Origin: a virus | IMG/VR virus record: IMGVR_UViG_3300016471_001035 | Span: 75,595 to 139,594 of that record | Strand: one strand, 5' to 3' | DNA length: 64,000 bases | In this document: positions 1 to 64,000 of the stretch, in pieces | How positions within the stretch are numbered: the stretch's first letter is position 1 | Layout of the letters: each line of letters opens with the position of its first letter | Notes under the pieces: generated by a model | Seen by the model: the letters and a program-made list of their open reading frames with translations, nothing else | What the model was told of the DNA's origin: nothing | Database searches by the model: none | Program-made: the position numbers and the translations under genes

Positions 1-1
1 A

Positions 2-1663
2 GAGCAAAAACTTCAATATCTTGAATTATTAAGGATGATTGCTTATGCGGGGTTAACTACATTTGAAGGCGCTCTTGGTTCATTATCAGTAATTACGGGT
101 TTATGTGCTATTAGAGCGAGGTCTCGTAATCAAAGAATCCCTACTTTTAATAAGGAAGTTCACAGCGATGAACAAAATGCTGGTGCGTATGTTGGTGAAC
201 CACGCAAAGGGTTTCAGGAGAATATAGTTTCATTTGACGCTAATAGTCTATATCCAAATGTTATGATAACATTAAACCTCTCTCCTGAAACAAAGGTAGG
301 GGTAATCACAGATAAAAATGATAAAGAAATAACTATACAGCATGTAAACGGACAAGAATTTAAATTATCACATCAAAGCTTTGTTGATTTTGTAAAGAAA
401 GAAAAGATAGCTATTTCAAAAGCAAAAGTTTTATTTACTCAGAAAGAAAAAGGAATTATACCGGTAACTGTAGATCATTTTTACAAGAAGAGAGTAGAGA
501 TTAAAAGACAGCTTAAACTTTTACAAAAGAAAATTATTTCTATAGAGAAAAACACAGATGAGTATAAGCAACTCAAATTGCAGATAGATAATTTAAATAT
601 TACTCAACATACTATAAAAATCTTAATTAATACCATATACGGTTATTTCGGTAATAAGCACAGTCCCTTAGGCGATGATCAGCTAGCTGAGAGTATTACT
701 CTTACAGGCCAAGCTGTAATTAAAGAATCTAATAGATTATTAGAAGAGTATGTAAAAAGTAAGACAGGAATGAGTAATGAAGATATCATAAAAGATACGC
801 CTATAATTTACAATGATACTGATAGTTCGTACATTTCTATTAAACATATCGTACAAAAAACAGGATTAAAAATGCTTGATAGTAAGGGTAAAATTACTTC
901 TGAATACTATAAAGAGGTACAGTCAATAGAGGACTATCTTAATAAAAATATTGTTGTCTGGGGTCAAACTGCGCTTGGTTCGCAAGATTGTAGGTTAAAT
1001 TTTAAGAGAGAAGCTATAGCAGATGCAGGGATTTTTCTACAGAAAAAGAGATATGTACTTCACGTATTAGATGAGGAAGGCATACCATGCAATAAGTTTA
1101 AGTATACAGGGGTAGAAGTGGTTAGGACTACTATGCCTGCGCCTATAAAGCCCCACGTTAAAAAGATTATTGAGACAATGTTATTAACAAAAGACCTAGC
1201 AGCTACTAATAAAATTTTTAATGAAACTTATGAAATATTTAAAAACCTTAGCGTAGAAGATATAGCTTTTGTAATGGGCATTAAGGGGTATGAGAAATAT
1301 TCATCGATGTGTGACGGCTTTAAGACAGCAAAACATATGCCTATTCACGTAAAAGCTGCATATTTTTATAATATTTTGCTCGATAGGTTTAATACAGGTA
1401 AAAAGTATGAAAAGATATCATCTGGAGATAAAGTAAGATATTTTTATGCTAAACAGCCCAACAAATTCGGTATATCTACTATCGGCTATAAGTATTCCTT
1501 TCCTAAAGAATTTAATGATGTGTTCGAACCTGATCACGAATTAATGTTTGAGAAAATTATTTTCTCAGTTATTGAGAGATTTTATGATGCAGTTAATTGG
1601 AAGCTTCAATCCCCAGGGACACAGGTTCAAACTGACCTTTTTGATCTACTAAAAGAAAGTTGA
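2..1663 (+). CDS. gp43: Family B DNA polymerase (T4 gp43-like), 5'-truncated by window edge
   Basis: Motifs SFDANSLYP (A), KILINTIYG (B), YNDTDS (C), KKRY. Frame is open from position 2, so ATG 35 is internal. Confidence 0.96.
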   Translation, partial: EQKLQYLELLRMIAYAGLTTFEGALGSLSVITGLCAIRARSRNQRIPTFNKEVHSDEQNAGAYVGEPRKGFQENIVSFDANSLYPNVMITLNLSPETKVGVITDKNDKEITIQHVNGQEFKLSHQSFVDFVKKEKIAISKAKVLFTQKEKGIIPVTVDHFYKKRVEIKRQLKLLQKKIISIEKNTDEYKQLKLQIDNLNITQHTIKILINTIYGYFGNKHSPLGDDQLAESITLTGQAVIKESNRLLEEYVKSKTGMSNEDIIKDTPIIYNDTDSSYISIKHIVQKTGLKMLDSKGKITSEYYKEVQSIEDYLNKNIVVWGQTALGSQDCRLNFKREAIADAGIFLQKKRYVLHVLDEEGIPCNKFKYTGVEVVRTTMPAPIKPHVKKIIETMLLTKDLAATNKIFNETYEIFKNLSVEDIAFVMGIKGYEKYSSMCDGFKTAKHMPIHVKAAYFYNILLDRFNTGKKYEKISSGDKVRYFYAKQPNKFGISTIGYKYSFPKEFNDVFEPDHELMFEKIIFSVIERFYDAVNWKLQSPGTQVQTDLFDLLKES

Positions 1664-1687
1664 TTTTAAATTACTATAACATAATAT
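1660..1687 (+). promoter_or_regulatory. Sigma70-type promoter, start codon at predicted +1
   Basis: TTGATT-N16-TAATAT-N6-ATG(1694); the -35 overlaps the polymerase TGA stop. Confidence 0.65.
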
Positions 1688-1693
1688 ATCTAC

Positions 1694-2050
1694 ATGAGTA
1701 AAGAAAATATTGTCACTTTTATCGATCACATTGGTAGAACTATTATTGCAACACATGTTGACCAAGATAAGTCACATTTAACTGTTAAAAACCCTGCCAT
1801 TATCCATGTTCAACCTACGCAGAACGGTCAGCTAAATGTGCAGACAATTCCTTTATTTTTTAGAGAATTTGTTGGTGAAAAATCTAAAGCTACAGGAACT
1901 ACATGGAAGTTTAATTTACAAAATATTGTTCTAGGTATTGACATTGACAATGATCCTCGTCTGTTAGAACAATATAATAAGCTTTTTACTTTTGTAGCTC
2001 CATCCCCTGCAAAAGAATCAGCTCCTGTAATTAAGTTGTTCGACGAATAA
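1694..2050 (+). CDS. Hypothetical protein between DNA polymerase and UvsX
   Basis: 118-aa ORF with its own promoter; no recognised motif. Confidence 0.8.
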   Translation: MSKENIVTFIDHIGRTIIATHVDQDKSHLTVKNPAIIHVQPTQNGQLNVQTIPLFFREFVGEKSKATGTTWKFNLQNIVLGIDIDNDPRLLEQYNKLFTFVAPSPAKESAPVIKLFDE

Positions 2051-2058
2051 TATTTTAC

Positions 2059-2086
2059 TTGTTTTTTATTTTTCAGTCTTTATACT
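2059..2086 (+). promoter_or_regulatory. Sigma70-type promoter, start codon at predicted +1
   Basis: TTGTTT-N16-TATACT-N6-ATG(2093). Confidence 0.7.
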
Positions 2087-2092
2087 AGTTTT

Positions 2093-3211
2093 ATGAGTAA
2101 AGACCTTAATAAAATATTTGCGTCACTAGATAAGCTTAATAGCGAAGCTTCTTTTTTAAACGAAAATGCACTTAGTAAAGTTGATGAGTGGTTTGATACT
2201 GGATGCTATGCTCTTAACGCTATTCTTGGCGGGAGTTGTCGCAACGGTGGCGTACCTAAGGGAAGAATAACAGGATTCTCTGGACCTAGTCAAACTGGTA
2301 AGACTTTTATTGTAAATAAGATTTTAGCTACTGCTCAAAAAAAAGGTATTACTCCCGTTATATTTGATACTGAAATAGCTATTGATGAAAATAGTACAAA
2401 AGGTGTAGGTTTGGATCCCGAAAATGTAAAATATGTGCCTGTTGACACCATTGATCAGTGTCGTAATCAAGTTAGTGCACTACTCGATAGTATTATAGAA
2501 AATGATGCTAGAGGTAAATTTATACTTAGTATTGACAGTTTAGGCAATCTTGCTTCACAGAAAGAGCTCGATGACGTAGCTAAAGATAAATCTGCAGCGG
2601 ATATGGGTCTTCGTGCAAAGTCTTTAAAGAGTATGTTTCGCACTTTAACCTTTAAGGCTGCAAAGGCTGGCGTTACAATTCTTTTTACCAATCATACGTA
2701 TGATGATCCAGCTGCAATGTTCCCAAGTCTTGTGAAGAATCAAGCCGGTGGCTCAGGCCCTGTATATATGGCAAGTATACTTGTACAGCTTGCCAAGCGC
2801 CACGAGAAGGAGGGCGAAGGTGATTCTATGGATGTAGAGGACAAGAAGCTAGCAGAAGCCAATAAATACAGCGGTACAACACTTCGTGCATTGACTGTAA
2901 AGAATCGCTTCTTGCCTCCGTTTTTAGAGACTGAAATGTATCTTTCTTTTAAAACCGGTCTTAACAAGTACAGTGGATTGCTTGGTATGGCTGCAGTGAG
3001 AGGTATCGTTGAACAAAACGGTGCCACATACACAGTGGGGATTACAAGCGGTAAGTACAAGAAGGGTGATAAACTAGGGTATGCAAAGACTTTTGCAAAA
3101 GATCCTGCTTTCTACGAGGAATTTATTATTCCTGAGTTAGATAAGAGATTAATAGAGGAATACAAATATAATGCCAACGAAGAAGGTAAAGAAGAAGAAC
3201 CTATCGAGTAG
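2093..3211 (+). CDS. uvsX: RecA-like recombinase UvsX
   Basis: DTGCYALNAILGG, Walker A GPSQTGKT, FDTE, IDSLGNL, TNHTY, VKNRF. Confidence 0.95.
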   Translation: MSKDLNKIFASLDKLNSEASFLNENALSKVDEWFDTGCYALNAILGGSCRNGGVPKGRITGFSGPSQTGKTFIVNKILATAQKKGITPVIFDTEIAIDENSTKGVGLDPENVKYVPVDTIDQCRNQVSALLDSIIENDARGKFILSIDSLGNLASQKELDDVAKDKSAADMGLRAKSLKSMFRTLTFKAAKAGVTILFTNHTYDDPAAMFPSLVKNQAGGSGPVYMASILVQLAKRHEKEGEGDSMDVEDKKLAEANKYSGTTLRALTVKNRFLPPFLETEMYLSFKTGLNKYSGLLGMAAVRGIVEQNGATYTVGITSGKYKKGDKLGYAKTFAKDPAFYEEFIIPELDKRLIEEYKYNANEEGKEEEPIE

Positions 3212-3941
3212 GGCTGTAGTCCCTGTTAGTGGTGGCATGGACAGCTCAGTACTGCTTCATTTAGCAGCTGAACGGTATGATAAGATAGTTGCTGTAAGCT
3301 TTGCATATGGTCAAAAGCACGGGGTAGAAATAATTTATGCTACACGACAGCTAGGCCAAGTACTTAAAAAAGTGGGCGAAAAAAATATAGTACATAAAAT
3401 TATTAATTTACCGTTTTTTAAGGATGTTTGTCAGGTTTCTTCACTTCTTAACAATAAGATTGCAGTAGCTAAAGCCAAGGACGTAATGGGAGATCCGCAA
3501 ACAGTAAACTATGTACCTTACAGAAATACGATGCTGCTAAGTATTGCATTAGCAATAGCTGAAAACTGCGGTGCTTCTACTGTTTTTCATGGTGCTGCGC
3601 AGGCTGATAGTGTTGCGGGATTTTGGGATGGGAGTGAGGAATTTTTAGAACAAATTAACAAACTTTCATCACTCAATAGACGGAACAAGATAACCGTTCA
3701 AGCTCCTTTAATCAAAAAATCTAAATCAGATATTATTAAATTAGGTATAAAGTTGGGAGTAGATTTTAGTCAAACATGGACTTGTTATGAGGGCGGAGAA
3801 CAGGCCTGCGGTGAATGTACTGCGTGTTCTTTGAGAATAAAAGGCTTTATTGACGCTGGTTATATAGACCCGGTAAATTATAAAACATTAATACCTTGGG
3901 AAAAATATAAGTGTAAGTTAATCTATAACTCTGCAAAATAA
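3171..3941 (+). CDS. queC: 7-cyano-7-deazaguanine synthase QueC family PP-loop ATPase
   Basis: SGGMDS PP-loop, YGQKH, YVPYRN, C-terminal Zn site TWTCY...CGECTACSLR. Confidence 0.92.
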   Translation: MPTKKVKKKNLSSRAVVPVSGGMDSSVLLHLAAERYDKIVAVSFAYGQKHGVEIIYATRQLGQVLKKVGEKNIVHKIINLPFFKDVCQVSSLLNNKIAVAKAKDVMGDPQTVNYVPYRNTMLLSIALAIAENCGASTVFHGAAQADSVAGFWDGSEEFLEQINKLSSLNRRNKITVQAPLIKKSKSDIIKLGIKLGVDFSQTWTCYEGGEQACGECTACSLRIKGFIDAGYIDPVNYKTLIPWEKYKCKLIYNSAK

Positions 3942-5014
3942 TATAATTTACCGCTTGTTGTCTTAAAATTAGCAGGGGTATGTGTCCAAGTAAAACCGTC
4001 TTCAGAAGTTAAAATTTGATCAAAATTTGAATATCCGGCAGTAGAAACGTTAGTGACCAGAAGCACAAATTTACCTTGACCATAAGTAAAGCTTCTAATT
4101 CCTCCAGAAAATAGATTAGTTGTTACATTTCCAGGAATCATATTAAATGTAGCTCCATTATCAGTAGAATATACTGCTTTCATAGAATCGCCCAACACTA
4201 CCCATTTACCGTTTCCATAAGCTATAGATTGAGGATAGGAAAAGGTACTAGTATTAGGCCCACTTGAAGCGGCCCAGGATATCCCATCAGAAGAATAGCA
4301 AATACCATAAGCAGTGGGATTTACACTGTAACCTGCAGCTAAATATCTATTATTTGCAAATAAAGCTTGAATGTACCACAGGGTAAAAGGAAGAGAGGTT
4401 GTTGCCCAACTAATACCATCATTTGAGTAGACAGCTGTATTTGTTCTAGTAGCCCCTCTACCCGGGCTTGAAGCTACAAATCTATTATTTCCGTAAGTAA
4501 TAGAAGAATAATGTGATACTGTAGAGCTTGTTGGTAAAGTTGTCTGTATCCAAGAAGCAGCATTATTATTACTGTATGCGCCTCTTCCTAATTGTGTTGT
4601 ACTGCCACCTACAGCTGAAAAAATTCCGTTACCGTAAACAACATCAACTAGATTTGCTCCTGAATAAAAAACGCCCCCGTTAGACCATGTAATTCCTTTA
4701 TCAGCGCTGTAAATTGATTTAGTAGAGCTTATTAGAACTAAAATATTGTTAACACTATTATAAGCTAAAGATCTCCAAGTATCTGACACTGGTAAGGATC
4801 TGCTAGTCCAGTTGGTACCGTCATCAGAAAAATAAATTAAATTTTGGGTAGAACCAACATATATAAATTTACCTACATTTTTGTTATAAACATTTTTCCA
4901 TACACCTTCATTTTTTACATATCCTTTTTGAACATCTCTCCATTGACCATTATTCTTTACAAATATATTTTTTACAGCTTTCCATGTACCAGAAGATTTA
5001 ATATATGCAGGCAT
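3923..5014 (-). CDS. Putative fibre/receptor-binding protein with Asp-box-like beta-propeller repeats
   Basis: Repeated YSxDGxxW and YGNGxFV units; N-terminal (Y/F)(I/V)KxxGxW triple repeat. Confidence 0.65.
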   Translation of the reverse strand: MPAYIKSSGTWKAVKNIFVKNNGQWRDVQKGYVKNEGVWKNVYNKNVGKFIYVGSTQNLIYFSDDGTNWTSRSLPVSDTWRSLAYNSVNNILVLISSTKSIYSADKGITWSNGGVFYSGANLVDVVYGNGIFSAVGGSTTQLGRGAYSNNNAASWIQTTLPTSSTVSHYSSITYGNNRFVASSPGRGATRTNTAVYSNDGISWATTSLPFTLWYIQALFANNRYLAAGYSVNPTAYGICYSSDGISWAASSGPNTSTFSYPQSIAYGNGKWVVLGDSMKAVYSTDNGATFNMIPGNVTTNLFSGGIRSFTYGQGKFVLLVTNVSTAGYSNFDQILTSEDGFTWTHTPANFKTTSGKLYYFAEL

Positions 5015-5023
5015 ATATTAATA

Positions 5024-5245
5024 TTAAGTTACTTGATAGTATATATCTCCGTCGTTGCCAGTAGTATTTAATGGCGGACCGGCTGCAGTAGATACAGTTA
5101 TATTTGGCTTGCCGGTTATACTTGCAAATGAAACAGGTAAGCTTGATATTTCAGCTTTACTAGTAGCAACTCCATTAGAAAAAGGTATTACGCTAGTACT
5201 ATCTGGAATAGCAGGGCTTAATTCTGATATAGTAACATCACCCAT
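5024..5245 (-). CDS. Small fibre-associated protein with shared MxDxTISxL N-terminus
   Basis: N-terminus resembles those of 17466-18197 and 18932-19783; ends in GNDGDIYYQ, a motif typical of phage fibre proteins. Confidence 0.6.
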   Translation of the reverse strand: MGDVTISELSPAIPDSTSVIPFSNGVATSKAEISSLPVSFASITGKPNITVSTAAGPPLNTTGNDGDIYYQVT

Positions 5246-5257
5246 ATAAATCTCTTT

Positions 5258-6160
5258 TTAAGCAGTACTGTACTTGTCAAATTCGTCGAAGCTTCTTCCA
5301 CCTTTATAACCTAGCTCTCTTGCGATTGAAGTAGGCTCGTCTTCTTCAGGATATTCTTCTACCGTTTCCACTTCACCGGTACCTTCGCCTTCTTTTTTCT
5401 CAGATGAAGGTGAAAAACTATTTTTAAATTTTAATGAATCAATAAAGTCCTGTACCATTTCGCTGTCTTTAGCCATCTTTTCATCATAGGCGCGAATAAT
5501 AGCCTCTTCTACTTCTTTTTTAAGCTCAGGTGAATTATAAATATCGCTACCACTAGATACAGTTATTTCATCAGGCAATTCATTAAAGATTGGCATCCAT
5601 TCTTTAATAAATCTAACATCGTTTTTTATAAAGGTATTTGTTGTAGAAGCTGGTGTTGCAGGTGATGTACCAGGTGCACCGGGAGCAACTACTTTCTTAC
5701 CCTCTACCCCAGAGGTAACAGCTTGCTTGACTTGTGCTGGGCTAGCTGCTGCACCACCTTCTACATCTACTCTTAAAACGTTTAACAAATTGTCAACTAT
5801 TCTAGCAGTGTATCTAGCTTCAGTACCGCCGAGTTTAAGTTCGTTTTTAATTAAATTTTCTAAATCTGTTCTAAATTTCATCTTAGATCCCGGATAATAA
5901 AGCTTATATTCTTTACCATCTATAGTATGAATTGCGGGTTTAAAGAGCTTTGTCTGTATTGCTTGAAGTAAACGATTTGCAATTTCTGCTTTTGTTTTAC
6001 CTTCCTTTGCAGCTGTTTTACCAATACCATACCCCTTGCCAGGCGCTTTTTCAATATCACCGGTATATCCTAGCTCGTCAGCATATATAGGTGCTTCTTT
6101 TAAAACCCTAGGTTTTTTAGTTAAATAAGCTTCGAAAATAAGCTTTGTATCTTTGTTCAT
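5258..6160 (-). CDS. Hypothetical late protein, candidate internal head protein
   Basis: 300 aa, TAAATA upstream, N-terminal LIFEA/VLKEA motifs, acidic C-terminus. Confidence 0.7.
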   Translation of the reverse strand: MNKDTKLIFEAYLTKKPRVLKEAPIYADELGYTGDIEKAPGKGYGIGKTAAKEGKTKAEIANRLLQAIQTKLFKPAIHTIDGKEYKLYYPGSKMKFRTDLENLIKNELKLGGTEARYTARIVDNLLNVLRVDVEGGAAASPAQVKQAVTSGVEGKKVVAPGAPGTSPATPASTTNTFIKNDVRFIKEWMPIFNELPDEITVSSGSDIYNSPELKKEVEEAIIRAYDEKMAKDSEMVQDFIDSLKFKNSFSPSSEKKEGEGTGEVETVEEYPEEDEPTSIARELGYKGGRSFDEFDKYSTA

Positions 6161-6161
6161 C

Positions 6162-6200
6162 TTGAATTATTTATTCTTTATATTATAATAAATCAGGAGG
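6162..6200 (+). promoter_or_regulatory. Sigma70-type promoter followed by Shine-Dalgarno AGGAGG
   Basis: TTGAAT(6162)-N16-TATAAT(6184-6189); AGGAGG at 6195-6200, 8 nt before ATT at 6209. Confidence 0.75.
6168..6173 (-). promoter_or_regulatory. T4-type late promoter core
   Basis: TAAATA-N7-ATG(6160), nested in the spacer of the opposite-strand sigma70 promoter. Confidence 0.6.
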
Positions 6201-6208
6201 TTATAGCT

Positions 6209-6892
6209 ATTTGCGGTATATTTGGTTCTAAAGACTTTACAACTTATGTAAAGCTTTATAAGAGCAACAAGAAACGTGGTACGTTTTCTTACGGTGGTCT
6301 ACTGATCGGCTCACATATTCACGCTGTTCTCAAGACACCAGGCACTGCCAACCTATCCAATAAGCTAGTTATAGAGTACGGTAAAAAGAGGAGAAACATT
6401 ACAGATTTTGATGTTTTTTTAGGACACACTCAAGCCCCTACATCTGAAAAAAGAACATTTTCACCAAATACATCTCATCCTTTTCAACATAAAGAATGGT
6501 TAATTGCACATAACGGGGTTTTAACAAACGATAAGGAATTAAAAAAGCTTATTAAAGATAAAAAATCTTATAACGTTGTAGATTCATCTGTTATTGCACC
6601 GCTTATAGCTATGTTTGTTAAAGAGCTAGATGATGAGGTTGCAGGTGTTTGCAAAGCACTATCGCTACTTAAAGGTACGTTTGGCCTTTGGATATATAAT
6701 CAAAAAACTGGTAATATTTTTCTCGCACGATCCGGCAGTACAGTATTCGCAGATTTTCTATCAAACGACTTTTCTTCTTTAAAGGAAAGCGGGTTTGTCC
6801 CTCTTGACGAAGGTACACTATACCTATTAACTAAGGAAGGGTTAACCTCCGTAGGCGTATTTAAGACTAACTCTCCGTTTTTTACACAATGA
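6209..6892 (+). CDS. Class II (Ntn) glutamine amidotransferase, ATT start, 227 aa
   Basis: Read by hand: ATT TGC GGT ATA TTT GGT = (M)CGIFG, then RG, LGHTQAPT, SHPF, AHNGVLTN, VDSSVI, LKGTFGL. No stop before joining ORF 6611-6892; no in-frame ATG/GTG/TTG back to the TAA at 6122. Confidence 0.9.
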   Translation: MCGIFGSKDFTTYVKLYKSNKKRGTFSYGGLLIGSHIHAVLKTPGTANLSNKLVIEYGKKRRNITDFDVFLGHTQAPTSEKRTFSPNTSHPFQHKEWLIAHNGVLTNDKELKKLIKDKKSYNVVDSSVIAPLIAMFVKELDDEVAGVCKALSLLKGTFGLWIYNQKTGNIFLARSGSTVFADFLSNDFSSLKESGFVPLDEGTLYLLTKEGLTSVGVFKTNSPFFTQ

Positions 6893-7581
6893 AAACAGCA
6901 TTTTATTTTTGTACAAGAAATTCTAAAGCGCAAGATACTTTTGCATTTAAATCTCTTCAAAGAATTAAACTAGCTACTCTATGGGAGTTTACTATAATTT
7001 ATAAGGAAAATAATAATGACGGATTAAGCTTAAATTATAATAGTGTTTTAGAAAAGCATGGTAAAGATTATGATAACATAGTTTTTATACACGATGATGT
7101 TTATATTGACGATCTTGGAGTGGTAAATAAGCTAGAAAAAGCTCATAATGATTTTGATATTGTAGGTCTTGCTGGGGGGTTAAATCCTGAAATTAAAGCA
7201 CCCGCCCTTTGGCATTTAATGTGTGGGGGGTTTAACAGCGGTAATTTGAGAGGAGCAGTAGCCCATAAATTTAATAATGATCAAATTTTTATGACCAATT
7301 TTGGCCCCACACCCGCTAGAGTTGCTATTTTAGATGGACTATTCCTAAGCGTTAAAACCGAATGTTTTTTAAAAAAGGAATTTAAATTTAATGAAAATTA
7401 TAACTTCCATCATTATGATATTGCCACCTGTATTGATGCTAATAAAAACAAATTAAAGTTAGGGGTCGTCCCTATATGGGTAGTACATAATTCACCCGGT
7501 CTTCTTAATATCAACGATGCTACATTTAGCGCTAGTCAATCTATATTTTTAAGAGAGTATAGCAGTATTGATTCTGTATAA
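6889..7581 (+). CDS. GT-A fold glycosyltransferase-like protein
   Basis: LSLNYN, VFIHDDV (DxD-like), IVGLAG, LDGLFL, FHHYD; ATGA overlap with the amidotransferase. Confidence 0.75.
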   Translation: MKTAFYFCTRNSKAQDTFAFKSLQRIKLATLWEFTIIYKENNNDGLSLNYNSVLEKHGKDYDNIVFIHDDVYIDDLGVVNKLEKAHNDFDIVGLAGGLNPEIKAPALWHLMCGGFNSGNLRGAVAHKFNNDQIFMTNFGPTPARVAILDGLFLSVKTECFLKKEFKFNENYNFHHYDIATCIDANKNKLKLGVVPIWVVHNSPGLLNINDATFSASQSIFLREYSSIDSV

Positions 7582-7595
7582 TTTTAATATATCAT
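7568..7595 (+). promoter_or_regulatory. Sigma70-type promoter, start codon at predicted +1
   Basis: TTGATT-N16-TATCAT-N6-ATG(7602). Confidence 0.7.
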
Positions 7596-7601
7596 AAGAG
7601 A

Positions 7602-8930
7602 ATGGTTAAATTAGATCTAGATTTTTTTGAGCTTATTATTGCTTATAAATCATTAACTGATGAAACCTATTTAGCTTCTGTTGTCGACCATATAAAGCCT
7701 ATTTTCTTTAAAAATAAAGATATTAAAGTTATTTTTACAATAATAAGAGATTTTTATGAAAAAAGAAATGCATGTCCTACCTTAACAGAAATAAAATCGT
7801 ATTTAACTAACGATGAGCTTAAAAATTCATTTAAGAATGTTGTAACACAGTTTAATAATTTAGATAAAAATTTTAACACAGATGAATTATCTGCTAATAC
7901 AGAAACTTTTATAAAAGAAAAATCCGTATACCATACAATGATGGATGTAGTAGATGATATCAACAAAAATAGTGTCGACACTTCTAAAATTTTAGCTAAA
8001 TTTGAAAAAGCTTGTAGTATATCTTTAACCACTGAAATAGGGTTAGATTTGTATGCTAATTTAGATAGAGTAATTGAAGACCTGCATTCTTCAGAAAAAT
8101 ATATTCCTTCTAAATGGAAATGGCTTGATGATAAAATAGGAGGTGGGTTTCTAGAATCTGGTAGAGCACTCTATTTGTTTGCAGGCGAAACAAATATTGG
8201 TAAAAGTATATTTTTAGGAAATGTAGCTATTAACATAGCTGAGCAAGGAAAGACTGTATTGCTTGTTTCTTTAGAAATGCCAGAAATAATTTATGCTAAA
8301 AGACTCGTTTCAAGTGTATCTAAAATACCATTAAGCCAATTAAAAATAGAGTCTGATTCTTTAAAAAATCAAATTAGCGAGTATTGTATTGAAAATCCAA
8401 ACGCAAAAATTATTATAAAGGAGTTTCCTCCCGCAACAATTACGCCCAACCATTTAAAGGCTTTTATTAAAAAATTAATACAAAAAGGTATTAAGATAGA
8501 TGCCATAGTTTTGGATTACGTAAATCTATTACATTCGTCTATGGGTGATTCAAGCTATGAGCGTGTTAAGATTTGTACTGAACAATTAAGAGCTTTATCA
8601 TATGGGTTTAATTGCCCTGTTATATCCGCTACTCAGTTAAACCGTGAGGGGTATGAAATAACTGACCCAGGTTTAAAGACAATATCAGAAAGTATAGGGT
8701 TGGCTATGACAGGTGACGTTATTATGAGTATTTGGCAAGAAGATACAGATAAAGAACTTGGCATTATTAAAATGGGATTAATGAAAAACAGGTTTGGACC
8801 TAATTACGGTCATTGTGCAATGAGGATAGATTATTCAACACTTACTATTACAGAAGACGAGCATATAAATGACACAGAAGCAAGCACTTCTTCAATTAGT
8901 ACGTTGACAAAATTAGCTATCGACAATTGA
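7602..8930 (+). CDS. gp41: Replicative DnaB-like helicase (T4 gp41-like)
   Basis: Walker A GETNIGKS, SLEM, VLDYVNL, ATQLNR, KNRFG. Confidence 0.95.
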   Translation: MVKLDLDFFELIIAYKSLTDETYLASVVDHIKPIFFKNKDIKVIFTIIRDFYEKRNACPTLTEIKSYLTNDELKNSFKNVVTQFNNLDKNFNTDELSANTETFIKEKSVYHTMMDVVDDINKNSVDTSKILAKFEKACSISLTTEIGLDLYANLDRVIEDLHSSEKYIPSKWKWLDDKIGGGFLESGRALYLFAGETNIGKSIFLGNVAINIAEQGKTVLLVSLEMPEIIYAKRLVSSVSKIPLSQLKIESDSLKNQISEYCIENPNAKIIIKEFPPATITPNHLKAFIKKLIQKGIKIDAIVLDYVNLLHSSMGDSSYERVKICTEQLRALSYGFNCPVISATQLNREGYEITDPGLKTISESIGLAMTGDVIMSIWQEDTDKELGIIKMGLMKNRFGPNYGHCAMRIDYSTLTITEDEHINDTEASTSSISTLTKLAIDN

Positions 8931-8955
8931 TTTATCTATTTAGTTAGATAATTAG

Positions 8956-9252
8956 TTGTTGAATGTGAAAGGTTACGATCCTTCTGAGCAATTAACAGAT
9001 TATGAACAAACTCATTTGTTTTTATCTTTCTGTTCGTTTGTAACACTCACTAATACAAAAAAATTAAATCTTGCTAATGTTTTTATTACCCTTCTTAAGA
9101 ATAAAGAATTTAGAGAGATTTTTAAAATTTATTGTGATTTAAAAAATGATTTTTCAGCTGTAAAATTTTTCTTGCAATTTGATTCAAGCTTGTATAAAAG
9201 TAAATATATAATGAAATTTTTAAACTCAAATAAAAAGGCGCTTTTCCTATGA
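8956..9252 (+). CDS. Hypothetical protein
   Basis: 98-aa ORF, start uncertain (TTG 8956 or GTG 8965); its stop overlaps the bS21 start. Confidence 0.65.
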   Translation: MLNVKGYDPSEQLTDYEQTHLFLSFCSFVTLTNTKKLNLANVFITLLKNKEFREIFKIYCDLKNDFSAVKFFLQFDSSLYKSKYIMKFLNSNKKALFL

Positions 9253-9461
9253 GCAATATTGTTAATGCTTCTGTAACTTTAGATAAGAAGAAATGTACAG
9301 ATAAAGTTTATTTTGATAAAGCCTACAAAAGGTTTGCAAGAGAATTTTTAAGGTCGGGTGTGTTAGAGGATTTAAGATTTAAAAGGTGTTATTATAAACC
9401 AAGCGTGTTGCGTAAGTTAAAAAAGCAAGTTGCAAGACAGAAGTGGAAGTTTTACAATTGA
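9249..9461 (+). CDS. rpsU: Phage-encoded 30S ribosomal protein bS21
   Basis: 70 aa, basic; FDKAYKRFAREFLRSGVLEDLRFKRCYYKPSVLRKLKK matches the bS21 pattern ALRRFKR..G...E.R.R.FYEKPS..RK. Confidence 0.85.
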   Translation: MSNIVNASVTLDKKKCTDKVYFDKAYKRFAREFLRSGVLEDLRFKRCYYKPSVLRKLKKQVARQKWKFYN

Positions 9462-10099
9462 TTACCGAGTTTGAAAAGCACATTTATAATTCTTATTTAA
9501 AAGTCACTAGATCAAATAGTGAACTACCTTACAAACTTAGAAAAAATTTTGAAAAAGTTGACGATAAGCTTTATGTAGCCTTAAAAAAGCTTTCTTCTTT
9601 TTTTAAGAGATACCCCCATATAAAAATAGAGGATTTTTTTCGCGCGCCTTATTCTCTTTACCCTGACGAAAAATATTTTCCAATAGAATATTTTTATTCA
9701 CTTAAAGCTATAAAGTCCTATACTTTGTTTAATAAGCAACAGACAAATCTTGATCCGGATAGCGATGAACAGCTTAATAGCATTAAAAATTCATTAATTT
9801 TTATAAAAAGTTTTTGTAGAGATAATAATTTAAATGTAGAAAATTATATTTTTCACAAAACAAAAAATGAATATTCATTTATTTTGCACTTAAAAGAACA
9901 TAATGTCAACGTATATACTTTATTAGGATTTAATAACTTTGAGAAAATTCTTAGAGGCTGTAACCCCGATATTACAAAATTTATTATTGGTGAGGATATA
10001 TACAACAACATCCAGGTATTTAGAACACGTCTTTATAATTCAAAAAAAGCAAGTAAAGTTGTCGAATATGGACTTAAAAAAATATTAGAAAAAGCTTGA
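9443..10099 (+). CDS. Hypothetical protein, possibly gp59-like helicase loader
   Basis: Basic, aromatic-rich, about 215 aa, directly upstream of gp32 as gp59 is in T4; function from synteny only. Confidence 0.45.
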   Translation: MEVLQLITEFEKHIYNSYLKVTRSNSELPYKLRKNFEKVDDKLYVALKKLSSFFKRYPHIKIEDFFRAPYSLYPDEKYFPIEYFYSLKAIKSYTLFNKQQTNLDPDSDEQLNSIKNSLIFIKSFCRDNNLNVENYIFHKTKNEYSFILHLKEHNVNVYTLLGFNNFEKILRGCNPDITKFIIGEDIYNNIQVFRTRLYNSKKASKVVEYGLKKILEKA

Positions 10100-10123
10100 T
10101 TAAGCAAATAAAGTTATTATTAT
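10096..10123 (+). promoter_or_regulatory. Sigma70-type promoter, start codon at predicted +1
   Basis: TTGATT-N16-TATTAT-N6-ATG(10130). Confidence 0.7.
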
Positions 10124-10129
10124 TATTCT

Positions 10130-10984
10130 ATGAGTACATTTACCACATCGATGTTTGAAAGTATTAAGGGCGCTTTGACGAAAAATAACGAATCTACTGC
10201 TTCGAAGGTTAAAGACTATCTTCGCTGTGAAGCCGGCAACACATATACAGTTAGACTTATTCCTAATGTAAAAGACCCATCTAAGACGTTTTTTCACTAT
10301 TATTCATACGGCTGGAATAGTTTTGCTACTGGTGAGCTTATTACTGCAGTAAGCCCTACTACATGGAATCAGCGTGATCCTATTGCTGAAGAAAGGTATC
10401 GTATTTTGAGAACAGGTACAGAGAAAGAGAAGGAAAAGGCTTTGGCTATTAAGCGTAGAGAAAATTGGTTAGTTAATGTTTATATTATTAACGATCCCGT
10501 AAACTCTGATAATAATGGGAAGGTAAAGCTCTTACGTTTTGGTCGCCAGCTACATAAAATTATTATGGATGCTATTGAAGGTGAAGAAGCCGCAGAGCTT
10601 GGTCCTCGTATATTTGACCTATCTCCTAAAGGCTGTAACCTTAGAATTAAAGTTGAGAAGCAGGGTGACTACCCCACATACGTTTCATCTAAGTTTTCTA
10701 CTCCTAAGGAAATAGAGGGGTTGGACGAAGATGATTATAAGAAAGTTTATAACAGCTCATTTGATCTTGAGTCATATGTTAGTGTTAAGAGCTACGAAGA
10801 GCTTAAAAATCTACTTGATGCGCATTACTATGGCACCAAGGATGTTGAAGAGGACGGCGCTGTTACTGCTGAAGTTAAAGCACCTAAGCCTTCAGTTAAT
10901 GTAACTATTAATTCTAAGAAGGCTGAGACGAAAGAGACTACAGCCGACGATCAGCAAATAGACGAATTACTTAAAGATCTATAA
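10130..10984 (+). CDS. gp32: Single-stranded DNA-binding protein (T4 gp32-like)
   Basis: VRLIP, NVYIINDP..NNGKVKLLRFG, IFDL..GCNLRIK, YPTY.SSKF, acidic tail IDELLKDL. Confidence 0.92.
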   Translation: MSTFTTSMFESIKGALTKNNESTASKVKDYLRCEAGNTYTVRLIPNVKDPSKTFFHYYSYGWNSFATGELITAVSPTTWNQRDPIAEERYRILRTGTEKEKEKALAIKRRENWLVNVYIINDPVNSDNNGKVKLLRFGRQLHKIIMDAIEGEEAAELGPRIFDLSPKGCNLRIKVEKQGDYPTYVSSKFSTPKEIEGLDEDDYKKVYNSSFDLESYVSVKSYEELKNLLDAHYYGTKDVEEDGAVTAEVKAPKPSVNVTINSKKAETKETTADDQQIDELLKDL

Positions 10985-11382
10985 TGGAAGATACTTTTAG
11001 AGAGTTAACTCCAGAAGAAATTAAACTGGCTACTATCCAGTTTATGGGCCAGCACCTAACTGGAGAAATGAAAGAACTCAATAAAAATATTATCGGCGAA
11101 AGCGCTACACTTAGATCTTTATCCATAGACCCCTTAAAAGTTATTCAAACAATTCCAGGGGATAAACGTCCATATGCTACAACTGTTAATGCTGGGATAA
11201 ATATTGCTCCTAACGCTATTCATCATCCTATTCCAGTACAGCAATCTCAACAACCCACAGTAGATCCTAATCAACTTGAATTTGATTTTGGTAAGTCAAA
11301 TTTAGCAAATTCTATTTTAGATCGGTTAGATTCGTTGAGCTCAAAATTAGATAAAGTTATAGCCTTACTTAAAAAAGATTGA
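10984..11382 (+). CDS. Hypothetical protein
   Basis: 132 aa, TAATG-coupled to gp32; contains DPNQLEFDF. Confidence 0.75.
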   Translation: MEDTFRELTPEEIKLATIQFMGQHLTGEMKELNKNIIGESATLRSLSIDPLKVIQTIPGDKRPYATTVNAGINIAPNAIHHPIPVQQSQQPTVDPNQLEFDFGKSNLANSILDRLDSLSSKLDKVIALLKKD

Positions 11383-11406
11383 TAATTAGTAGTTATATCT
11401 TATTAT
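11379..11406 (+). promoter_or_regulatory. Sigma70-type promoter, start codon at predicted +1
   Basis: TTGATA-N16-TATTAT-N6-GTG(11413). Confidence 0.7.
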
Positions 11407-11412
11407 AAATGT

Positions 11413-12144
11413 GTGAATTTAAGTATAAAAGATAGAGATAACTTTTTAAATAATTTTGTAATTCCGTTAAGTAAGATAACAGACAGCGCAGTTATAAAAA
11501 TTGCTCCAGGCAAGATAACATCTTTAATTTCCACAAGCGATAATACAATTATTGTTAATTCAGAGTATAACGATGATAGTATAAAAGCAGTTAAAACTTT
11601 AAACGTACCTGACTTAAAGAAGCTTTGCAGAGTTATTTCATGTATAGATGAAACAACTTTTAATTTAGATATATCATCAAATTTTATAGGCTACGATTCT
11701 CGTAATGTTAGGTTTAAGTATCATTTGTATGACGATGGCATTATTGCATCACCTAAGCTTAGTATAGATAAACTTAATTCTTTAGAATTTGATGGTAAGT
11801 TCACCCTACCTCTCGCCTCTGTCATAAACCTTATCAAAGGCAGCTCCATAAGCACCGAAACAAATAAGATTTATTTGTCTGTTAAAGACAAGCAGATATT
11901 TGGTGAATTAACAGATAAGACTAGATCTAATATTGATTCATATGGTATTAATATTTCTGATGATTATAGCGGAACTCAGTTTGCAGTTGCTATACCCTTG
12001 AATTTTGAGATATTTAGAATAATTTCTTCTATGAGATTTAAGGAGCTTCAAGCAAACCTAATAACAAAAATGGGCGTATTAACGTTAGACTTAAACTTAG
12101 ATAATTCTAAATTTAAGTTTGTTATTTCTGCTCTAGCCAACTAA
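11413..12144 (+). CDS. gp45: DNA polymerase sliding clamp (T4 gp45-like)
   Basis: 243 aa, two-domain beta-rich pattern, LNVPDLKKL and FKYHLYD resemble gp45 segments; replication context. Confidence 0.7.
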   Translation: MNLSIKDRDNFLNNFVIPLSKITDSAVIKIAPGKITSLISTSDNTIIVNSEYNDDSIKAVKTLNVPDLKKLCRVISCIDETTFNLDISSNFIGYDSRNVRFKYHLYDDGIIASPKLSIDKLNSLEFDGKFTLPLASVINLIKGSSISTETNKIYLSVKDKQIFGELTDKTRSNIDSYGINISDDYSGTQFAVAIPLNFEIFRIISSMRFKELQANLITKMGVLTLDLNLDNSKFKFVISALAN

Positions 12145-12507
12145 ATGAGCAAAAATAAAATTAAAACACCTAGCTATTTTGTAAAGCGTTTAAGAGACAA
12201 CGGCTTTATAGCTATTAAGTTATTTGGGGTATTTGCTAAGCAAGATCCAAGACAATGGGTAGTTCTTGTCAATCCTAGTGAGGCATCGGTTCTTGTTACC
12301 TGTTATTTAAACAAGGATAATCTCAATGAAGTTCTATTTGAATTTAATGACGGTGATAGACATATACCTAGAAATTTTTCTATTAAAACTGATTCTATTG
12401 AAGTAATTATAGACTATTTGCTTAGACACGGTGTTTCTAATAATAAAGATTACCCAGGCCGCGATAGATATTTGTCAAAAAGATTAAATACTTATGATGA
12501 AAAATAA
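12145..12507 (+). CDS. Hypothetical protein
   Basis: 120-aa ORF abutting the clamp gene. Confidence 0.75.
   Translation: MSKNKIKTPSYFVKRLRDNGFIAIKLFGVFAKQDPRQWVVLVNPSEASVLVTCYLNKDNLNEVLFEFNDGDRHIPRNFSIKTDSIEVIIDYLLRHGVSNNKDYPGRDRYLSKRLNTYDEK
12485..12490 (+). promoter_or_regulatory. T4-type late promoter core
   Basis: TAAATA-N6-ATG(12497). Confidence 0.5.
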
Positions 12508-12820
12508 AAATTCATCCAAGGGTAAAGATCAGAATAAAAGCTTTAATCCTAATGAAAATAAAGAAATCAAAGAGCTTACTCATAAAGCACTTTTATCATT
12601 TCTTCGTGATCAAATTAGTGAAAAAAACTCTAATAAAAAAGATATAGAAGCGCTAAATGCTCAAATATTAGAATTTTTAAATTGCTTTATTTTAATTGGA
12701 TATAACTTTAATGGCGAGCCAATATCTATGATATCTGCGCACAACCAGCAAGAAGCAGATTCTCTGGGCACACTTATTAATAAGTTTATATTTAATTCAT
12801 CTAAAGACTCTGGAGAATAG
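12497..12820 (+). CDS. Hypothetical protein
   Basis: ORF; second ATG (12497) preferred over 12494 from promoter spacing. Confidence 0.7.
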   Translation: MKNKNSSKGKDQNKSFNPNENKEIKELTHKALLSFLRDQISEKNSNKKDIEALNAQILEFLNCFILIGYNFNGEPISMISAHNQQEADSLGTLINKFIFNSSKDSGE

Positions 12821-12838
12821 TTAGTTTGTTAATATAAT
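12811..12838 (+). promoter_or_regulatory. Sigma70-type promoter with weak -35
   Basis: TGGAGA-N16-TATAAT-N5-GTG(12844). Confidence 0.5.
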
Positions 12839-12843
12839 ATTTT

Positions 12844-13680
12844 GTGGTAAAAGTATTAATACTTGGCAAAGGATTTATAGGTAATAAACTTGCAAAATAC
12901 TTGCAAGAAAATAATGTTGATATTTTTCATATAGCACAAAATGAAATAGATTACACTCGCCATACCACTTTAAGCATGCTCTTAAGAGAATATAATTTTT
13001 CTCATGTAGTTAATTGCTGCGGTTATACAGGCAAGCCTAATGTTGATGGCTGTGAAAATAATAAGGAAGATTGCTGGAAGTATAATGTAACAGTTGCTTC
13101 TTACATAGACAGGCTATGTCATTGCTATGGAAGAAAGATTATACATATTTCAAGCGGTTGTATATACACAGGCTACGAAAAAGAATTTACAGAAACAGAC
13201 GTCCCAAACTTCGGTCTTTTTAATCCCAACTCTAGCTTTTATTCTAAGAGCAAACACGCATTAGAATCAGTAGTCAATACAAATTTTTCTACTGTTTTTA
13301 GAATAAGAATGCCATTTACAAATCTGAAAGAAGATAAAAATTATATTTATAAAATATTGAAATATGATAATCTTTTGAGTATGCCAAACAGTCTTACAAG
13401 TGTAACAGACCTCTGTAGTGTAGTTCAGCAATTTATAGAGGAGCATAGGCCTGGAATTTTTAATGTTGTCAATCCGCAACCGGCTGAAGCTAAGGAGATT
13501 GTCACTCTTCTAAAAAAATATAACCATATTAATCCTAATTGGAAGTTCGTAGAATATAAGGATCTTGACATCATAGCTAATAGATCTAATTGTATTTTAA
13601 GCTCTGATAAACTTAAGACTATAGGCCTATGTTTACCTGATACATTCGAATCTCTAGAGAAATGTATAAAGGAGTTATGA
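12844..13680 (+). CDS. NDP-4-keto-6-deoxysugar 3,5-epimerase/4-reductase (RmlD/UER1-like SDR)
   Basis: GKGFIG Rossmann motif, GYTGKPNVDGCE, SSGCIY, catalytic YSKSK, RIRMP. Confidence 0.85.
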   Translation: MVKVLILGKGFIGNKLAKYLQENNVDIFHIAQNEIDYTRHTTLSMLLREYNFSHVVNCCGYTGKPNVDGCENNKEDCWKYNVTVASYIDRLCHCYGRKIIHISSGCIYTGYEKEFTETDVPNFGLFNPNSSFYSKSKHALESVVNTNFSTVFRIRMPFTNLKEDKNYIYKILKYDNLLSMPNSLTSVTDLCSVVQQFIEEHRPGIFNVVNPQPAEAKEIVTLLKKYNHINPNWKFVEYKDLDIIANRSNCILSSDKLKTIGLCLPDTFESLEKCIKEL

Positions 13681-13970
13681 AATTTTCATTTTTAAATAAG
13701 CACCCCAAAAAGCGTATTATATATGCTATTACTGGGGGCTATTATTTAGGCGAATTATTTGTTTTTATGGAAAAGACAGATGAAAAATATATATTTCTCT
13801 CCCTACCTGAAATGCACATTAGAGAGGTGCCAATCGATAAATTTGAGTTTGGATTGAACCAAAACATTATAGATATAGTTAAAAAAATACCAAATTTTGT
13901 TTATAAAGTATGTAAAGCGCAATATACCAAAAATAAAACACGTGACTTACAGTCTTTAAAGGATAAATAG
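13677..13970 (+). CDS. Hypothetical protein
   Basis: Start probably ATG 13677 (ATGA overlap with upstream stop) rather than 13662. Confidence 0.7.
   Translation: MKFSFLNKHPKKRIIYAITGGYYLGELFVFMEKTDEKYIFLSLPEMHIREVPIDKFEFGLNQNIIDIVKKIPNFVYKVCKAQYTKNKTRDLQSLKDK
13964..13969 (+). promoter_or_regulatory. T4-type late promoter core
   Basis: TAAATA-N5-ATG(13975). Confidence 0.6.
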
Positions 13971-13974
13971 TTAT

Positions 13975-14163
13975 ATGGATTTTATTTCACCAAAACCAAT
14001 CGTGTCCCCTATTAGCGGTCAAGTAGTAAGACCGGTCTTAAAAACGTATGTTCGTGAAGGCAAAGAAATTGTAGAAGCTGAATATATCGACCCAGCTAGT
14101 GGTTCTTTTATCCGTAAAGGTATTGTTTCTGTAAGAGATTTAAAGAAACCCTCCGAAAAATAA
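13975..14163 (+). CDS. Small hypothetical protein
   Basis: 62 aa; SPISG...DPASG resembles a cysteine-free ribbon; own late motif. Confidence 0.7.
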   Translation: MDFISPKPIVSPISGQVVRPVLKTYVREGKEIVEAEYIDPASGSFIRKGIVSVRDLKKPSEK

Positions 14164-14165
14164 TC

Positions 14166-14193
14166 TTGTAAGTTAGTTGTTTTGTACTATAAT
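14166..14193 (+). promoter_or_regulatory. Sigma70-type promoter, start codon at predicted +1
   Basis: TTGTAA-N16-TATAAT-N6-GTG(14200). Confidence 0.75.
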
Positions 14194-14199
14194 TAAAAT

Positions 14200-15237
14200 G
14201 TGTTAATACCGACCGAATATATACTGCAAAAATTTTATCAGTACGCTGGCTATCCTCAATATAAAAAGAGTAGCAACACTTATATTGCAGGGTGCCCTAT
14301 ATGCAGAGAAGGAAAATCGTGGGGTAAAAAAAGAAGATGCATTTTTATTGTTGAAGACAATGCTATATGCTGTCATAATTGTGGTTGGTATAGTGATGCG
14401 GTAAAATGGATTTGCGAGGTATCGGGGCTAAATTTTTCTGAAGTACTTAATGAATCTAAAAATTTTGATATCTTACCATTAAACGCATATACTGACGAAA
14501 CTAAACAGGAAAAGCCTAAACCAACACATACACTCCCTACCGACTGTATAAATTTATTTGATAATAATCAAATTGAATTTTATAAAGATAATAAGATTGT
14601 TAATGACGCTCTTTCTATTGTTATTAATAGAAGACTAGATAGAGCAGTTAATAGACCAGATACATTGTATGTTACCTGTAAAGATAAAATTCATAAAAAC
14701 AGAATTGTAATACCTTTTTATGACGATAATAATAATAATATTATTTTTTATCAAACAAGGCTTATTTATAAAAACGATGAAAAGCTGTATCCTAAGTATC
14801 TAAGCAAGGTAAATGGAGAGAAATCCCTATACAATATCAATAAAATAGATCCGCAATTAGAATATATTTTTATTTTTGAAGGCCCTATCGATTCTTTTTT
14901 CGTAAAAAACGGTACTGCTGTTGCAGGTATTCAAGAGAATAGTAGCAATACATTTTCAACACTCCAGGAACAACAACTCATACCTTTTAAGTTTTTTAAA
15001 AAGATATGGGTGTTAGACAGCCAGTGGGCTGATACAGCAAGTAGAAATAAGACGAGTAAGTTAATTGAAAATGAAGAAACTGTTTTTATATGGCCAGAGG
15101 ATTTAGGTAAAAAATATAAAGATATAAATGAGTACTGTGTTAGTAATAAATTAGACAGTATTGATCCAGAGTTTTTAATTAATAATTCTTATTCAGGAAT
15201 TAAAGCCAAGCTTTTAATGTCTATTATCTGTCGTTAG
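14200..15237 (+). CDS. gp61: DNA primase (T4 gp61-like)
   Basis: Zn ribbon CPIC...CHNCG, RIVIPFY, TOPRIM FEGPIDS, KDINE. Confidence 0.93.
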   Translation: MLIPTEYILQKFYQYAGYPQYKKSSNTYIAGCPICREGKSWGKKRRCIFIVEDNAICCHNCGWYSDAVKWICEVSGLNFSEVLNESKNFDILPLNAYTDETKQEKPKPTHTLPTDCINLFDNNQIEFYKDNKIVNDALSIVINRRLDRAVNRPDTLYVTCKDKIHKNRIVIPFYDDNNNNIIFYQTRLIYKNDEKLYPKYLSKVNGEKSLYNINKIDPQLEYIFIFEGPIDSFFVKNGTAVAGIQENSSNTFSTLQEQQLIPFKFFKKIWVLDSQWADTASRNKTSKLIENEETVFIWPEDLGKKYKDINEYCVSNKLDSIDPEFLINNSYSGIKAKLLMSIICR

Positions 15238-15631
15238 CAGAAATTAAATAGCCTTTAAGAGATTCGCTCAAAGAACTAAGCTCTGCTGCTAGTCTTGCTA
15301 TTTTCTTTTTCTCGCTTCTAGCAATATCTTCAAAAATAGAATCACAAGCTGCTGTGTGAAGCTGTACCTGCATGCTGCTAGCATCTGTACTATTTAAAAA
15401 CTTAATAAACTCATCTATTTGAGTAATCCAGCCTTTAAGCTTGGAAATCTGCTCTGCTTTTTTATGATCTTGTACTTGCTCTCTTCCTCCCTGAACGTCA
15501 AAATCTTCAGGCTTAGCAGTATCAAGCGTAGATGCCATAGCTTCTTTATCGGTTTGAGGAGCTACAGCTGGAGCAGGTTCCGTCTCATCAGCTTCTAATA
15601 ATGTGGTAAACTTACTAACAAAAGAACTCAT
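15224..15631 (-). CDS. Hypothetical late protein, candidate internal head protein
   Basis: 135 aa, N-terminal LLEAD, TAAATA-N5 upstream. Confidence 0.7.
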   Translation of the reverse strand: MSSFVSKFTTLLEADETEPAPAVAPQTDKEAMASTLDTAKPEDFDVQGGREQVQDHKKAEQISKLKGWITQIDEFIKFLNSTDASSMQVQLHTAACDSIFEDIARSEKKKIARLAAELSSLSESLKGYLISANDR

Positions 15632-15636
15632 ATTAT

Positions 15637-15656
15637 TATTTATTATTGAATAAATA
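15637..15656. promoter_or_regulatory. Back-to-back divergent late promoters
   Basis: Minus TAAATA (15637-15642)-N5-ATG(15631); plus TAAATA (15651-15656)-N5-GTG(15662). Confidence 0.7.
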
Positions 15657-15661
15657 TTTTT

Positions 15662-16048
15662 GTGAGAAAAAAGTTAGTTTTTGAAGATATTTTAAATTAC
15701 AATAAATGGGTTTCTGGTATTGCTTCAAGAGAGCTTGCCTCACAAAGAGTTAGCTTAAGAGATTTATTTAACAACCCTTATGTCGATCAAAATCCTAATG
15801 ATGCTAGAGCAGAGCCAGTTATGCCATATCCATTGCAAAGCGTGGTACCGCAGATAGGGGACCTTTACATTTATGCATGTAATACTAAAGATTTGTTTAA
15901 ATCATCATTATCAAATCCTCTTGTTGCAAAAAATAAAATTGCCAAAGAAACTGTATTAGATATTGTAAGTAAATTAGATGCTGTTATTGACATTATTAAA
16001 GGTATAATTGAACAAGCCAATAAACCGGTTGCAAAAAAAGTTAAATAA
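15662..16048 (+). CDS. Hypothetical late protein
   Basis: 128 aa, N-terminal LVFED. Confidence 0.7.
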   Translation: MRKKLVFEDILNYNKWVSGIASRELASQRVSLRDLFNNPYVDQNPNDARAEPVMPYPLQSVVPQIGDLYIYACNTKDLFKSSLSNPLVAKNKIAKETVLDIVSKLDAVIDIIKGIIEQANKPVAKKVK

Positions 16049-16056
16049 GTTATAAT
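16029..16056 (+). promoter_or_regulatory. Sigma70-type promoter, start codon at predicted +1
   Basis: TTGCAA-N16-TATAAT-N6-ATG(16063). Confidence 0.75.
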
Positions 16057-16062
16057 ATATTG

Positions 16063-16512
16063 ATGGTAAAGAAAGTAATATCACAATTACTACCTCTTTT
16101 AGGCGTTGCAACGCTTACAAGTTTTTTGCTAGCAACCTGGGGCGTTAATTATTTTATTGGTGCCTTAGTTGGCATTTTAATTCAATTTGTTGCCTTTTAT
16201 TCATTCAAAAGCATTCTTATAGCAGTTGTTGCTTTGAGAAATAAAAAACTAGATAATGAGAGAATAAAAGAATTATCTTACCAAGGACTAGAGGTGGTCT
16301 GCCCTTGTTTTAAACAAATTAAGGAATTTGTTCCAATAAAGCTAAATATAGCAAACTACTATAAATGCAGTGAATGTAAAAAAACTATTGGAGTCGTAAT
16401 TACACCGGAAACTGCAATTGTAACAGAGCCCGCTGATTCAAGCCAAGAAGCAGTAAATAAACTGCTAGCACAAGGCATTCTGAATGTATCTAAACCAAAT
16501 GCAAATACCTAA
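16063..16512 (+). CDS. Membrane protein with C-terminal putative Zn ribbon
   Basis: Two hydrophobic N-terminal segments, then CPC...CSEC; ATG 16063 preferred over TTG 16060. Confidence 0.7.
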   Translation: MVKKVISQLLPLLGVATLTSFLLATWGVNYFIGALVGILIQFVAFYSFKSILIAVVALRNKKLDNERIKELSYQGLEVVCPCFKQIKEFVPIKLNIANYYKCSECKKTIGVVITPETAIVTEPADSSQEAVNKLLAQGILNVSKPNANT

Positions 16513-16972
16513 TAGCATAAACAATCTTACTGCTGATAAAGCAGCTGATGTATTCTTATCAAATACAAAGCTTCCAGAGATACCTTTAGATGAAATAGTT
16601 CTTGCAATTAAGAGGTCATTACCGGTAAAAGAACTTGAGTCTTTTGAATTAGGGCTAGCTTACTTTAAAAAGGATGTAGAGATAGATAAAGCTATTATTA
16701 AAAATATTTTATCTTTAATAAACGAGTCTTTAACTAGAGCTGTAAATGATAGTCAAATTGATATTGAAATAAGGCACTTAATTAACTCACAACTCAAGAC
16801 AGCAATGGAAAGTATGTCTTATAATTTTGACTCTTTTTATAATATATTAAATATTTTAAATAAACAAAAGAATTTACTTGACGTTAAGAACTTTATCCTG
16901 ATAATAATAGGATATGCCATCAGTCTTCTCAAAAAAATACATAACAATACAAACAAGCAAAACAACTCATAA
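16484..16972 (+). CDS. Hypothetical protein
   Basis: Helical ORF; start uncertain (16484 or 16499). Confidence 0.65.
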   Translation: MYLNQMQIPNSINNLTADKAADVFLSNTKLPEIPLDEIVLAIKRSLPVKELESFELGLAYFKKDVEIDKAIIKNILSLINESLTRAVNDSQIDIEIRHLINSQLKTAMESMSYNFDSFYNILNILNKQKNLLDVKNFILIIIGYAISLLKKIHNNTNKQNNS

Positions 16973-17222
16973 ATTTAAGGCTGAAGAATATGCCAGGTGG
17001 CTTTGTTTAATAGAAGCTTTAGATATTGTTACTCGCGGTGCAGATAGATTTAAAGTCGATCTAAATAACAAAGATATTGATTGGATTAAGCCTCTGTCTT
17101 TTCAAAAATATGTGGCCGAGCGCTTTGAATCAATGATTGATGAGGTGTCGATGAACGAAGGTGTAAAGATAAATATTAAAAAATTACCATGCATTACATC
17201 GTCGGAACCAGTTTTAGAGTAA
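16914..17222 (+). CDS. Hypothetical protein
   Basis: 102-aa ORF; TTGACG-N16-GATAAT lies upstream. Confidence 0.65.
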   Translation: MPSVFSKKYITIQTSKTTHKFKAEEYARWLCLIEALDIVTRGADRFKVDLNNKDIDWIKPLSFQKYVAERFESMIDEVSMNEGVKINIKKLPCITSSEPVLE

Positions 17223-17464
17223 CACCTAATCCCAAAGCTTTAATTAGGGACAAAAGATTCGAACCACAGCAAATCTATACTTTAATTCATATAGTTAAAA
17301 GAGATAATAAAGTCACATATACTTTTTTAGGTAATGGAAAAAAAATATTAGTAGACTTTAATAGTTGTAGAGAAGGCGATCAGTTTATTTCAAAATTTAG
17401 AAATGAAAATTTACCTAATTACGAGGCCCAATTATCCCCTGTAACAGATAATATAGCAGATTAA
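17189..17464 (+). CDS. Hypothetical protein
   Basis: 91-aa ORF, last of the plus-strand run. Confidence 0.65.
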   Translation: MHYIVGTSFRVTPNPKALIRDKRFEPQQIYTLIHIVKRDNKVTYTFLGNGKKILVDFNSCREGDQFISKFRNENLPNYEAQLSPVTDNIAD

Positions 17465-17465
17465 G

Positions 17466-18197
17466 TTACCATTCTAAAATAACACACCCACCTACACCGC
17501 TACCGCTGTTTGCAGATCCGCCAAAACCAAAATTAGAAAATATTTTTCCAGGTAAATTATTTGTACCGTTTAAGATTATTATTCCACCTGATCCGCTACC
17601 ACCACCACCCTGTCCCCCACTGCCTCCAGCAGAATTGTTACCACAATTTTTAAATGCTCCTCCACCGCCATTTCCGCCTGTAGCTACTATGCTGCCTACT
17701 GATGTAGATCCTCCTACTTGACCAGCACCTGCAGTAACGCCACAACCCGTGCTTCCACCACCGCCACCGCCATTTCCAATAGAAATTGATAGCTGTTGCC
17801 CAGGTGTTACATCTAAAATACCTAAACAGCATCCACCCCCACCACCAGCTCCGCCTCCATATGCTCCATAGCTAGAGGATGCACCTCCCCCTGCACCGCC
17901 CCCACCACCTATACATGTAACTTTTAATTTTGTTATATTAGAAGGTACAGTAAATGTACTGGATGAGGTAAATAGCTGTAAGCCGCTAAACGTAGAAAAA
18001 GATGGTTTATTTAACAAATCGGTGTAACTACCAGTTGTCGCAACAGTAGCTAATGTAGGCTTGTTGGCTATATTAGTATAATCTACTTGTAAAGCTGATA
18101 ATTGTGCTTTACCGGTTGTACTTCCATTTGATATAGGGACAACCAGAGAGCCTTGAGGAGTTATATCATTTAATTGAGATATAGTTATATCAGCCAT
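17466..18197 (-). CDS. Glycine-rich fibre-like virion protein
   Basis: MADITISQL N-terminus, LATVATTGSYTDLLNKP fibre motif, FTSSSTFTVP...IGGGGG Gly-rich domain ending GCVILEW. Confidence 0.75.
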   Translation of the reverse strand: MADITISQLNDITPQGSLVVPISNGSTTGKAQLSALQVDYTNIANKPTLATVATTGSYTDLLNKPSFSTFSGLQLFTSSSTFTVPSNITKLKVTCIGGGGGAGGGASSSYGAYGGGAGGGGGCCLGILDVTPGQQLSISIGNGGGGGGSTGCGVTAGAGQVGGSTSVGSIVATGGNGGGGAFKNCGNNSAGGSGGQGGGGSGSGGIIILNGTNNLPGKIFSNFGFGGSANSGSGVGGCVILEW

Positions 18198-18925
18198 TAT
18201 TGATAACCTCCATATACATCTGAATAATCTGTTTTGCTATAGTCAAAAACATTTTTTGATGCTACATTGACATCGTAGCTATAAGGCTTTTGTGCTCCTG
18301 AAGCTGTAGGCGACGTGGTGTCATCAAATACTTGATCATTTTGCGCTTCTGGCGTTACTCCAGGTTCAAACGAGTATTCGAATCTCTTAGCTTTTATCAA
18401 CCAAACATAATGACCTGCAAGAGGATTAATTTGTGCTATATCTTGATCTAATCTTTGGGTAATTTCATATATATTACCGTTTCTACCCCCCGGCCTATCA
18501 TTACCATATTCGGTTAATTGAAAAAGATCGCCAGCTTTAGGTTCTGCACCCTGCCCAAAAGTAGCATAAAACGCGCTTATATGAACAAATGCAGTGACTT
18601 CGTCATCTGATACTAAGCCAAACTTACTTAAAAGCAATGCATTTTCATTTAAATTAATAGCTATAATTAAATCTTGAGGAGGAGAGTATTGTTGTGTTGG
18701 CTGCTCTCCGTAAAGCATGTCTGCACTTAATGTACTAGTATTATTAACTATATAACCAACTTTCTGTCCATAAAGATTAATTTGTTCTCTCCAGTAATTA
18801 GATATAATGTTTCTTTCGTCTGTATTTTTACTTTTATCTGTAAATCTAAAACAAGTATTATCTACAAAAAAGAAAGGGTATGTCTTAGACTGTTCTAGAT
18901 TACCTGTATAATATTCTGTAGACAT
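18197..18925 (-). CDS. gp14: Neck / head completion protein (T4 gp14-like)
   Basis: EQINLYGQKVGY, LYGE, LSKFGLVSDDE, PKAGDL, YEIT, KRFEYS. Confidence 0.85.
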   Translation of the reverse strand: MSTEYYTGNLEQSKTYPFFFVDNTCFRFTDKSKNTDERNIISNYWREQINLYGQKVGYIVNNTSTLSADMLYGEQPTQQYSPPQDLIIAINLNENALLLSKFGLVSDDEVTAFVHISAFYATFGQGAEPKAGDLFQLTEYGNDRPGGRNGNIYEITQRLDQDIAQINPLAGHYVWLIKAKRFEYSFEPGVTPEAQNDQVFDDTTSPTASGAQKPYSYDVNVASKNVFDYSKTDYSDVYGGYQ

Positions 18926-18931
18926 ATTAAG

Positions 18932-19783
18932 TTAAGAGATTTTGCTTACCCCTAATCCAGTTAGCTTTATCCAATAGTAGCCTTGGCCATTATAAGACCC
19001 TGCAGATTTGCTTATAACTAAATCTGTATTATCCCAGGTAACCGACCAATTGCCTGCTGTACCATTATTAGAATTGTAATATGTAGTAATATCTTTTATA
19101 GACCATGGAGCTCCCCCTAGGGCAAAAGCCGCAAAATAAGTACAACCATAAGTATTAACATAACCATAGTGCGAGAATGTTGCTTCAATTTTAAAAGGCC
19201 CTCCTATTTCAGGTCTTGCTTTATGGGTAATTACTGAATTTCCTGCAGAATACCCTGCCCATGCGAGATCAGAAACACCATCTAGAGAAAAAGATTTTTG
19301 TGCAGATACAGTACCATAAACTGATAATTGCCCATCCTGTTGTAACGTCATTCTCCTGTAAACTACCGGTGTTTGAAAATTGCTACCTCCACTAGGCCCT
19401 TGAATAAATTGTAAATTACCTGTCAATCCGGTATTATCAGTTAAATTGTCCGGGCTTACAAATATATGCCAACTTCTATAGTTGTTACTATTACTATTTT
19501 CAGGAAATGTTAACCCTTCATAAGGCCCGGTTTCATTCCAATATAAATTGTTTAAACCTCTTATATCACCGTTATTGAGTTGTAAACAAATAATACCAGG
19601 ACTACCAGCGGGAACAGTATCCCAAGTTAACGTAGAACTTAAAAGACTTATTCTAGAAGAATCGCTATAGAGAATAGAAGATACGGGAATGGATTTAGTT
19701 GTACCACCGTTAGCTACAGGTAATAAAGCATTACCTCTTGTAACCGTTGCTATTGGTAATCCAGATATTGTAACATCTGCCAT
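18932..19783 (-). CDS. Fibre-like virion protein with shared MxDxTISxL N-terminus
   Basis: MADVTISGL start, RMTLQQDGQL fibre-type segment, beta-rich C-terminus. Confidence 0.65.
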   Translation of the reverse strand: MADVTISGLPIATVTRGNALLPVANGGTTKSIPVSSILYSDSSRISLLSSTLTWDTVPAGSPGIICLQLNNGDIRGLNNLYWNETGPYEGLTFPENSNSNNYRSWHIFVSPDNLTDNTGLTGNLQFIQGPSGGSNFQTPVVYRRMTLQQDGQLSVYGTVSAQKSFSLDGVSDLAWAGYSAGNSVITHKARPEIGGPFKIEATFSHYGYVNTYGCTYFAAFALGGAPWSIKDITTYYNSNNGTAGNWSVTWDNTDLVISKSAGSYNGQGYYWIKLTGLGVSKIS

Positions 19784-19784
19784 A

Positions 19785-20105
19785 TTATTTCTCTAAAACC
19801 GCCTTTCCTATTAATGGATCAAATCTAAGACTTATACCCGTATTACCTAGTTTTTTAGGTGTAGTACTAGAATATTTTAAGTTAAATTGATCTTCAACAT
19901 CTTTTATATCAGAACTATTAATAGCAATCTTACCTGTTTTTTTTCTTAATAAGCTTAATACTCTTTGGTTCTTAAGTATTGTTTGATGTGCTTTGGGAAC
20001 AAACCTCGCTTGTGAGGGTAGAGTTTCTCCTAAACCCTCATGTCGCTTTTTAACAAAATCTCCTTTTTTGTTGAATTTACGCCAATGATCTTTAAACGTA
20101 TTCAC
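19785..20105 (-). CDS. Small basic late protein
   Basis: 106 aa, GTG start 5 nt after TAAATA (20111-20116); MNTFKDHW start. Confidence 0.7.
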   Translation of the reverse strand: MNTFKDHWRKFNKKGDFVKKRHEGLGETLPSQARFVPKAHQTILKNQRVLSLLRKKTGKIAINSSDIKDVEDQFNLKYSSTTPKKLGNTGISLRFDPLIGKAVLEK

Positions 20106-20119
20106 TTAAGTATTTAAGC

Positions 20120-20150
20120 AAAAAAAAGGGCCTAATTTGACTTAGGCCCT
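20120..20150 (-). terminator. Rho-independent terminator
   Basis: Perfect 9-bp stem AGGGCCTAA(20127-20135)/TTAGGCCCT(20142-20150), 6-nt loop, A8 run 20120-20127 giving a U-tract on the minus strand downstream of 20177-21085. Confidence 0.85.
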
Positions 20151-20176
20151 AATTTTTACTATTTTTGACTAATTTA

Positions 20177-21085
20177 TTATTTTAGTCCTGCTAGATAAGC
20201 ACCTACTTTGCTTGTCTTAGAGGCAACTACATTAGCCTTACCCTTTGGAGATGTTGGGGCACCACCCTTAACACCTGCACCTACTAGGGCATGGCCCTTT
20301 TCACCATCATTACCAACTTTATCCGTTACCTTGCCATCGCCTTCACCGTGAGAAACAAGGCTCTTTGTTACATCACCAACCTTGTTATCTTTCTTTTGAA
20401 GGGACTGACCGGCTGAATCGGGAAGTTCTTTTAATTCTGTGGCTTCTTTAGCAACGCCGTCTTCTTCGTCTTCATCCTTCTTATCGTCCTTCTTATCTTC
20501 TTTCTTTTTCTCTTCGTTGGACTCTTCAGGAGTTGTTTCATCACCGGCTTCTTCACCACCTAAATCTTCTTCGCCAGCGGCTTCCTCATCACCAAGAACT
20601 GCCACCAAAGCATCGTGTAGCTTTTGGGCTAGATCCTTAGAGAGAGTAACTGTTACTTCTTCACCACCGACATCTTCACCAGCATCGCCCGAGGGCAACC
20701 CGAGAGCAGCGGCGTCATTTGCCTCGGTATCATCTGGCTGACCGGACATTACGTCCTCATATAGTTTGTCAAAAATAGATTTGCTCATAAAAGTATTTAT
20801 TGTTTGAGTTTCTGTTTTTTCAAGGTTTTGTGAGAATTTTTTAGGCTCATAAAAATTTTCTTTTTTAGCGGTTTTAGGATCAATAATATCCTTATTAAAT
20901 CCATCTGCGTTTTCAGGGCCAGAAGCTTTAGGAAGAATAGCGCTTTTATCAGCTTTTGCTTCAACAGGCTTCTTATCTTCAACACGCTTAAAAGTATCCT
21001 TAGGAGGAAATACACTTTTCTTTTCTTCAATAACTTGCTTTTCATAGTATTCACCTAATTTAACTAGCGTTCTGACACCGTTCAT
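20177..21085 (-). CDS. Acidic low-complexity late protein, candidate prohead core/scaffold component
   Basis: E/D/K-rich, several hydrophobic-x-E sites, own late promoter and terminator, divergent from terminase. Confidence 0.6.
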   Translation of the reverse strand: MNGVRTLVKLGEYYEKQVIEEKKSVFPPKDTFKRVEDKKPVEAKADKSAILPKASGPENADGFNKDIIDPKTAKKENFYEPKKFSQNLEKTETQTINTFMSKSIFDKLYEDVMSGQPDDTEANDAAALGLPSGDAGEDVGGEEVTVTLSKDLAQKLHDALVAVLGDEEAAGEEDLGGEEAGDETTPEESNEEKKKEDKKDDKKDEDEEDGVAKEATELKELPDSAGQSLQKKDNKVGDVTKSLVSHGEGDGKVTDKVGNDGEKGHALVGAGVKGGAPTSPKGKANVVASKTSKVGAYLAGLK

Positions 21086-21087
21086 AT

Positions 21088-21097
21088 TAAGTATTTA
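21088..21097. promoter_or_regulatory. Overlapping divergent late promoter motifs
   Basis: Minus TAAATA(21092-21097)-N6-ATG(21085); plus TAAGTA(21088-21093)-N12-ATG(21106). Confidence 0.55.
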
Positions 21098-21105
21098 TTA
21101 TATAT

Positions 21106-22812
21106 ATGCCTAAAAAACAAGAAAGTCAATTTTATTTAGGTAATCAAAATCTACCTACAGCTGATGCAACTTTTGATTATGAAGCACATCCAGAGTGGGT
21201 AGAAGATATAGCTAAATGTAGAAAAAATATTTTATATTTTGCAGAAAACTTTTTCTTTATTACTAATTTAGATGAAGGTAAGATGAAAATTAAGCTCCAT
21301 ACCTATCAAAAAAGAATATTAAGAAGTTTAAGAGACAATAGATTTGTATGTCTATTAGCTTCAAGACAGATAGGTAAAACCACATTAATGACGATATATG
21401 CATTATGGATAGCATCTTTTTTTGAAGATCAGCGTATTTTAATTGTAGCAAACAAAGAACAGACAGCTATTAACATTTTTAAAAGAGTTCGTTTAGCTTA
21501 TGAAAAGCTACCTAATTATCTTAAACCAGGAACCGTAGAATATGGAAAAACATCAATGTCTTTGGGAAATGGGTCTAGTATTGGTATTTCGACGACCAGC
21601 AGTGATGCTGGTAGAGGCGATAGCTGTAATGTTCTTATTTTGGACGAGCTAGCATTTATTGACAACCATCTCGTAGAGCAGTTTTGGAGCTCAGTTTACC
21701 CAATTATTTCATCCTCTAAAAAATCTAAGATATTTGTTGCTTCAACTCCAAATGGAACAGGTAATCTTTTTCACGAATTATATTCTGGAGCTGTTGAAGG
21801 TAAGAACGATTGGCACGCAGAAAAAGTTGATTGGTGGGAATTCCCTGGTCGTGATGATGTATGGAAGGAAAAAACAATTCGTACCTTGGGTAGTAGAGAA
21901 GTTTTTGACCAAGAATTTGGTAATGTATTTTTACAGGCTGGTGAAAGCGCTATAGATGAAAAACTTTTTGAACAGATGAAATCAGAATGTATAGAACCAA
22001 ATTTTGTTTTTGAAAATGGAAAATATTTAATGTGGGATGAACCAAGTAAAGAAAATATTTATGTTGTAGGGGTTGATATAAGTGAGGGGGTAGGCGAGGC
22101 TGCTAGCGTTGTACAAGTCTTAGACATTACAGATTTAAGAGAAATAAAACAAGTAGCCATTTATCATGATAGAACAATAAGCCCTTACAATTTTACTTCC
22201 AAGCTTCATGAAATTTTAAAACACTGGGGATCGCCTCTAGCATTAATTGAAAGAAACAATTGCGGTGCTCAGGTTGTAGATCAATTAAAGAATACACACG
22301 GATATGAAAATATAGTTTCATACGGGATAAAAGCAGGGCCTATAAATTACAATAAAATTGGTGTACAAGCACATACTAACACAAAATATAAAGGGGTAGT
22401 TAACATGAGATATTGGATGTCTGAATTAAAAGTTTTAAAAATTAGAGATTTAAAAACTTTAAACGAATTAAAAGGGTTTGTAAGATATCCAAACGGTACG
22501 TGGGCTGCAAAGCAAGGGGTTGATAGTTGGGATGATAGGGTTATGAGCCTTGTGTGGAGCTTAATGATTTTAGAAAACGATTTAGTAGAAAAATATTTTG
22601 AAGTAGTAGAATATGATTCAAATAGAAAACCATTAAAACTTAAATCATTAGATTACGGAGTCAAATATTTTGTAAATCCCGCTTCAATTTATAGCAATGA
22701 AAAACTAGGTGACGGATTACCACCTCTACCTATAGTCATACAGGGGGATAACTCTAATGAATTTGACGAAATAAAAGACTTAGAATCTCAAGGTTGGCAG
22801 AGGTTACAATAA
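21106..22812 (+). CDS. gp17: Terminase large subunit (T4 gp17-like)
   Basis: ASRQIGKTT Walker A, LILDELAF Walker B, ASTPNG, nuclease GVDISEG and DDRVMS. Confidence 0.97.
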   Translation: MPKKQESQFYLGNQNLPTADATFDYEAHPEWVEDIAKCRKNILYFAENFFFITNLDEGKMKIKLHTYQKRILRSLRDNRFVCLLASRQIGKTTLMTIYALWIASFFEDQRILIVANKEQTAINIFKRVRLAYEKLPNYLKPGTVEYGKTSMSLGNGSSIGISTTSSDAGRGDSCNVLILDELAFIDNHLVEQFWSSVYPIISSSKKSKIFVASTPNGTGNLFHELYSGAVEGKNDWHAEKVDWWEFPGRDDVWKEKTIRTLGSREVFDQEFGNVFLQAGESAIDEKLFEQMKSECIEPNFVFENGKYLMWDEPSKENIYVVGVDISEGVGEAASVVQVLDITDLREIKQVAIYHDRTISPYNFTSKLHEILKHWGSPLALIERNNCGAQVVDQLKNTHGYENIVSYGIKAGPINYNKIGVQAHTNTKYKGVVNMRYWMSELKVLKIRDLKTLNELKGFVRYPNGTWAAKQGVDSWDDRVMSLVWSLMILENDLVEKYFEVVEYDSNRKPLKLKSLDYGVKYFVNPASIYSNEKLGDGLPPLPIVIQGDNSNEFDEIKDLESQGWQRLQ

Positions 22813-22815
22813 ATA
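22810..22815 (+). promoter_or_regulatory. T4-type late promoter core
   Basis: TAAATA-N5-ATG(22821). Confidence 0.65.
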
Positions 22816-22820
22816 ATTAA

Positions 22821-23435
22821 ATGGCAAACTTAGTACCATACACTCAAAGCCCTTTCAATAAAGCGCGTAAAGACAAATTTTTACTAGTGCTTAATTTTCC
22901 TCAAGGCTTAAAAGACATATCACAAAAAATGATTAGATCTAATAAAACTATAATTCCCGATTCCATTCAGTTTTCTGTGTTTGGTGCAGTTGTGCCAGAA
23001 ATAGAAGTACCGGTAGTAAATGTTAGATACTCTGGACAAACGTTAGCAGCGTCTAGCCATTCTCGTGAACCGTACCCTCCAGTCACGGTTAACTTTACCG
23101 TTGATAACAGATTCAACAATTATTATGTCATTTATAAATGGTTAGATATTTTAAACAGCAGTAAAACTAGTATTTTTGACGAAAATAATATTATAGAGGC
23201 TAAGAAGTCAACCAGTGGGGGTAATGATAACATGCTTTACAGAGCTAATATATCTATTTTCGCATTAGACGAATACGATAAAAGAATAGTAGAATTTGTC
23301 TATACAAATGCATTTCCTATTAATTTAGGAGGTATTACATTTAATAATAGGGATGCAGGAGAAGTAGAAGCTTCATTTACATTTGTTTACTCTCAACTTC
23401 AGGTTTCTTTGGTAGAATATATAGATAGTTTATAA
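22821..23435 (+). CDS. Tail tube-fold protein (gp3/gp19-like)
   Basis: VTVNFTVDNRFNNYYVIYKW, YTNAFPINLGGITF, FTFVYS are tube-family patterns. Confidence 0.7.
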   Translation: MANLVPYTQSPFNKARKDKFLLVLNFPQGLKDISQKMIRSNKTIIPDSIQFSVFGAVVPEIEVPVVNVRYSGQTLAASSHSREPYPPVTVNFTVDNRFNNYYVIYKWLDILNSSKTSIFDENNIIEAKKSTSGGNDNMLYRANISIFALDEYDKRIVEFVYTNAFPINLGGITFNNRDAGEVEASFTFVYSQLQVSLVEYIDSL

Positions 23436-23464
23436 AAAATTAAAAAGTTTTATCCAAAAAAACA

Positions 23465-23470
23465 TAAATA
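23465..23470 (+). promoter_or_regulatory. T4-type late promoter core
   Basis: CATAAATA-N6-ATG(23477). Confidence 0.7.
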
Positions 23471-23476
23471 CTTTAT

Positions 23477-25774
23477 ATGGCACGCACAATTCAAAGCCCC
23501 GGAGTGGAAATTAATGAAATCGATTTATCGCTTAGAAATGCAGGAGCCCCAGCTACAGTAGTTTTTGTACCCGGGTTTGCACCTAAAGGGCCTACATCTG
23601 AACCTATTAGCGTAACATCCCTCTCTGAATTTGAACAAATTTTCGGTCAGCCTACTAATTCTGCTGAAAGATATTTTTATCATTCGGTAAAAGGTGTCCT
23701 GCAATCGCCAGCCAATCCAATCGTTTATCGCTTACCTTATGGTGAAGGCGCCGGTGTTGATACAAGCGATGAATATAGTGCATTAGTATTTCCTGTCAAA
23801 GCATATTGCCCTTCTACAGGGTATATTGAAACAGATTTAACTAAGCCCGATTCAAGATACTTTTTCGGTTCACCCACACACCTTAAGCTTACACAAAATG
23901 AATACCTTTCAATTTTAAAGGGCGACGGTTTTAGTTGGGCAGCTGATACACAAAACACAACAACATTTAGTAGTGTTTCTGCACTTAGTGGTGCAGGTGT
24001 TATTATTCTCAATAAAGCTCAATCAACTATTAATACAAAATTTGAAGGTGTTTATATTAGTATTGCTGATAATACGAATCTTAACCCTGCAACACCCTTT
24101 AATGATGTAAACGCAGTTCTTAGCGTTAATAATGAAACTAAAGCAATTTTTGGCAATGGTTATGTTAGCATTCCAGATGTAAGATTAAACTTTACTCTGT
24201 CAGCGGATGCAGCAGGGTTACAAGGTAGCGTGTCCGAGGTACTAGAGAATATACCTACATTTGATATTTCATCAAACCAGTATGATGATACCGTAACACT
24301 TGGTGTATTTAAGCTTAGACAGTCTGTATTCTCACCTGATACAATTGCGCTTGACTATGTGCTGCAAGAAGGATATACCGCATCATTTGATGCACACAGA
24401 CAAATTAACAGCGTTAATGGCGGGCCGCCCATCAGTTTCTTCTTAGAGATTGCTGACCAGACTTCAACAAATATAACAACAATTATTAACCCCTACATTT
24501 CTAATAAGGGTGGAAATACCTGGCTTGATACTAATGGTGTACCAGCTAAGAAAGTTCGTTTCCTTAGCTCTCAACTTCTAACACCTTTAGCAAATGAAAC
24601 TGCAAGTGCTTATACGACTCGTGTTGGTGCTCCTTCCGGGCAAGTCGCTACATTAGCAAGCCAACTAGGTACAACAAATGCTTTATACGCTCTAGGTGAT
24701 TACAGCGATGAAGATCTATCAACAAAAATTATTGGTAATGTACCTGCAAAGCTCACTACAGCTACTGAAAAGCTAGCTAATGTAGATTTATATCCGCTTA
24801 ATATATCAATAGAAGCCGGTTTAGGTACTATATATGCAAACTCATTTAACCCTTCCACATATCAATATTTTGATGATAGTGTTCCTTTTGACGCTTTAGT
24901 TGAAGAATTAGCAGTACAAAACCCTTCTAGCACACCATCTTGCGTACAACATTATAATGCAGTTGTAGGGCCTTTCATAAACCTTACAAATAGCCGTAAG
25001 GACCATTTGTTTATTGCTGATCCATTTACAAATATCTTTATTCAGGGTGCTAACTTAAAGACATTAGATATACCTGAAAAGTCGTTCCCCACAGATATTT
25101 ATTGGTCTTTAAAAAATCAATTTGGCAGCATTGATTCAAGTTATGTTGCAACATTTGCAAATGTTGCTAAAGTAGCAGATATTGCTACAAATCAGCAAGT
25201 ATGGGTACCATTCTCCGGATTTGCAGCAGGATCAATGGCTTCAACTGATAATAACTTCCAGCCTTGGTATGCACCTGCAGGATTTACTCGCGGTATAATT
25301 AGCGGTATAGTAGATCTTGCTATATATCCTAAGCAAAAACATCGCGATCAGCTATATCGTATTAATTTAAATCCTGTTACATTCTTCCCTTCAGAAGGGT
25401 TTGTAATATTTGGACAGAAAACAATGCAGAAGAAACCTAGCGCATTTGATCGTATTAATGTTCGTAGATTGTTCTTAAATCTAGAAACTGCAACTAGAGA
25501 TACAGTAAAGTATTTCTTGTTTGAGCCTAATACGCTCTTTACTAGAACACAGATTATTAATAGTTTAACACCGATCTATGATAACGCTAAAAATACTCAA
25601 GGTATTTATGATTATCTATTAATATGTGATGAGCGCAATAATACGCCCGAAACTATTGATGATAATACAATCGTTATAGACGTCTATATTAAGCCAGTAA
25701 GAGCTGCAGAGTATATACTATGTAACTTCTACTGCACTAGAACCGGAACAAATTTCCAGGAGATAGTAACTTAA
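23477..25774 (+). CDS. gp18: Contractile tail sheath protein (T4 gp18-like)
   Basis: SPGVEINEIDLS, PWYAPAGFTRG, GQKT, FDRINVRRLF, FEPN, CDERNN, IKPVRAAEYI. Confidence 0.96.
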   Translation: MARTIQSPGVEINEIDLSLRNAGAPATVVFVPGFAPKGPTSEPISVTSLSEFEQIFGQPTNSAERYFYHSVKGVLQSPANPIVYRLPYGEGAGVDTSDEYSALVFPVKAYCPSTGYIETDLTKPDSRYFFGSPTHLKLTQNEYLSILKGDGFSWAADTQNTTTFSSVSALSGAGVIILNKAQSTINTKFEGVYISIADNTNLNPATPFNDVNAVLSVNNETKAIFGNGYVSIPDVRLNFTLSADAAGLQGSVSEVLENIPTFDISSNQYDDTVTLGVFKLRQSVFSPDTIALDYVLQEGYTASFDAHRQINSVNGGPPISFFLEIADQTSTNITTIINPYISNKGGNTWLDTNGVPAKKVRFLSSQLLTPLANETASAYTTRVGAPSGQVATLASQLGTTNALYALGDYSDEDLSTKIIGNVPAKLTTATEKLANVDLYPLNISIEAGLGTIYANSFNPSTYQYFDDSVPFDALVEELAVQNPSSTPSCVQHYNAVVGPFINLTNSRKDHLFIADPFTNIFIQGANLKTLDIPEKSFPTDIYWSLKNQFGSIDSSYVATFANVAKVADIATNQQVWVPFSGFAAGSMASTDNNFQPWYAPAGFTRGIISGIVDLAIYPKQKHRDQLYRINLNPVTFFPSEGFVIFGQKTMQKKPSAFDRINVRRLFLNLETATRDTVKYFLFEPNTLFTRTQIINSLTPIYDNAKNTQGIYDYLLICDERNNTPETIDDNTIVIDVYIKPVRAAEYILCNFYCTRTGTNFQEIVT

Positions 25775-25778
25775 TAGA

Positions 25779-25784
25779 TAAATA
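25779..25784 (+). promoter_or_regulatory. T4-type late promoter core
   Basis: TAAATA-N5-ATG(25790). Confidence 0.7.
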
Positions 25785-25789
25785 ATTTT

Positions 25790-26338
25790 ATGGCAGACGT
25801 AAATCAATTAATTACTGACTTTTACAGAGTAGCGACGAACCGTGAGTTTGCACGCGATTATAACTTTAGAGTATTATCTATTAATACAGGAGGTGCTAGT
25901 GATGTAACGTTTGATCAAGATGATTTAGTTTATGTTAAGACAGCTTCATTACCTGCACGTCAAATTAAAAATGTTGAAGTACCTTATATGGGATTAAATT
26001 TTAATCTCCCTGGTAACGCCACATATCCAGGTTCTGATGCATATGAAATGACATTTTATGCTGATGCACAGTCGAGAATACGTCAAAAGTTTGAACAATG
26101 GTCATTAGACATTTTTAATGACGCTAATTCAACCGGTAATTACTTTGCACCAAAACAAACTGCTATTATTGATCTTGTACAGCTAGATAACCAGCTTAAT
26201 AAAGTTGCTCAATATCAACTAGTAGGTGTATCAGTTCGCAATGTAGGTCCGATAAGCTATAATATAGCTACTGGTACTGGAGAGACAATTGAATTTACAG
26301 CTACAGTTTCTTATCACTACTGGAGAAACATTGGTTAA
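25790..26338 (+). CDS. gp19: Tail tube protein (T4 gp19-like)
   Basis: Follows sheath; KTASLP, VPYMG, IRQKFEQW, EFTATVSYHYW. Confidence 0.88.
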   Translation: MADVNQLITDFYRVATNREFARDYNFRVLSINTGGASDVTFDQDDLVYVKTASLPARQIKNVEVPYMGLNFNLPGNATYPGSDAYEMTFYADAQSRIRQKFEQWSLDIFNDANSTGNYFAPKQTAIIDLVQLDNQLNKVAQYQLVGVSVRNVGPISYNIATGTGETIEFTATVSYHYWRNIG

Positions 26339-26349
26339 TTAGTTTGGGT

Positions 26350-26357
26350 TATAAATA
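26350..26357 (+). promoter_or_regulatory. T4-type late promoter, full consensus
   Basis: TATAAATA-N5-GTG(26363). Confidence 0.75.
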
Positions 26358-26362
26358 ATTAG

Positions 26363-27271
26363 GTGAACAATCCGTTTACCAGTGCCCTTAATGGTTTAGG
26401 ACAAAATTTTACAGGTCTTTTTACTGGTACAAACCCATCATTTGCCCCTCAAATAACCGATCTATTTGGGTTTAATATACCTGGAGTACCCTTAATTTCT
26501 GTAAGAGATTATTTTCTCGTGCAGATGGAATCTTGGTTTACTTCCATTCCTAACTCGAGTCAGTGGATAATAGTAATTGATAAATATCCACCTGCTCTAC
26601 AATCAAGTGTTATACAGGGACTAGAGAGAGTTGATGGTAGCCGTAAGGGGTATGATATTAGTACAGCTAAAAATATTTTAGCAAGTTTTCCTCTTCAAAA
26701 AATTATTGGATGTTTATTTGCCCATGAAGTTACAATACCAACAGAACAGTTTGATATACTCTCTGCATCTGTACCCAACAATAGAGGATTTTTACCGGGT
26801 ATTTTAGGCGGAGGTAGAAACACAGAACCGCCCGCTTTAGTAGTTGATTTTAGAGAAACCAATACGTCGTTTATTGACTTTGTTGTTAGACCGTGGGTCA
26901 TTCTTGGCTCACATTTTGGTATGGCAGCTCGCCCGGGCGATACCTCTAATTCTAAAAGCTTTTATAATATGAAATGTAATATGACACTTATAAATTTTGC
27001 AGCTACCATACAAGGTATTTCGATGATTCCTAGAAAAGTTTTTAATTTCTTCAATTGTATGCCATATCAGGTGTCTGAGCAAAGCTATGACTACACTGAT
27101 TCTAGACTAACCTCTTACAATACAAGATGGACATATTCACACTATACTGTAGAAAATAATTTATACTTGCCTATTGCTGATATAGTTAATAGAATATCTC
27201 AAGGTGAAATACCAAGAGTTACAAGCTTCCAAAACGGGCTTAGCATAACTAATCCTTTAGGCTTTTTATAA
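26363..27271 (+). CDS. Tube-fold baseplate-tail junction protein (gp54-like)
   Basis: EVTIP, VDFRETN, FFNCMPY, TRWTYSHY tube-like pattern; position after tube. Confidence 0.55.
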   Translation: MNNPFTSALNGLGQNFTGLFTGTNPSFAPQITDLFGFNIPGVPLISVRDYFLVQMESWFTSIPNSSQWIIVIDKYPPALQSSVIQGLERVDGSRKGYDISTAKNILASFPLQKIIGCLFAHEVTIPTEQFDILSASVPNNRGFLPGILGGGRNTEPPALVVDFRETNTSFIDFVVRPWVILGSHFGMAARPGDTSNSKSFYNMKCNMTLINFAATIQGISMIPRKVFNFFNCMPYQVSEQSYDYTDSRLTSYNTRWTYSHYTVENNLYLPIADIVNRISQGEIPRVTSFQNGLSITNPLGFL

Positions 27272-28104
27272 TGTCATTTTATTTAAACTTTACAGCTCCA
27301 ACTACCAAAAAAAGTTTAAGATTAAAAGAGCTTAACTTTTTACAATACAAGACTCTTAATAAATTTTTAATTAATAACAATAATACACATATTGCAGAAT
27401 ATTTTGATCAGATTTTAAAAGAATGTATTTTAGACGAAGCCACAGAACTTACTAACTTTGATAAGTTTTGTGCTCTTTTTCTACTAAGATGTACTTGCGT
27501 TTCACCAGATATAGAATTTTACATAGGTACAAACACTCAAAAAACATCCTTATTAAATTTTCTTAAAGATTGCTTAGACTTTGATACTGAGTTTAATAGA
27601 AAAATTTCTATTGACAAAAGTATAGAATTACAATTATCGTTACCAAAAAATTTAAACTTTGAAACAACTTTCGATGCATTGCATGATTGTATAACAGGGG
27701 TGATTTATGAAGGAAAAAAATTAATTTACAGAAATGTAAATGAACTTATTGAAGTTCTACCAGCAGGTATTACCACTCACTTAAAGGATTTTAGCGATGA
27801 TTTAGAAAAAAGTTTTAAAAAGCTAATCTTTAAAGTAGGAGTCAAAGAATCAGAACAATTCTCTATTTCTCCTTTTAATTTGTCTTTATTAGAAGTTTTA
27901 AAAGCTTTATTTAGCTCTAATTTAAAAAATATTTTAGAACTGCAATATCTACTTGTAAGCAAATGTAGATACAACCCAGATTACATTGATAAGAGTACAT
28001 TAATGGAGAACCTAATTTTAGTCAACATATACGAAACAGAAGTTAAAGCTATAAACGAAGAGCAAGATAAAGCATTGGAGAAAACCAAGCCTGGTAATAA
28101 ATAG
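27271..28104 (+). CDS. Baseplate hub assembly protein (gp26-like, possible gp51-like C-terminus)
   Basis: PTTKKSLRLKEL, FDKFCALFLLRCTCV, LSLP; C-terminal QYLLVSKCRYNPDYID resembles gp51. Confidence 0.55.
   Translation: MSFYLNFTAPTTKKSLRLKELNFLQYKTLNKFLINNNNTHIAEYFDQILKECILDEATELTNFDKFCALFLLRCTCVSPDIEFYIGTNTQKTSLLNFLKDCLDFDTEFNRKISIDKSIELQLSLPKNLNFETTFDALHDCITGVIYEGKKLIYRNVNELIEVLPAGITTHLKDFSDDLEKSFKKLIFKVGVKESEQFSISPFNLSLLEVLKALFSSNLKNILELQYLLVSKCRYNPDYIDKSTLMENLILVNIYETEVKAINEEQDKALEKTKPGNK
28098..28103 (+). promoter_or_regulatory. T4-type late promoter core
   Basis: TAAATA-N5-ATG(28109). Confidence 0.65.
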
Positions 28105-28108
28105 GTTT

Positions 28109-28861
28109 ATGGATAACTTTTCTAGTGCATTAAATTCTTTAGAAAGCCTGACAAAAGCATACGATATTTTTGTCCCCTCTTTAAACAAAAAAGTTAAATT
28201 TAAAGGCTTAACAACAAAGCAACAAAAAGACGCAGTAAAAACCGCGTTAGATAAGAACATTACAGGCTTAACATTCTCTAATCTTTTAAACAAAATAATT
28301 TCTGAAAATTCATTAGAAAAAAATGTATATCTACTAACTGATAGAAATTACATTGTAACTGCTTTGAGAGTTTTATCTTTATCAACAAAAGTCACGGTTG
28401 AAGAAGAAGAAAAGGATATATCGTTTGTAACTAATTTTAACTTGCCTCTTCCTGAGGAATTAAAAAAATTAGATATTTCTGACGATAACGTTTTAATTTC
28501 AGTATCGATACCAACTCTTGAAAAAGATACGTTTGTAAACAATGAAACAAGAAAAAAGCTCGCTCCCTTACCAGATGACGATAATTTCGCTAAAGAGTCT
28601 TTAGGTGAAGTTTATGTAAATGAGCTCATAAAATATTTAGACAAAGTTTCAGTTACTGCGGGAGGCAACGTTAACGTTATAGTAATGAATGACCTAACAT
28701 TTGACCAAAAGACGCAGCTAGTAGAAAAGCTTCCATTAAATATTAATACTAAATTAGTAAATTACATTAATAATGTAAAAGCGTTTGAAAAGAAATACTT
28801 TACATCACCTTCCGGCGAAGAATTAGACATTAATATAGACCCCACTCTTTTCACTGTCTAA
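28109..28861 (+). CDS. Baseplate hub assembly protein (gp26-like)
   Basis: VPSLNKKVKFKGLTTKQQK, DRNYIVTALRVLS, SIPTL. Confidence 0.65.
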   Translation: MDNFSSALNSLESLTKAYDIFVPSLNKKVKFKGLTTKQQKDAVKTALDKNITGLTFSNLLNKIISENSLEKNVYLLTDRNYIVTALRVLSLSTKVTVEEEEKDISFVTNFNLPLPEELKKLDISDDNVLISVSIPTLEKDTFVNNETRKKLAPLPDDDNFAKESLGEVYVNELIKYLDKVSVTAGGNVNVIVMNDLTFDQKTQLVEKLPLNINTKLVNYINNVKAFEKKYFTSPSGEELDINIDPTLFTV

Positions 28862-28875
28862 ATTAATATTTTAAT

Positions 28876-28881
28876 TAAATA
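28876..28881 (+). promoter_or_regulatory. T4-type late promoter core
   Basis: TAAATA-N6-ATG(28888). Confidence 0.65.
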
Positions 28882-28887
28882 TTAATA

Positions 28888-30813
28888 ATGAAAGATGACG
28901 GAACGTCTTCAATGATAGGCGACTCCTCCTCCGTACAAGAACAATTAACAACTATTATTGGGCTTTTAACTAAAAAGGCAGCCACAGAAGAAGCATTAAA
29001 GCCAGGAATATTAAAAAACCTACAGGACAGTCTATTCCCAGAGCAAAAAAGCGAGAGATCATCATTTAGAAGACTAAAACAAAAGCAAAAAACATATCAG
29101 GGGATACCTATTGCAATTGATTCAATTACTCCTGAAGGCAGGAGAGATATTAAAAGAGCATTTTCAAATGTAATATCTTTTGAGGTAGACTATGAAAAGC
29201 CAAATGTTAAAAGCGGTCCTTGGGCAAAATTTTTCTTCTTTTTAGCTTTATTATTTGGAATACTTGTAGGTGCAATTACTCAAATTATTAAAGATGTAAG
29301 AGGTTTATTTAGAATAATAAAAACTAAATTTAAAAATCTCTTTACTTTTTTAGGTAAAACTAAAATAGGTCAGTTTATAACAAAACTTTTTAATGGTATT
29401 AAAAGTAAATTTTTAAATGCAATAAAATTTATTAAAAACAATTCAATAGTAAAAGCAATATCCGGGTTTTTTACTAACATAAAAAATAATCTTTTAAATA
29501 AATTTAAAAAAATTACAGATTTAGCTAGTAAGCTTTTTAAAACAATAAGCGCTAGAGTAATAGCGTTTTTTAATACAGTAAAAAATATTGTTGTAAAAAT
29601 AAGAAATTTTTTTAAGCCAATAACTGCTTTTTTAAGTAAATTTACTAAAATAGGTTCTGTTATAGGAAAAGCTGGTAAAATGTTTCAAGGATTTTTAGGT
29701 TTTTTTGGCAAACTATCAAAGTTTTTTGGTTTGGGGTTAAAATTAGGCAGGCTATTAGGTAAAGCTTTATTTCCTTTGTTTTTATTAATTGATACCGTAG
29801 GAGGATTATTTAAATCATTTAATGATCCAAAATTAAAAGATAAAAGCCTTTTTCAAAAAATTATTACAGGTCTTGTAGCAGGTATAGCTAAATTTTTTGA
29901 TATATTTGAAATATTTGGGTTAGAGCTATTTGGCTTTGATGAAATAAGAGATAGATTTGATAAAATATTTACAGCCTTTAAAGGTGGAATTATAAATGGT
30001 ATTTTAGAATGGTTTAATCAAATTCAATCGTATGCCATAGGGTTAATTGGTAAAGTTATTGGTTGGATAGTTGGGTGGTTTAATAAAGATGCCGGTAAAG
30101 CTATAACAGAATGGTCTAAAAATTTTGATTTAGGTAAATTTATAATAGAAACTGTAGGAGCAGTAGTAAAATGGTTTAAAAAAATATTTAATTTTATAGG
30201 CGGTATTAAAGACACAGTTGCTAGCGCTTATGGGAAGATAAAAGAATTTGCTACCGGTCTTTACGATAAAATTATAGGATTTGTAAAAAACGTAGTAGAC
30301 GCTATTGCTAATATTTTTAACATTAAAAAAATTAAAGATTGGATAAAAGACAAATTAGGGTTTGGCCCTACAGAAAAACAAGTTGAAATTAAATCACCCA
30401 CACCTGTTGGAGACATAGTTGATACTAGTGATAGGACTATTTTTTCAAAACGAGGTTCTTATTCATTAGATAAAAACGATGAAATTCTTGCTATGAAAAA
30501 GGGCGGACCTATAGCAGAAATTATGTTAAATAACACAAGAGGGTCGTTAGATGCTCTTAAAAATTTAAATGATACTGCTAAAAAAATTAATGAAGCTGTT
30601 GATAGATTTGCAAAATCAGCAAATTCTATGCAAGATAGAGAGATAAAGCTTATGCAAGAAAATCTTATACTGTTAAAAGACCTAAAAGATAAGAATAATT
30701 CATCTAATGTAGTAGTGCAAAACAATTCAAATAGTAATGTATTTAGTGAAAAAACTAGCTCGAATATTGATATGAGAAAAGACCTGGCTTTAAGGAGTAG
30801 CTTTCCTTTTTAA
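28888..30813 (+). CDS. Probable tape measure protein
   Basis: 641 aa, periodic F/W amphipathic helices, hydrophobic segments, NVVVQNNSN tail; between hub and baseplate genes. Confidence 0.7.
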   Translation: MKDDGTSSMIGDSSSVQEQLTTIIGLLTKKAATEEALKPGILKNLQDSLFPEQKSERSSFRRLKQKQKTYQGIPIAIDSITPEGRRDIKRAFSNVISFEVDYEKPNVKSGPWAKFFFFLALLFGILVGAITQIIKDVRGLFRIIKTKFKNLFTFLGKTKIGQFITKLFNGIKSKFLNAIKFIKNNSIVKAISGFFTNIKNNLLNKFKKITDLASKLFKTISARVIAFFNTVKNIVVKIRNFFKPITAFLSKFTKIGSVIGKAGKMFQGFLGFFGKLSKFFGLGLKLGRLLGKALFPLFLLIDTVGGLFKSFNDPKLKDKSLFQKIITGLVAGIAKFFDIFEIFGLELFGFDEIRDRFDKIFTAFKGGIINGILEWFNQIQSYAIGLIGKVIGWIVGWFNKDAGKAITEWSKNFDLGKFIIETVGAVVKWFKKIFNFIGGIKDTVASAYGKIKEFATGLYDKIIGFVKNVVDAIANIFNIKKIKDWIKDKLGFGPTEKQVEIKSPTPVGDIVDTSDRTIFSKRGSYSLDKNDEILAMKKGGPIAEIMLNNTRGSLDALKNLNDTAKKINEAVDRFAKSANSMQDREIKLMQENLILLKDLKDKNNSSNVVVQNNSNSNVFSEKTSSNIDMRKDLALRSSFPF

Positions 30814-30816
30814 TTT

Positions 30817-32100
30817 ATGAATCATGTATTTTCAATAAGCAGATCTACCTCGTTAAATAGCTTTAAGCAAAGCAACACGGTAGACGTTGAACCGCCTTTA
30901 CTAGTTTCTCCTCAAAATACCCCTTTAGGGTCTGGTATAGGTAAAAGCACTGCTACACCTCAAGGCAATATAGTCAACGTGGTAAGAGATTTTTATTGGA
31001 CACATTCAAAATTAGTTGGGTCAAGAAAAGAAGTACCTAGAATTATATTATCTGAAAAAAGACTAAAAGCTAATGCATTAATTTCGCAGCTAAAATATGC
31101 TTTTGGTGTTAGTTCAGCCGCGGTAGGTGAATTTGTTAATAATTTACCTGAAAACATAAAATCACCGCTACAAACTTTTGGAAAAAAATTAGCTGAATCA
31201 CAAACTGGGCAAGCAACAACCGATTTTGTTAATAGAATTAATGAGGGGCTTAATATAGATGATGATAATAATGTTTATAAACAAAATCCGTTTTTATCTC
31301 CTTATCAAAACCTCTATATAACTGAACCTACAGGTTGGGAGTTTATATTACCCTACTTTGATAATTACAATAATGCGGCTGCAAACGCATTTACTGAAGA
31401 TATGGGCGGAGCTTCCGGTTTAAGCTTTTTAAAAGAAGGTGTTGATTTAGTCACAGGGTTTGCACAGATGGCAAGCGTCTTAAGAGCTCCCACACAAGTA
31501 ACATTTGTAGAAAAAGCAAAATTTTATAATTATCCCACAGAGGGTGAAGAATTTACTTTTGGATTTCCTCTAATAAACACCGGGTCTGCGACATTTGATG
31601 ATGTCGTACGCAATTGGGAATTATTATTTTTATTACTTTATAATAATAAACCGTCAAGAAAAAATGTATCTGTAATAGACCCTCCTGTTATTTATCAAGT
31701 AGAAATACCAGGGGTAAAGTTCCTACCTTTCTGCTACATTCAAAGCATTGCAGTCGATTTTCAAGGCTCGAGGCGCGAAATAGATTTTAACCTACAATTA
31801 GTTGACAACATAAATGTTGATGCGTCAACCCCAAATCTGCAAAATGGACCAGTAAGGCCCGGTGAGCAGCTATCAGAAAATGTTGTAAGGTTCTTTAATA
31901 ATCAAATAACTAACAGGTCTGTTAGTACTATAGTTCCGGATGCATACAATATAAAAATAACTGTAAAAAGCTTATTACCAGAGACTAAGAATTTTATGTA
32001 TACTGTTTTAAACAAAAATAATATAGTTTCAGCGAGAACTCTTGGAGCTGAAGCCGAAGGTACTCTAAATCCAATAGTAAATCCCACTGGTGGACCGTAA
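30817..32100 (+). CDS. Baseplate/tail-tube initiator-like protein (gp48-like)
   Basis: FILPYF, FTFGFPL, PPVIYQVEIPG, CYIQSIAVDF; position after tape measure. Confidence 0.55.
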   Translation: MNHVFSISRSTSLNSFKQSNTVDVEPPLLVSPQNTPLGSGIGKSTATPQGNIVNVVRDFYWTHSKLVGSRKEVPRIILSEKRLKANALISQLKYAFGVSSAAVGEFVNNLPENIKSPLQTFGKKLAESQTGQATTDFVNRINEGLNIDDDNNVYKQNPFLSPYQNLYITEPTGWEFILPYFDNYNNAAANAFTEDMGGASGLSFLKEGVDLVTGFAQMASVLRAPTQVTFVEKAKFYNYPTEGEEFTFGFPLINTGSATFDDVVRNWELLFLLLYNNKPSRKNVSVIDPPVIYQVEIPGVKFLPFCYIQSIAVDFQGSRREIDFNLQLVDNINVDASTPNLQNGPVRPGEQLSENVVRFFNNQITNRSVSTIVPDAYNIKITVKSLLPETKNFMYTVLNKNNIVSARTLGAEAEGTLNPIVNPTGGP

Positions 32101-32109
32101 GTTGTCTAA

Positions 32110-32115
32110 TAAGTA
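32110..32115 (+). promoter_or_regulatory. Variant late promoter core
   Basis: TAAGTA-N5-ATG(32121). Confidence 0.5.
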
Positions 32116-32120
32116 TTTTT

Positions 32121-32483
32121 ATGGAAGGTGAATACCAGAGCGATATTAACGAACTACCTTTTTTAAAAAGTTACAGATATGAAAATATCTTTAAAATCTA
32201 TAAAAACGGTGACGATCAATACTACTATAACTTACTACAAAGCGTTTTTTTACCCGACAAAATAGATGAAGATTATGTATATTATCAATTAGTTACTAAA
32301 ACTATGCCTTGGACTATCGTAAGTTTTAACGCTTATAAAACTATAGAACTTTGGTGGCTGGTTTGCTTAGCAAACAAAATCTACAATCCAATTGTGTTAC
32401 CTAAAGAAAATCAATTACTTAAAATAATAAGACCACAATTTGTACCTAATGTTGTTAACGAAATTACTCAAGCGTTGAGATAA
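32121..32483 (+). CDS. gp53: Baseplate wedge protein (T4 gp53-like, LysM-like)
   Basis: VSFNAYKTIELWWLVCLANKIYNP...LKI. Confidence 0.8.
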   Translation: MEGEYQSDINELPFLKSYRYENIFKIYKNGDDQYYYNLLQSVFLPDKIDEDYVYYQLVTKTMPWTIVSFNAYKTIELWWLVCLANKIYNPIVLPKENQLLKIIRPQFVPNVVNEITQALR

Positions 32484-32487
32484 TATT

Positions 32488-34119
32488 ATGGCTACAGCTA
32501 TTACACCAGAAATTGCATCAGGAAAAGTACCTCCTCTGGGGTCAGAGAAGCGCACAACTAACATAATAAATAATAATCCATACAAATTTAATGTAAGTCT
32601 TATTACAGCAGACGGAAGATATCAAGAGCTTAGAATAGGTGCTATAAATTCGTTAGTTATAGAAGACACCTTTACAAATTTCTACCATAAAGGCTACATT
32701 ATACTGAATAATACCTTTGATGCATTAGAGAGAATTGTAGAGATGGAGAAACCAAGAGATCAATCGTCTGGTAATTCAGCTAATTCTGTCTCAAAGCAAA
32801 AAGGGTTTTTAATGAGAGGAGATTCACGAGATTTATTAGTCGTAGATATAATGCCTATATTTGATGACGATAAAGATAGTGTTGATACATCTATGAATGA
32901 CGAAGATGCAAACAAAGCATTTTTAATTTCAATAGTTTTTAGTATTTACAACACTGAAGAAGTTATAGGTTCATCACCCGGGCAAAAGTTTAAAAAACTG
33001 TATTTTTGGGACATGCACTATGAGCTTTTAAGAGAGAAAAACTCTTACTTCTCCACTGCTAAAAGCTTTAAAGAAGGTACTCTGGTAACATCTTTAGATG
33101 ATAGCGAAAGAGCTCTATATACCGGAGATGCAATAAAAGAGTTTTTACTAGATTTCTTTAAAGAAGAAGATGGTTGGCCTATTAAAATAGATGAAGAGCA
33201 TTTTGATCAGGGGTCTACTAAGGTATTTTTTTCAGCTCCCGCGAGATTTAAAGGAATAGATTGTTTAGAATACTTAACTAACAGACATACTTCAAGTATA
33301 AAAAACAACTTTGATCAAGCCTTTTTAAATATAGAAAGAAATACTTCATTATTTAGTTTTAAGAGTTTAGCCGATGTATACAAGACCGCTTTAAATAATA
33401 TTTCTAATAATAACGTAGTTTTAGGTAGTAGTTATTTAGAAACATTTAAACTAGGTGCTTATTCTGAAACATCTAATACAGAAGAAACAATGACTTTAGA
33501 AAGAGTAGATTTCACTCCCGCAGGTGCTCTATTTTTTGATAAATATGGAACTATAAACAATTTTTCCTATGACCCTCTTCCTGGTGAAATTACCCAACAC
33601 AATATTGCTCCTGTGCTAGTCCATAGCTACGATCATGACTGTAAACAATTTAATATAGATTTTGAACGCAATAGTATGCAATCTACACTGTCTACATTTA
33701 AAGAAAATTACGTAGATACATTTAAAAAAGCTAGTAAGACATTTAACAATGTTTATGAAAATGTATTTCCTGGTGAATATAGATTAAAAAATAAGAATGT
33801 AAGAAATGTGTTTACTATTATTAATGACCCTGATCAACGACTTTCGCAAGGAAGAAACAAAGTACTATACAATTCTATTTTTATGAATAGTACCATTACT
33901 TTTAAAGTGCCCGGCTCTACTCACCGTCAAGCCGGTCATTTCATAGGATTAAATTTTGACGGCGCTTCTAACTCTAGTGAATTTAATAAAAAACTGCTAG
34001 GTGTGTATTTTCTAATTAATGTAAAACATATATTTGAAGGTAATGAATATTTCAATGAAATCCGCGCAGTTAAAACCTACAATTACGAGGATTTACTACT
34101 AAATAAGGAGAGCAGATAA
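32488..34119 (+). CDS. Baseplate hub protein (gp27-like)
   Basis: C-terminal ITFKVPGSTHRQAGHFI...GVYFLINVKHIF is a hub-family pattern; follows gp53. Confidence 0.65.
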   Translation: MATAITPEIASGKVPPLGSEKRTTNIINNNPYKFNVSLITADGRYQELRIGAINSLVIEDTFTNFYHKGYIILNNTFDALERIVEMEKPRDQSSGNSANSVSKQKGFLMRGDSRDLLVVDIMPIFDDDKDSVDTSMNDEDANKAFLISIVFSIYNTEEVIGSSPGQKFKKLYFWDMHYELLREKNSYFSTAKSFKEGTLVTSLDDSERALYTGDAIKEFLLDFFKEEDGWPIKIDEEHFDQGSTKVFFSAPARFKGIDCLEYLTNRHTSSIKNNFDQAFLNIERNTSLFSFKSLADVYKTALNNISNNNVVLGSSYLETFKLGAYSETSNTEETMTLERVDFTPAGALFFDKYGTINNFSYDPLPGEITQHNIAPVLVHSYDHDCKQFNIDFERNSMQSTLSTFKENYVDTFKKASKTFNNVYENVFPGEYRLKNKNVRNVFTIINDPDQRLSQGRNKVLYNSIFMNSTITFKVPGSTHRQAGHFIGLNFDGASNSSEFNKKLLGVYFLINVKHIFEGNEYFNEIRAVKTYNYEDLLLNKESR

Positions 34120-34120
34120 T

Positions 34121-36502
34121 ATGGCAACTACATTTACAAGAGATACGGCGACATCTACTAGTACTATTTTAAACAAAGCTATAATGGGTATGGCTCTACC
34201 TCATGATCAAGCTAGAGATTACAGTACCTTTCTTCAGGTAATGGGTAGTAATGCAGAGCCTAACCCCGGTTTAGGCACTTCATCTAGTGTAGGCACGTTT
34301 AGTAGATCTGCAACGCCAACTGGAGGCGCACTAGTACCAAACAGTAGAGGTAAAGTTAATAGCGGTGCGCTTTATAACTTTCTAAAGCAAGAGATAGAAA
34401 ATTCTAAATTATTGGGGTTTGTTCCTAAAGACGGTAAGAAATACGGAATTGATGGATCCGGAGATTCTTATGCAGATTTCATGACTCAAACTGCTCAATG
34501 GGAATCGGGGTTTAGAGTAAATGCTAAAGGCGATGTTGGAAGATATAGGGGCGGTTCTAATGGTTTATTCCAGCTGTCACCTGACGACGCTCTTACGTAT
34601 AAAATTCAAAAAACACCTTTTACTATTCAACAGCTACAAGACCCGGCTTTAAACGCCAGGGTTGCTGTAAAGATATTAGAAGATAACGTATTGAGAGACG
34701 GTGTAATGGTAGGTCAATCAGGCCCAAGCACGTTTTTAGGGGCTTCAGCTTATTGGGGCCCTCACAGACCAAATAGACCTTCAGATCAACGTATAAAAAT
34801 AACTCCTGGTAAATTTATACCCGCTAGTACAGCTGCTAAAGATATAGAATCAGATACTGTACAAACGCTTAGTAGAATATCTACAGAATATAAGAGAACA
34901 TTAACGTCACCGGCGCCTGTAAATCAGCGTACTATATTTTTTACTAGTTTTGACGGTAAGGTAATATCAAATAATTTAGATAATAGACATGCGTTTGATT
35001 ACTTTAGGGCTTTTTCATCACAAGCAGAATCCATGTATGAATCTGTACCTAGTAGTTTATTTGATGAAGATTCCTTTTTAAGCCCCCCTAGCGATTCGCT
35101 AGGGTTTTTCTCAACAAATGTGTTTCCTAAGTTTACGCCAGGTGTTGCTCCTGCTTGGGATTTTAATAGCTTTGGAGCTATACAAGACAATAATGCTTTA
35201 ATTTTTTCAAAAGATACTTGGTCTACTAGCTATGGCGGACCTTACATGTTTGCTGGTAATAATGTTCAAAAAGTTTCAGATAACACTTACATGATGACTG
35301 TTGATATGAGTGATATAACTCAATCTCTGCATAATTATAATTTTCAAAATATAGTAAGAAAAAATCAGAGTAGTGATGTATTTGGTGGAGGAGATCAAAC
35401 CCAGTCTTCTCAACTAGTAGGAACTACTGATTTACCAAGCTACATAGATCATTACAATAATAAAAGCTATTACCTAGAAGATTTTAAAGGGCTTTTTCCT
35501 AATACTTTTGAGTATATATCATATTTTAACACAGTAAACGATAATCCTGGCTATAATCCCCGTGATTATAAGAGTAAAAATCTTGAAAAAATGGAAGATA
35601 TATATGCAGAACTCAATGTTGAGGGTCAAATTATAAAAGTCGACCTACTTTTAAAAAAATATAAGAAACCTGTTAGTAACAGAAGTATAAAAAGATCATT
35701 ATGTTTATGTGAAGGGTGTGGAGAAGCTAAAGATAACCAGGAAGGCGGCGAAACTCTAGATACAGCTACGATAAATAAAAGATTTCTAGAGCAAGGAACC
35801 ACAAGAGGCGGGTTAGAAAGTGCTAAAACAAAGGGTTTATTTAGTGCTAATAGAGGAGCATTAGAAAGTGCTAAAGTAAAGGGAATTTTAAATAGTAATC
35901 TCTCAATATTTGACAAAGCTGAAGATAAATTAGAACAGGCTAGAGAAGCTTTTTCACTACCTCAACAAAAAGTTGCAGAGTTACAAGCTAAAATAAGTCA
36001 GGTAGGTATTAATAATATTCCAGGACTACAGGATATTACTAGTCCTATTAATGATTTGTTGGGATCGGCGTCAGGGCTAACATCTATATTACAGACGCCT
36101 TTAAATCTTCCTAACATTCTACCCTCTGTTGACGCCGGTTCTTTCCCTCAAATTGCAGGATTGCTAATGAATACTAATTGGAAGAACTTGGATGTAGGTA
36201 GTACTGTAGAAATTGCAAAACAATTAAATACTATTTTATGCGATTTTAGATTACCAATTATAGGTAAAATAGAATGGGAAGATATTTTCGATATTGATAT
36301 TGAGGATTTTGATATTGGAGAAGAATTTGATAAGTTTATTCAAGGGTTTAAAAAGAAATTTGATAAACTCTTTACAGATCTGCAAGATAAATTTAAGAAT
36401 TTATTGCCTAATTTCTTTAAGAACTTAGAAAACTTCTTTAAAGACATATTTACTTGCGACGAAAAACCTAATGTTAAAGATTCAGATAAAAAAGTTAATT
36501 AA
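34121..36502 (+). CDS. Tail-associated protein with lytic transglycosylase (SLT/lysozyme-like) domain
   Basis: AQWESGF (catalytic Glu), SNGLFQLS, LQDPALNARVAVKIL; acidic helical C-terminus. Confidence 0.7.
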   Translation: MATTFTRDTATSTSTILNKAIMGMALPHDQARDYSTFLQVMGSNAEPNPGLGTSSSVGTFSRSATPTGGALVPNSRGKVNSGALYNFLKQEIENSKLLGFVPKDGKKYGIDGSGDSYADFMTQTAQWESGFRVNAKGDVGRYRGGSNGLFQLSPDDALTYKIQKTPFTIQQLQDPALNARVAVKILEDNVLRDGVMVGQSGPSTFLGASAYWGPHRPNRPSDQRIKITPGKFIPASTAAKDIESDTVQTLSRISTEYKRTLTSPAPVNQRTIFFTSFDGKVISNNLDNRHAFDYFRAFSSQAESMYESVPSSLFDEDSFLSPPSDSLGFFSTNVFPKFTPGVAPAWDFNSFGAIQDNNALIFSKDTWSTSYGGPYMFAGNNVQKVSDNTYMMTVDMSDITQSLHNYNFQNIVRKNQSSDVFGGGDQTQSSQLVGTTDLPSYIDHYNNKSYYLEDFKGLFPNTFEYISYFNTVNDNPGYNPRDYKSKNLEKMEDIYAELNVEGQIIKVDLLLKKYKKPVSNRSIKRSLCLCEGCGEAKDNQEGGETLDTATINKRFLEQGTTRGGLESAKTKGLFSANRGALESAKVKGILNSNLSIFDKAEDKLEQAREAFSLPQQKVAELQAKISQVGINNIPGLQDITSPINDLLGSASGLTSILQTPLNLPNILPSVDAGSFPQIAGLLMNTNWKNLDVGSTVEIAKQLNTILCDFRLPIIGKIEWEDIFDIDIEDFDIGEEFDKFIQGFKKKFDKLFTDLQDKFKNLLPNFFKNLENFFKDIFTCDEKPNVKDSDKKVN

Positions 36503-36963
36503 TTTATTACTTCAGAATCGATTATTTTTACGCTTTTGTTAGCATTATCAATTAACATTTTAAATACTTGTTCTCTAGTTGCTAGCAACCTTGCCTGGTT
36601 ATCAGATTCTTTTAATTCTTTTCTTGAATTAATATCCATTTCCTTAGCCTTCAACAAAGTTTCGTTTTTCTTATCAGTAACTATTATTTTATTAAGAGTT
36701 TCTATGGCAGTAGCTGTTGCAGCTATTAGTTCTGCAAGAGACCCTACATCTTTACTTTCTGGAGCAGATGAAATATAGTCCTTTACATTGGACATAACGT
36801 CTAAACTCTCTTCTACTAATCTACCAGCTTTTTCAACAACAAACTTTTCCATATTTTCTTTAGTTAGAGGATTAGCCTCTTTTTTAACTTGCTCTACTTG
36901 CTTATTGGCATCGCTAAGTTGTTCGAGTAGATCACCTACCATTTCATTAAGCTCTTCGCTCAC
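36499..36963 (-). CDS. Probable terminase small subunit (gp16-like)
   Basis: 154 aa helical; pattern ESLDVM...SAPESKDVGSLAELI...ATREQVFKML; TAAATA(36969-36974)-N5-GTG. Confidence 0.55.
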   Translation of the reverse strand: MSEELNEMVGDLLEQLSDANKQVEQVKKEANPLTKENMEKFVVEKAGRLVEESLDVMSNVKDYISSAPESKDVGSLAELIAATATAIETLNKIIVTDKKNETLLKAKEMDINSRKELKESDNQARLLATREQVFKMLIDNANKSVKIIDSEVIN

Positions 36964-36983
36964 AAAATTATTTATGTAAAATA

Positions 36984-37011
36984 TTGAATTTCTACAGTTA
37001 TAATATATAAT
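36984..37011 (+). promoter_or_regulatory. Sigma70-type promoter, start codon at predicted +1
   Basis: TTGAAT-N16-TATAAT-N6-ATG(37018). Confidence 0.75.
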
Positions 37012-37017
37012 TTAAGT

Positions 37018-37497
37018 ATGTATAATATTAATCCCTATTCTAATAGAGACATAGATCCAAATATACAGTTTATTCCTGTATTAAAGTTTGAGAAAACCCA
37101 TGAATTAGCTAAATTACCTTCCAAAAACCATGAATCTGATACAGGATATGACGTCTATTCAATTGAAAGTAAAGTAATACCTGCTAAATCTAGCGCTACA
37201 GTAGGCGTTGGATTAAAATTTGCTTATATTCCTGACGGCTATTGGGTAAAGGTAGAATCTAGAAGCGGTCTAGGGTTTAAGCACAGTATACTAGCTCATC
37301 CCGGTATTATAGATAGTGGTTATAGAGGTGATGCTGGGGTAAAACTGTACAATTTGTCTGATAAAGATTATGAAATTAAAGAAGGAGATAGAATAGCTCA
37401 ATTTGTCATATATTTTAATATTTCTATGCCAGTAGAATGGGGGGTCGCAGAAAAATCTGAAAGAGGTGAAAAGGGATTTGGATCATCCGGTAAGTAA
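37018..37497 (+). CDS. dut: Trimeric dUTPase
   Basis: GYDV, SRSGL, GIIDSGYRG, GDRIAQ, RGEKGFGSSG. Confidence 0.97.
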   Translation: MYNINPYSNRDIDPNIQFIPVLKFEKTHELAKLPSKNHESDTGYDVYSIESKVIPAKSSATVGVGLKFAYIPDGYWVKVESRSGLGFKHSILAHPGIIDSGYRGDAGVKLYNLSDKDYEIKEGDRIAQFVIYFNISMPVEWGVAEKSERGEKGFGSSGK

Positions 37498-38435
37498 TGA
37501 ATAGTGATTTTAATAATTTATGGATTGAAAAGTATAGACCTGCTTGTTTATCTGATTATGTAATCAGCGAAACAAACAAGAAAATTATTGAATCGTTTAA
37601 AACAAAAAAAGAAATACCTAATCTCTTATTTTTAGGCACACCAGGGCTTGGTAAAACAACTTTAGCTAAGATTATAGTTAATAATATTCTAAATTGTCAA
37701 TATCTCTACATTAATGCAAGCGACGAAAACGGTATAGATACAATCAGAACTAAAGTTACTAGCTTTGCACAGACAAAAAGCATTGATGGTACAATAAAAG
37801 TTATTATTTTAGATGAGACTGATGGTCTATCCATTGATGCTCAACGTGCACTTAGAAATACAATGGAAGAGTTTGCTAGAATTACACGGTTTATTTTAAC
37901 TGCTAACTACAAATATAGAGTTATAAATGCATTACAAAGCAGATGTCAAAGTATAGACTTAACGCCTCCTTTGGACGGTGTAGTAAAACGTGTTGGTTTT
38001 ATTTTAAAGAATGAAAAAATAGATATTAAAGCTGAACACAAGCCAAAGTTACTATCGTTTATAAGAGAAAACTATCCAGATCTTCGTAAAATAGTAAATG
38101 AGGTTCAAAAACACTCTACAACTGGTTCACTTAATCTAAGTGGTATTGATAATAATGAGATATTATCTTTAATCTTTGGTGAGATAAAGAAAAATAACAC
38201 GCTTAATTTAAGAAAAGCGCTAATAGAGAATGAATCACAGTTTAATTCTGATTACGTAAATCTATTACGAAATCTTTTTAATTATATAGACTCTAACGAA
38301 CAGAATGTATCCGTGAAGAAGCAGTATTTATTATTAATTGCTGAACATCTTTACAGGAGTAGCTTTGTAGTAGACCAAGAAATTAACTGTTATTCTTGTT
38401 TTATTGCTCTAAGCAATGTTACGGCAAGTAGTTAG
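37497..38435 (+). CDS. gp44: Clamp loader AAA+ subunit (T4 gp44 / RFC-like)
   Basis: WIEKYRP, GTPGLGKTT, INASDENG, ILDETD, LQSRC. Confidence 0.95.
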   Translation: MNSDFNNLWIEKYRPACLSDYVISETNKKIIESFKTKKEIPNLLFLGTPGLGKTTLAKIIVNNILNCQYLYINASDENGIDTIRTKVTSFAQTKSIDGTIKVIILDETDGLSIDAQRALRNTMEEFARITRFILTANYKYRVINALQSRCQSIDLTPPLDGVVKRVGFILKNEKIDIKAEHKPKLLSFIRENYPDLRKIVNEVQKHSTTGSLNLSGIDNNEILSLIFGEIKKNNTLNLRKALIENESQFNSDYVNLLRNLFNYIDSNEQNVSVKKQYLLLIAEHLYRSSFVVDQEINCYSCFIALSNVTASS

Positions 38436-39021
38436 CAGTGTAGCTAGCAGGGTCTTTGTGACCTACTGCAGGAGATGAAGGTATCTTAACATTGATATTT
38501 TGTAATTCTCTATCACCCTTACTTAGTTTCTTATTACCGACATCAGAAAGTCTGGTCTGACCAGGAGATAGAAATGGAACTTCTTGATTTTCATCTTTAA
38601 ATTTCTTAGGCTTTATATTAGTTCTTTTGCCGGGATCATCTTTTTTAAATACCTCAGGAACATCCGGTAAATTTGGATATGAACTCTTTGGCTGTACTAA
38701 ATGAGCAGGAATAGTTACGAAATCCTTATATCTGCCAGGTGCAATCTCGGATGTTATGTCTAAAACTACTTCGCCATTGTTATAGTCGTTGTTACCAGCG
38801 CCCTGAACTGCAGGTAAAAGAGTTTTTACTGCTGATACCCTGAGGTTTAAACCACTATTCATCATTTCCTTGATCTTCTCTACGGTATTAACACCTTTAT
38901 CCTTAAACCAGGGATCTCTCAATGCATTTTCTTTAAAAATAACAAGATCTCCTGCTAAGAAGCCACCTAAAGTATAGCGCTGCATCCACGACTCATACAA
39001 TTTGACAAAATTACGGCTCAT
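38419..39021 (-). CDS. Hypothetical late protein
   Basis: 200 aa, N-terminal KLYES, TAAATA(39028-39033)-N6-ATG. Confidence 0.7.
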   Translation of the reverse strand: MSRNFVKLYESWMQRYTLGGFLAGDLVIFKENALRDPWFKDKGVNTVEKIKEMMNSGLNLRVSAVKTLLPAVQGAGNNDYNNGEVVLDITSEIAPGRYKDFVTIPAHLVQPKSSYPNLPDVPEVFKKDDPGKRTNIKPKKFKDENQEVPFLSPGQTRLSDVGNKKLSKGDRELQNINVKIPSSPAVGHKDPASYTANYLP

Positions 39022-39077
39022 TTAAATTATTTATTGTTTTGCATTGCTTAAAATCGTTTTTAAAACATAAAAATCGA

Positions 39078-39085
39078 TATAAATA
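39078..39085 (+). promoter_or_regulatory. T4-type late promoter, full consensus
   Basis: TATAAATA-N5-GTG(39091). Confidence 0.7.
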
Positions 39086-39090
39086 TGTAT

Positions 39091-39573
39091 GTGGCTACTA
39101 TAAAAGTACAATCTATTGCTGAGCCAGAAAAGTCAGAAAGTAGTTTTTTGTATACAGATTTAAAACTAGATCTTCAAATAGACTATACAAAGAACAATGA
39201 GTTTTTAAAACGAAAAGAAGTAAGAGATTTACAAATAGATTATGATTACGCAGCTGTAAGAAACTCTATATTCAATTTATTTACAACAATTCCTGGTCAA
39301 CGCATTTTAAACCCCGAATTTGGTTTAGGGCTACAAAAATATTTGTTTAACCCTGTCGATGAAGATATTGCCAGACTTATAGGTAATGATATTTTAAGAG
39401 GATTAAATATTTTTGAACCTAGAGTTAGAGCTAACAGCATAGATGTTGTAGCTGATGAGTTAGAGCAGCAATACACCATAACTTTAATACTTACCTTATT
39501 AACTATTGATCCTGTAACTGGTTTTAGATTGGTAGGTATATTAAGTAATACAGGATTCACATTTACAACATAA
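39091..39573 (+). CDS. gp25: Baseplate wedge protein (T4 gp25-like)
   Basis: YTDLKLDL, AVRNSIFNLFTTIPGQRILNPEFG, FEPRV; GTG 39091 preferred because ATG 39085 overlaps the promoter. Confidence 0.92.
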   Translation: MATIKVQSIAEPEKSESSFLYTDLKLDLQIDYTKNNEFLKRKEVRDLQIDYDYAAVRNSIFNLFTTIPGQRILNPEFGLGLQKYLFNPVDEDIARLIGNDILRGLNIFEPRVRANSIDVVADELEQQYTITLILTLLTIDPVTGFRLVGILSNTGFTFTT

Positions 39574-39574
39574 T

Positions 39575-41428
39575 ATGGCAACATTTAACGATTTTACATT
39601 ATCCAAAGACGGCTACGTAGCATTTGATGCTTTGAGCTTGAAAAGCCTTATCAAGACTCGGCTTAATACTAATCGTATATTTACAGATCAAAATTTTGAG
39701 GGCAGCAATCTTTCCTCAGTTATAGATATTATTGCATATGCATATCACGTTTTAATTTTTTATTTAAATAGATCTGCTGCTGAAAGCACCTTTACAACCG
39801 CTGAATTATATGAAAACATTAATAAAATTGTAAAAATTTTAAATTATAATCCTATAGGTAATCAAACATCTATTTTATCTTTTCTTGCAAAAGCATTACC
39901 TTCACTCTTACCGAATACCTATACAATTCCTCGATATTCTTATTTTACTATAAATGGTGCATCATATTCGTTTAATCAAGATGTTACTTTTTCTAAAAAT
40001 ACTACAGAAGAAGAAGTTTTAACTAATTTACAAGAAAGTAATTTATTGTATCAAGGAAGCTATAATGAATATCCTACATACATAGCCACAGGTGAACCTT
40101 TTGAAGTTTTAACTATGACATTAGTTAATACAGAAGGTGAAAATATAGTATTAGATCATTTTAATATGGATGTTTATGTAAAAGATAACACCATTTTAAA
40201 TGCAGTTTGGGAAAAATGGTCTCCTACTCAATCTTTATTTTTAGAAAGATCTAATTCTAAGGTTTATGAAGTTAGATTGAATGAAAATGGTAGATATGAG
40301 TTTCGTTTTGGTAATAATGTTACTGGAAAACAGTTAAATGAGGGCGATGAAGTGGCTATTTATTATTTAAAATCTGATGGAAAGAAAGGTGAAGTAGGCC
40401 CGGGGTTGTTAGACAATAATAAATTATATTTTTACAGTACCACAAGGTTTAATCAAATAAAATCTGATACCACTCCTTCGAATTTAACACTTATCACAGA
40501 AGCACAATCAAATAGTATAAACTTTTCTAATATTGACGCCTCTTCTCCTTTTGTTGCACGTGAATCTGTTGATAGTATTAAAATTAATTCTCTTAATACG
40601 TTTAGAAGCCAGTATAGATTAATTACATCAGAAGATTTTACAAACTATGTACTAAAGAACTACAGTAATATAATTTCTTCTACCGTCGCCGTCAATAACT
40701 GGGACTATATCTCAGGACATTTAAAATACTTTTTTGATTTAGGTGTTGATAAACCAAATTATGAAAGCAGAGTGCTTTTTAATCAAGTAAAATTCGCTGA
40801 CTCTTGTAATTTTAACAACGTTTACATATATGCAGTACCTAAATTAGAAAAACTTACCTCATTAACTACTAGAACTAATTACTTAAATACAGCTCAAAAG
40901 CAGCTTATTATTAACGACCTACAAAAGGTAAAACTTACTACTGCAGAGGTTATTATAAACGACCCCGTTTATGTCGCAATAGATCTAGGTGTAAGATTTC
41001 CAAGCGAAATTCTTTCTCCCTCTATTTCAGACAATACATTCTTGGAAATACAACGAGATATTACCGCTAAAAGAAATCCAGAAGCCTTAAAACAGCAAGT
41101 TGCGCAAATATTTAAAGACTATTTTTCAACTTTAAAAGATAATTTAGGTTTGACTATTAGCTTGACAGACATTACAAATAAAATTCTTGCTATAGAAGGC
41201 GTAAAAGGTATTAATACAGTTCGTACTGAGGGCACCAATACAATTACTATACCCGGTATAAGCTTATTAATCTATAACCCGGTTTACCCGTTCGATGATA
41301 TAAGAATTACAACACAAGATGAAAAGCTACCATTCTTTAAGTTTCCTTTTTTAAATAATCCGCTAGATTTCAAAAACAAAATAAATGTCATAACACCATC
41401 TATTCAGACATTACAACGTGAGTTTTAA
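39575..41428 (+). CDS. gp6: Baseplate wedge protein (T4 gp6-like)
   Basis: FTDQNFEGSNLSSVIDIIAY, LNYNP, RFGNNVTGK, ESVDSIK, RLITSEDF. Confidence 0.9.
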   Translation: MATFNDFTLSKDGYVAFDALSLKSLIKTRLNTNRIFTDQNFEGSNLSSVIDIIAYAYHVLIFYLNRSAAESTFTTAELYENINKIVKILNYNPIGNQTSILSFLAKALPSLLPNTYTIPRYSYFTINGASYSFNQDVTFSKNTTEEEVLTNLQESNLLYQGSYNEYPTYIATGEPFEVLTMTLVNTEGENIVLDHFNMDVYVKDNTILNAVWEKWSPTQSLFLERSNSKVYEVRLNENGRYEFRFGNNVTGKQLNEGDEVAIYYLKSDGKKGEVGPGLLDNNKLYFYSTTRFNQIKSDTTPSNLTLITEAQSNSINFSNIDASSPFVARESVDSIKINSLNTFRSQYRLITSEDFTNYVLKNYSNIISSTVAVNNWDYISGHLKYFFDLGVDKPNYESRVLFNQVKFADSCNFNNVYIYAVPKLEKLTSLTTRTNYLNTAQKQLIINDLQKVKLTTAEVIINDPVYVAIDLGVRFPSEILSPSISDNTFLEIQRDITAKRNPEALKQQVAQIFKDYFSTLKDNLGLTISLTDITNKILAIEGVKGINTVRTEGTNTITIPGISLLIYNPVYPFDDIRITTQDEKLPFFKFPFLNNPLDFKNKINVITPSIQTLQREF

Positions 41429-41430
41429 AG

Positions 41431-44400
41431 ATGGCTAATTTTGTAAATTATACTTATGTATATTTCTACATAACTAACTATACCGGTACTAATACACTTA
41501 CTTCCTACACTCTACCAAATACGCCAGTAACATTTTATCCGGATTTTACCACTTCAGCTATTTTAACTGCTACAGATAACATATCTAATAAGATTATAAG
41601 ATGGGATTTTGGTGATGGTACTTTTTCTAATGAGTTAACAGCTGTTCATCATTATGAATGGCCGGGAGAATATAGCGTAAGGCTTACTGTTTATGATAAA
41701 CAGGGCAGTAGCTTCGATAGCTCTTACAGACCAGTAGTAAAAATATATGATTATGTTTATGATCAGCTGCAATTTAGAGATTATATAAAATTTATATACG
41801 ATGTACCTGCTAGCAAAATACAAGACCCTCTCATTATTGAAAGGCAGAATAGCTGGCAATCATATCCCGCGCTTAGTGCTAATGGATATACTTTAAATCT
41901 TTATGCCTCAGGCGCAAACGGTCAATATCAGAACATTGATAACTTTTATGACGACAAATGGTCACATCTAAGAGCTTTAAGTAGGTTTTACATAAAAAAT
42001 AGAATAGGAGCAAATTTTGAATTTAAATCTGTAAGTCAAGTAACAACCACCAATGAAGAAATTTATGTAAAATTAGCAAATAAAAAATTAATTTTATGTA
42101 AAAAAGATGATGAGGGTGCTGTTTTAGCAGGCACAAAAGGAACTGCAGAAATTTATTACGTAGATGATGTAGCTAAAAATTTTACTACAAGAGAACCTCC
42201 TATTTTCGTATTTGCAACATTTGATAGTTCAAAATTTGAGGACTGGTACAGCATATTACATAATTCCTACCCTACAATAAATTATCCACCTTATGGGTTT
42301 CAAAATTTAAAGCCTGCAGTACTTCCCATTATTAAGGTTAGACACAATGAAGCAACTAGACTATCCATTACTACAACAGGAATTGATGGCGAAGGATATC
42401 TTTCCGCAACCAACTTTAATATGCCAGAGATTAGCTGGCAAAACACAGAAATACCTTTCGTTATTAGAATGAAAGATAGAGATAACTATACAACAAAAAC
42501 TTATCCTCCACTGTCCTCATCTACAATTAATTCATCTTTATCAACCTTAACTGCATTTGATGTAAAGTTTGGTTTAATTGAACAGACTAATACAGGATTT
42601 AAAGAAGTAAGTACAATAAAATTTTACGAAGATTTTAATTCAGAAATTCCACAAAGTATTGGAGCTTTTTATAAAGGCTATTTTGTATCACCCGAAACAA
42701 CTTATAACTGTAAGCTTACAGCTCAAATGACTGTAGTTGACCCTCTTAATTTTCCTAAAGACTCGTTAATAGGTTGGATAGCAGCCCCACAATACAATAA
42801 ACTGTTAAGATTTTTTAGACAACAAATTTATAGTAATTGCCCTGGATATCTTACTGTTACAATTTCTGCATCAAGACAATATTTTAATTCATTTGAAAAT
42901 AGAAATGTATATGCAATTCAGGTCGCGCCCTCAGGAAATGGTCCAGGAAAAGATTATGAAACTTGGTTTGCTGATGGAACAAGTGATAGGGTATTCAAAT
43001 TTAATGCAAGCGGAGATATATTACTAGACATACCTTTAAATAATGCCCCTACTTTATCTGGAGGTCAAATAATAAATGTAAATTACCTTTCCCCTGTACT
43101 AAGTAGTGCGGCTCCAGGTAGTATTACTTTGGATAGAAATAACGATATATGGGTAGCTTTATTTGATTCTGTATCCTGTATAAAGATCGATGCTACAGAA
43201 GGATATGTTAAGGCTGTAGCTTATCCTCCGTATAATAATATTGTATATAGCTTAAGTTCCAGTTACAATATACCTACATTAAGTGGTTTTGCCGGTGAAA
43301 ACCTGCTGCTACCTTCTTCAGTAGATACTGACAGAGAAGATAATTTATGGGTCTCATATACTCACCCCGCATCAAACTTCTTAGTAAAGTATGATTCTCA
43401 AGGAAATTATTTATTTACTGTGGGGATGTCTGCATTACATTCACCAGTAGAAATAGTAATAGATAGAAATCGTTTTGTATGGCTATCAACTTATAATCTT
43501 ACTACTAGCGGTGCTTCACTTACTTCTAGAAACGACTTTTTATATAAATTTACCTCAACTGGTGCATTAGTTAGCGGCTACCCTCTTTCTGGCTTTAGAT
43601 TTATAGGTAATTTAACAGTTGACGGTAATCAAAATGCGTGGGTAGTACATAATAAAGATACAGTTACTAGAGTAAGCGGTGAAGATGGTACAACAACTGA
43701 TTATATTGCAGGCTCAGGAAATTTTACAAACTACATAGGTAGCATTGGCGGTATTGCTGTTGATACTAGTTCTTATCTATGGGTAATTAATAATTTAAAT
43801 CAAAGATTGTATCTTATAGATACGCTACTACCTCCAGCATCATCTTTAGAAGATTATGAATATGTTGAAATAGAGTACCCCGCAACATCCCCTGAAAACC
43901 AGCCATCAACTTTTGAAGACAAACAGCTTCAAGCTTACGGTGACTGGCTAGGTAGTAGATGGATTAACAAGCATATGTTAGCAGAAACCACAACACGTGT
44001 AATTACTGGCGAATCAACTAGCTTTAACATATATCCTCTATCAGGCGTTTACAATATTCAAAAAGTAAACGAGAATTTTAATACTGAAAAATTTTATAAA
44101 GATTTAATATTTACAGAAAATTTAGAAGATAAAAAAATATTTTTTGAAGACTTTTTAGGCACTATAGTAGGCGATGGCAAATCTATGCCCTACGAACTAG
44201 GTAAAACAATTTACGAAAAAATTGCAAATTATGTAAATAATACTTCTGATATAGATTCGTGTAATTTAGACCAGCTACTTTCATTTTGCGATGAGCTATC
44301 AGTTCAGTTCGAACAGTATAATTATCCATTCCCACCACAGCTTTTAAGACTAGTAAACCTACTTTCCATTAAACATAAAAAGCTGTGGGGCGATTTAAAC

Positions 44401-44862
44401 AAATATGATATATTATTTTTAAGAGATACAACAAAGCTTACAGAGTATAACACATTAACAAGTACTATTTCTTGCGGTTATCCTATTGTAGCGAAAGAAA
44501 AATTTTCAGACCTCTATACTGTAGTAAACAATAATATAATAAGCAATTACACTTACGGGTATGTGTTGCCTTTATCCGATTATTCTGTTGAATGGGGTTG
44601 GGGATTGGTAGCACCTAGAGGTCTTTCAGGTGATAGAATCTCAGATTATTATAAATTTTATGAGTATAAGCCTGTAGAGGATACAAGGTATTTTAATAAT
44701 ATTATCGATTGGGACAACTCAATGAATACACTTACATTTAATAATAGCTCTTTTAATAATTGGAAAAAAGATAATGGAATGATGCAAAATATGCTAAGTT
44801 ACGAGCTAACTAAAGGATTAAGACTGTTTTTAAGCGGTAGTAACATTGTATATAACAATTAA
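41431..44862 (+). CDS. Large baseplate-associated protein with PKD domain and beta-propeller repeats
   Basis: WDFGDG...HHYEWPGEYSVRLTV (PKD); repeated (I/V)D...(L/I)WV propeller units; follows gp6. Confidence 0.7.
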   Translation: MANFVNYTYVYFYITNYTGTNTLTSYTLPNTPVTFYPDFTTSAILTATDNISNKIIRWDFGDGTFSNELTAVHHYEWPGEYSVRLTVYDKQGSSFDSSYRPVVKIYDYVYDQLQFRDYIKFIYDVPASKIQDPLIIERQNSWQSYPALSANGYTLNLYASGANGQYQNIDNFYDDKWSHLRALSRFYIKNRIGANFEFKSVSQVTTTNEEIYVKLANKKLILCKKDDEGAVLAGTKGTAEIYYVDDVAKNFTTREPPIFVFATFDSSKFEDWYSILHNSYPTINYPPYGFQNLKPAVLPIIKVRHNEATRLSITTTGIDGEGYLSATNFNMPEISWQNTEIPFVIRMKDRDNYTTKTYPPLSSSTINSSLSTLTAFDVKFGLIEQTNTGFKEVSTIKFYEDFNSEIPQSIGAFYKGYFVSPETTYNCKLTAQMTVVDPLNFPKDSLIGWIAAPQYNKLLRFFRQQIYSNCPGYLTVTISASRQYFNSFENRNVYAIQVAPSGNGPGKDYETWFADGTSDRVFKFNASGDILLDIPLNNAPTLSGGQIINVNYLSPVLSSAAPGSITLDRNNDIWVALFDSVSCIKIDATEGYVKAVAYPPYNNIVYSLSSSYNIPTLSGFAGENLLLPSSVDTDREDNLWVSYTHPASNFLVKYDSQGNYLFTVGMSALHSPVEIVIDRNRFVWLSTYNLTTSGASLTSRNDFLYKFTSTGALVSGYPLSGFRFIGNLTVDGNQNAWVVHNKDTVTRVSGEDGTTTDYIAGSGNFTNYIGSIGGIAVDTSSYLWVINNLNQRLYLIDTLLPPASSLEDYEYVEIEYPATSPENQPSTFEDKQLQAYGDWLGSRWINKHMLAETTTRVITGESTSFNIYPLSGVYNIQKVNENFNTEKFYKDLIFTENLEDKKIFFEDFLGTIVGDGKSMPYELGKTIYEKIANYVNNTSDIDSCNLDQLLSFCDELSVQFEQYNYPFPPQLLRLVNLLSIKHKKLWGDLNKYDILFLRDTTKLTEYNTLTSTISCGYPIVAKEKFSDLYTVVNNNIISNYTYGYVLPLSDYSVEWGWGLVAPRGLSGDRISDYYKFYEYKPVEDTRYFNNIIDWDNSMNTLTFNNSSFNNWKKDNGMMQNMLSYELTKGLRLFLSGSNIVYNN

Positions 44863-44865
44863 ATA
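44860..44865 (+). promoter_or_regulatory. T4-type late promoter core
   Basis: TAAATA-N5-ATG(44871). Confidence 0.65.
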
Positions 44866-44870
44866 CTTAA

Positions 44871-47800
44871 ATGGTATCTAATAATAGATTTATTGATGAG
44901 AAGCTATCAGTATCCATTACTTCTCTTGTTGCACCATCAAACCCTGTAGATAGCAATAAGCCTTTATCTTTTCAAGAATGGCTAAAATATAATAATTCTT
45001 TATTCACTAATGCAGACGACTTTTTATCTAGATATCAATCTTATCTTAATAATTGGTATGAGATAAAAAATATTGCTAAGCCTGAGCAGGTTGCTATAAC
45101 TAAATCACTTTACACCTTATTAATTAATGAAATTGTACTTTCCTTTACTTCTACAGATGAAAGACGGTTTTTAAAAAATATTGATTTTAATAATAATAGA
45201 GATCTAGCTGTTGCTGTACCTTTTTTTGCTAAAAAAATTAAAGATATATGCTTATATTACAGTACATTAAGAGATGACGTTAAATCTTCTGTTGTACAGT
45301 ACAATTTAAAAGGTTCTATTTACGGTACAAAAAACTTAATTTATAATCAAATATCAAAGTCATTAGAAACTGAAGATTTGACAGACTTAATTAGAACTTT
45401 AAACTACTCTTTATCAGATATTAGAAATAATATGGTGGTAGATATAGAAGAGCTATATGATACTAATCAAAACTATTTTGATGTTAGCCCTTACCTTCCT
45501 GCATCATCTTATGATGTCACAGAAGGTGAAAGAGAAAAATATTTTTCTGTTAATCAGTACGATATTGACCCAAATTTGTTTTTAAACTTTGATACTTCAA
45601 TAGTAGATGCAATTACGTCTTACCCGTTCTTTTTGCTAGAGTTTGGTACTAATAATTTTTCTGCTAACATACCAGGTCTTTCTTCTGAATCGCTAAACTA
45701 TCTCAAAGATAGAGATTATATTAATACTGTTAACACAGAAGACAGAGACAATTTAAATCTTAATTTAAATTTAAACCAAATTACAAAGTTTATAGGTACT
45801 GATTTTTACTATATATCTACCAATTCTACTGGGGTAGAGTATCTTTCCGGTAGACTGTTTGTTGCAGATAATAATTTTGCAAATTATCTTAATAAAAGAT
45901 ACCCATCTGTAGCAGCTATCCCGTCTTCTGAATTTATTAAATCAGGTAAAGATATAGGGCTTTTTTTTAAGCCTGATAAATTAGGGTTATCTAACTTCTA
46001 CAGCTTTGGACTAGCTACGACAATTAAAAACTCAGTATTAAGTGCAGATACTGTATATGTGTTTCCAGATCCTTCTATTTACGGAGACATTTCTAGTTTA
46101 ACTGAAGAGGAATTTAACTCCCCCATTGTTTATACAGACTTATCTTATTTTAATAAAATAGATTTTTCAAATCAATTTAAATTTGGTGATACTATAAGCG
46201 GGCCTTATTTTCAAACTTTAAGAGCATATCAAGCACGTGAACAATCACTTGGCATAGGACTACAGGGGCTATCAAGATATACAGATTCACAAGATTTTTT
46301 TGAAGGGTATAAGAAAAATGTTTGGTCTAACAAAGATGTTTTTCCTATTATACCACAAAATGTTTTTCCTATAGATAATAGAATAGAAAAACTATATTCA
46401 ATTAATAAAACTATTACACAGCAAAAATCTGATATTTACGGTAACGATTATGTATTATATAAAGACGTTGAACCTTTAAAAAGACTATCTAATACCCCAA
46501 CTAATCAAGGCGGATTAAAAATTTATTACTGCCTTTACATTGATGGGCATGTCTTTTTTGATGCTATTTCCGGCTACAACTTTGATTATACTGAATATTT
46601 ACCTGCAAAAAATTATACAGGCATTCTATTAAAAACTACAACAAACATCCCACCAGGCACAGGGTATTATGTGCAGGGTCCTAATTATCTCACACCATCA
46701 CCTCTTTCTGCTTCAAAATACAACAACGGTATTCCGGAATTTACTTTACCCTCATTAACAGCCGTTATAGTTTCATACAGATTTCAACCCGATACATTCT
46801 GCCCTGATGAGATAAAAGTTAAGTTTGATTGTAGTGTTTACGACGGCGAAACTTTTGTATCACCTGCAAGCGGTCTTTTACCCGATACTTCATCCGACGA
46901 GCCAACTTTTGATCCCGAAATAGCAAATGTTTATTATGGTATTTTAGTCGACGGTGGTGTTAATCCTAACGGTCCAGATTATAGAGCTAATTTTGTTTAC
47001 CCTGGAGAATTTACCTTTACCCCACCGGTGTCTGCAGTAGAAGATGTTAACGGTAGTATTTTTGCTTATAATAGTGCTTCCCCTTGCGGTGATGATAATG
47101 TGTTTTCAGTATCCTATATTGAAAAGAGTAATTTCATGGATTATAAAATTCCTTTTAGAAATACACAGGTTATAGAAGGGCTTTCAGGTATTGATTCTAA
47201 GAGAACGTTATATGAAACTAATTTTATAGATTATGGTCAACTTTATTATAGAAATTCTAATTCTTCTATAGTAGGTCCAGCATCAGCTGCATTAAGCGGA
47301 ATGTATTTAAAGTATAGTGTTAATATTGTAAATGAACTTAATAATAATCTAATTAACTTTGATATTGTATACGACACTATTATATTTGAAACAGAAAATT
47401 ATCTTATAGCGGACAAGCTTGTATTCGATTATGAGCAAAATAAAAACATAGATATATCAAAAAATGATTGTTATTTTCAGCGTAATGCCAATAAAGAGTT
47501 AGAAAAAATTTCTACTATATGGTATAACGAAGAAATAGATACGTTTTTCTTCTGTAAAACTGTATTATATAATCAGCTTAGCGCAACTAATTATAAAATA
47601 GTTTATCCTGAAATTTATGCAATTAATGCTTCGAATTTAACTTTTAATAAAATTTATCCTCAAGTTTCTAATTCTGAATTAACTATAGATTACTTAAAAA
47701 TGTTTTCATTATCTGGAAATAATATTGAAGTTAATATTATCAAAATAGATAAACCTTTATTTAATTATAATAATGAAACAGGTCTATACACTATTACCTG

Positions 47801-48014
47801 GCTAGGTAAAGATATTGCAAATAGCTTCTACATATTTAAAACATTCTTTAAATATATTAATGGCGTTATAACTAATATTAGCAATTCAATGTTTAAACTA
47901 CTTCCAAATGTTAATACTATTAATTTTACAGGCGCTCTTTCTTCTTACTATGCAACACAAAACATTGCTGGTGAAGTAGGTGAAGTAACGAACGGAGAAT
48001 TTATCTTTAACTAA
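44871..48014 (+). CDS. Large putative virion structural protein
   Basis: 1047 aa, late motif upstream, baseplate cluster; no recognised domain. Confidence 0.65.
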
Positions 48015-48015
48015 T

Positions 48016-50412
48016 ATGCCTACATTTTATCAAACAACTTCTGCAGACAAGACATCTATTTTGTATGATTTTAAAACTATAGATACGTCAAGAGACGTAG
48101 TTATATCTTTTGACTATAATTGTTCACTATTTAACTCTACAGGAGTTGATGGGTTTAGTCTTTTTTTAGCTGAAAGTATTAATGCTCCAGTGGGAGGTGC
48201 TGTTGGCCCGGGGTTAGGCGCAACATCCTTAGTAGCACTATCTACTGTAGGTTATTTTACTAACCCTTTACCGCCTTTTGATCTTCTGCCTGTAAACGTT
48301 CCAGTTGTTTTTAATGGTGCTGAAACTAGTGCACTTGTAATAGGTTTTGATATAAGTGGTAGATTTGGCTCTGGTAATTATTACGGGTTAAACGGACCTT
48401 CACAAGAAATACCTAATACAATAACTTTAAGAGGAGGTAAAGATCAAGGATTTCAATTTCTTTATAAAACACCTCAACTGAATACTTCTGCATTCGAAGA
48501 GCCTTTCTATCTTTATACTGCTTCAGCTACAGCATTCAATACATTTAGAGCAAGACTAACAAATTTAGGTAAAACTATTATTTTAGATCATAAGATTGGA
48601 ACAGGTAAATATAATAATATTTTTAGTTATAATCTACCATATTTTCTTCCTCAATATGTGTATCCATGTCTAGGATTCAGTACAAATATAGATTTTAATA
48701 CAATAAATTTACGCGTAAAAAACTTTCATGAAAACGGATTTTTTGTAACACCTACTAATACACCATCATGGACACCCACAGTTACGCCTACACCTACAGT
48801 TACGCCTACTAGAACCGCTACTCCCACGGTTACACCTACTAATACAGTTACACCGTCTGTTACGCCTTCTAATACCGTTACACCTTCCGTCACACCTTCT
48901 AATACCGTCACACCATCAATAACCCCGTCTAATACAGTTACTCCTTCTATTACACCTTCCAATACTGCTACGCCATCAGAAACACCTACTAACACGCCTA
49001 CGCATTCAGAAACACCTACCAACACGCCTACACCAACAGAAACACCTACCAACACACCCACACCCACTCAAACAGTAACACCTACAGTAACGCCTTCTAA
49101 TACACGTACGCCAACAGCAACGCCGACTAGAACTGTAACACCTACAGTAACGCCTTCTAATACTGCTTCACCTACGGTAACCCCGTCTATAACACCGACC
49201 AATACACGTACTCCTACGGTCACACCGTCCGTCACTCCTTCAGCTACAAATATTAACTATACGGTATTCCCATCTAATCAAACAAATATTATTATTAATG
49301 ATAATACTGTTGCAACCCCGTATCCTGTAGAATTTACAGTTTCAGGTATTACAAGAATAGTAGATAAGATTACTATAAAGTTAATAAACTATAATCATGA
49401 TTTTGCTGCTGACGTTGCTATGTTGTTAGTAGCACCTAATGGTCAATCAACCATCGTAGTTGGCAGGGTAGGCGAAGGCCCCGCTATTAATGTAGACGTA
49501 ATGCTAGATCAAAATGCAAGCCAAGCTTGGGATGGTTATTCATCAGGTACTTACAAGCCTAATACAATATCGGATGATTTCCCATTCGACAATATAAATG
49601 GGTGCCCCGTTGGCCCTTATAATACATCGCTTGACACATTCTTCTATATGTCACCAGGTGACGTTAATGGTACCTGGAAATTATACATACAAGACTTTGC
49701 ACCTGTTGATGTAGGGACTATGCAAAGCGCACAGTTATATGTATATCAAGTATCACCATTTGCATCACCTACACCTACTGCTTCGCCTACTGTTACGCCT
49801 TCAGTTACACCCACAATAACACCTACATTCCCTCTACCTACATCAAGCGTAACACCTACTAATACTCCTACAGTTACTAATACGCCTTCACCTACAGTAA
49901 CGCAATCACAAATAGACTATATTTCATTCCTATCGAGTACCAGTAATCTCATTATAAATGATGAAAGTATAGCTACTCCTTATCCACTCACATTTAATGT
50001 CTCTGGGCTAGCATCTACATATTCTAGAGTAACTGTACAATTAAGCGGGTATAATCATGACTTTACTGAAGATGTTGTCATGCTTCTTGTTTCTCCTACT
50101 AATACTACTTGTTTATTAGCCGGTAGAGTTGGTTTAAATTCTGCCGTTGATACTACAGTAGTATTAGATCAAAGCGCATCTATTGCTTGGGATGGGTATA
50201 GTTCAGGGTATTACAAACCTAACACTACTTCTAATACATTTGCAATGAGTAGTAATAACGGTTGCCCCGCAGGCCCGTATAACACAACATTAAATATATT
50301 TAACAATATAAATTCTGCAAACGCCAACGGTACTTGGAAGCTATATATTCAAGACTTTGCATTCGGAGATATTGGCAGCCTTAGCAACGCTACTTTAAGA
50401 TTCCATTCATAA
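48016..50412 (+). CDS. Modular virion protein: lectin-like domain, Thr/Pro mucin-like linkers, two proprotein-convertase P-domain-like repeats
   Basis: DGFSLFL...VIGFD (L-type lectin-like); about 165-aa TP tract; two about 165-aa repeats each with [36 protein letters not shown]. Confidence 0.75.
48748..49248 (+). repeat. Degenerate coding repeats encoding TPTxTPS/TPSNT units
   Basis: ACx CCx periodicity; wobble positions diverged while the peptide is conserved. Confidence 0.9.
49765..49900 (+). repeat. Second Thr/Pro/Ser linker between the two P-domain-like repeats
   Basis: [21 protein letters not shown]...SPTVT. Confidence 0.85.
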
Positions 50413-50420
50413 ATTTTTAT

Positions 50421-50448
50421 TTGATTTAAATACATTGTGTATTAAAAT
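50421..50448 (+). promoter_or_regulatory. Sigma70-type promoter of the glycosyltransferase operon, start codon at predicted +1
   Basis: TTGATT-N16-TAAAAT-N6-GTG(50455). Confidence 0.7.
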
Positions 50449-50454
50449 ATTAAA

Positions 50455-51723
50455 GTGAAAAATAACAAAGAATTAATTTTTATTTCAATAGCTTCATATA
50501 GAGATCCGCAGTTAGTACCTACTTTAAGAGATTGTGTTGCCAATGCTAAATATCCTGAAAATTTAAGGTTTAATATTTGTTGGCAAAAAGACGAGAAGGA
50601 ATCATTAGAAGAGTTTACAAATGATTCGAGAGTTAAATACATTGAAGTTCCTTATAACGAGAGCAAAGGGACATGCTGGGCAAGAAGCAGAATTCAAGAT
50701 AATTATGATGGTGAAAAATATTATTTACAGCTAGACAGTCATCATCGCTTTGTAAAAGATTGGGATGAAAAATGTATTGGAATGGTCAAGCAACTTCAAA
50801 AGAAAGGACATAAAAAGCCTCTGCTAACTGGTTATATTTCTAGTTTCAATCCAGATAATGATCCCGCTGAACGTATACAAATACCATGGAAAATGAATTT
50901 CGATAGATTTATACCAGAGGGAGCAGTTTTCTTTTTACCCGCATCAATCGACGATTATAAAGAACGAACTGAACCGCTACCAGCAAGATTTGTTTCAGCT
51001 CATTTTATTTTTACACTTGGTAAATGGGTAAAGGAAGTTCCTTACGATCCTAATTATTATTTTCATGGTGAAGAAATTAACCTTGCTGTGAGATCATTTA
51101 CTTGGGGATATGACTTATTTCACCCTCATATGGTAATCGCATGGCATGAATATACTAGACGAGGAAGAACGAAACACTGGGATGATGTTAAGGAATGGGG
51201 CGAATTTAACAGACTTTCGCACCTACGTAATCGTAAATTGTTTGGTATGGATGGTGAGATCGATGATATTAAGTGGGGAAAGTATGGATTTGGTAAGAAG
51301 AGAACATTACAGGATTATGAAAAATATTCCGGTCTTTGTTTTAAAAAGCGTGCAGTTCAAAGATGGACGCTAGAAAATAAACTAGCACCAAATCCTAATG
51401 ACAATCTTAGTGCGGAAGAATATGAAAAGTCTTTCTTAAAGATATTTAAGCATTGTATTGATGTCGGATATGACAAAGTGCCTGAAAAAGACTATGACTT
51501 TTGGTGTGTAGCATTTAAAGATAAAGAAGGTAAAGATGTATATAGAAAAGATGCTGATAGAGCTGAAATAGATAGAATGTTTAATGATCCGGACAAATAT
51601 TGTAAGATTTGGCGTGAGTTTAATGCAGAAGAAATGCCTCATAGCTGGATTGTATGGCCTCACAGTGTATCTAAAGGGTGGTCAGATCCTATAACTGGTG
51701 TAATAGGTAATAAAGTCAGCTAA
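50455..51723 (+). CDS. GT60-like (Skp1/polypeptide GlcNAc-transferase family) glycosyltransferase
   Basis: IFISIASYRDPQL, KGTCWAR, YYLQLDSHHRF (DSH metal motif), EVPYDP, FHGEE, FTWGYD, WHEY. Confidence 0.8.
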   Translation: MKNNKELIFISIASYRDPQLVPTLRDCVANAKYPENLRFNICWQKDEKESLEEFTNDSRVKYIEVPYNESKGTCWARSRIQDNYDGEKYYLQLDSHHRFVKDWDEKCIGMVKQLQKKGHKKPLLTGYISSFNPDNDPAERIQIPWKMNFDRFIPEGAVFFLPASIDDYKERTEPLPARFVSAHFIFTLGKWVKEVPYDPNYYFHGEEINLAVRSFTWGYDLFHPHMVIAWHEYTRRGRTKHWDDVKEWGEFNRLSHLRNRKLFGMDGEIDDIKWGKYGFGKKRTLQDYEKYSGLCFKKRAVQRWTLENKLAPNPNDNLSAEEYEKSFLKIFKHCIDVGYDKVPEKDYDFWCVAFKDKEGKDVYRKDADRAEIDRMFNDPDKYCKIWREFNAEEMPHSWIVWPHSVSKGWSDPITGVIGNKVS

Positions 51724-52496
51724 TGAAATACACGTATTGTATTGCATCAGAGGCTCATTATCCTAACTATACGAAAAGAGTTAAGGAGAACAGTCTTAAA
51801 TCATACTTTAACCTTGAACTTGACAAAAAAAATATACCATATTATATTTCAACAAACAGAATTCAGGATTTTGATGAATTCAAGGACCACCCTACAGTAA
51901 AAATAATAGATATTAACGAAGCAAGAAGAGATGTTCCCGAATCTTTTAATTACGAGCTTTATCCCGACGACCCCACGGGTATCTACCCGGCTAGATATCC
52001 ATGGAACATGCGTAGATTTTTAGTTAGACGCGCCGGACTGGACGGGCTTTGTGGCTGCTATGTAATAGATGCTGATTCTGTTAGTCACCCTTCAATTAGT
52101 AAGGATAATTTTGTAGATCATATGGATAAAATATATGAGCCTAAGGTCTGTGGGTCAAATGCTGCTATATTTAAATATTCTCCCGGCTCTACATTTGAAG
52201 TGTTTGCGAGACATGATGCTTATATAAAGCATTTCGGGTTTACATTTACACCCGATCAGTATACTACTATAGACGGCCCGGCAATGTTTTTTATGGGCGA
52301 GACTAGTCAAGATCTTATTAATTTATATGAGAAATGGAATTTCTTTGCTTTGTTTGGCTATAAAAAGGAGTTTGGCTTCGGTTGTGAAAGTAATTTCCAT
52401 ACCAATCTATCATTTACATTTCCTTCTGTTGGCTTTACAGTAAAGGAAAAGCCTCTACCTTTTTATCCTGAGCATCATTATGAGGATAGATATTAA
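51723..52496 (+). CDS. Putative nucleotide-sugar transferase
   Basis: YPWNMRRF...YVIDADS (DxD); TAATG-coupled within the GT operon. Confidence 0.55.
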   Translation: MKYTYCIASEAHYPNYTKRVKENSLKSYFNLELDKKNIPYYISTNRIQDFDEFKDHPTVKIIDINEARRDVPESFNYELYPDDPTGIYPARYPWNMRRFLVRRAGLDGLCGCYVIDADSVSHPSISKDNFVDHMDKIYEPKVCGSNAAIFKYSPGSTFEVFARHDAYIKHFGFTFTPDQYTTIDGPAMFFMGETSQDLINLYEKWNFFALFGYKKEFGFGCESNFHTNLSFTFPSVGFTVKEKPLPFYPEHHYEDRY

Positions 52497-53146
52497 TGAA
52501 ACTTCTTATTAAGTTTCCTAGCAGAGGCAGGCCTGAAAAATTTAAATCAACGTTCGAGCAGTATTATAGATTACTCTCTAATAAGCGTGAAGTAAAGTTT
52601 GTTTTTACATTTGACACAGATGACGAGACTATGAATAACGATATTATTAAGAATTTTTTACAACTTTACTCTAATATTTGCGAGATTAATTACGGTGATA
52701 GTAAAAATAAAATTGAAGCTATTAATGCTAATTTACAGGATAAGCAATTCGACGTCTTATTACTCGCTAGTGACGACTTAATTCCCTATGTTCAAAATTA
52801 TGATGATATAATTTGTAGTCACATGGAAGAATTTTTTCCCGATACTGATGGCAGTATTCAATATTATACACCTATGTGGGCAGATACATTAGATATTATG
52901 TGCATCTTAGGATTTAAGTATTTTAAAAGATTTAATTACATTTACCACCCTGCTTATAAAGGGTTATTCTGTGATAACGAATTTACTGACATTAAAAAGA
53001 AGCTAAACAAAAATAAATTTGTTTGCCAACAACTATTTGATCATAATTATACTTCAGGCGATCCTACTTCATGGAGAAGTAATTTTTTTCAACATGAAGA
53101 TTGGCGAGTTTATGAAGATAGAAAATTACGCAATTTTGATCTATAA
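52496..53146 (+). CDS. GT2-like glycosyltransferase
   Basis: KFPSRGRP, FDTDD, KIEAIN, ASDDLIP, FCDNEF, FDH. Confidence 0.75.
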   Translation: MKLLIKFPSRGRPEKFKSTFEQYYRLLSNKREVKFVFTFDTDDETMNNDIIKNFLQLYSNICEINYGDSKNKIEAINANLQDKQFDVLLLASDDLIPYVQNYDDIICSHMEEFFPDTDGSIQYYTPMWADTLDIMCILGFKYFKRFNYIYHPAYKGLFCDNEFTDIKKKLNKNKFVCQQLFDHNYTSGDPTSWRSNFFQHEDWRVYEDRKLRNFDL

Positions 53147-53148
53147 TT

Positions 53149-54669
53149 ATGTTTTCAATCTCTAACGTAGCTTTTGCAGATAAGGGGTTTTACATTAATC
53201 TCGATTCGTCTTTAGATAGAAGAAATCACGTAGAAAAGCAAATAGAAAAATTCAATATTAAAAATATTGAAAGGTTTTCAGCTTTAACTGATGAATTACG
53301 CCAATGCACTGCTACTAAAAGTCAAAAAGCAGTATTTGAAAAAGCTATTAGCGAAAATTTAAATACTGTGTTTATTGCTGAGGATGATTTTGATATATTA
53401 GAGAATATTAAGCAGTACAATAATAATACTGTTTCTCTAGAAGACCACCTAAAAGAATTAAAAGTAGAATTAGATACTTTAGACTGGGACATATTTCTTT
53501 TTGGTTGCACCCCAAAAACATTTTTAATACCTTATACTAAAAATATTAGCAAGGTTCATAAAAGTACAGGAGCCTGGGGTTATCTTATTAAAAAAGAAGC
53601 AATGCAATATATTTTAGATAATTTTAATTACAAAAGAGATTATTTAGCAATAGACGATATTTTACCTATTTTAAATTTTAGAGGTTTTAAAACTTTTTGC
53701 GCATCACCGATTACGATTCACCATGCTAAAGGGTTCGAATCTACATTGAACCCTCGAGGACCAGTTAACTATGATAATATGATAGATGGTAGCTACCACA
53801 AATATCTAGAAGGATTTATTAAAGATGATTATTTAGATCAATATTATTTAGAGCGTAACTTAACAATAGTAGTCGCAGGGCACTTTGCAGAGAATTTTTT
53901 ATATTATTTGAGATATTTACTATTTAGTTTGCCTGAAGAAATTACTAAGTGTAAATTCCTCGTATATTACGATCACAATCCTAATATAGAAAATCCCATA
54001 TTACCACTTTTACATTATTTTTATAATAGAAATCGTACAATTACCTATGATATTAAGTTTGTAAAGTATGGTTTGATAGACACTGTTAAGACAATGCTAC
54101 AAGACATAACTACTCCATACTTTATGTTTTTAGAGCATGATTGGGTATTTTTAAGAAAAGACAATATTAACTTTAGATCTATACTAAAAGCATTTGATAA
54201 ATATGACTTTATACATTCTGTTTACTTGAATAAAGATGACAATAATTTAAGAGGCTTTGAAATTTGCCAAGATAAAACGGGTGCTACATCACCATTTCAA
54301 TTGGAAGATAGAGTTAAGGAAATAAACTTAATTACAACTTGTAGATGGTCTAATAACCCCTGTATACATAGAACAAGTAAATATAAAGAATGGTATACAA
54401 CATATTTGGATTCTGTACATAATAATGTCGGTCATGGCCAACATGATGTAGAAGAAGTAATGATACCCGCTTATAGAGACGTTATTTCTAAATCTAACTG
54501 GATTGACATTAGAGATAATTGGGGTACATATTTATATGGTAATATTGGTGAAGGACCATACGTTGGTCATACAGATGCTTCTAGAAGATATCTTACATCA
54601 GCAAGATCTCAGCCAGAAGAAAATGGTGATGAATTTATAAAGAACAACCCTCTTCCCGAACATGATTAA
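53149..54669 (+). CDS. Two-domain glycosyltransferase (GT25-like plus second GT-A domain)
   Basis: FYINLDSSLDRR, IERFSA, IAEDD, GAWGYLI, AIDD; second half FMFLEHDWVF, WSNNP, YVGH. Confidence 0.8.
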   Translation: MFSISNVAFADKGFYINLDSSLDRRNHVEKQIEKFNIKNIERFSALTDELRQCTATKSQKAVFEKAISENLNTVFIAEDDFDILENIKQYNNNTVSLEDHLKELKVELDTLDWDIFLFGCTPKTFLIPYTKNISKVHKSTGAWGYLIKKEAMQYILDNFNYKRDYLAIDDILPILNFRGFKTFCASPITIHHAKGFESTLNPRGPVNYDNMIDGSYHKYLEGFIKDDYLDQYYLERNLTIVVAGHFAENFLYYLRYLLFSLPEEITKCKFLVYYDHNPNIENPILPLLHYFYNRNRTITYDIKFVKYGLIDTVKTMLQDITTPYFMFLEHDWVFLRKDNINFRSILKAFDKYDFIHSVYLNKDDNNLRGFEICQDKTGATSPFQLEDRVKEINLITTCRWSNNPCIHRTSKYKEWYTTYLDSVHNNVGHGQHDVEEVMIPAYRDVISKSNWIDIRDNWGTYLYGNIGEGPYVGHTDASRRYLTSARSQPEENGDEFIKNNPLPEHD

Positions 54670-56971
54670 TATACAAAAAATTTTAAATTTTAATAACAAA
54701 AAGTTTGATCCTTCTATTGTTAATTCAGATCAAATTAAATATATTGTAACTTATCTTGCAGAAGCTATAGAAAGCCTGGAAGGCGATGTTGTTGAATTGG
54801 GATGTTACGTAGGAGAGACCAGTAAGTACATTTCAAAAACATTAGAAGTTGCTAATTCTAATAAAAGCTTTTTTGTATTTGATTCGTTCGAAGGGCTTCC
54901 TGATTTGTCTAAATTTGAAGAAGGCACAGGGTGGAAGCCGAGGACTTTAAACACTACAGAAGAAGTATTGACAGAAAATTTTACTATTAATAACGTAAAA
55001 TTGCCAATTATAACTAAGTCTTGGTTTAAAGATATTAGGGACGATCAGCTTCCCGAAAAAATATGCTTTGCATTTTTAGATGGTGATTTTTATACCTCTA
55101 TTTTTGATAGTTTAGAAAAAATTTATAACCGAGTAGTTGATGGCGGGTATATTTTAGTTCATGATTATAAGCGTAATGATTTACCCGGGGTAGAAGCTGC
55201 AATATTAGAATACTTTAGATTGAATAATATAGAACTTAATATTATAGAAATATGCGAACAGCTAGCTGTTATTTGCAAAAACAAAGAAATCAAAAAGATT
55301 GAACCCTCAAAGTCAAAATTCACTATTGTCACAGGCCTTTGGGATATTGGCAGAGATAAGCTCAAGGAAGGATGGTCTAGAGGCTATTCTCACTACTTAA
55401 ATAAATTAGAGGAGCTTTTGAAAGCTGATTTTAATTTAATTATTTTCGGTGATGAAGAATTAGAAAAGTTTGTTTTTGAGAGAAGAGAACACTATAATAC
55501 TCAATTTGTTAGACGAGATTTAAATTGGATTAAAAACATGCCATTTTTTAATAAAATTCAAGAAATTAGAACGGACCCTAATTGGTATAATCAAGCCGGT
55601 TGGTTATCTGAATCTACACAAGCAAAGCTCGAGCTCTATAATCCATTAGTAATGAGTAAAGTATTTTTGCTCAACGACGCTAAAATTTTAGATAAATTTG
55701 ATTCTGAGTTTCTCTTTTGGCTAGATGCTGGTATAACAAACACAGTACATTATGGGTATTTTACACATGATAAAGTACTAGAAAAGCTACCTAAATTTTT
55801 AGAGAAGTTTTTATTTATAAGCTTTCCTTATCCCGATGGTGGAGAAATACATGGGTTTTCTAGAGAAAAAATGAATGAATTAGCGGGCGTTGAAAATGTT
55901 GAATATGTCTGTAGAGCCGGTTTTTTTGGCGGCCCTAAAGCATCAATCTCCGAAATTAACAGTATATATTATACTTTGTTAAACAACACACTTAATGATG
56001 GGTATATGGGAACAGAAGAAAGCATCTTTACATTAATGACATATCTCCACCCCCATCTTTTTACAAGAGTTTCAATAGACGGCAACGGACTTTTAAGTAA
56101 GTTTTTTGAGGACCTTAAAAACCTAGATATTTCAGAAAAAAATATTGATTTGGATAGTAGAGTACTCTCCGGTGTAAGCATATATGTCATAACATTTAAT
56201 TCGCCAAAGCAATTTGAAATTCTATGTGAATCGTATTTAAAGCATCCAGGGTTTTTAAAAGAAACTAAAAATTATCTATTAGATAATAGCACGGATGAAT
56301 CTACATTTGAAAAATATAAATTGTTGTGTGAAAAATATAATTTTGAGCACATTAAAAAAGACAACTTAGGTATATGTGGCGGTAGACAATTTATTGCAGA
56401 TCATTTTAATGAAAGTGATTCTAAGTATTGTATCTTTTTGGAGGATGATATGGGGCTTTGTGAGCAAACTACAGATCTTTGTAGAAATGGTTTCCCAAGA
56501 TATACAGATAATTTATTTTACAAATTAGTAAAAATAATGGATATAGAAAAGTTTGATTTTCTTAAATTGTCGTTTAGTGAATTTTTTGGAGATAACTCAA
56601 TACAATGGGCTTGGTATAATGTACCCCAGGTAGTTCGCGAAAGATTCTGGCCTCATAACAAAAAGCTACCAAAAATGGGTCTAGACCCTAATGCACCTAG
56701 AACAGAATTTAAAAATATAGATTTTATTGATGGGCTTGGTTATATTACAGGAGATATATATTACTGCAATTGGCCTCAAATAGTATCTAAGGAAGGCAAT
56801 AAAAAAATGTTTATTGAAACTAAATGGGCATCGCCATTTGAACAAACATGGATGTCTTATATGTATCAGCTTACTAAGGAAAATAAATTAAAAGGCGCGT
56901 TGTTATTACTGTCTCCTATTGAACACAATAGATTTGATCATTACTCTAGAGAATTACGTAGAGAAAACTAA
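54662..56971 (+). CDS. Fusion: TylF/MycF-like sugar O-methyltransferase, HtrL/YibB-like domain, GT-A-like domain
   Basis: GDVVELGCYVG, FDSFEGLP, FLDGDFY, HDY; TIVTGLWDIGR, FWLDAG, GFFGG, GTEE; IFLEDDM. Confidence 0.8.
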   Translation: MINIQKILNFNNKKFDPSIVNSDQIKYIVTYLAEAIESLEGDVVELGCYVGETSKYISKTLEVANSNKSFFVFDSFEGLPDLSKFEEGTGWKPRTLNTTEEVLTENFTINNVKLPIITKSWFKDIRDDQLPEKICFAFLDGDFYTSIFDSLEKIYNRVVDGGYILVHDYKRNDLPGVEAAILEYFRLNNIELNIIEICEQLAVICKNKEIKKIEPSKSKFTIVTGLWDIGRDKLKEGWSRGYSHYLNKLEELLKADFNLIIFGDEELEKFVFERREHYNTQFVRRDLNWIKNMPFFNKIQEIRTDPNWYNQAGWLSESTQAKLELYNPLVMSKVFLLNDAKILDKFDSEFLFWLDAGITNTVHYGYFTHDKVLEKLPKFLEKFLFISFPYPDGGEIHGFSREKMNELAGVENVEYVCRAGFFGGPKASISEINSIYYTLLNNTLNDGYMGTEESIFTLMTYLHPHLFTRVSIDGNGLLSKFFEDLKNLDISEKNIDLDSRVLSGVSIYVITFNSPKQFEILCESYLKHPGFLKETKNYLLDNSTDESTFEKYKLLCEKYNFEHIKKDNLGICGGRQFIADHFNESDSKYCIFLEDDMGLCEQTTDLCRNGFPRYTDNLFYKLVKIMDIEKFDFLKLSFSEFFGDNSIQWAWYNVPQVVRERFWPHNKKLPKMGLDPNAPRTEFKNIDFIDGLGYITGDIYYCNWPQIVSKEGNKKMFIETKWASPFEQTWMSYMYQLTKENKLKGALLLLSPIEHNRFDHYSRELRREN

Positions 56972-57001
56972 TTTAGTACGTTTAAATACGTGTATTTTAA
57001 G

Positions 57002-57007
57002 TAAATA
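57002..57007 (+). promoter_or_regulatory. T4-type late promoter core
   Basis: TAAATA-N5-GTG(57013). Confidence 0.65.
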
Positions 57008-57012
57008 ATAAT

Positions 57013-57864
57013 GTGAATTATGTAAATTACGTTTTGTCGAGCGTACAAATTCCCGGATATCCTTCTGTATTAAATCATTATATTTTTATTGACCCTGTAC
57101 TAGGAACTTCTATTAATTGGCCTGCCTGTGCAAACGGAAGCTTTTTTTCTGAAACAACCGGCACGTTTGTATACCCCGCAACTGCTAAAGGCGGTTTATT
57201 TTTCCCTTGGGGTTATTCAGTTGAAAACACCACACTTACAGCAGATTTAGGCATATTTAAAGGGCAGGTAACTCTTTTAATTAGCCCCTCAGCTATAGAT
57301 AATACGTATTTTACAACATTAAAAATAATTTACGATTTTAATGATAATGAGATTATTAACATTGAAAAGGGTATTGTAGAAAATATTTTACCAGGCAATG
57401 TTGCTTTTCTTGATGCTGGCAACCCAAACGATAAAAATATATCACACGTATATACATCAAAATCATTAAGCGGGACAACTTATTATCCAACTATTACTGT
57501 TTTAAACGGTAATATGGCATTAAGTGTTTTTAATTTAAAGCTTTCACTTCTACCTGGCACAGTATTCGATTTTGAAGATTTTCATCTAATAAATACCTCA
57601 CAGCTTTCTAGGTTTGACGCACCGCAATTTAAATCATTAGAAGTGTTTGAATTAGATGAAGAAAACAATAATTTTGTATCAAATTTTCTTTTAATAAGCT
57701 CTTATCCCACCCCTACGCCTTCCTACACGCCAGTGCCCACCCCTACACCATCAATTACCCCTACTATAACACCTACTATTACTCCTACTAAAACTGTTAC
57801 GCCTACGATAACACCCTCACCATCTATTACACCTACTATAACTCCATCGAGGTCGAGTTTATAA
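57013..57864 (+). CDS. Putative virion protein with C-terminal Thr/Pro tract
   Basis: PKD-like YDFND...ISHVY...YYPTITV segment; about 48-aa (TPTI)n tail. Confidence 0.7.
   Translation: MNYVNYVLSSVQIPGYPSVLNHYIFIDPVLGTSINWPACANGSFFSETTGTFVYPATAKGGLFFPWGYSVENTTLTADLGIFKGQVTLLISPSAIDNTYFTTLKIIYDFNDNEIINIEKGIVENILPGNVAFLDAGNPNDKNISHVYTSKSLSGTTYYPTITVLNGNMALSVFNLKLSLLPGTVFDFEDFHLINTSQLSRFDAPQFKSLEVFELDEENNNFVSNFLLISSYPTPTPSYTPVPTPTPSITPTITPTITPTKTVTPTITPSPSITPTITPSRSSL
57706..57849 (+). repeat. Thr/Pro coding repeat
   Basis: PTPTPSYTPVPTPTPSITPTITPTITPT... Confidence 0.85.
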
Positions 57865-57867
57865 ATA
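57860..57867 (+). promoter_or_regulatory. T4-type late promoter, full consensus
   Basis: TATAAATA-N6-ATG(57874). Confidence 0.75.
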
Positions 57868-57873
57868 TTTACT

Positions 57874-60800
57874 ATGGATGTAATTAATTTAGATAGTACT
57901 AATTTTGTTGGTTTGTCAGCAAAATATAGCAATGATGAAACTTTAAAGTTTAATCAATCTATTATATTTTCTGAACAAAGCATCTATCTATCGCTTAACG
58001 AAATATTGAAAGAAATTTACGATAATAAAATAAACAACTATTCTAATTTGTTTTTAACAAATAAAAACGTTCTATCAACCGGTATATATATTGATAAACT
58101 AGAGCCATTAGAAGATGAAGGGTTCTCTACATATTTTGCTGCTAATGCTGCGGGTACTATAACACCATCTACTAAATTTTGGGTAGTAGATGAACCCGCA
58201 ATTAGCGTAAATGTAGCGCAAGTTAAAGTAGATGGCGAGTTTAGTACTATAAACAACAAGTATTTTTTTGATGTAGAGCTATTAACTGAAAAACTTTGTA
58301 AAATTTCCCACGAAAACAGCAACGTTACTAGATATTTAACTGTCGATTATACCGGTAATCTGTCTTTTGCAAAAGATGCAGGATTAGATTTAATTGGCCC
58401 TCTTAGCCCCCAGATATTTTATTACATTTATGATAGAGCTTATAATTATATGGTTTTAATAAAAAACATAAACGATATACCTAAATTTGTTACTTTTAGC
58501 GCTAATAATGAAGATCTTGCATTAACCGATCCCATTACAGGTACGAGTATACCGTATTCAATAACTTCTGTTTTTAGAGTAAGAGAAAGAAACCCTCTTC
58601 CCAATAAAACAGAATTATTAGATCCTTGGGTTAGCTATACAAAAGATTTTAAAACAAATTCACAAGATATTAATGCTGATAGAAGTTTTGATAACACTAA
58701 TACAAACTTTTTAATTAATAACCAGTATTATACAATTTCTGGTAACGAAATTAACTTTAATTTATTATCACTTAAAAATACCTCTACCCCGGAATACAAC
58801 ATTTCTAGAGCTAATCCTTTTTTTGATGAAATAAATGTTGAGTTTAGAGACTATAAAAAGCTTCATACAGGTACATATCAAAATTTAGGAAATGATAATA
58901 TTACTGCTGGGTTTGAAAGTTATACTAATGCTATAACTCTTAAGAAAGATAAAGTAACATATTTTCATATTCCTCAAGTATTTTATCCTTTTTTAAGACT
59001 TAATATAAATGATTCTGGATTGACAGAAGCAGGAGCTATAGCTGGTGATCATCCTTTAAAATCAGATAAAATATTTAAGAAAAAAGCTGATTATAAATAT
59101 ACTTCTAATTTTGGCGATACTGCGGAAGAAAATTCAGGCGAATTTTTATGCGCATGGCTTTCCGGAAATACAAGCCCAGACGTTAGACCTGTGTGGGTAG
59201 ATAGATATTATAATCCAAAGAAAATTTCTGGTTATCAAGCTCTAACTGCATCAGACTTTAAAGCAATTAAATATATTTCTAATTTTGACTGCTTGGTAGA
59301 GAAAGCTTTTGAAACGTTTGCGAGGGATGTGGATGTTTTTGATAAACCATCTGACTTAATTTTTGAAAAAGGAACTTATTATGCGTATCATCATTACGGG
59401 CCAAAAGACGTAGATAAATTTATTGAAACCCTATCTCTCGATCTGGTAGAAAAAGGTATAAAGACTTATCTTTTCAATAATGGTGCTGACGCTACATATA
59501 CTGCGGTAATAAATGAAAGTGATGAGGTATCAGAATATTTATTTGACGGTAAGAAATACGGTACTACCTCACAGTTATCCGCTATTCAGGCGTCTAACCA
59601 ATTTACTTTAGTTTTTGATGGCTACAGTTCAGATTGGAATAAACCCATAGGAAATCAATTAGTTGGTAATTATGATAGAGACGGTTTTGGTATTTTTAAT
59701 GAAAATTTAGTTACACCCACTTTATTTGTACCTATTTTAAGTGGTCTGTATGTTACAAACTTAGATTATAGAATTCTCAATACATTAAAGTTCGATAGTA
59801 ATATTACAGGTATTATAAGACTTCAGGGTATGAACGATTTTTATGGCATATTTGAAGACAATAGCTTTAGAAGATTTAATTTAAATTACTCTGAAACAAG
59901 ACGTGGTTATCCTGCTGATATAACAGATGAATTAGGTAAAGTTAGAGGTGTTGATTATAATGAAACAGATGCAAGAGTTCTTATTGGCGATAACCCCGGG
60001 GTTAAAAAACTAATGAGGCTAGATTTAAACTCTCATGAAATTACAGATATTACTTCTGGTACTTTTAATTTAACAAAATACCCTAGAAGAATATCAAAAG
60101 GGCTTAATATAAACACAGCAAATTCAATAGTATTTTATAATGACGTAATGTATTTAACGCAAGGTTCAAAAGCAATAAGAGCCAAAGATACAATTTTTTA
60201 TAATTTTGAAAATTCTCAAATACTACAATGGAAGGATATTACTAATTTAACAAGTATTAATCCAATAACAGCATTTGTATCAAGCACTACTATAAATGAC
60301 TTTTCTGTAGACTTTGATAGCAATTTATGGATAGTATTTGATAATAATAAATTTGCAAAATATAGTTATGACCGCGTTTTTATACTTTCTGGTGAATTTA
60401 TAGATACCGAAGACAAAAACTATACTAATTACAAAATAGATTTTACTGCAGATTTTAATTTAGGAAGTTATTCTCAACATGCGATAGTTACTCGTCAATC
60501 ATATACAGGAGAAAAAAATAATTTACAATTCGTAAAGCTTTCATTAAGCGGTGTTACTGTAGATAGAAAATATTTTTCAGAATATACGCCTTTAGGTAAT
60601 AATTATATTTGTAAAAACGTTCTAGTAAAGGACGTATTTACAACTTCACCTACATTATCTGTACAGTACCCCAACGGTATTGTTTTAAATCAAATTATTC
60701 CCAGTGAAAATTACACCAACCTTATTTCTTTTAGTGCTAATATTGCAAATTACTTTTATAATAGAAACTTACAAACGTATAATTTTGCAAATTCTAAATT

Positions 60801-61461
60801 CTTAACAACTTATGTTAAGGATAAATATCCTTCAAATAGTATAAATGTAAAAGCGCAACTAACCAATATTTTTAACACTAATGATACAGTATTAACAGAA
60901 ATTATTTTTAATTTATCTGCATTAGATGTAGGGTATCATAATTTTGCAGTCAGATTTGATGCTGACGGCGGATATATGCATTTGTTTATAGATGGCCAGC
61001 AAAAAGGAGTAACTGAATTTTCACCTAGAAAATATAAATTTAGTAATTTAATATACCGTCCATTTTTAATTGGTAGTTCGAGTTACGCATATTCATTACC
61101 TTTATTTTCGTATTTAAAAAACACATCATTTCTTGCATATGATTTCAGAGTAAAGAATTTCTATATATATGATACACCTCTTTTTGATTTTGATATTATG
61201 TTTCATGCAAGAAAAGGTATGAGCATACAAGATATAGTATTTGATGTTGCATGTGGTAGAAGAAATTATTTTGAAGAAATTGAGAGGTACTTTAAATTTA
61301 CACCTCCCGGCTCTAAATCTACACAATATAATTTAATTATTAAAAATTCTGGTATTCAAGACGAAGAATTGCAGTATGCTTTGGAGCAGCGTATTTATGA
61401 AATAATAAACAGTACTGCTCCAGTTTATTCAAGGCTAAATAATATTAAATGGGTAAATTAA
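57874..61461 (+). CDS. Large putative virion protein with C-terminal LamG/ConA-like segment
   Basis: YHNFAVRFD...MHLFIDG...FLIG...KNFYIYDTPL; late promoter. Confidence 0.65.
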   Translation: MDVINLDSTNFVGLSAKYSNDETLKFNQSIIFSEQSIYLSLNEILKEIYDNKINNYSNLFLTNKNVLSTGIYIDKLEPLEDEGFSTYFAANAAGTITPSTKFWVVDEPAISVNVAQVKVDGEFSTINNKYFFDVELLTEKLCKISHENSNVTRYLTVDYTGNLSFAKDAGLDLIGPLSPQIFYYIYDRAYNYMVLIKNINDIPKFVTFSANNEDLALTDPITGTSIPYSITSVFRVRERNPLPNKTELLDPWVSYTKDFKTNSQDINADRSFDNTNTNFLINNQYYTISGNEINFNLLSLKNTSTPEYNISRANPFFDEINVEFRDYKKLHTGTYQNLGNDNITAGFESYTNAITLKKDKVTYFHIPQVFYPFLRLNINDSGLTEAGAIAGDHPLKSDKIFKKKADYKYTSNFGDTAEENSGEFLCAWLSGNTSPDVRPVWVDRYYNPKKISGYQALTASDFKAIKYISNFDCLVEKAFETFARDVDVFDKPSDLIFEKGTYYAYHHYGPKDVDKFIETLSLDLVEKGIKTYLFNNGADATYTAVINESDEVSEYLFDGKKYGTTSQLSAIQASNQFTLVFDGYSSDWNKPIGNQLVGNYDRDGFGIFNENLVTPTLFVPILSGLYVTNLDYRILNTLKFDSNITGIIRLQGMNDFYGIFEDNSFRRFNLNYSETRRGYPADITDELGKVRGVDYNETDARVLIGDNPGVKKLMRLDLNSHEITDITSGTFNLTKYPRRISKGLNINTANSIVFYNDVMYLTQGSKAIRAKDTIFYNFENSQILQWKDITNLTSINPITAFVSSTTINDFSVDFDSNLWIVFDNNKFAKYSYDRVFILSGEFIDTEDKNYTNYKIDFTADFNLGSYSQHAIVTRQSYTGEKNNLQFVKLSLSGVTVDRKYFSEYTPLGNNYICKNVLVKDVFTTSPTLSVQYPNGIVLNQIIPSENYTNLISFSANIANYFYNRNLQTYNFANSKFLTTYVKDKYPSNSINVKAQLTNIFNTNDTVLTEIIFNLSALDVGYHNFAVRFDADGGYMHLFIDGQQKGVTEFSPRKYKFSNLIYRPFLIGSSSYAYSLPLFSYLKNTSFLAYDFRVKNFYIYDTPLFDFDIMFHARKGMSIQDIVFDVACGRRNYFEEIERYFKFTPPGSKSTQYNLIIKNSGIQDEELQYALEQRIYEIINSTAPVYSRLNNIKWVN

Positions 61462-63078
61462 ATGAATATATCTAGTGAAATATTAAATGAGGGGTTAATA
61501 TATGATAGATATCTTGGAGAAGAGTTATCATTACCATATACTCTAGATGATATAAAGGTACAGCCTAATGATACTGTGTCCTCTAGTCTAATAAGTTTAA
61601 AATTTAAACATTTATATGACAATTTTTTATATTTGTATAAAAATACTCTCCTTGCTTCTAATGTTATACCAGTTTCATCAACTGCAATTGCTGGTATAAC
61701 AGCATCATCAACTATATTTGCGTGGTACGAAGGTTTAAGCTCAAGAGAATTTAAATCATTATCAAACAATTCCAATTTACAAGGTGTTGATAATACGAAA
61801 GCAATAATGCTTTTAAAAAATAAAGATTTTGATAGATATTCACTTTTTACATCATCAGGAACAGCTATAAATATATTTAATTTTGATTATAATGCAACGT
61901 ACATTGAAAAAGTATTAACCGTTTCGCAAATTGATCAAGGATACGGAGTGCCGTTCAAAAGCGTTTGCGATTTTGAATTTTATAAAAACAATTTATTCGT
62001 TCTAGATTGTGAATTAAATAGGCTTATAAAATATGATGCAAGCGGATTTTACGAACTTAATACAGTTACAAATAATAGATTATTTTATATAGACTCTATT
62101 GGCAATTATGGAGATCAAAACTCAAAAACGGATTTTTACGACCCTAAAGGCATTACAATTTTTAATAATTTTATTTTTGTGTTAGACTCAGGCAACAAAT
62201 GTATAAAAAAGTACGATACAAATTTAAATTGGAAGTATACTTTTAGACTTTATCAAGACTTTTTATCCGCATTTCCTATTGATATTGCCGCAGATAGCAA
62301 CGGTAATTTATTTGTCTTAACTGATAACGATAAAATTTTTATTTATGATAATGATATTAAAAATAGAAAAATTATAGATCTCGTGGCACTAAAAGAAAAT
62401 GATGAAAAGTTTAAAAAGCTAGTTTTTTCTCAAAGCGATACTAATATTTTTTATTTATATTCAGATAAAAATATATACAAAAAACTAGTTAACAAGCCTT
62501 ATAGTACAGTAGGAAAATATTTACTTTATTTGTTTAAATATGATGACCCTGCTGAAAAAATAAATGCATTTGCATCTGCGCCCACACTAGATTTAAAAAG
62601 CGATTCAAATATTATGTTTTCTGTATCTGGTAATATAGGTAAATTTGGATATTTTTATGATAATATTAATTTATTTGATATATTAGCAGTTAGAGATTTT
62701 GATATATATGGTTTCGATGAACTAAAATTTAATTTTGATGAATATGTACAGAATTGGGTTTTTAATAAGAATATTTCTAAACTTTTATTAGGCATGATGA
62801 GATTGAGAGATGAAATAATTGGAAAGTTTATAGCTTCTAAAGACTATAAAGGTAATATAACCTTTACAGGTACCAGATATCTTATTCCTCAAGAATTAGA
62901 TACTATTTATTTTGAGCAAGATATTACCTTTTTTGTAGGTAATAATGAGCTTCTTACAAGCAGTATAATAAACAGACCTCTTACAAAACTTTTTAATGTT
63001 CAAGAATCATTATTAAAAATTCTTGATGCTGAAATTATAAGAACACCTAGTAACAACACGCCAATAACCCTTAACTAA
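61462..63078 (+). CDS. NHL-repeat beta-propeller putative virion protein
   Basis: LFVLDCELNRLIKYD, FYDPKGI...FVLDSGNKCIKKYD, PIDIAADSNGNLFV. Confidence 0.7.
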   Translation: MNISSEILNEGLIYDRYLGEELSLPYTLDDIKVQPNDTVSSSLISLKFKHLYDNFLYLYKNTLLASNVIPVSSTAIAGITASSTIFAWYEGLSSREFKSLSNNSNLQGVDNTKAIMLLKNKDFDRYSLFTSSGTAINIFNFDYNATYIEKVLTVSQIDQGYGVPFKSVCDFEFYKNNLFVLDCELNRLIKYDASGFYELNTVTNNRLFYIDSIGNYGDQNSKTDFYDPKGITIFNNFIFVLDSGNKCIKKYDTNLNWKYTFRLYQDFLSAFPIDIAADSNGNLFVLTDNDKIFIYDNDIKNRKIIDLVALKENDEKFKKLVFSQSDTNIFYLYSDKNIYKKLVNKPYSTVGKYLLYLFKYDDPAEKINAFASAPTLDLKSDSNIMFSVSGNIGKFGYFYDNINLFDILAVRDFDIYGFDELKFNFDEYVQNWVFNKNISKLLLGMMRLRDEIIGKFIASKDYKGNITFTGTRYLIPQELDTIYFEQDITFFVGNNELLTSSIINRPLTKLFNVQESLLKILDAEIIRTPSNNTPITLN

Positions 63079-63079
63079 T

Positions 63080-64000
63080 ATGTCAAAGTATATTTTCAGA
63101 CTAAATGCAGGTAAAGCTCAGGAAAATATTACCCCCATTTTTCCTACACAGACGCCTACTATTTCTCTTACACCTACTAATACTCCTACAAACACACCTT
63201 CATCTAATATAGCTCCTACTAGCACGCCTACACCTACCGCAACTCCAACAAGAACATCAGCAGAGACACCCACCCCTACGCGAACACCTACCTCCACTGT
63301 AACACCTACATCTACTATTACCAGTACAAACACTTCTACTGTGACACCAACTACAACTAATACTGCTACAACTACACAAACACCAAGTACTAGCCCATCT
63401 GCTACTTTCTCACCAACACCTACTACTTCACCTACAACAACAGAAATCGGCACACAGACACCAACAACCACCCCTACTAATACTTTAACGCCTAGTTCTA
63501 CTGTAACATCTACTGCAACATTAACACCTACACCTTCAGTTACTGAAACAGCAACACCTACTATTACACCAACTGAAACCCCTACTCCTACTGTAACACC
63601 AACAGTAACACCCACTGAAACACCTACACCTACTGAGACTATAACTCCAACAACTACAACAACAGTTACAGCTACTCCTTCGTCTACTAATAATCCTACA
63701 CCTACGTCTACCGAAACACCGACAACTACACCTACACCTACGTCTACCGAAACACCCACTCCTACTGAAACACCTACAACCACACCAACTACTTCTGAAA
63801 CATCTACACTTACTCCTACAGTTACACCATCTGAGACAACTACAGTAACACCGTCAGTCACAGAAACACCTACTTTAACTGTTACACCTTCTATTACAGA
63901 AACGTTAACCCCTACTAATACCCCCACGTGTACTTCAACAGTAACACCCACTGTAACTGTTACCTCAACGCCCACTGAAACTGAAACCCCTACTCCTACT
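63080..64000 (+). CDS. Mucin-like Thr/Pro-rich protein, 3'-truncated; absent from the ORF track
   Basis: ATG at 63080 just after the upstream TAA; MSKYIFRLNAGKAQENITPIFPTQTPTISLTPTNTPT..., open to the window end with nearly 290 T/P/S/E-rich residues. Confidence 0.88.
   Translation, partial: MSKYIFRLNAGKAQENITPIFPTQTPTISLTPTNTPTNTPSSNIAPTSTPTPTATPTRTSAETPTPTRTPTSTVTPTSTITSTNTSTVTPTTTNTATTTQTPSTSPSATFSPTPTTSPTTTEIGTQTPTTTPTNTLTPSSTVTSTATLTPTPSVTETATPTITPTETPTPTVTPTVTPTETPTPTETITPTTTTTVTATPSSTNNPTPTSTETPTTTPTPTSTETPTPTETPTTTPTTSETSTLTPTVTPSETTTVTPSVTETPTLTVTPSITETLTPTNTPTCTSTVTPTVTVTSTPTETETPTPT
63142..64000 (+). repeat. Long degenerate TPT/TETPT coding repeat
   Basis: ACx/CCx-dominated, strongly C-rich and G-poor tract. 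Confidence 0.9.

Follow-up and report, generated by a model that had tools for sequence, protein, structure and literature searches.

Promoter boxes of host type and T4-late type abut start codons in a distant T4-like phage, pointing to leaderless first cistrons

The window analysed here (the whole stretch of DNA, 64 kb) belongs to a 139.6-kb contig of 33.5% GC with 185 ORFs, from an uncultured T4-like phage with the T4 core replication and morphogenesis set (uvsX, uvsY, uvsW, gp41, gp61, gp32, gp46/47, gp55, sheath, tube, portal, protease and gp23-like capsid matches). The best match of its DnaB/gp41-like helicase among deposited phage records (cyanophages) is only 28% identical, which makes this a distant T4-like lineage. 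A PHROG/Pfam check upheld the labels uvsX, DnaB-like helicase, gp32-type SSB, primase, dUTPase and GT60 (PF11397). The clamp at 11413 had no sequence-family match; its model (pLDDT 90) matched PCNA clamps at TM 0.72-0.75. The phage also encodes a gp55-like late sigma (phrog_234, E 2.7e-27; synteny uvsY-uvsW-gp55-gp47-gp46) and a bS21.

Several searches were directed at the host. The 64-kb window has no tRNA genes; a bS21 search matched relatives within the phage clade only, and a genome scan with bS21 found nothing; an ESM Atlas look-up returned viral clusters only. A genome scan with a helicase profile gave four MAG contigs of inconsistent taxonomy (archaeon, Bacteriovoracaceae, Proteobacteria, Melainabacteria), which we take to be phage DNA that was binned wrongly. 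The TATAAT-like -10, the TTGACT -35 and a perfect GGAGG used with an ATT start (see below) led us to reject a Bacteroidota host with RNA-level signals.

Sigma70-like boxes lie ahead of uvsX, helicase, SSB, clamp, primase and dUTPase, among others. The first-pass annotation had listed nine genes with exactly TTGnnn, 16 nt, TAnnnT, 6 nt and then the start codon, plus a tenth at N5, all without a Shine-Dalgarno (SD) sequence. Each of the nine was found (starts at 1694, 2093, 7602, 10130, 11413, 14200, 16063, 37018 and 50455), as was the tenth, and an SD core (GGAG, GAGG or AGGA at -20 to -4) is present at 0 of the 10:

1660-1696, + strand: TTGATT-N16-TAATAT-N6-ATG, start of a 118-aa ORF (1694-2050) with no family match; geometry in 15 of 17 orthologues with the residue-1 codon aligned
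2059-2095, + strand: TTGTTT-N16-TATACT-N6-ATG, uvsX (2093-3211); kept in 23 of 27 aligned orthologues
7568-7604, + strand: TTGATT-N16-TATCAT-N6-ATG, DnaB/gp41-like helicase (7602-8930); orthologue comparison and conservation profile made
10096-10132, + strand: TTGATT-N16-TATTAT-N6-ATG, gp32-type SSB (10130-10984); full geometry in 44 of 52 orthologues, codon periodicity from +1
11379-11415, + strand: TTGATA-N16-TATTAT-N6-GTG, sliding clamp (11413-12144)
12833-12846, + strand: TATAAT-N5-GTG, lacking a TTG -35, RmlD/epimerase-like gene (12844-13680)
14166-14202, + strand: TTGTAA-N16-TATAAT-N6-GTG, primase (14200-15237); GTG start in most relatives
16029-16065, + strand: TTGCAA-N16-TATAAT-N6-ATG, 149-aa ORF (16063-16512); kept in 25 of 26 orthologues
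36984-37020, + strand: TTGAAT-N16-TATAAT-N6-ATG, dUTPase (37018-37497); 54-bp divergent intergenic region shared with an opposite-strand late box
50421-50457, + strand: TTGATT-N16-TAAAAT-N6-GTG, GT60-type glycosyltransferase (50455-51723)

The clamp's GTG start is credible because a confident beta-strand in its PCNA-like fold model begins at residue 2, and the gene at 12844 has no room for a later start, since its Pfam Rossmann match begins at residue 3. For the ORF at 16063, the mechanical call begins one codon upstream, at a TTG.

The pattern TTGNNN-N16-TANNNT-N6-RTG occurs 11 times in the window, whereas 100 dinucleotide shuffles give 2.33 +/- 1.57 (8 at most), so that the comparison of spacings with shuffles proposed earlier does find N16/N6 enriched. 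In 9 of these 11 the RTG is the first start codon of a long ORF, where chance would give about 0.05 such cases. Over the whole 139.6-kb contig, gaps between the early motif and RTG spike at 6 nt (29 cases; other gaps, about 1-14).

A second class of box, the T4-type late core TAAATA, lies 5-6 nt ahead of 17 further starts in the window, those of tail tube, sheath, hub and tape-measure genes included. The boxes are listed here, the last with looser spacing:

13964-13977, + strand: TAAATA-N5-ATG, gene 13975-14163
15629-15642, - strand: TAAATA-N5-ATG, gene 15224-15631; 30-bp divergent intergenic region, opposed to the next box
15651-15664, + strand: TAAATA-N5-GTG, gene 15662-16048; opposed to the preceding box
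20103-20116, - strand: TAAATA-N5-GTG, gene 19785-20105; directly after a GC-rich hairpin and T-run (terminator-like)
21083-21097, - strand: TAAATA-N6-ATG, gene 20177-21085; 20-bp divergent intergenic region with the large terminase gene
22810-22823, + strand: TAAATA-N5-ATG, tail-tube-family gene (22821-23435)
23465-23479, + strand: TAAATA-N6-ATG, tail sheath gene (23477-25774)
25779-25792, + strand: TAAATA-N5-ATG, tail tube gene (25790-26338)
26352-26365, + strand: TAAATA-N5-GTG, gene 26363-27271
28098-28111, + strand: TAAATA-N5-ATG, baseplate-hub-like gene (28109-28861)
28876-28890, + strand: TAAATA-N6-ATG, tape-measure-like gene (28888-30813)
36961-36974, - strand: TAAATA-N5-GTG, gene 36499-36963; divergent from dUTPase
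39019-39033, - strand: TAAATA-N6-ATG, gene 38419-39021
44860-44873, + strand: TAAATA-N5-ATG, gene 44871-48014
57002-57015, + strand: TAAATA-N5-GTG, gene 57013-57864
57862-57876, + strand: TAAATA-N6-ATG, gene 57874-61461
6158-6173, - strand: TAAATA-N7-ATG, gene 5258-6160

Contig-wide, 38 TAAATA-to-start gaps are of 5 nt and 19 of 6 nt, other values ranging from low single figures to about ten. The upstream TA of the late box is less conserved than the TAAATA core, as in other T4-like phages (PMC1524935).

Together, boxes of these kinds abut 67 of the contig's 185 ORFs, about a third of its genes, among them the leading gene of most transcription units. These 67 begin with ATG (54) or GTG (13) and never with TTG, which starts 7 of the other ORF calls. 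An SD core precedes just one of them, against a background of 7.3%; for all ORF starts the figure is 11%, so the genome is nearly SD-free. In 63 of 99 first-like genes a box (early, late or -10 only) stands 5-8 nt from the start. About a third of first-in-unit genes have no clean box at N5-7; those for the major capsid and the portal, where the canonical N5/6 spacing is missing, are among them. About 85 ORFs, roughly half, are internal cistrons, mostly with stop-start overlaps; 65 of the 85 lack the box hexamer, and 14 have SD-like cores, a few of them well placed. Between divergent genes, whose boxes are opposed, lie 12-63 bp, which leaves no room for leaders. Over their first 36 nt, abutted genes show no less structure than internal windows (p = 0.16).

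The arrangement recurs in related genomes, as the first-pass annotation had asked to be checked: in 80 viral contigs (47-94% helicase identity) the -35 (TTGAYT/TTGACT), the 16-bp spacing, the TAnnnT -10 and the 6-nt gap of the predicted sigma70-type promoters are kept while spacer sequences diverge. In these alignments codon periodicity starts at +1, and synonymous changes from codon 2 onwards leave the N-terminal residues conserved. JGI samples 3300016472 and 3300023179 contain contigs of this clade.

The -10 box of a sigma70 promoter sits at -12 to -7, which predicts a gap of 6 nt if transcription starts on the start codon. The T4 late box sits at -13 to -6 (PMC1524935), which predicts 5 nt. 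The N6 and N5 offsets thus each match the known start distance of their own promoter class, and a -10 box 6-8 nt from a gene start is an accepted genomic signature of leaderless transcription in bacteria (PMC6028130, PMC12340547). From the sequence we consider it likely that first cistrons are leaderless and internal cistrons mostly coupled, with both promoter classes fused to start codons. Transcription units would then each open with the start codon of their leading gene. Host sigma70 polymerase would recognise TTGAYT-N16-TAnnnT ahead of early and replication genes, the first nucleotide transcribed being the A or G 7 nt past the -10 box; with the gp55-like sigma of the phage, polymerase would use TAAATA and start 6 nt past the box, again on the start codon. 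The resulting messages, with 5'-terminal AUG or GUG, would be translated with neither leader nor SD, and downstream genes would be reached mostly by stop-start coupling (ATGA, TAATG) and sometimes by an ordinary SD. Since leaderless initiation needs an AUG at the 5' end, very dense promoters would be required, and there are at least 67 in 140 kb. The placing of transcription starts on the A or G of the start codon, already proposed in the first-pass annotation, is favoured by the offsets, the purine-only starts, the missing SD sequences, the conservation and the short divergent regions. The exact start, and the mode of ribosome loading, are what we infer beyond the observed geometry, statistics, conservation, partition into classes, gp55 and clamp. 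Among metagenome contigs scanned for 5' ends at the SSB gene, none of 29 ends at the ATG (all extend past it), and an exact-protein look-up for such ends returned ordinary DNA contigs only.

The "fully leaderless programme" envisaged at first goes too far, given the roughly 85 internal ORFs of 185, the SD-like cores among them, the capsid and portal genes, and one exception within the sigma70 class itself:

6162-6214, + strand: TTGAAT-N16-TATAAT (6162-6189), N6, GGAGG (6196-6200), 8 nt, ATT start (6209) of an Ntn-type amidotransferase (6209-6892), the ATT followed by the catalytic Cys codon

Here the predicted +1 is the first G of the SD. The SD and ATT are kept in about 20 relatives with a 68-87% identical amidotransferase, and in one more (L037) at 60%; amidotransferases at 50-62% identity nearly all have the same promoter followed by ATG-TGC about 6 nt on. 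Relatives show a natural switch here, the same promoter being followed either by N6-ATG or by GGAGG-N8-ATT, which speaks for the leaderless reading. The use of GGAGG-N8-ATT with unchanged promoter geometry suggests that host ribosomes probably do read SD sequences.

The boxes might be real promoters, with most protein nevertheless made from longer transcripts, read through or initiated upstream, in which these starts are internal and depend on coupling or on an SD-independent, A/U-rich (S1-type) route, messages with a 5'-terminal AUG being minor. A terminator scan found 8 candidates against 10.6 expected and none separating the replication genes, so read-through transcripts with these starts internal must also exist; the 85 internal cistrons, clearly translated without an SD, imply that an SD-independent internal route is available; and in E. 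coli leaderless messages are translated poorly, leaderless GUG hardly at all (PMC4633059). We regard this as unlikely to be the main route, however, as it leaves unexplained the exact N6/N5 distance across such divergent relatives, the absence of TTG starts among abutted genes, and the terminator-like hairpin directly before the box and start at 20103-20116.

It is much less probable that the A/T-rich hexamers are RNA-level enhancers of translation initiation, like the upstream signals of SD-free Bacteroidota, and not promoters. The Bacteroidota -10 is TAnnTTTG, while the -10 here is TATAAT-like. A TTG at a fixed 16 nt upstream would have no role, most internal cistrons do without the hexamer, and the hexamer varies with the temporal class of the gene, fitting the sigma70 or T4-late consensus with class-specific offsets that an RNA-level translation signal does not predict. 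The near absence of SD sequences would suit such enhancers, as would the presence of a bS21 gene, whose product is linked in Bacteroidota with masking of the anti-SD (PMC9723584). That AT-rich DNA simply yields promoter-like strings, with true starts elsewhere, is scarcely credible: a generic sigma70 scan is indeed noisy (114 matches against 86 expected) and, like the terminator scan, says little in DNA this AT-rich, but both early motif and late box exceed dinucleotide shuffles at fixed distance, each ORF opens at its first in-frame start, N-terminal conservation sets in at once, and Pfam matches and fold models begin at residues 2-4.

Leaderless first cistrons could also be part of something larger: the clade's whole expression might depend on 5' ends or coupling, and the phage could disable SD-led host translation, for example by bS21 masking or altering the anti-SD, while its own messages persist, the SD-led ATT gene being a deliberate exception for shut-off or timing. 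This we think improbable. No evidence was found for the earlier suggestion that the phage suppresses canonical initiation, and a link between bS21 and abutted starts is unsupported: the abutted share in relatives is 34.0% with and 33.9% without a bS21 gene near the helicase, a comparison that took in about 10 kb on each side and would overlook a bS21 gene farther off.

Textbook accounts of phage gene expression are modelled on T4, whose messages have leaders and SDs and whose translational repressors act on the leaders. The leadered character assumed for it at the outset was borne out in 50 kb of T4, where TATAAATA-to-ATG gaps cluster at 24-28 nt with no spike at 5 or 6, and an SD core precedes about half of the ORFs. 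T4 late promoters (TATAAATA at -13 to -6, with gp55, gp33 and gp45) share with this phage the core box, a gp55-like sigma, a clamp and boxes before structural genes; T4 late messages carry an SD in a leader of about 20-25 nt, whereas just 5-6 nt separate box and start codon in this phage. Within the literature library that was searched, no paper on leaderless T4-like phages turned up. The cultured T4-like Pelagibacter myophage HTVC008M has about ten late genes with (TA)TAAATA-N5-ATG and also encodes bS21 (only a local match to the one here, 32% over 31 residues), but its capsid, portal, sheath and most early genes have AAGGAG-type SDs with leaders, and few of its early sigma70 promoters are fused to start codons.

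Leaderless genes of bacterial "group C" (Actinobacteria, Deinococcus-Thermus) have an identical signature: a Pribnow box by the ORF, first genes without SD, and RTG starts (PMC6028130, PMC12340547, PMC4633059). These are cellular genomes with 25-50% leaderless operons and SD-led internal genes, whereas here most internal genes are coupled and lack an SD, and the fusion to starts extends to a second class of promoter specific to the phage. The classic leaderless phage message, lambda cI mRNA from PRM with its 5'-terminal AUG (PMC10491246), comes from a single regulatory gene and is not a genome-wide layout. A phage-wide strategy of this kind has so far been mapped only in unrelated Thermus phages: the transcripts of phiYS40 and Lalka27a (bioRxiv 10.64898/2026.04.20.719267; review PMC3594737) are mostly leaderless by experimental mapping, with the A or G of the initiator codon as 5' end and promoters abutting ORFs, and phiYS40 is reported to shift host IF2/IF3 levels. 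They infect a Deinococcus-Thermus host in which leaderless genes are the norm, and use other promoter motifs; the present phage is T4-like and AT-rich, with late boxes of gp55 type, and its leaderless messages are predicted from sequence.

If this reading is right, promoters of both host type and gp55 type are fused to start codons in a large, abundant branch of aquatic T4-like phages, and leaderless translation must be efficient in their freshwater host, probably a common one. The high promoter density and tiny intergenic regions would be explained, and gene calling and promoter prediction in such phages could gain in accuracy. Orthologues with a leaderless ATG in some relatives and an SD-led ATT in others would offer a clean natural test set for how ribosomes choose 5'-terminal starts.

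Nine genes in the window had been annotated on first pass as having TTGnnn-N16-TAnnnT exactly 6 nt before their start codons (a tenth, at 12844, with N5), and were read as giving leaderless mRNAs. All of these sites were found, in place and with those spacings. Across the window, TTGNNN-N16-TANNNT-N6-RTG (RTG: ATG or GTG) occurs 11 times, compared to 2.33 ± 1.57 in dinucleotide shuffles, none of 100 of which reached 11. For nine of the 11 matches, the RTG is the earliest start codon that a long ORF could use, against about 0.05 expected by chance (computed from 2,770 RTG triplets and 63 genes). The gene at 12844 has TATAAT-N5-GTG and lacks the -35 TTG. All ten lack an SD core, as the annotation had it, and its gene names also held; for the "clamp," a sequence-family search gave no match, and support comes from the predicted fold (AlphaFold model, pLDDT 90, matching PCNA clamps at TM 0.72-0.75, with a confident strand from residue 2).

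The source contig is an IMG/VR virus of 139,594 bp (33.5% GC; completeness estimate 66%), of which the window covers bases 75595-139594. Its gene set is of T4 type:

Replication and recombination genes: uvsX, DnaB/gp41-like helicase, gp32-type SSB, primase, dUTPase
Genes upstream of the window: uvsY, uvsW, gp55-like late sigma, gp47/gp46
Structural genes: tail sheath, tail tube, portal, prohead protease, gp23-like capsid protein

The lineage is far from cultured phages: the best helicase match among deposited phage records (cyanophages) is just 28% identical, and megablast against the phage collection gave zero matches. A QueC homologue (PF06508, E 7e-56) lies immediately after uvsX, at 3171-3941; together with other queuosine-pathway genes of the contig, it is suggestive of a pathway for 7-deazaguanine modification of DNA. 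Four GTDB MAG contigs of the phage clade are binned as an archaeon, Bacteriovoracaceae, Proteobacteria (Lake Lanier), and Melainabacteria, placements that are probably mis-binning and no guide to the host.

The layout is wider than first annotated, extending to both promoter types and the whole contig. There, the early motif precedes ATG or GTG at a gap of 6 in 29 cases (about 1-14 at other gaps), and the T4-late core TAAATA does so at a gap of 5 in 38 and of 6 in 19 (other gaps, low single figures to about ten); in the window, TAAATA-N5 occurs 15 times against 4.9 expected. By conservative regular expressions, 25 early-type and 42 late-type ORFs of the contig's 185 have a box abutting the start codon. 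Such a box is present at 63 of the 99 ORFs that are first in their unit (upstream gap of at least 12 nt, or divergent). Within the window, sigma70-like boxes lie upstream of replication and nucleotide-metabolism genes, and TAAATA boxes upstream of tail tube, sheath, hub, and tape-measure genes, which is how temporal promoter classes would be expected to divide.

In the far-left early region, each small gene has its own promoter near consensus (TTGACT-N16-TATAAT-N6-ATG). Immediate-early cassettes with near-consensus TTGACT-N16-TATAAT promoters occupy G000:C1:2100-8800 (contig coordinates), upstream of the window. The 6 nt preceding their ATG are often G-rich (AGGAGT, AGGTGT, AGGAGG, GGGGGT), and many of the genes start ATGATG. 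On read-through transcripts the second ATG could use these 6 nt as an SD at short spacing; alternatively, they may be a discriminator contact.

Leaderless mRNAs are the best reading of this geometry, and a probable one. The sigma70 -10 box spans -12 to -7, so that with a gap of 6 the start codon's first base would be +1. The T4 late box spans -13 to -6 (PMC1524935), so that TAAATA-N5 would likewise make that base +1; the observed gap peaks do differ by promoter class, N6 for early and N5 for late. Of the 67 abutted genes, 54 begin with ATG, 13 with GTG, and none with TTG, which would fit a polymerase that has to initiate with a purine; just one has an SD core. Divergent gene pairs are 12-63 bp apart, several with two opposed boxes, and leave leaders no room; three such regions have late boxes on both strands, with a common A/T-rich stretch:

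15632-15661: 30-bp divergent intergenic region
G000:C1:21871-21882: 12-bp divergent intergenic region
G000:C1:60198-60209: 12-bp divergent intergenic region

At 20103-20150, a terminator-like hairpin and T-run are followed at once by a late box and GTG. The start codons themselves appear authentic, since they are the earliest in-frame starts of their ORFs, N-terminal residues are kept in relatives (with synonymous changes from codon 2 on), and Pfam matches and fold models start at residues 2-4. In bacterial genomes, leaderless transcription is recognized by a Pribnow box 6-8 nt before gene starts (PMC6028130; PMC12340547).

The geometry is also kept in related genomes (80 loci of 47-94% identity, from an IMG/VR scan with the helicase). 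Orthologues of uvsX, the helicase, SSB, the clamp, primase, and the 16063 gene retain TTG at -34 to -32, the -10 box at -12 to -7, and the 6-nt gap; the promoter spacer is poorly conserved, and third-codon-position variation starts immediately after +1. When every unique ORF start in the loci is counted, gap 6 is where the early motif is most frequent, in close (101/627) and distant (76/663) relatives alike. The primase GTG start (14200) persists in the majority of relatives, at protein identities as low as 46%, and would be a conserved GTG at the transcript 5′ end.

One gene departs from this pattern at the start codon:

6209-6892 (6162-6892 with promoter): Ntn-type amidotransferase; TTGAAT-N16-TATAAT, six bases, GGAGG, eight bases, ATT, catalytic Cys codon

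A mechanical ORF list gives it as 6611-6892 only. Its perfect GGAGG falls at the predicted transcript 5′ end. The SD and ATT are kept in about 20 relatives (68-87% identical protein) and in one more distant locus (60%), and nearly all relatives of 50-62% identity have the same promoter with ATG-TGC about six bases on. One promoter would thus drive either a leaderless ATG or a minimal leader beginning at the SD, a switch that supports the predicted +1 and suggests that host ribosomes recognize SDs.

Support for leaderless mRNAs, from offsets, start codons, tight intergenic regions, and relatives, applies to first cistrons; a fully leaderless program, as the first-pass annotation proposed, does not stand. 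About 85 ORFs are internal cistrons, most commonly joined by stop-start overlaps of 4 nt (19) or 1 nt (13); SD cores precede 14 of these 85 and are well positioned in several cases (e.g., AAGGAG 8 nt before ATG). A window scan found no terminators between replication genes, so that alongside the predicted leaderless messages there must also be read-through ones. Two structural genes outside the window lack the canonical N5/6 late box:

G000:C1:38807-40407: major capsid gene (phrog_138, E 1e-80); its 77-nt upstream region includes a small hairpin, GGAG 13 nt from ATG, and, about 30 nt upstream, a TATAAAAG-like box
G000:C1:43750-45570: portal gene; TAAATA 11 nt before ATG

The phage also encodes a bS21 ribosomal protein homologue:

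9249-9461: bS21 (PF01165, E 2e-10), ATGA-coupled within the helicase-to-SSB operon

Homologues were found in the phage clade only, and the match to bS21 of Pelagibacter phage HTVC008M is local (32% over 31 residues). The annotation's suggestion that the phage could suppress canonical initiation gains no support from this gene, since having bS21 near the helicase is unrelated to leaderless geometry among relatives: abutted starts make up 34.0% in relatives with it and 33.9% in those without, and SD use is equally low.

The contrast drawn earlier with T4 is borne out: T4 TATAAATA-to-ATG gaps cluster at 24-28 nt and an SD core is found at about 49% of its ORF starts (by the same crude measure as used here), whereas this phage has N5/6 gaps and SDs are rare at abutted starts. 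HTVC008M, a cultured pelagiphage, is intermediate, with TATAAATA exactly 5 nt before ATG in about 10 late genes but AAGGAG leaders retained by capsid, portal, sheath, and most early genes; in it, late-promoter fusion could be tested in culture. In mycobacteria, a 5′-terminal ATG or GTG is necessary and sufficient for leaderless translation, at which E. coli is poor (PMC4633059). Leaderless phages as such are known: the Thermus phages phiYS40 and Lalka27a have largely leaderless transcriptomes, mapped by experiment (bioRxiv 10.64898/2026.04.20.719267; PMC3594737). A literature search found no description of such a layout in T4-like phages. The original observation is thus confirmed and extended, and its interpretation partly supported; what would be new is a phage-wide leaderless layout in a T4-like lineage, with both sigma70-type and gp55-type promoters.

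Follow-up and report, generated by a model that had tools for sequence, protein, structure and literature searches.

The stretch of DNA analysed here (64,000 nt, referred to below as the window) belongs to a 139.6-kb phage genome whose nearest cultured relatives share 31-40% identity with it in capsid, terminase and sheath. On both strands of the window the hexamer TAAATA, at times TAAGTA, stands immediately before start codons, as follows:

6160..6173, minus: TAAATA-N7-ATG, 300-aa gene without assigned function; N7 in 17/17 orthologues
12485..12499, plus: TAAATA-N3-ATG-ATG, the second ATG (12497) giving N6; box within the end of the upstream gene
13964..13977, plus: TAAATA-N5-ATG, 62-aa gene without assigned function
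15629..15664: divergent pair 15631 (minus)/15662 (plus), 30-nt gap, one N5 box on each strand
20103..20150, minus: terminator-box-GTG unit, TAAATA at 20116-20111, N5, GTG at 20105
20786..20800, minus: internal ATAAATA-N5-ATG, in frame at Met100 of ORF 20177-21085
21083..21108: 20-nt divergent gap, TAAATA-N6-ATG of 21085 (minus) overlapping TAAGTA-N12-ATG of terminase 21106 (plus)
22810..22823, plus: TAAATA-N5-ATG, tail tube; box overlaps the terminase stop
23465..23479, plus: TAAATA-N6-ATG, tail sheath
25779..25792, plus: TAAATA-N5-ATG, second tail tube
26350..26365, plus: TATAAATA-N5-GTG, tube-like baseplate gene (weak phrog_45 match)
28098..28111, plus: TAAATA-N5-ATG, baseplate hub
28876..28890, plus: TAAATA-N6-ATG, tape-measure-like gene
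32110..32123, plus: TAAGTA-N5-ATG, 120-aa tail gene (weak match)
36961..36974, minus: TAAATA-N5-GTG, 154-aa gene without assigned function, back to back with the early dUTPase promoter
39019..39033, minus: TAAATA-N6-ATG, 200-aa gene without assigned function
39078..39093, plus: TATAAATA-N5-GTG, gp25 baseplate wedge, start 39091 (MATIK)
44860..44873, plus: TAAATA-N5-ATG, 1047-aa gene of no family inside the baseplate block
57002..57015, plus: TAAATA-N5-GTG, 283-aa gene, phrog_15511 (function not known)
57860..57876, plus: TATAAATA-N6-ATG, 1195-aa gene of no family

All 20 TAAATA/TAAGTA sites listed in the original prediction lie in the window exactly where it had put them: N5 before the plus-strand starts 13975, 15662, 22821, 25790, 26363, 28109, 39091, 44871 and 57013 and the minus-strand starts 15631, 20105 and 36963; N6 before 12497, 23477, 28888 and 57874 (plus) and 21085 and 39021 (minus); N7 before 6160 (minus); and the TAAGTA-N5 variant before 32121 (plus). 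The complete TATAAATA had also been correctly placed at 26350, 39078 and 57860, although the consensus of the box is NATAAATA rather than TATAAATA. When starts are picked blind to the motif, the box occupies N5/6 in 16 of the window's 61 ORFs, where dinucleotide shuffles give 0.59 +/- 0.75, and 5-6 nt upstream of 40 of the 185 starts of the whole genome, against 1.78 +/- 1.18 (500 shuffles, highest count 6). Among the other ATG/GTG triplets 17 of 6328 have a box at N5/6, and about 10 of these 17 are better start codons; after refinement of the starts the genome holds 35 N5, 15 N6 and 2 N7 sites (52). An A directly precedes the box in 34/52 sites versus 57/260 copies elsewhere (p 2e-9), and 20 of the 52 lie at divergent starts, with both boxes of one pair inside the mere 12 nt that separate its start codons.

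The arrangement is conserved. At 13975 the box follows the start codon in orthologues although the upstream stop shifts, while in the orthologues of the 32121 gene TAAGTA and TAAATA interchange at N5/6. Before 20105 there is an intrinsic terminator (stem 20150-20127, T-run to 20120), followed by 3 nt and then TAAATA; it is kept directly 5' of the box in about 20 orthologues, in which the start switches between ATG and GTG and N5 stays constant. The internal box of ORF 20177-21085 is found in 29 of 29 covering orthologues, always written with the codons ATA AAT (fixed synonymous), and is predicted to yield a nested product of 203 aa. Orthologues confirm the revised gp25 start at 39091: 12 of 14 begin at that codon, and the upstream ATG occurs in one only. 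At 12494/12497 either ATG may be the start, most orthologues retaining both, possibly due to the overlap with the coding end of the upstream gene.

The view that the box marks structural genes is borne out by 8 of the window's 20 genes; the remaining 12 belong to no named PHROG family. The complementary view, that no identified replication gene carries it, agrees with the counts: the box precedes 13 of 24 virion genes and none of the 25 genes for replication or metabolism (p 1e-5). Among the box-led genes without assignment, a first pattern for T4-like capsid-targeting N-termini was not enriched (p 1.0); a second, hand-made one matched 16/44 (p 0.005), but was chosen post hoc, and we do not claim this reading. 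From coupled genes the box is nearly absent. A Shine-Dalgarno (SD) sequence precedes 1/50 box-led genes versus 15/54 coupled, operon-internal genes, and no box-led start shows anti-SD pairing below -6 kcal/mol. Starts are exclusively ATG or GTG, which would put a purine at +1, with no TTG among 251 N5 starts or 200 early starts clade-wide, in agreement with what holds for leaderless initiation codons in mycobacteria (PMC4633059). In this genome GTG accounts for 12/35 N5 starts versus 2/54 comparison starts, an excess that is not significant at the family level (p 0.14), and a pyrimidine occupies -1 in 85% of N5 families versus 55% of coupled families (p 2e-5).

The replication genes have promoters of another class, and the window also encodes parts of a late transcription apparatus:

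2059..37020, plus: early class TTG-N16-TATAAT-like-N6-start, with the -35 box 34 nt upstream of the start codon
Early-class genes: uvsX 2093, helicase 7602, gp32 10130, clamp 11413, primase 14200, dUTPase 37018
9249..9461, plus: phage ribosomal protein bS21, coupled, in the early block, without late box
11413..12144, plus: sliding clamp, gp45 equivalent (AlphaFold pLDDT 91.6; Foldseek PCNA E 7e-14, TM 0.72)
37497..38435, plus: clamp loader, gp44-like

These early promoters are of the TTG/TATAAT (sigma70) type, not of the Bacteroidetes type. Across the clade the commonest spacing is N6 for the early -10 box, with 129-143 sites, and N5 for the late box, with 251; an offset of one base is what the known geometries of sigma70 and gp55 predict. 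A gp55-like sigma factor, for which the original prediction had proposed a check elsewhere in the genome, is indeed encoded at genome positions 69758-70360, upstream of gp47/46 (phrog_234 E 2.7e-27; PDB 7d7c E 6e-8). Y97 and T99 of its deep pocket do not vary, nor does L54, and F86 is retained. The shallow-pocket N13, R57 and H95 are unlike T4, and therefore +1 could shift by a base or two. The sliding clamp was recognized by its fold alone and missed by sequence profiles, including the Pfam profile of gp45. A search for gp33 with PF16805 gave no match in this record, which is rated 66% complete, just as the gp45 profile missed the real clamp.

On the other hand, some late genes have leaders. 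The gene for the major capsid protein gp23, the most abundant protein, has no box near its start and is preceded by a conserved, structured, often SD-bearing leader of 77 nt, which gave no match in Rfam; it is the conserved exception to the predicted leaderless layout of the clade. Short leaders precede the terminase gene (N12), the portal gene (N11) and one gp5-like gene (N14), and orthologues conserve N12 for terminase and N9-N13 for portal. The proposal that even sheath and tube start at or within 1-2 nt of +1 agrees with the box-led, SD-free sheath and both tube genes, but is not supported as a general rule, gp23, portal and terminase being leadered and operon-internal genes still using SD. 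In the run of tail genes that extends from 21106 to about 35000 we found no terminator separating them; therefore, sheath and tube would also be carried on read-through RNA, and such transcripts probably exist alongside the box-initiated ones.

We propose, with a probability of roughly 0.8, that a gp55 late promoter placed at the start codons gives leaderless late mRNAs translated without SD. T4 gp55 flips A-12, A-9 and A-8 (PMC7892883), which would therefore set the box at -13 to -6 and, at N5, +1 on the start codon. The box N-A-TAAATA (at times TAAGTA) would thus serve as the late promoter for host core RNA polymerase with phage gp55; spanning -12 to -6, it would place +1 on the first base of ATG or GTG at N5 and 0-2 nt earlier at N6-N7. 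About 50 late mRNAs should then begin at the start codon without a ribosome-binding leader, with genes such as those for sheath, tubes, gp25, gp13, gp15 and gp21 each on its own leaderless mRNA or one with a leader of 1-2 nt, to be read from the 5'-terminal start codon. Early and middle genes would likewise be leaderless, from host-sigma promoters, operon-internal cistrons would be translated by coupling and from SD sequences, and the leader of the major capsid gene would be kept. The motif with its spacing and enrichment, the split by gene class, the genes for gp55, clamp and loader and the conservation are observed directly; from T4 biochemistry we infer that the box is a promoter and where +1 lies and, one step further, leaderless translation and adaptation to a host efficient at it. 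Selection on the translation mode is one interpretation; alternatively, the phage could have adapted to a host already good at leaderless initiation. Leaderless mRNAs are only weakly initiated in E. coli, where GTG reaches less than 10% of ATG (PMC4633059), and the model therefore requires a host unlike E. coli. A broader and doubtful extension would have this large uncultured T4-like clade express nearly everything via 5'-terminal starts, with both promoter classes fused to ATG/GTG, internal fusions giving nested proteins and a leader on the major capsid gene only; the phage may also bias ribosomes, e.g. by its own bS21.

The box might instead be a gp55 promoter whose leaderless RNA is minor, with +1 a few bases off, or with protein made mainly from read-through polycistronic RNA by internal initiation in unstructured AU-rich stretches; genome compaction would then account for part of the tight spacing. 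This is unlikely, even though the tail genes lack detected terminators between them, the N6/N7 sites, the N12 of terminase and the N9-N13 of portal indicate that spacing can loosen, and gp23, of top abundance, has a leader. Compaction does not explain the sharp N5 peak combined with the -1 pyrimidine and ATG/GTG-only starts, a pattern that persists at intergenic gaps of 40-110 nt and at divergent ones, and SD is kept by internal cistrons, not by box-led ones.

Flavobacterium is an SD-poor host with A-rich upstream signals. That TAAATA is no promoter but a Bacteroidetes-like, S1- or bS21-dependent A/U-rich translational enhancer in longer leaders is suggested by the phage-encoded bS21 and by the existence of such hosts (PMC10783764), yet it seems highly improbable. 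It predicts no early/late split (observed 13/24 versus 0/25), and all gene classes should share an enhancer of this type, whereas the 25 replication/metabolism genes lack the box; nor can it account for a box 3 nt past a terminator or for two boxes within the 12 nt between divergent starts. In T4 and S-SM2 the identical hexamer, 9-46 nt upstream, is the known promoter, and the early promoters are not Bacteroidetes-like. Processing into leaderless forms occurs in other systems, but trimming of longer precursors at the motif is scarcely credible here, given that the motif is a gp55 box with the A-12 preference, the gp55 gene is present and a terminator directly precedes one conserved site. We give next to no chance to an artefact of AT-richness or upstream TAA stops: despite 33.5% GC, 312 copies of TAAATA and 7/52 boxes starting at the upstream gene's stop, the shuffles (40 seen, 1.8 expected) and equally AT-rich outgroup phages (5/254, all but one of these in a single relative of the clade) refute it, and the 20/52 sites at divergent starts speak against it.

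The phage bS21 may be linked to leaderless translation. In Bacteroidetes-infecting bS21 phages the gene lies among head and packaging genes and its sequence is Bacteroidetes-like (PMC9723584), unlike here, where it follows the helicase in the replication block and its sole bacterial match is generic (48%). As a guide to the host, GTDB scans with bS21 gave nothing and then one generic Firmicutes-like bS21, and in a protein atlas bS21 and Hc1 fell mostly into viral clusters.

The classic example of strong, SD-led late translation is that of the T4-like phages. If the sheath, tube and baseplate mRNAs of this clade are leaderless, then leaderless initiation can feed high-output virion genes, which would point to an abundant lineage of hosts that translate such mRNAs efficiently, from GTG too; the capsid exception would offer an internal contrast for the limit of leaderless output. 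The box rule corrects about 10 start calls in this genome and exposes nested genes. Both parts of the scheme are already known, there is a precedent in Thermus phages, and it occurs partially in SAR11 phages; the layout appears, with good support, to be a variant of known parts. A literature search, from which subscription journals were largely missing, returned no report of leaderless gp55 transcripts.

The layout occurs throughout the clade. T4, S-SM2 and phiM12 do not have it, and in SAR11/OM43 myophages it is a minor pattern. T4 late transcription uses the -10-like box TATAAATA with gp55, gp33, gp45 and gp44/62 (PMC2988020, PMC7892883), and this phage shares with it the core box, the lack of a -35 element, about 50 sites, virion-gene targets, gp55 beside gp47/46, the clamp and the clamp loader. 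However, in T4 the distance from box to start is 9-46 nt, with SD leaders and 0/18 boxes at N5-7, whereas here the boxes lie at N5/6 without SD; moreover, the first T is relaxed (NATAAATA), gp33 was not detected, and gp55 carries a long basic N-terminal extension. HTVC008M, a SAR11/OM43 myophage, has 9 N5/6 TAAATA sites in 120 ORFs, gp25 among them, and Mosig and Melnitz have one TAAATA-N5-ATG gene each in the regions read; in those regions of the three phages sheath and tube lack an N5/6 box, the boxes of the portal and protease genes are found at N19-34, and SD use is about 40-55%. The Thermus phages phiYS40 and Lalka27a produce mostly leaderless transcripts, late ones included, with 5' ends at the initiator A or G (PMC3594737, bioRxiv 10.64898/2026.04.20.719267); they are not described as gp55 systems, the late box of Lalka27a is TAGGGT, and the ends were mapped by experiment in a leaderless-rich host, whereas ours follow from geometry. 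Finally, the TA-led leaderless genes of Actinobacteria and Deinococcus-Thermus (PMC3160421, PMC12340547, PMC4633059) resemble the present ones in a -10 box fixed directly before an ATG or GTG start without SD, but they use the host sigma70 box TANNNT at N6-7, while here the late box of a phage sigma factor lies one base nearer.

In our view TAAATA works, with a probability of roughly 0.8, like a T4 gp55 promoter fused to a leaderless arrangement, both the promoter function and the leaderless start being predicted by comparative analysis. The 20 box sites of the original prediction all proved correct (6160 being a start on the minus strand), and the positional enrichment it called for was found. 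With starts picked blind to the motif and 500 dinucleotide shuffles as the control, TAAATA lies five or six nucleotides (N5 or N6) before 40 of 185 genes in the genome (26 at N5, 14 at N6) versus 1.78 +/- 1.18 in shuffled sequence, and in the window alone before 16 of 61 versus 0.59 expected; no other spacing occurs in more than three genes of this motif-blind genome set. Refined starts give 52 sites genome-wide (35 N5, 15 N6 and two N7), a number near that of late promoters in T4, which has fifty (PMC2988020). Only 7 of these boxes start at the stop codon of an upstream gene, and 20 stand at divergent starts; among orthologues of the gene at 13975 the upstream stop shifts and the box stays with the start. 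An A directly precedes TAAATA at 34 of the 52 sites versus 57 of 260 other copies (p 2e-9). Orthologue comparison supports the start at 39091; the one at 12497 is predicted by the box rule.

The contig (139,594 bp, of which bases 75595-139594 form the window; 33.5% GC, rated linear and 66% complete) is, judging by its genes, that of a T4-like myophage. The window holds terminase, two tail tubes, sheath, hubs, tape measure, gp25 and gp6; gp13, gp15, portal, gp21 and gp23 lie outside it, and the replication set comprises family B polymerase, UvsX, helicase, gp32, primase and clamp loader. Close relatives are dozens of IMG/VR contigs, and identity to cultured phages never exceeds about 40%. Among other features, queC, queD, queF, folE and guaC (7-deazaguanine type) form three blocks (window 3171-3941; genome 33973-38306 and 57437-60863), none of these genes with a late box; window 6162-6611 is an apparent 450-nt gap in which a strong AGGAGGT near 6205 is followed by an ATT codon; and an Hc1 histone-like protein (L002:2241-2435, minus strand, outside the window) has an early-type promoter. 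The non-structural PhoH gene (genome 56576, in the outside stretch L003) has a late box at N7. A family of about 16 genes whose products start MADVTI-like (genome 110-2007 and 11204-16252 in the outside stretch L001; window 5024-5245 and 17466-19783) has its own box at N5/6 in 11, the others being coupled, i.e. operon-internal.

The gp55-like sigma factor to be sought elsewhere in the genome was found at 69758-70360, between uvsW and gp47. Aligned with T4 gp55, it keeps Y97, T99, L54 and F86 and differs at N13, R57 and H95; Y97 and T99 are the deep-pocket residues for A-12 and A-8. Since adenines at -12, -9 and -8 are flipped in the T4 gp55 cryo-EM structure (PMC7892883), TATAAATA is placed at -13 to -6, with +1 five bases past the box. 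In this gp55 (L004:12758-13360) and in those of many close relatives a basic segment of about 55 aa extends the N-terminus, which T4 gp55 lacks. The 243-aa protein of 11413-12144 is predicted to fold as a sliding clamp (pLDDT 91.6; fold match to PCNA, E 7e-14); it has no Pfam or PHROGs match, and its top fold matches as listed comprise PCNAs and one beta-clamp but not T4 gp45. Profile search of this 66% complete contig did not find gp33, a weak blank because the gp45 profile also missed the real clamp.

Early and middle genes provide an internal calibration. They follow the pattern TTG-N16-TATAAT-like-N6-start, and 27 of 30 have their -35 box 34 nt upstream of the codon. With the sigma70 -10 box at -12 to -7 and that of gp55 reaching to -6, both would set +1 on the start codon. 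Among the clade's 1,966 distinct starts the sigma70 box peaks at N6 and the late box at N5 (251, versus 112 at N6 and 51 at N7), the one-base offset that would be expected if both transcripts start at the codon. With one vote per protein family, a pyrimidine occupies -1 at 85% of N5 starts, versus 55% in the coupled class (N5 versus coupled, p 2e-5) and 47% at N6, a pattern consistent with transcripts that begin precisely at a Y-1/R+1 site at N5 and with leaders of mixed length (0-2 nt) at N6. Across the clade, N5 late starts and early starts are ATG or GTG only, a rule shared with mycobacterial leaderless mRNA, for which it has been shown (PMC4633059). SD-like words precede 15 of 54 coupled genes versus 1 of 50 late and 0 of 30 early ones, which indicates that this system can use SD but lacks it at starts directly preceded by a promoter.

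Some features of the early region may be mentioned here. The -35/-10 spacer (e.g. at window 2059, 7568, 10096, 11379, 14166 and 36984) is 16 nt in 141 promoters and 17 nt in 29 clade-wide, a possible fingerprint of the host sigma factor. L001 (genome 3400-9000) carries a run of short early genes, all led by TTG-16-TATAAT-N6-ATG; many of them begin with ATGATG and show AGGAGT-like bases between -10 box and ATG, too near the ATG for an SD role. A divergent bS21 with an aromatic C-terminus (window 9249-9461; 16 relatives at 56-90% identity by protein search) is present, coupled, in the early block; nothing links it to the box pattern.

Alternatively, TAAATA could be a translational enhancer rather than a promoter, which we consider very improbable. 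The box precedes 13 of 24 annotated virion genes versus 0 of 25 replication or metabolism genes (p 1e-5); the proposal that it marks structural genes is borne out for 8 of the 20 window genes, the other 12 belonging to no named family. The gene at 20105 has an intrinsic terminator whose end lies three bases 5' of the box, and a longer leader would fit there only with read-through of this terminator; about 20 orthologues (31-89% identity) preserve the terminator, the box and its N5 spacing, while the hairpins vary and the start switches between ATG and GTG. In the divergent pair at genome 21870/21883, outside the window, the start codons are separated by 12 nt, which contain both boxes as a palindrome. 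Finally, a second ATAAATA-N5-ATG lies in frame inside ORF 20177-21085 (minus strand; Met100, ATG at 20788) in 29 of 29 orthologues covering the site, not independent but ranging over 35-87% identity; all 29 use the codons ATA AAT, although genome-wide ATA encodes 41% of Ile and AAT 74% of Asn. This internal start probably yields a predicted nested protein of 203 aa.

The promoter reading has its exceptions. The expectation that abundant proteins follow the box rule failed for gp23, the major capsid protein, which has no box near its start; upstream lie gp22 and then 77 nt with a conserved element:

Genome 40328-40435 (L003:2328-2435), minus strand: gp23 5' element, made of TGAGG, a variable hairpin, CCTGA, an optional second hairpin, GGTCGA and often GGAG; about 39 relatives.

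The leader hairpin has a 4-bp stem with some changes on both sides, and the element, with 0 Rfam matches, is a candidate for a new cis-regulatory RNA or DNA site. Before the terminase start the box reads TAAGTA and stands at N12, a mostly conserved spacing, and the portal spacing ranges from N5 to N13 among orthologues. One relative has an extra ORF inside its terminase gene (L038:6377-9353), probably part of an intron that carries a homing endonuclease. Between the tail genes the analysis detected no terminator, so read-through RNA has to be allowed for.

The layout occurs at 133 of 372 ORFs in relatives with sheath identity of at least 47%, and at 5 of 254 in more distant phages, four of the five in one 40% relative. 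T4 (18 boxes at N9-46) and S-SM2 (14 at N15-43) have none in the N5/6 layout, which phiM12 and DLP6 also lack. Nine N5/6 sites occur among 120 ORFs of HTVC008M, and the parts of the Mosig and Melnitz genomes covered contain one site apiece; hence the layout is minor in cultured phages and dominant here. In the regions read of these three phages the sheath, tube and portal genes are without an N5/6 box. In distant AT-rich, SD-poor myophages (loci L041, L043, L046, L057 and L058) the structural genes are preceded, at about 10-25 nt, by ATTTATA and not by the N5 box.

Our literature searches found no paper reporting a leaderless arrangement for gp55 promoters; this analysis adds the site that abuts a terminator, the nested start, the -1 test at the level of protein families and the exception of the capsid gene. 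Of the T4 gp55 promoter system, gp55, box, clamp and loader are all present in this phage, gp33 being the component that the profile did not find. The leaderless arrangement predicted here is known from Actinobacteria and Deinococcus-Thermus and from the Thermus phages YS40 and Lalka27a.

Follow-up and report, generated by a model that had tools for sequence, protein, structure and literature searches.

Why a phage gene whose product should begin with Met-Cys is opened by ATT, behind a perfect Shine-Dalgarno (SD) sequence and in a genome of leaderless type, is the question raised by positions 6162-6892 of the window (the whole 64,000-nt stretch of DNA analysed here, part of a 139.6-kb contig of a T4-like phage, about 66% complete). 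An earlier note on this DNA had read the arrangement as a reporter of ribosome state. The orthologous alleles compared below make it probable that the ATT and its SD are instead the retained footprint of a homing endonuclease acting at the start codon, and not a purpose-built ribosome-state sensor. Such an origin would be a concrete evolutionary source of non-AUG starts, through conflict with a selfish nuclease rather than through regulation.

The gene and its start codon

The gene (6209-6892, plus strand) encodes a stand-alone class II (Ntn) glutamine amidotransferase-like protein of 227 amino acids (Pfam GATase_6/7; GlmS/PurF glutaminase fold). The ORF track calls only 6611-6892 and misses 134 codons; the frame is open from the stop codon at 6122-6124 to 6892 and holds no ATG, GTG or TTG before 6611. 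That it extends back to ATT at 6209, as the earlier note proposed, is borne out by the match of the 227-residue translation to GATase_6 (E 3.5e-10) and by the substitutions in the missed part: against four close relatives the 134 codons carry 45-50 synonymous and 15-26 amino-acid changes, against a fifth, more distant relative 39 and 42, and by these counts the N-terminal part is under purifying selection.

The predicted structure (pLDDT 93.9) has the GlmS-glutaminase fold (Foldseek E 3e-12; best matches GlmS, GFAT and PurF). Like the glutaminase domain of GlmS and PurF, the Ntn fold combines an N-terminal Cys with HNG and Asp motifs: the Cys after the start codon (predicted catalytic residue, 6212-6214) is at least 90% conserved in 92 sequences, and the HNG motif of the oxyanion hole is invariant in the family. 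In GlmS numbering the glutamine-binding residues are Arg73 and Asp123; aligned by motif rather than by structural superposition, the Asp is invariant and, unlike in GlmS, the Arg73 position is Gln, within GHxQAPT. Sequence and model support a class II (Ntn) amidotransferase with predicted glutaminase activity; removal of Met from the AUU-initiated product would expose the catalytic Cys.

The start is fixed at ATT (6209-6211) because the N-terminal Cys (TGC, 6212-6214) follows directly; this argument of the earlier note holds, the Cys standing after the start codon in ATG and ATT alleles alike. No canonical start is possible for the full-length protein, AUU and SD are conserved at the orthologous Met position and, from this conservation, ATT at 6209 is judged to be the true start. 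Database relatives above about 63% identity are annotated with truncated N termini, more distant ones mostly starting Met-Cys; the ATT start explains truncated gene calls that lose the catalytic Cys in dozens of entries.

Upstream lie, on the plus strand, a sigma70-type promoter (6162-6189: TTGAAT 6162-6167, 16 nt, TATAAT 6184-6189), the SD AGGAGGT (6195-6201; a possible remnant of the right end of the nuclease cassette described below) and a T at -1, conserved with the ATT in the clade (6208-6211). By inspection, AGGAGG (6195-6200) is separated from ATT by 8 nt. The hexamer as such is not enriched in the window (16 copies, 14.6 by chance); the remaining 15 copies all lie within ORFs, and the description of this one as the sole perfect copy in a non-coding gap stands. 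The leader is unstructured, and a hairpin or riboswitch was rejected, as the predicted 5' end is less folded than all 200 shuffles.

Initiation signals in the rest of the genome

The genome is of leaderless type: the arrangement TTG-N16-TAnnnT-N6-start occurs at 19 starts, TAAATA is located 5-6 nt before 41 starts, and GGAGG stands at SD distance in only two of the 183 called starts. The N16 geometry of the amidotransferase promoter had been said to be shared with other genes, and the 19 starts agree with this. From that geometry, +1 is predicted at about 6196, inside the AGGAGG that lies 8 nt before ATT; the coordinates given earlier are correct, the start site being a sequence prediction, and with this +1 the mRNA should begin with its own SD.

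Initiation on leaderless mRNAs requires AUG, and IF3 opposes it as it does initiation at AUU (PMC4611024). Because leaderless initiation needs AUG, an ATT allele would work only with an SD. Translation of the gene must depend on SD pairing, as already proposed, and the joint conservation of ATT and SD supports this; the proposed IF3 sensitivity of the start is likewise supported, since any AUU start is under IF3 discrimination (PMC4611024). It is implied that the hosts of these phages can read SD sequences, of which the phages themselves make little use.

Just one other start in the window is SD-like, that of a gene with a MADITISQ-type N terminus (17466-18197, minus strand), with GGAGG 9 nt before ATG; this GGAGG, within the end of the upstream ORF, may be a chance match. 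A search of the genome for other SD sequences with near-cognate starts gave none that was convincing. Many genes share a MADVTI-type N terminus (genome G000:110-20688; window 5024-5245 and 17466-19783), which suggests a modular family of virion tips.

ATG and ATT alleles

Among 201 orthologous alleles, 139 start at ATG, almost all without SD, and 62 at ATT with an SD-like motif; ATC, ATA, GTG and TTG are absent from all 201. Counted as 193 distinct starts, these comprise 137 ATG without SD, two ATG with a displaced weak SD, 53 ATT with SD and one ATT with an unusual leader; the number of SDs varies with the rule applied, 53 of 54 ATT starts having one by the strict rule and 62 of 62 by a rule widened afterwards. 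On a FastTree tree of the 201 alleles, drawn with no outgroup so that counts of change carry no direction, the ATT/ATG state, and with it the mode of initiation (SD-led or leaderless), changes about 19 times within this one gene family, and the presence of the nuclease 11 times; independent contrasts pair ATT with SD at 12-13:0 (p 0.0005). A search of GTDB for bacterial homologues and a clue to the host yielded no more than one 26% partial match, and GenBank phages gave only 31% partial matches. Two pattern matches (L137, L199) were set aside, as they look like RNA-phage replicase; a third (L221) is unrelated.

The window allele falls in a supported clade of 33 ATT alleles (59-100% identity). 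ATT and GGAGG are kept in 33 of 33, GGAGG lying 5-7 nt downstream of the -10 box and 8-10 nt upstream of ATT, which answers in the affirmative whether relatives keep a non-ATG start with its SD. The third base of ATT shows 0 changes in these alleles, against 4-16 (median 12) at 33 fourfold sites. Four of these 33 neutral columns also lack G; taken alone, the absence of ATG revertants is only weakly significant, and the data thus call for neither continued nuclease pressure nor regulation, though either may act.

T stands at -1 in 45 of 46 nuclease-free ATT alleles vs 86 of 139 ATG alleles, U at -1 favours initiation (PMC10018350), and codons 4, 5 and 8 are nearly fixed as A/U-rich in the clade. 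The start context (SD, -1 U, open leader, A/U-rich codons) looks adapted to strengthening initiation from a weak codon, and the clade, on the evidence of its alleles, keeps ATT, SD and -1 U under selection. At 6218-6232 of the window, codon 4 is ATA, as in 33 of 33 clade alleles; in ATG alleles the residues of codons 4, 5 and 8 are encoded by varied codons.

Some ATG alleles beside ATT lineages retain a displaced SD. In L352, L354 and L355 (upstream of 3001), ATT and ATG alleles of 88% identity have in common a leader of GAAGGTAGG type that lacks a standard SD; this may be a reversion in progress.

A homing endonuclease at the start codon in relatives

Across the alleles compared, the trait predicting ATT is a putative homing endonuclease inserted at the start codon. 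The divergent gene upstream of distant ATT alleles is GIY-YIG/SegE-like with NUMOD motifs (Pfam: one above cut-off, the rest weak); its GIY-YIG domain is N-terminal and its DNA-binding motifs C-terminal, and PF01541/PF19835 are precomputed on many members of the family. A first survey placed it upstream of eight ATT alleles, with an internally deleted remnant at a ninth. In a blind test, eight further members of the 45-protein family were all found divergent at an amidotransferase start, which was ATT in all seven with DNA; two of these alleles have ATG twins, at 96% and 100% identity. A truncated member from the viral scan (L415) is likewise beside ATT. The family is thus upstream of 16 ATT alleles (one truncated), plus the internally deleted remnant, and of 0 of 139 ATG alleles; independent contrasts on the tree give nuclease with ATT at 7-8:0 (p 0.008).

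The insertion site is fixed, between the amidotransferase and a 300-aa divergent gene, and the nuclease is present or absent between near-identical alleles: bearers with ATT and nuclease-free twins with ATG share 99% (L171/L251), 100% (L208/L256), 100% (L479/L345-346) and 96% (L476/L121-127) amino-acid identity. In L171/L251 and L208/L256 the cassette begins at the A of the former ATG and ends with a new SD and ATT before the Cys codon; the right junction falls exactly at ATT in all pairs, and the left junctions vary, with 0-33 nt of promoter lost. From these alignments, the nuclease cassette is shown to replace ATG by SD and ATT in relatives. Such pairs of natural alleles, with the cassette as the only difference, make tests of cleavage and of translation simple.

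Within ATG clades, ATT tips that lack the nuclease have inserts of about 90, 28 and 14 nt, and cassette-like SD motifs occur in some of these; the graded inserts, with the displaced SDs, read as a probable series of decay and reversion. The same nuclease family was met beside a much more distant amidotransferase (L477 and L415, about 30-38% identity), again with SD and ATT. L407 and L408, considered as cases of nuclease beside ATG, were rejected as unrelated proteins, and more distant GIY-YIG matches (L416-L420) are not at the amidotransferase locus. In L094 (upstream of 4119), a nuclease-free ATT allele, an out-of-frame ATG at -16, the leaderless position, overlaps the SD and would open a short competing ORF.

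Origin of the ATT leader

Free-standing homing endonucleases target critical codons and replace the expression signals that they displace (PMC2988022), and cleavage by the GIY-YIG enzymes I-BmoI and I-TevI needs one critical G-C pair (PMC3664794). In the account that we consider probable, the ancestral and commonest state would be a leaderless-type ATG, to whose conserved start region a free-standing, Seg-like GIY-YIG endonuclease homes. In relatives its cassette lands on the start codon or a few bases ahead of it, removes the leaderless context and brings its own SD, spacer and ATT directly before the Cys codon. The change of ATG to ATT most likely destroys the cut site, which would contain the G of ATG: GIY-YIG enzymes depend on a critical G-C pair, and the third-position G is common to ATG, GTG and TTG, so that ATT would be the workable immune start. 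ATT itself may not be the source of immunity, because the cassette changes the bases ahead of the codon as well.

In the ancestor of the window clade, the nuclease gene would have been lost, or the leader acquired by recombination, and the native promoter rejoined to a 14-nt SD leader. The amidotransferase would now be translated from AUU through a strong SD with which a short-leader mRNA begins, with selection keeping the perfect SD, -1 U, open structure and A/U-rich early codons and so maximising initiation at a weak codon. Searches of the window's contig (a 66% complete genome) and of 15 partial genomes of its clade found no nuclease, and the closest nuclease-bearing alleles are only about 53% identical to it; for this reason we infer the descent of the window leader from a cassette, the 14-nt leader being too short and AT-rich to prove homology. 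Against the footprint reading stand also the Pfam GIY-YIG scores, most of them below the curated cut-off, L094, which lies beside nuclease-bearing alleles and has a different leader, and the keeping of ATT without reversion through deep divergence with the nuclease absent. A small ORF elsewhere in the genome (G000:67241-67660, minus strand) has weak GIY-YIG profile similarity (E 0.003) and is not the start-codon nuclease.

The locus in relatives is like T4 SegA-SegG (PMC2988022) in having an intergenic GIY-YIG/SegE-like gene with NUMOD motifs, patchy among near-identical phages, and in the replacement of the neighbour's signals. Unlike Seg enzymes, which cut hundreds to thousands of bases from their own gene, the cassette ends at the neighbour's start codon; ATG is rewritten to ATT, a leaderless gene is made SD-led, and the window holds the leader without the nuclease. 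I-BmoI and I-TevI (PMC3664794) are likewise GIY-YIG enzymes that recognise a G-C pair in a conserved codon, with the occupied allele immune by nearby base changes; they are intron-encoded and act at thymidylate synthase codons, whereas here there is no intron and the G of a start codon is the candidate critical base. Neither AUU starts nor free-standing nucleases are new; the literature yielded no paper on a homing endonuclease inserted at a phage amidotransferase site, on non-AUG starts arising from homing endonucleases, or on a nuclease that rewrites its neighbour's start codon and mode of initiation.

Alternative explanations

The leader might have arisen with no nuclease, SD and AUU being selected to lower the dosage of an enzyme that consumes glutamine and of the glycosyltransferase coupled to it, as in E. 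coli pcnB. The empty record for a nuclease in the clade, the lack of an ATG revertant in 33 alleles and the existence of several other nuclease-free ATT clades agree with such damping, but the missing G is weakly significant when four of 33 neutral columns also lack it. Two coordinated changes would be required, about nine times over, where a weaker promoter or GTG/TTG would be simpler, and GTG and TTG never occur; moreover 139 alleles do well with ATG, and the leader looks adapted to more initiation, not less. We regard dosage damping as unlikely.

The reading of the earlier note, in which SD and AUU sense the state of the ribosome (IF3, host versus phage bS21) and gate the operon, is in our view rather doubtful, whether as origin or as later exaptation. 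E. coli infC and pcnB start at AUU, and in infC the product feeds back on its own gene; the architecture here resembles that of infC. As in infC and pcnB, AUU stands behind an SD and is expected to be IF3-sensitive and weak (IF3 discrimination: PMC4611024); unlike infC, no feedback loop is evident, and most amidotransferase orthologues use ATG. Apart from that of the amidotransferase there is essentially no SD-led start in the genome, every allele of the window clade has ATT, and bS21 is carried by all of its genomes checked, so that within this clade ATT and bS21 are confounded.

Across lineages the association is lost. Syntenic bS21 is present at 23 and absent at 9 loci with nuclease-free ATT, 0 and 5 with nuclease-bearing ATT, and 10 and 22 with ATG, syntenic absence not being absence from the genome (that of L091 has bS21 elsewhere). 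ATT therefore occurs without syntenic bS21 at 14 loci and ATG with the same bS21 at 10, one complete ATT genome has no bS21 match at all, and the bS21 of ATT phages and of ATG phages look alike; on these counts a bS21-ATT link was rejected. As leaderless ATG is itself antagonised by IF3 (PMC4611024), ATT gives no IF3 read-out of its own; the 66% complete genome yielded no IF3 homologue, and the amidotransferase has no known link to translation. ATT segregates instead with the nuclease between genes of 99-100% identity. The claim that the gene reports ribosome state is accordingly not supported, nor is that of gating: the glycosyltransferase adjoins the amidotransferase in 143 of 196 loci, and in the other 53, nine of them with ATT, other genes intervene.

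The sensor model fails as a family-wide explanation; a later exaptation as sensor is possible in the window clade, where ATT and bS21 coincide. A compound scenario, in which the G of the start codon is the nuclease's critical base so that only non-canonical starts are immune, the gene is rewired many times to SD-led AUU, and the scar is domesticated in the bS21-carrying clade to read host IF3/bS21 state, strikes us as similarly doubtful. The neighbouring phage bS21 of the window (9249-9461, plus strand), not tied to the ATT state, has an aromatic C terminus, and one phage subgroup has either gained or lost it at this site; that of L091 differs.

Initiation at another codon, with later processing to expose the Cys, has little probability. 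ATA at 6203 and ATT at 6173 and 6182 are in frame, and some Ntn enzymes have propeptides; these candidates, however, precede the predicted +1 or stand 2 nt from the SD, clade spacers of 8, 9 and 10 nt break any upstream frame, and ATG orthologues have Met directly before Cys. An assembly error, recent lesion or inactivated gene is very unlikely, indeed barely credible, because all 33 clade alleles (59-100% identity) have ATT with GGAGG, and 62 ATT alleles from independent samples have intact frames, purifying selection and a conserved SD.

Neighbouring genes and possible role

Upstream of the amidotransferase is a divergent 300-aa gene of unknown family (5258-6173, minus strand; TAAATA late-promoter motif 6168-6173), the same gene beside which the nuclease inserts in relatives; 48 nt separate the two start codons and hold no nuclease remnant beyond the leader. 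Downstream, a glycosyltransferase (Glyco_tranf_2_5; 6889-7581, plus strand) overlaps the amidotransferase by ATGA. A QueC homologue (3171-3941, plus strand; Pfam QueC E 7e-56, TIGR00364 above cut-off) occurs upstream in 125 of the 128 loci whose flank is long enough.

The genome further encodes FolE, QueD, a QueE-like protein, QueF and a formyltransferase; upstream of the window, G000:33928-38306 and 55779-60863 hold genes for QueF, formyltransferase, a GuaC-like protein, QueD, a QueE-like protein and FolE, which by annotation is a full 7-deazaguanine precursor pathway. The 291-aa ORF at G000:33928 had no Pfam or NCBIfam match, and no DpdA/TGT was confirmed. With QueC nearby and FolE, QueD, QueE-like protein and QueF in the genome, the locus is like Gat-QueC of phage 9g and archaea (PMC6884629); unlike it, the amidotransferase is a stand-alone domain, with QueC a separate gene 2.3 kb away and no fusion. 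The likeliest role of the amidotransferase would be that of ammonia donor for QueC in the 7-deazaguanine pathway, in the manner of a split Gat-QueC. The QueC of the window has AGFWDGSEEF in place of the canonical SGYPDC-type motif; with this motif, and with Gln at the Arg73 position of the amidotransferase, the two enzymes may act on an unusual substrate.

Follow-up and report, generated by a model that had tools for sequence, protein, structure and literature searches.

The open reading frame at positions 9249 to 9461 of the window, the 64,000-nt stretch of viral DNA analysed here, is on sequence grounds a genuine, phage-adapted ribosomal protein bS21, and related phages carry it as an optional accessory cassette at one fixed site, between the genes here called orf98 and orf218. 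The leaderless, Shine-Dalgarno (SD)-free design of this genome is older and belongs to the whole lineage or to its host; bS21 is neither its cause nor a requirement for it. The original prediction had cast the protein and the leaderless gene starts as parts of a single translation-takeover system; a real bS21 homologue in an SD-poor genome of leaderless type is indeed present, but its link to the leaderless design was not borne out. A takeover of translation driven by bS21 is possible, and it is not supported by our results.

A 139,594-bp IMG/VR viral record, rated by CheckV as 66% complete and with a GC content of 33.5%, ends with the 64 kb of the window. The record is a T4-like viral contig, with a T4-type large terminase, a tail sheath, gp32, a UvsX-like RecA and a family B polymerase, and we assign its source to an uncultured T4-like myovirus lineage. 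Cultured phages provided no close relative, the large terminase and gp32 being at most 39% and 34% identical to theirs, respectively, and a search at the DNA level gave no match. Around bS21 the gene order is glycosyltransferase, DnaB-like helicase, orf98, bS21, orf218, gp32 single-stranded DNA binding protein, a 132-aa ORF and a 243-aa ORF, with the following features.

6889-7581: glycosyltransferase
7568..7595, + strand: sigma70-like promoter TTGATT-16-TATCAT, ending 6 nt before the helicase ATG at 7602
7602..8930, + strand: DnaB-like replicative helicase of the T4 gp41 type (Pfam DnaB_C, 95.7 bits; PHROG 19, E 2e-74)
8956..9252, + strand: orf98, conserved small protein, start at TTG 8956 or 8959 or at GTG 8965, stop overlapping the bS21 start
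9249..9252, + strand: ATGA overlap of orf98 and bS21, ATG 9249-9251 lying on TGA 9250-9252 of the ORF 8956..9252
9249..9461, + strand: bS21 homologue, 70 aa, C-terminus QKWKFYN (Pfam PF01165, PHROG 21469)
9458..9461, + strand: TTGA overlap of bS21 and orf218, the TTG start of orf218 lying on the TGA stop of bS21
9458..10099, + strand: orf218, gp59-like (AF2 model of pLDDT 90.8, fold match to T4 gp59)
10096..10123, + strand: sigma70-like promoter TTGATT-16-TATTAT, ending 6 nt before the gp32 ATG, of leaderless geometry
10130..10984, + strand: gp32-type single-stranded DNA binding protein (Pfam gp32, 62 bits; PHROG 224, E 1e-40)

The helicase and gp32 as neighbours agree with the replication-module location that had been proposed for bS21. 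The 243-aa ORF beyond gp32 had been termed a clamp in the original prediction. Homologues of orf98 were found in all 78 informative relatives (see below), whether bS21 was present or not; the protein gave no Pfam, PHROG or PDB match, and its identification as T4 gp33 was rejected (hhalign probability to the gp33 of pelagiphage HTVC008M, 0.8%). The orf218 product is probably a T4 gp59-like helicase loader. Sequence searches for gp59 gave no match with it, and the assignment comes from fold comparison alone: the best Foldseek match of the model was T4 gp59 (1C1K, E 0.21, probability 0.80), and VIA-align superposed the two with a Z score of 6.9 over 174 aligned residues (rmsd 13.4), the next chain reaching 3.5. 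T4 gene 59 and orf218 are of equal length, and both lie directly upstream of gp32.

The identity of bS21 itself was established by profile comparison. The frame, which had been described as bS21-like from its sequence and its QKWKFYN end, scored 40.7 bits against Pfam PF01165 (Ribosomal_S21; cut-off 27, E 2e-10), residues 22 to 65 falling on profile positions 10 to 53 of 55, and it was also matched by PHROG 21469, 'ribosomal protein S21'. A six-frame search of the 139.6-kb record with PF01165 returned this ORF as its single match (40.2 bits). When a profile built from the protein and 16 close relatives was compared with all PDB sequences, the top of the list consisted of bS21 chains only, the best match being that of L. 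lactis (5myj, 33 bits, residues 22-68). The core motifs FDKAYKRF and YYKPS align to LDDALRRF and YEKPS of this chain, as well as to E. coli-type and F. johnsoniae bS21 chains, and phage residues 20-60 align without gaps to residues 10-50 of the F. johnsoniae protein. In this ungapped alignment the position of F. johnsoniae Tyr54 is occupied by phage Q64, the invariant W66 lying two residues further. The L. lactis protein ends in KKY, aligned to the phage WKF, and by this comparison a C-terminal aromatic residue is ordinary for a short bS21. In the AF2 model (pLDDT 82) residues 19-36, 38-46 and 51-65 form three helices; the two best Foldseek matches of the isolated model were chloroplast bS21 chains, both weak (E 1.5 and 2.5).

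We then delimited the subfamily to which the protein belongs. A word-indexed search gave 16 bS21 clusters with 56-90% identity, all 67-70 aa long, several of them from contigs 100-170 kb in length. An exhaustive profile search of 1.84 billion representative proteins gave six members at E<1e-10, all of 66-81 aa, followed after a gap by generic S21 proteins at 1e-7 and weaker; no cellular protein matched the subfamily profile better than about E 1e-7, and the close similarity to a host-lineage bS21 that a recent capture would leave was not seen. A scan of 185,579 species genomes with the bS21 alignment found a Clostridia-like rpsU as its sole match, with 48% identity over the core. Compared with cellular bS21, the subfamily has an N-terminal extension of about 10 residues, with L11, K15, K19, Y21 and F22 invariant; K50, P51 and S52 are also invariant, as are K65-W66-K67 in the 17-row alignment A1. 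In the larger set of 34 distinct proteins (45 loci) two, L039 and L041, end in KRRF, without the W, and four others have KWR. Every member whose context was examined occupies the same site, between orf98 and orf218 homologues. The median pairwise dN/dS was 0.20 for bS21, 0.18 for orf218 and 0.07-0.09 for the helicase and gp32, all rough values since dS is saturated, and bS21 is under purifying selection.

Looking at the expression of the operon, we found promoter-like sites at leaderless spacing in front of three genes, the helicase, gp32 and the 243-aa ORF, and none before orf98, bS21 or orf218; the + strand carries no terminator-like site in 7400-11500. The promoter at 7568..7595 probably drives a helicase-orf98-bS21-orf218 transcript, as deduced from this layout, and bS21, having no promoter of its own and no terminator around it, would most likely be an internal cistron of that transcript, expressed with the replication genes. 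An in-frame ATG of orf98 follows 4 nt after a TAAATA at 9201-9206, and initiation at this box would yield a leader ORF of 13 codons whose end falls on the start of bS21. We rejected the box as a conserved internal bS21 promoter: among 52 relatives the synonymous sites of those codons vary freely, conservation in this region being confined to the protein motif KSKY[IV][MT]K.

The start-stop coupling is conserved at both ends of bS21. At the upstream junction, for which ATGA coupling had been correctly predicted, the 34 distinct relatives have ATGA in 29 cases, TTGA in four and TAATG in one; at the downstream junction most of them have TTGA, GTGA, ATGA or TAATG. The start of orf218 in the window is likely TTG 9458. 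An alternative, GTG 9443, is the start of the longest ORF and lies inside the KWK codons of bS21, and dual coding was therefore considered as a reason for the conserved KWK tail. It is not general: the frame from this GTG is open in the window and closed by stops in L011, L012 and L060, and most relatives instead have the start of orf218 on the stop codon of bS21. In loci devoid of bS21, orf98 is joined directly to orf218 by ATGA or TAAATG, so that the cassette sits in a pre-existing coupled junction and coupling has been kept on both sides. Of the 121 pairs of neighbouring genes on the same strand in the whole genome, 38 either share 4 or 1 nt or are separated by at most 3 nt.

The genome is poor in SD sites, as had been claimed. 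Among 158 gene starts taken from crude gene calls, 18 (11.4%) have GGAG, GAGG or AGGA at −20 to −4, as against 7.3% of random 17-nt windows of the same genome, and SD-like tetramers are found at 47% of the starts of HTVC008M. The leaderless geometry was upheld as well, promoter boxes being found at fixed distances from the ATG in the following numbers of genes.

TAYAAT ending exactly 6 nt before ATG: 14 genes (0.28 expected per spacing)
TAAATA ending 5 nt before ATG: 18 genes (0.18 expected per spacing)
TAAATA ending 6 nt before ATG: 13 genes (0.18 expected per spacing)
TTGA at a spacing of 30 nt to ATG: 16 genes

This geometry is far beyond chance. The −10 hexamer of sigma70 promoters occupies −12 to −7, and T4 late promoters have TATAAATA at −13 to −6, read by gp55; with these established positions, the box spacings predict a transcript whose +1 is the A of the ATG, that is, leaderless mRNAs. 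The cI mRNA made from PRM of phage lambda is leaderless, and the present arrangement resembles lambda cI and the T4 late promoters in that a −10 hexamer 6 nt, or a TAAATA 5 nt, before the ATG places +1 on its A. It differs from lambda cI, a single regulatory gene, in its extent, since the layout, predicted from sequence, is found at about a third of the starts, in both promoter classes and in the whole lineage. One gene is arranged otherwise, and the lone gene with an SD and an ATT start reported earlier does exist: TTGAAT-N16-TATAAT is followed by AGGAGG, 8 nt and ATT-TGC-GGT, an amidotransferase start of the MCGIFG type. Its orthologue in L002 starts with ATG and has no SD. The pairing of AGGAGG with the weak ATT start suggests that the host ribosome can use SD pairing and probably reads SD sites.

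To relate bS21 to this architecture we compared 80 relatives fetched via gp32 (52-90% identity), 78 of which were informative. The subfamily profile detected bS21 in 45 loci, at a distance of about 880 nt upstream of gp32, and in all of these it is a forward-strand gene between the helicase and gp32; in the 33 others orf98 abuts orf218, leaving no room for bS21 between them. A PF01165 search of five S21-minus records (43-122 kb), which are fragments 16-61% complete, found no match anywhere in them. A tree of helicase and gp32 gives good support to a main S21-plus clade of 34 rows, places the S21-plus loci L045/46 as sisters of the S21-minus loci L047/48 with 100% support and groups the S21-plus locus L060 with S21-minus loci, so that, as read from this tree, bS21 has been gained or lost at least three times. 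Since all copies share one site and belong to one subfamily, the simplest history would be one old gain followed by losses, or an exchange by recombination. The gene starts of the two groups were as follows.

S21-plus, 930 genes: early-type leaderless 16.7%, late-type leaderless 16.3%, SD-like 9.5%
S21-minus, 428 genes: early-type leaderless 13.6%, late-type leaderless 12.1%, SD-like 6.1%

As a control, the leaderless patterns anchored 9 nt further upstream gave 0.4-2.3%. The gp32 promoter, TTGNNN-N16-TANNNT-N6-ATG, is likewise kept in the S21-minus loci L044, L047, L054, L062 and L082. Co-occurrence of bS21 with leaderless geometry across related phages had been expected if the two formed one system; instead, the relatives without bS21 show the same architecture and the same SD poverty, an outcome that the original prediction had itself listed as refuting. 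Leaderless translation in these phages must therefore work through something other than bS21.

The host was approached through promoters and cellular relatives. Bacteroidota-type promoters have TTTG at −33 and TAnnTTTG at −7, and Bacteroidota-type ribosomes are SD-blind. The early promoters of the present phage are TTGAC-N16/17-TATAAT, with no TTTG after the −10 box, and this argues against a Bacteroidota host; the gene in which AGGAGG supports an ATT start does not fit that type either. The analogy drawn earlier with bS21 and the anti-SD in Bacteroidota is accordingly weak, both from these promoters and from Q64 standing opposite Tyr54. A scan of the species genomes with the gp32 alignment gave no match. 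The Clostridia-like metagenome-assembled genome was rejected as a host lead, its S21 being the cellular rpsU beside tilS, hpt, ftsH, acpS and rho, and the nearest cellular S21 clusters carry names (Gemmatimonadales, WWE3) that are uninformative in this respect.

The proposal that a phage bS21 substitutes for that of the host is not new and has already been published (PMC6375957, PMC9723584). Viral bS21 has been described on roughly 1,300 contigs by Mizuno et al. 2019, with HTVC008M as an example and with substitution into host ribosomes proposed (PMC6375957), and pelagimyophages carry it (PMC7029224). Like the present phage, HTVC008M is a T4-like aquatic myovirus of about 33% GC with one small bS21 gene under purifying selection, and 11 of its start codons have a TAAATA exactly 5 nt upstream. 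Unlike it, HTVC008M has a host-like bS21, located after cobS near hsp20 and with a basic, non-aromatic C-terminus, SD-like motifs at nearly half of its starts (see above) and no TATAAT-N6-ATG class; its bS21 matches the present subfamily over 32 core residues only (hhalign probability 85%). The bS21-encoding freshwater myoviruses assigned to Bacteroidetes by Chen et al. 2022 are also large and uncultured, with a conserved bS21 that has an aromatic residue near its C-terminus, and for them both this residue and the same hypothesis, that phage bS21 replaces the host protein and favours phage mRNAs, have been discussed (PMC9723584). In those phages bS21 is on the reverse strand in the structural module (terminase, capsid, protease, portal), is expressed late and is Flavobacteriia-like with Tyr54 (PMC9723584), whereas the present gene is on the forward strand in a replication operon, is coupled on both sides and has no close cellular relative, Q64 is aligned opposite Tyr54, and the early promoters are of the TTGAC/TATAAT type. 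For 30 published phage genomes, bS21 has been reported in the vicinity of DNA helicase genes (PMC9723584). What is already known is phage bS21 and the idea of its substitution into ribosomes; what differs here is the subfamily, the site in the replication operon, the double coupling and the SD-free leaderless genome. We found no paper linking bS21 with leaderless phage genomes.

Our best overall explanation, to which we give about an even chance, is an accessory bS21 made from a coupled cistron that retunes host initiation independently of the leaderless design. With neither a promoter nor an SD site of its own, bS21 would be read from the early/middle helicase transcript and translated by termination-reinitiation across the NTGA start-stop overlaps on its two sides. 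The product would bind the host 30S subunit at the bS21 site, beside the 3' tail of 16S rRNA; the retained bS21 core points to this, as does the entry of HTVC008M bS21 into E. coli 70S ribosomes (PMC6375957). From the replication phase onward it would replace or supplement host bS21 and so retune initiation, the most likely effect being a weaker anti-SD-dependent initiation on host mRNAs, to which SD-free phage mRNAs would be indifferent. Published support for this mechanism comes from the poor translation of an SD-led mRNA by ribosomes with HTVC008M bS21 (PMC6375957; see below), and the host probably reads SD sites. Ribosomes without bS21 and uS2 still give good translation of the leaderless cI mRNA of lambda (PMC10491246), and phage mRNAs of leaderless design should therefore not need bS21. 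Loss of the gene in several sublineages implies that its benefit is conditional or small. This explanation is weakened by the weak fold match to bS21 (Foldseek E>1) and by a possible bS21 copy elsewhere in the fragmentary S21-minus genomes.

A plain supplement would account for part of the same data. bS21 is loosely bound and exchangeable, and if it were limiting in slow-growing aquatic hosts an extra supply would yield more competent 30S subunits with an unchanged mRNA preference. The ribosomal proteins carried by viruses are preferentially exchangeable ones, and aquatic samples account for 90% of the detections of viral bS21 (PMC6375957); the core motifs are retained, and dispensability in sister lineages fits a modest quantitative benefit. 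A mere supplement should however stay host-like, as did HTVC008M bS21 with 54% identity to the host protein (PMC6375957), whereas the present subfamily is far from any cellular relative, with an N-terminal extension and a KWK motif that are invariant and peculiar to it. Its distance from cellular bS21 and these additions lead us to prefer, weakly, a dampening of host initiation over a supplement, which leaderless mRNAs would in any case not need, at least in E. coli (PMC10491246), and we consider the supplement rather unlikely. An extraribosomal role is far less probable still, and we regard it as very improbable. The small basic protein would then bind phage RNA or DNA, for instance as a regulator of the gp59-like or gp32 genes, and would no longer have a function in the ribosome; it does lie inside the replication operon, coupled to the gp59-like gene, it is strongly diverged from cellular bS21, and a partner of bS21 outside the ribosome, the OLE RNP, has been reported (PMC12054373). 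The conserved stretch is nevertheless exactly the bS21 core modelled by Pfam (residues 22-65), no Rfam RNA element is present in 7000-12000, and the only phage bS21 tested enters ribosomes (PMC6375957).

The original prediction made bS21 the core of a takeover in which host ribosomes come to prefer leaderless 70S initiation, the protein and the leaderless design having coevolved and depending on each other. Both components are real in this genome, bS21 adjoins the anti-SD, and the tail of the phage protein, KWK[FYH], is aromatic and conserved; moreover, with HTVC008M bS21 E. coli ribosomes reach about 5% of the control on an SD-led GFP mRNA, a low activity that according to the authors may be mere incompatibility (PMC6375957). 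The comparison of relatives speaks against this interdependence: sister phages without bS21 do not differ in geometry or SD poverty, and the repeated gains or losses of the gene brought no visible change in gene starts. In E. coli it is the absence of bS21, not its presence, that favours leaderless translation (PMC10491246). bS21 itself is not leaderless but an internal coupled cistron, and its aromatic end is of the kind found in L. lactis. We therefore judge the interdependent takeover distinctly unlikely.

The leaderless design itself, of which we found no description in the literature searched, is probably a more interesting feature than bS21. As regards the protein, the commonest ribosomal protein encoded by viruses, these phages provide a clean natural comparison, the same replication operon occurring with and without the cassette in close sister phages, in an SD-poor genome with promoters abutting the starts. 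A more specific reading, which we hold to be unlikely as it stands, is that, in a lineage with messages that are already leaderless or start-stop coupled, the divergent bS21, with its own N-terminal extension and KWK tail, is an optional add-on that locks away or misplaces the host anti-SD, turning off SD-dependent host translation and leaving phage messages read by 70S ribosomes unaffected. If it were true, sister phages with and without the cassette would show what a phage bS21 is for.

Within the replication operon, the gene following that for bS21 is probably a helicase loader similar to T4 gp59, judging from structural comparison.

Window 9443-10099: orf218, immediately 5' of gp32

The top structural match of orf218 was 1C1K (VIA Z of 6.9, 174 residues aligned; 3.5 for the runner-up chain), and sequence searches did not find its gp59 likeness. 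In some related phages the operon holds an additional gene, absent from the window, which was found in L043-L048, L088 and L089 (loci of these relatives) and whose stop overlaps the start of the orf98 homologue in an ATGA.

L047 8118-9029: extra gene of about 303 aa, between the helicase gene and the orf98 homologue

We also looked at a promoter-like motif within orf98.

Window 9201-9213: TAAATA within orf98, 4 nt 5' of an in-frame ATG

This ATG would yield a 13-codon leader ORF terminating on the bS21 start. Among 52 relatives the synonymous sites of these codons are variable; conservation is thus limited to the protein motif KSKY[IV][MT]K.

Outside the window, in the early region of the source record (G000:C1), two features were considered.

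G000:C1:2100-9100: series of small early ORFs
G000:C1:10751-10825: tRNA-Met (CAT)

Each small ORF has a TTGAC-N17-TATAAT promoter 6 nt 5' of its ATG; at several of them we found TATAATAGGAGT-ATGATG, an arrangement that places AGGAG within the promoter-to-start spacer. For two genes close by, with starts at 9370 and 9558, the SD sites are ordinary and normally spaced. The tRNA gene, the only one of the record, is followed directly by a small ORF.

In the cultured pelagiphage HTVC008M (NC_020484, L084-L086), TAAATA precedes 11 start codons at exactly 5 nt, which is the late-type leaderless geometry; the TATAAT-N6-ATG class was not found in this phage, and SD-like motifs are present at 47% of its starts.

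Window 6162-6215: start region of the amidotransferase gene, ATT-TGC-GGT, MCGIFG-type N-terminus

This gene, whose promoter is TTGAAT-N16-TATAAT, carries AGGAGG 8 nt 5' of its ATT start codon, whereas its orthologue in the related locus L002 (6910-6960) starts with ATG and has no SD. This hints that SD sites are read by the host ribosome.
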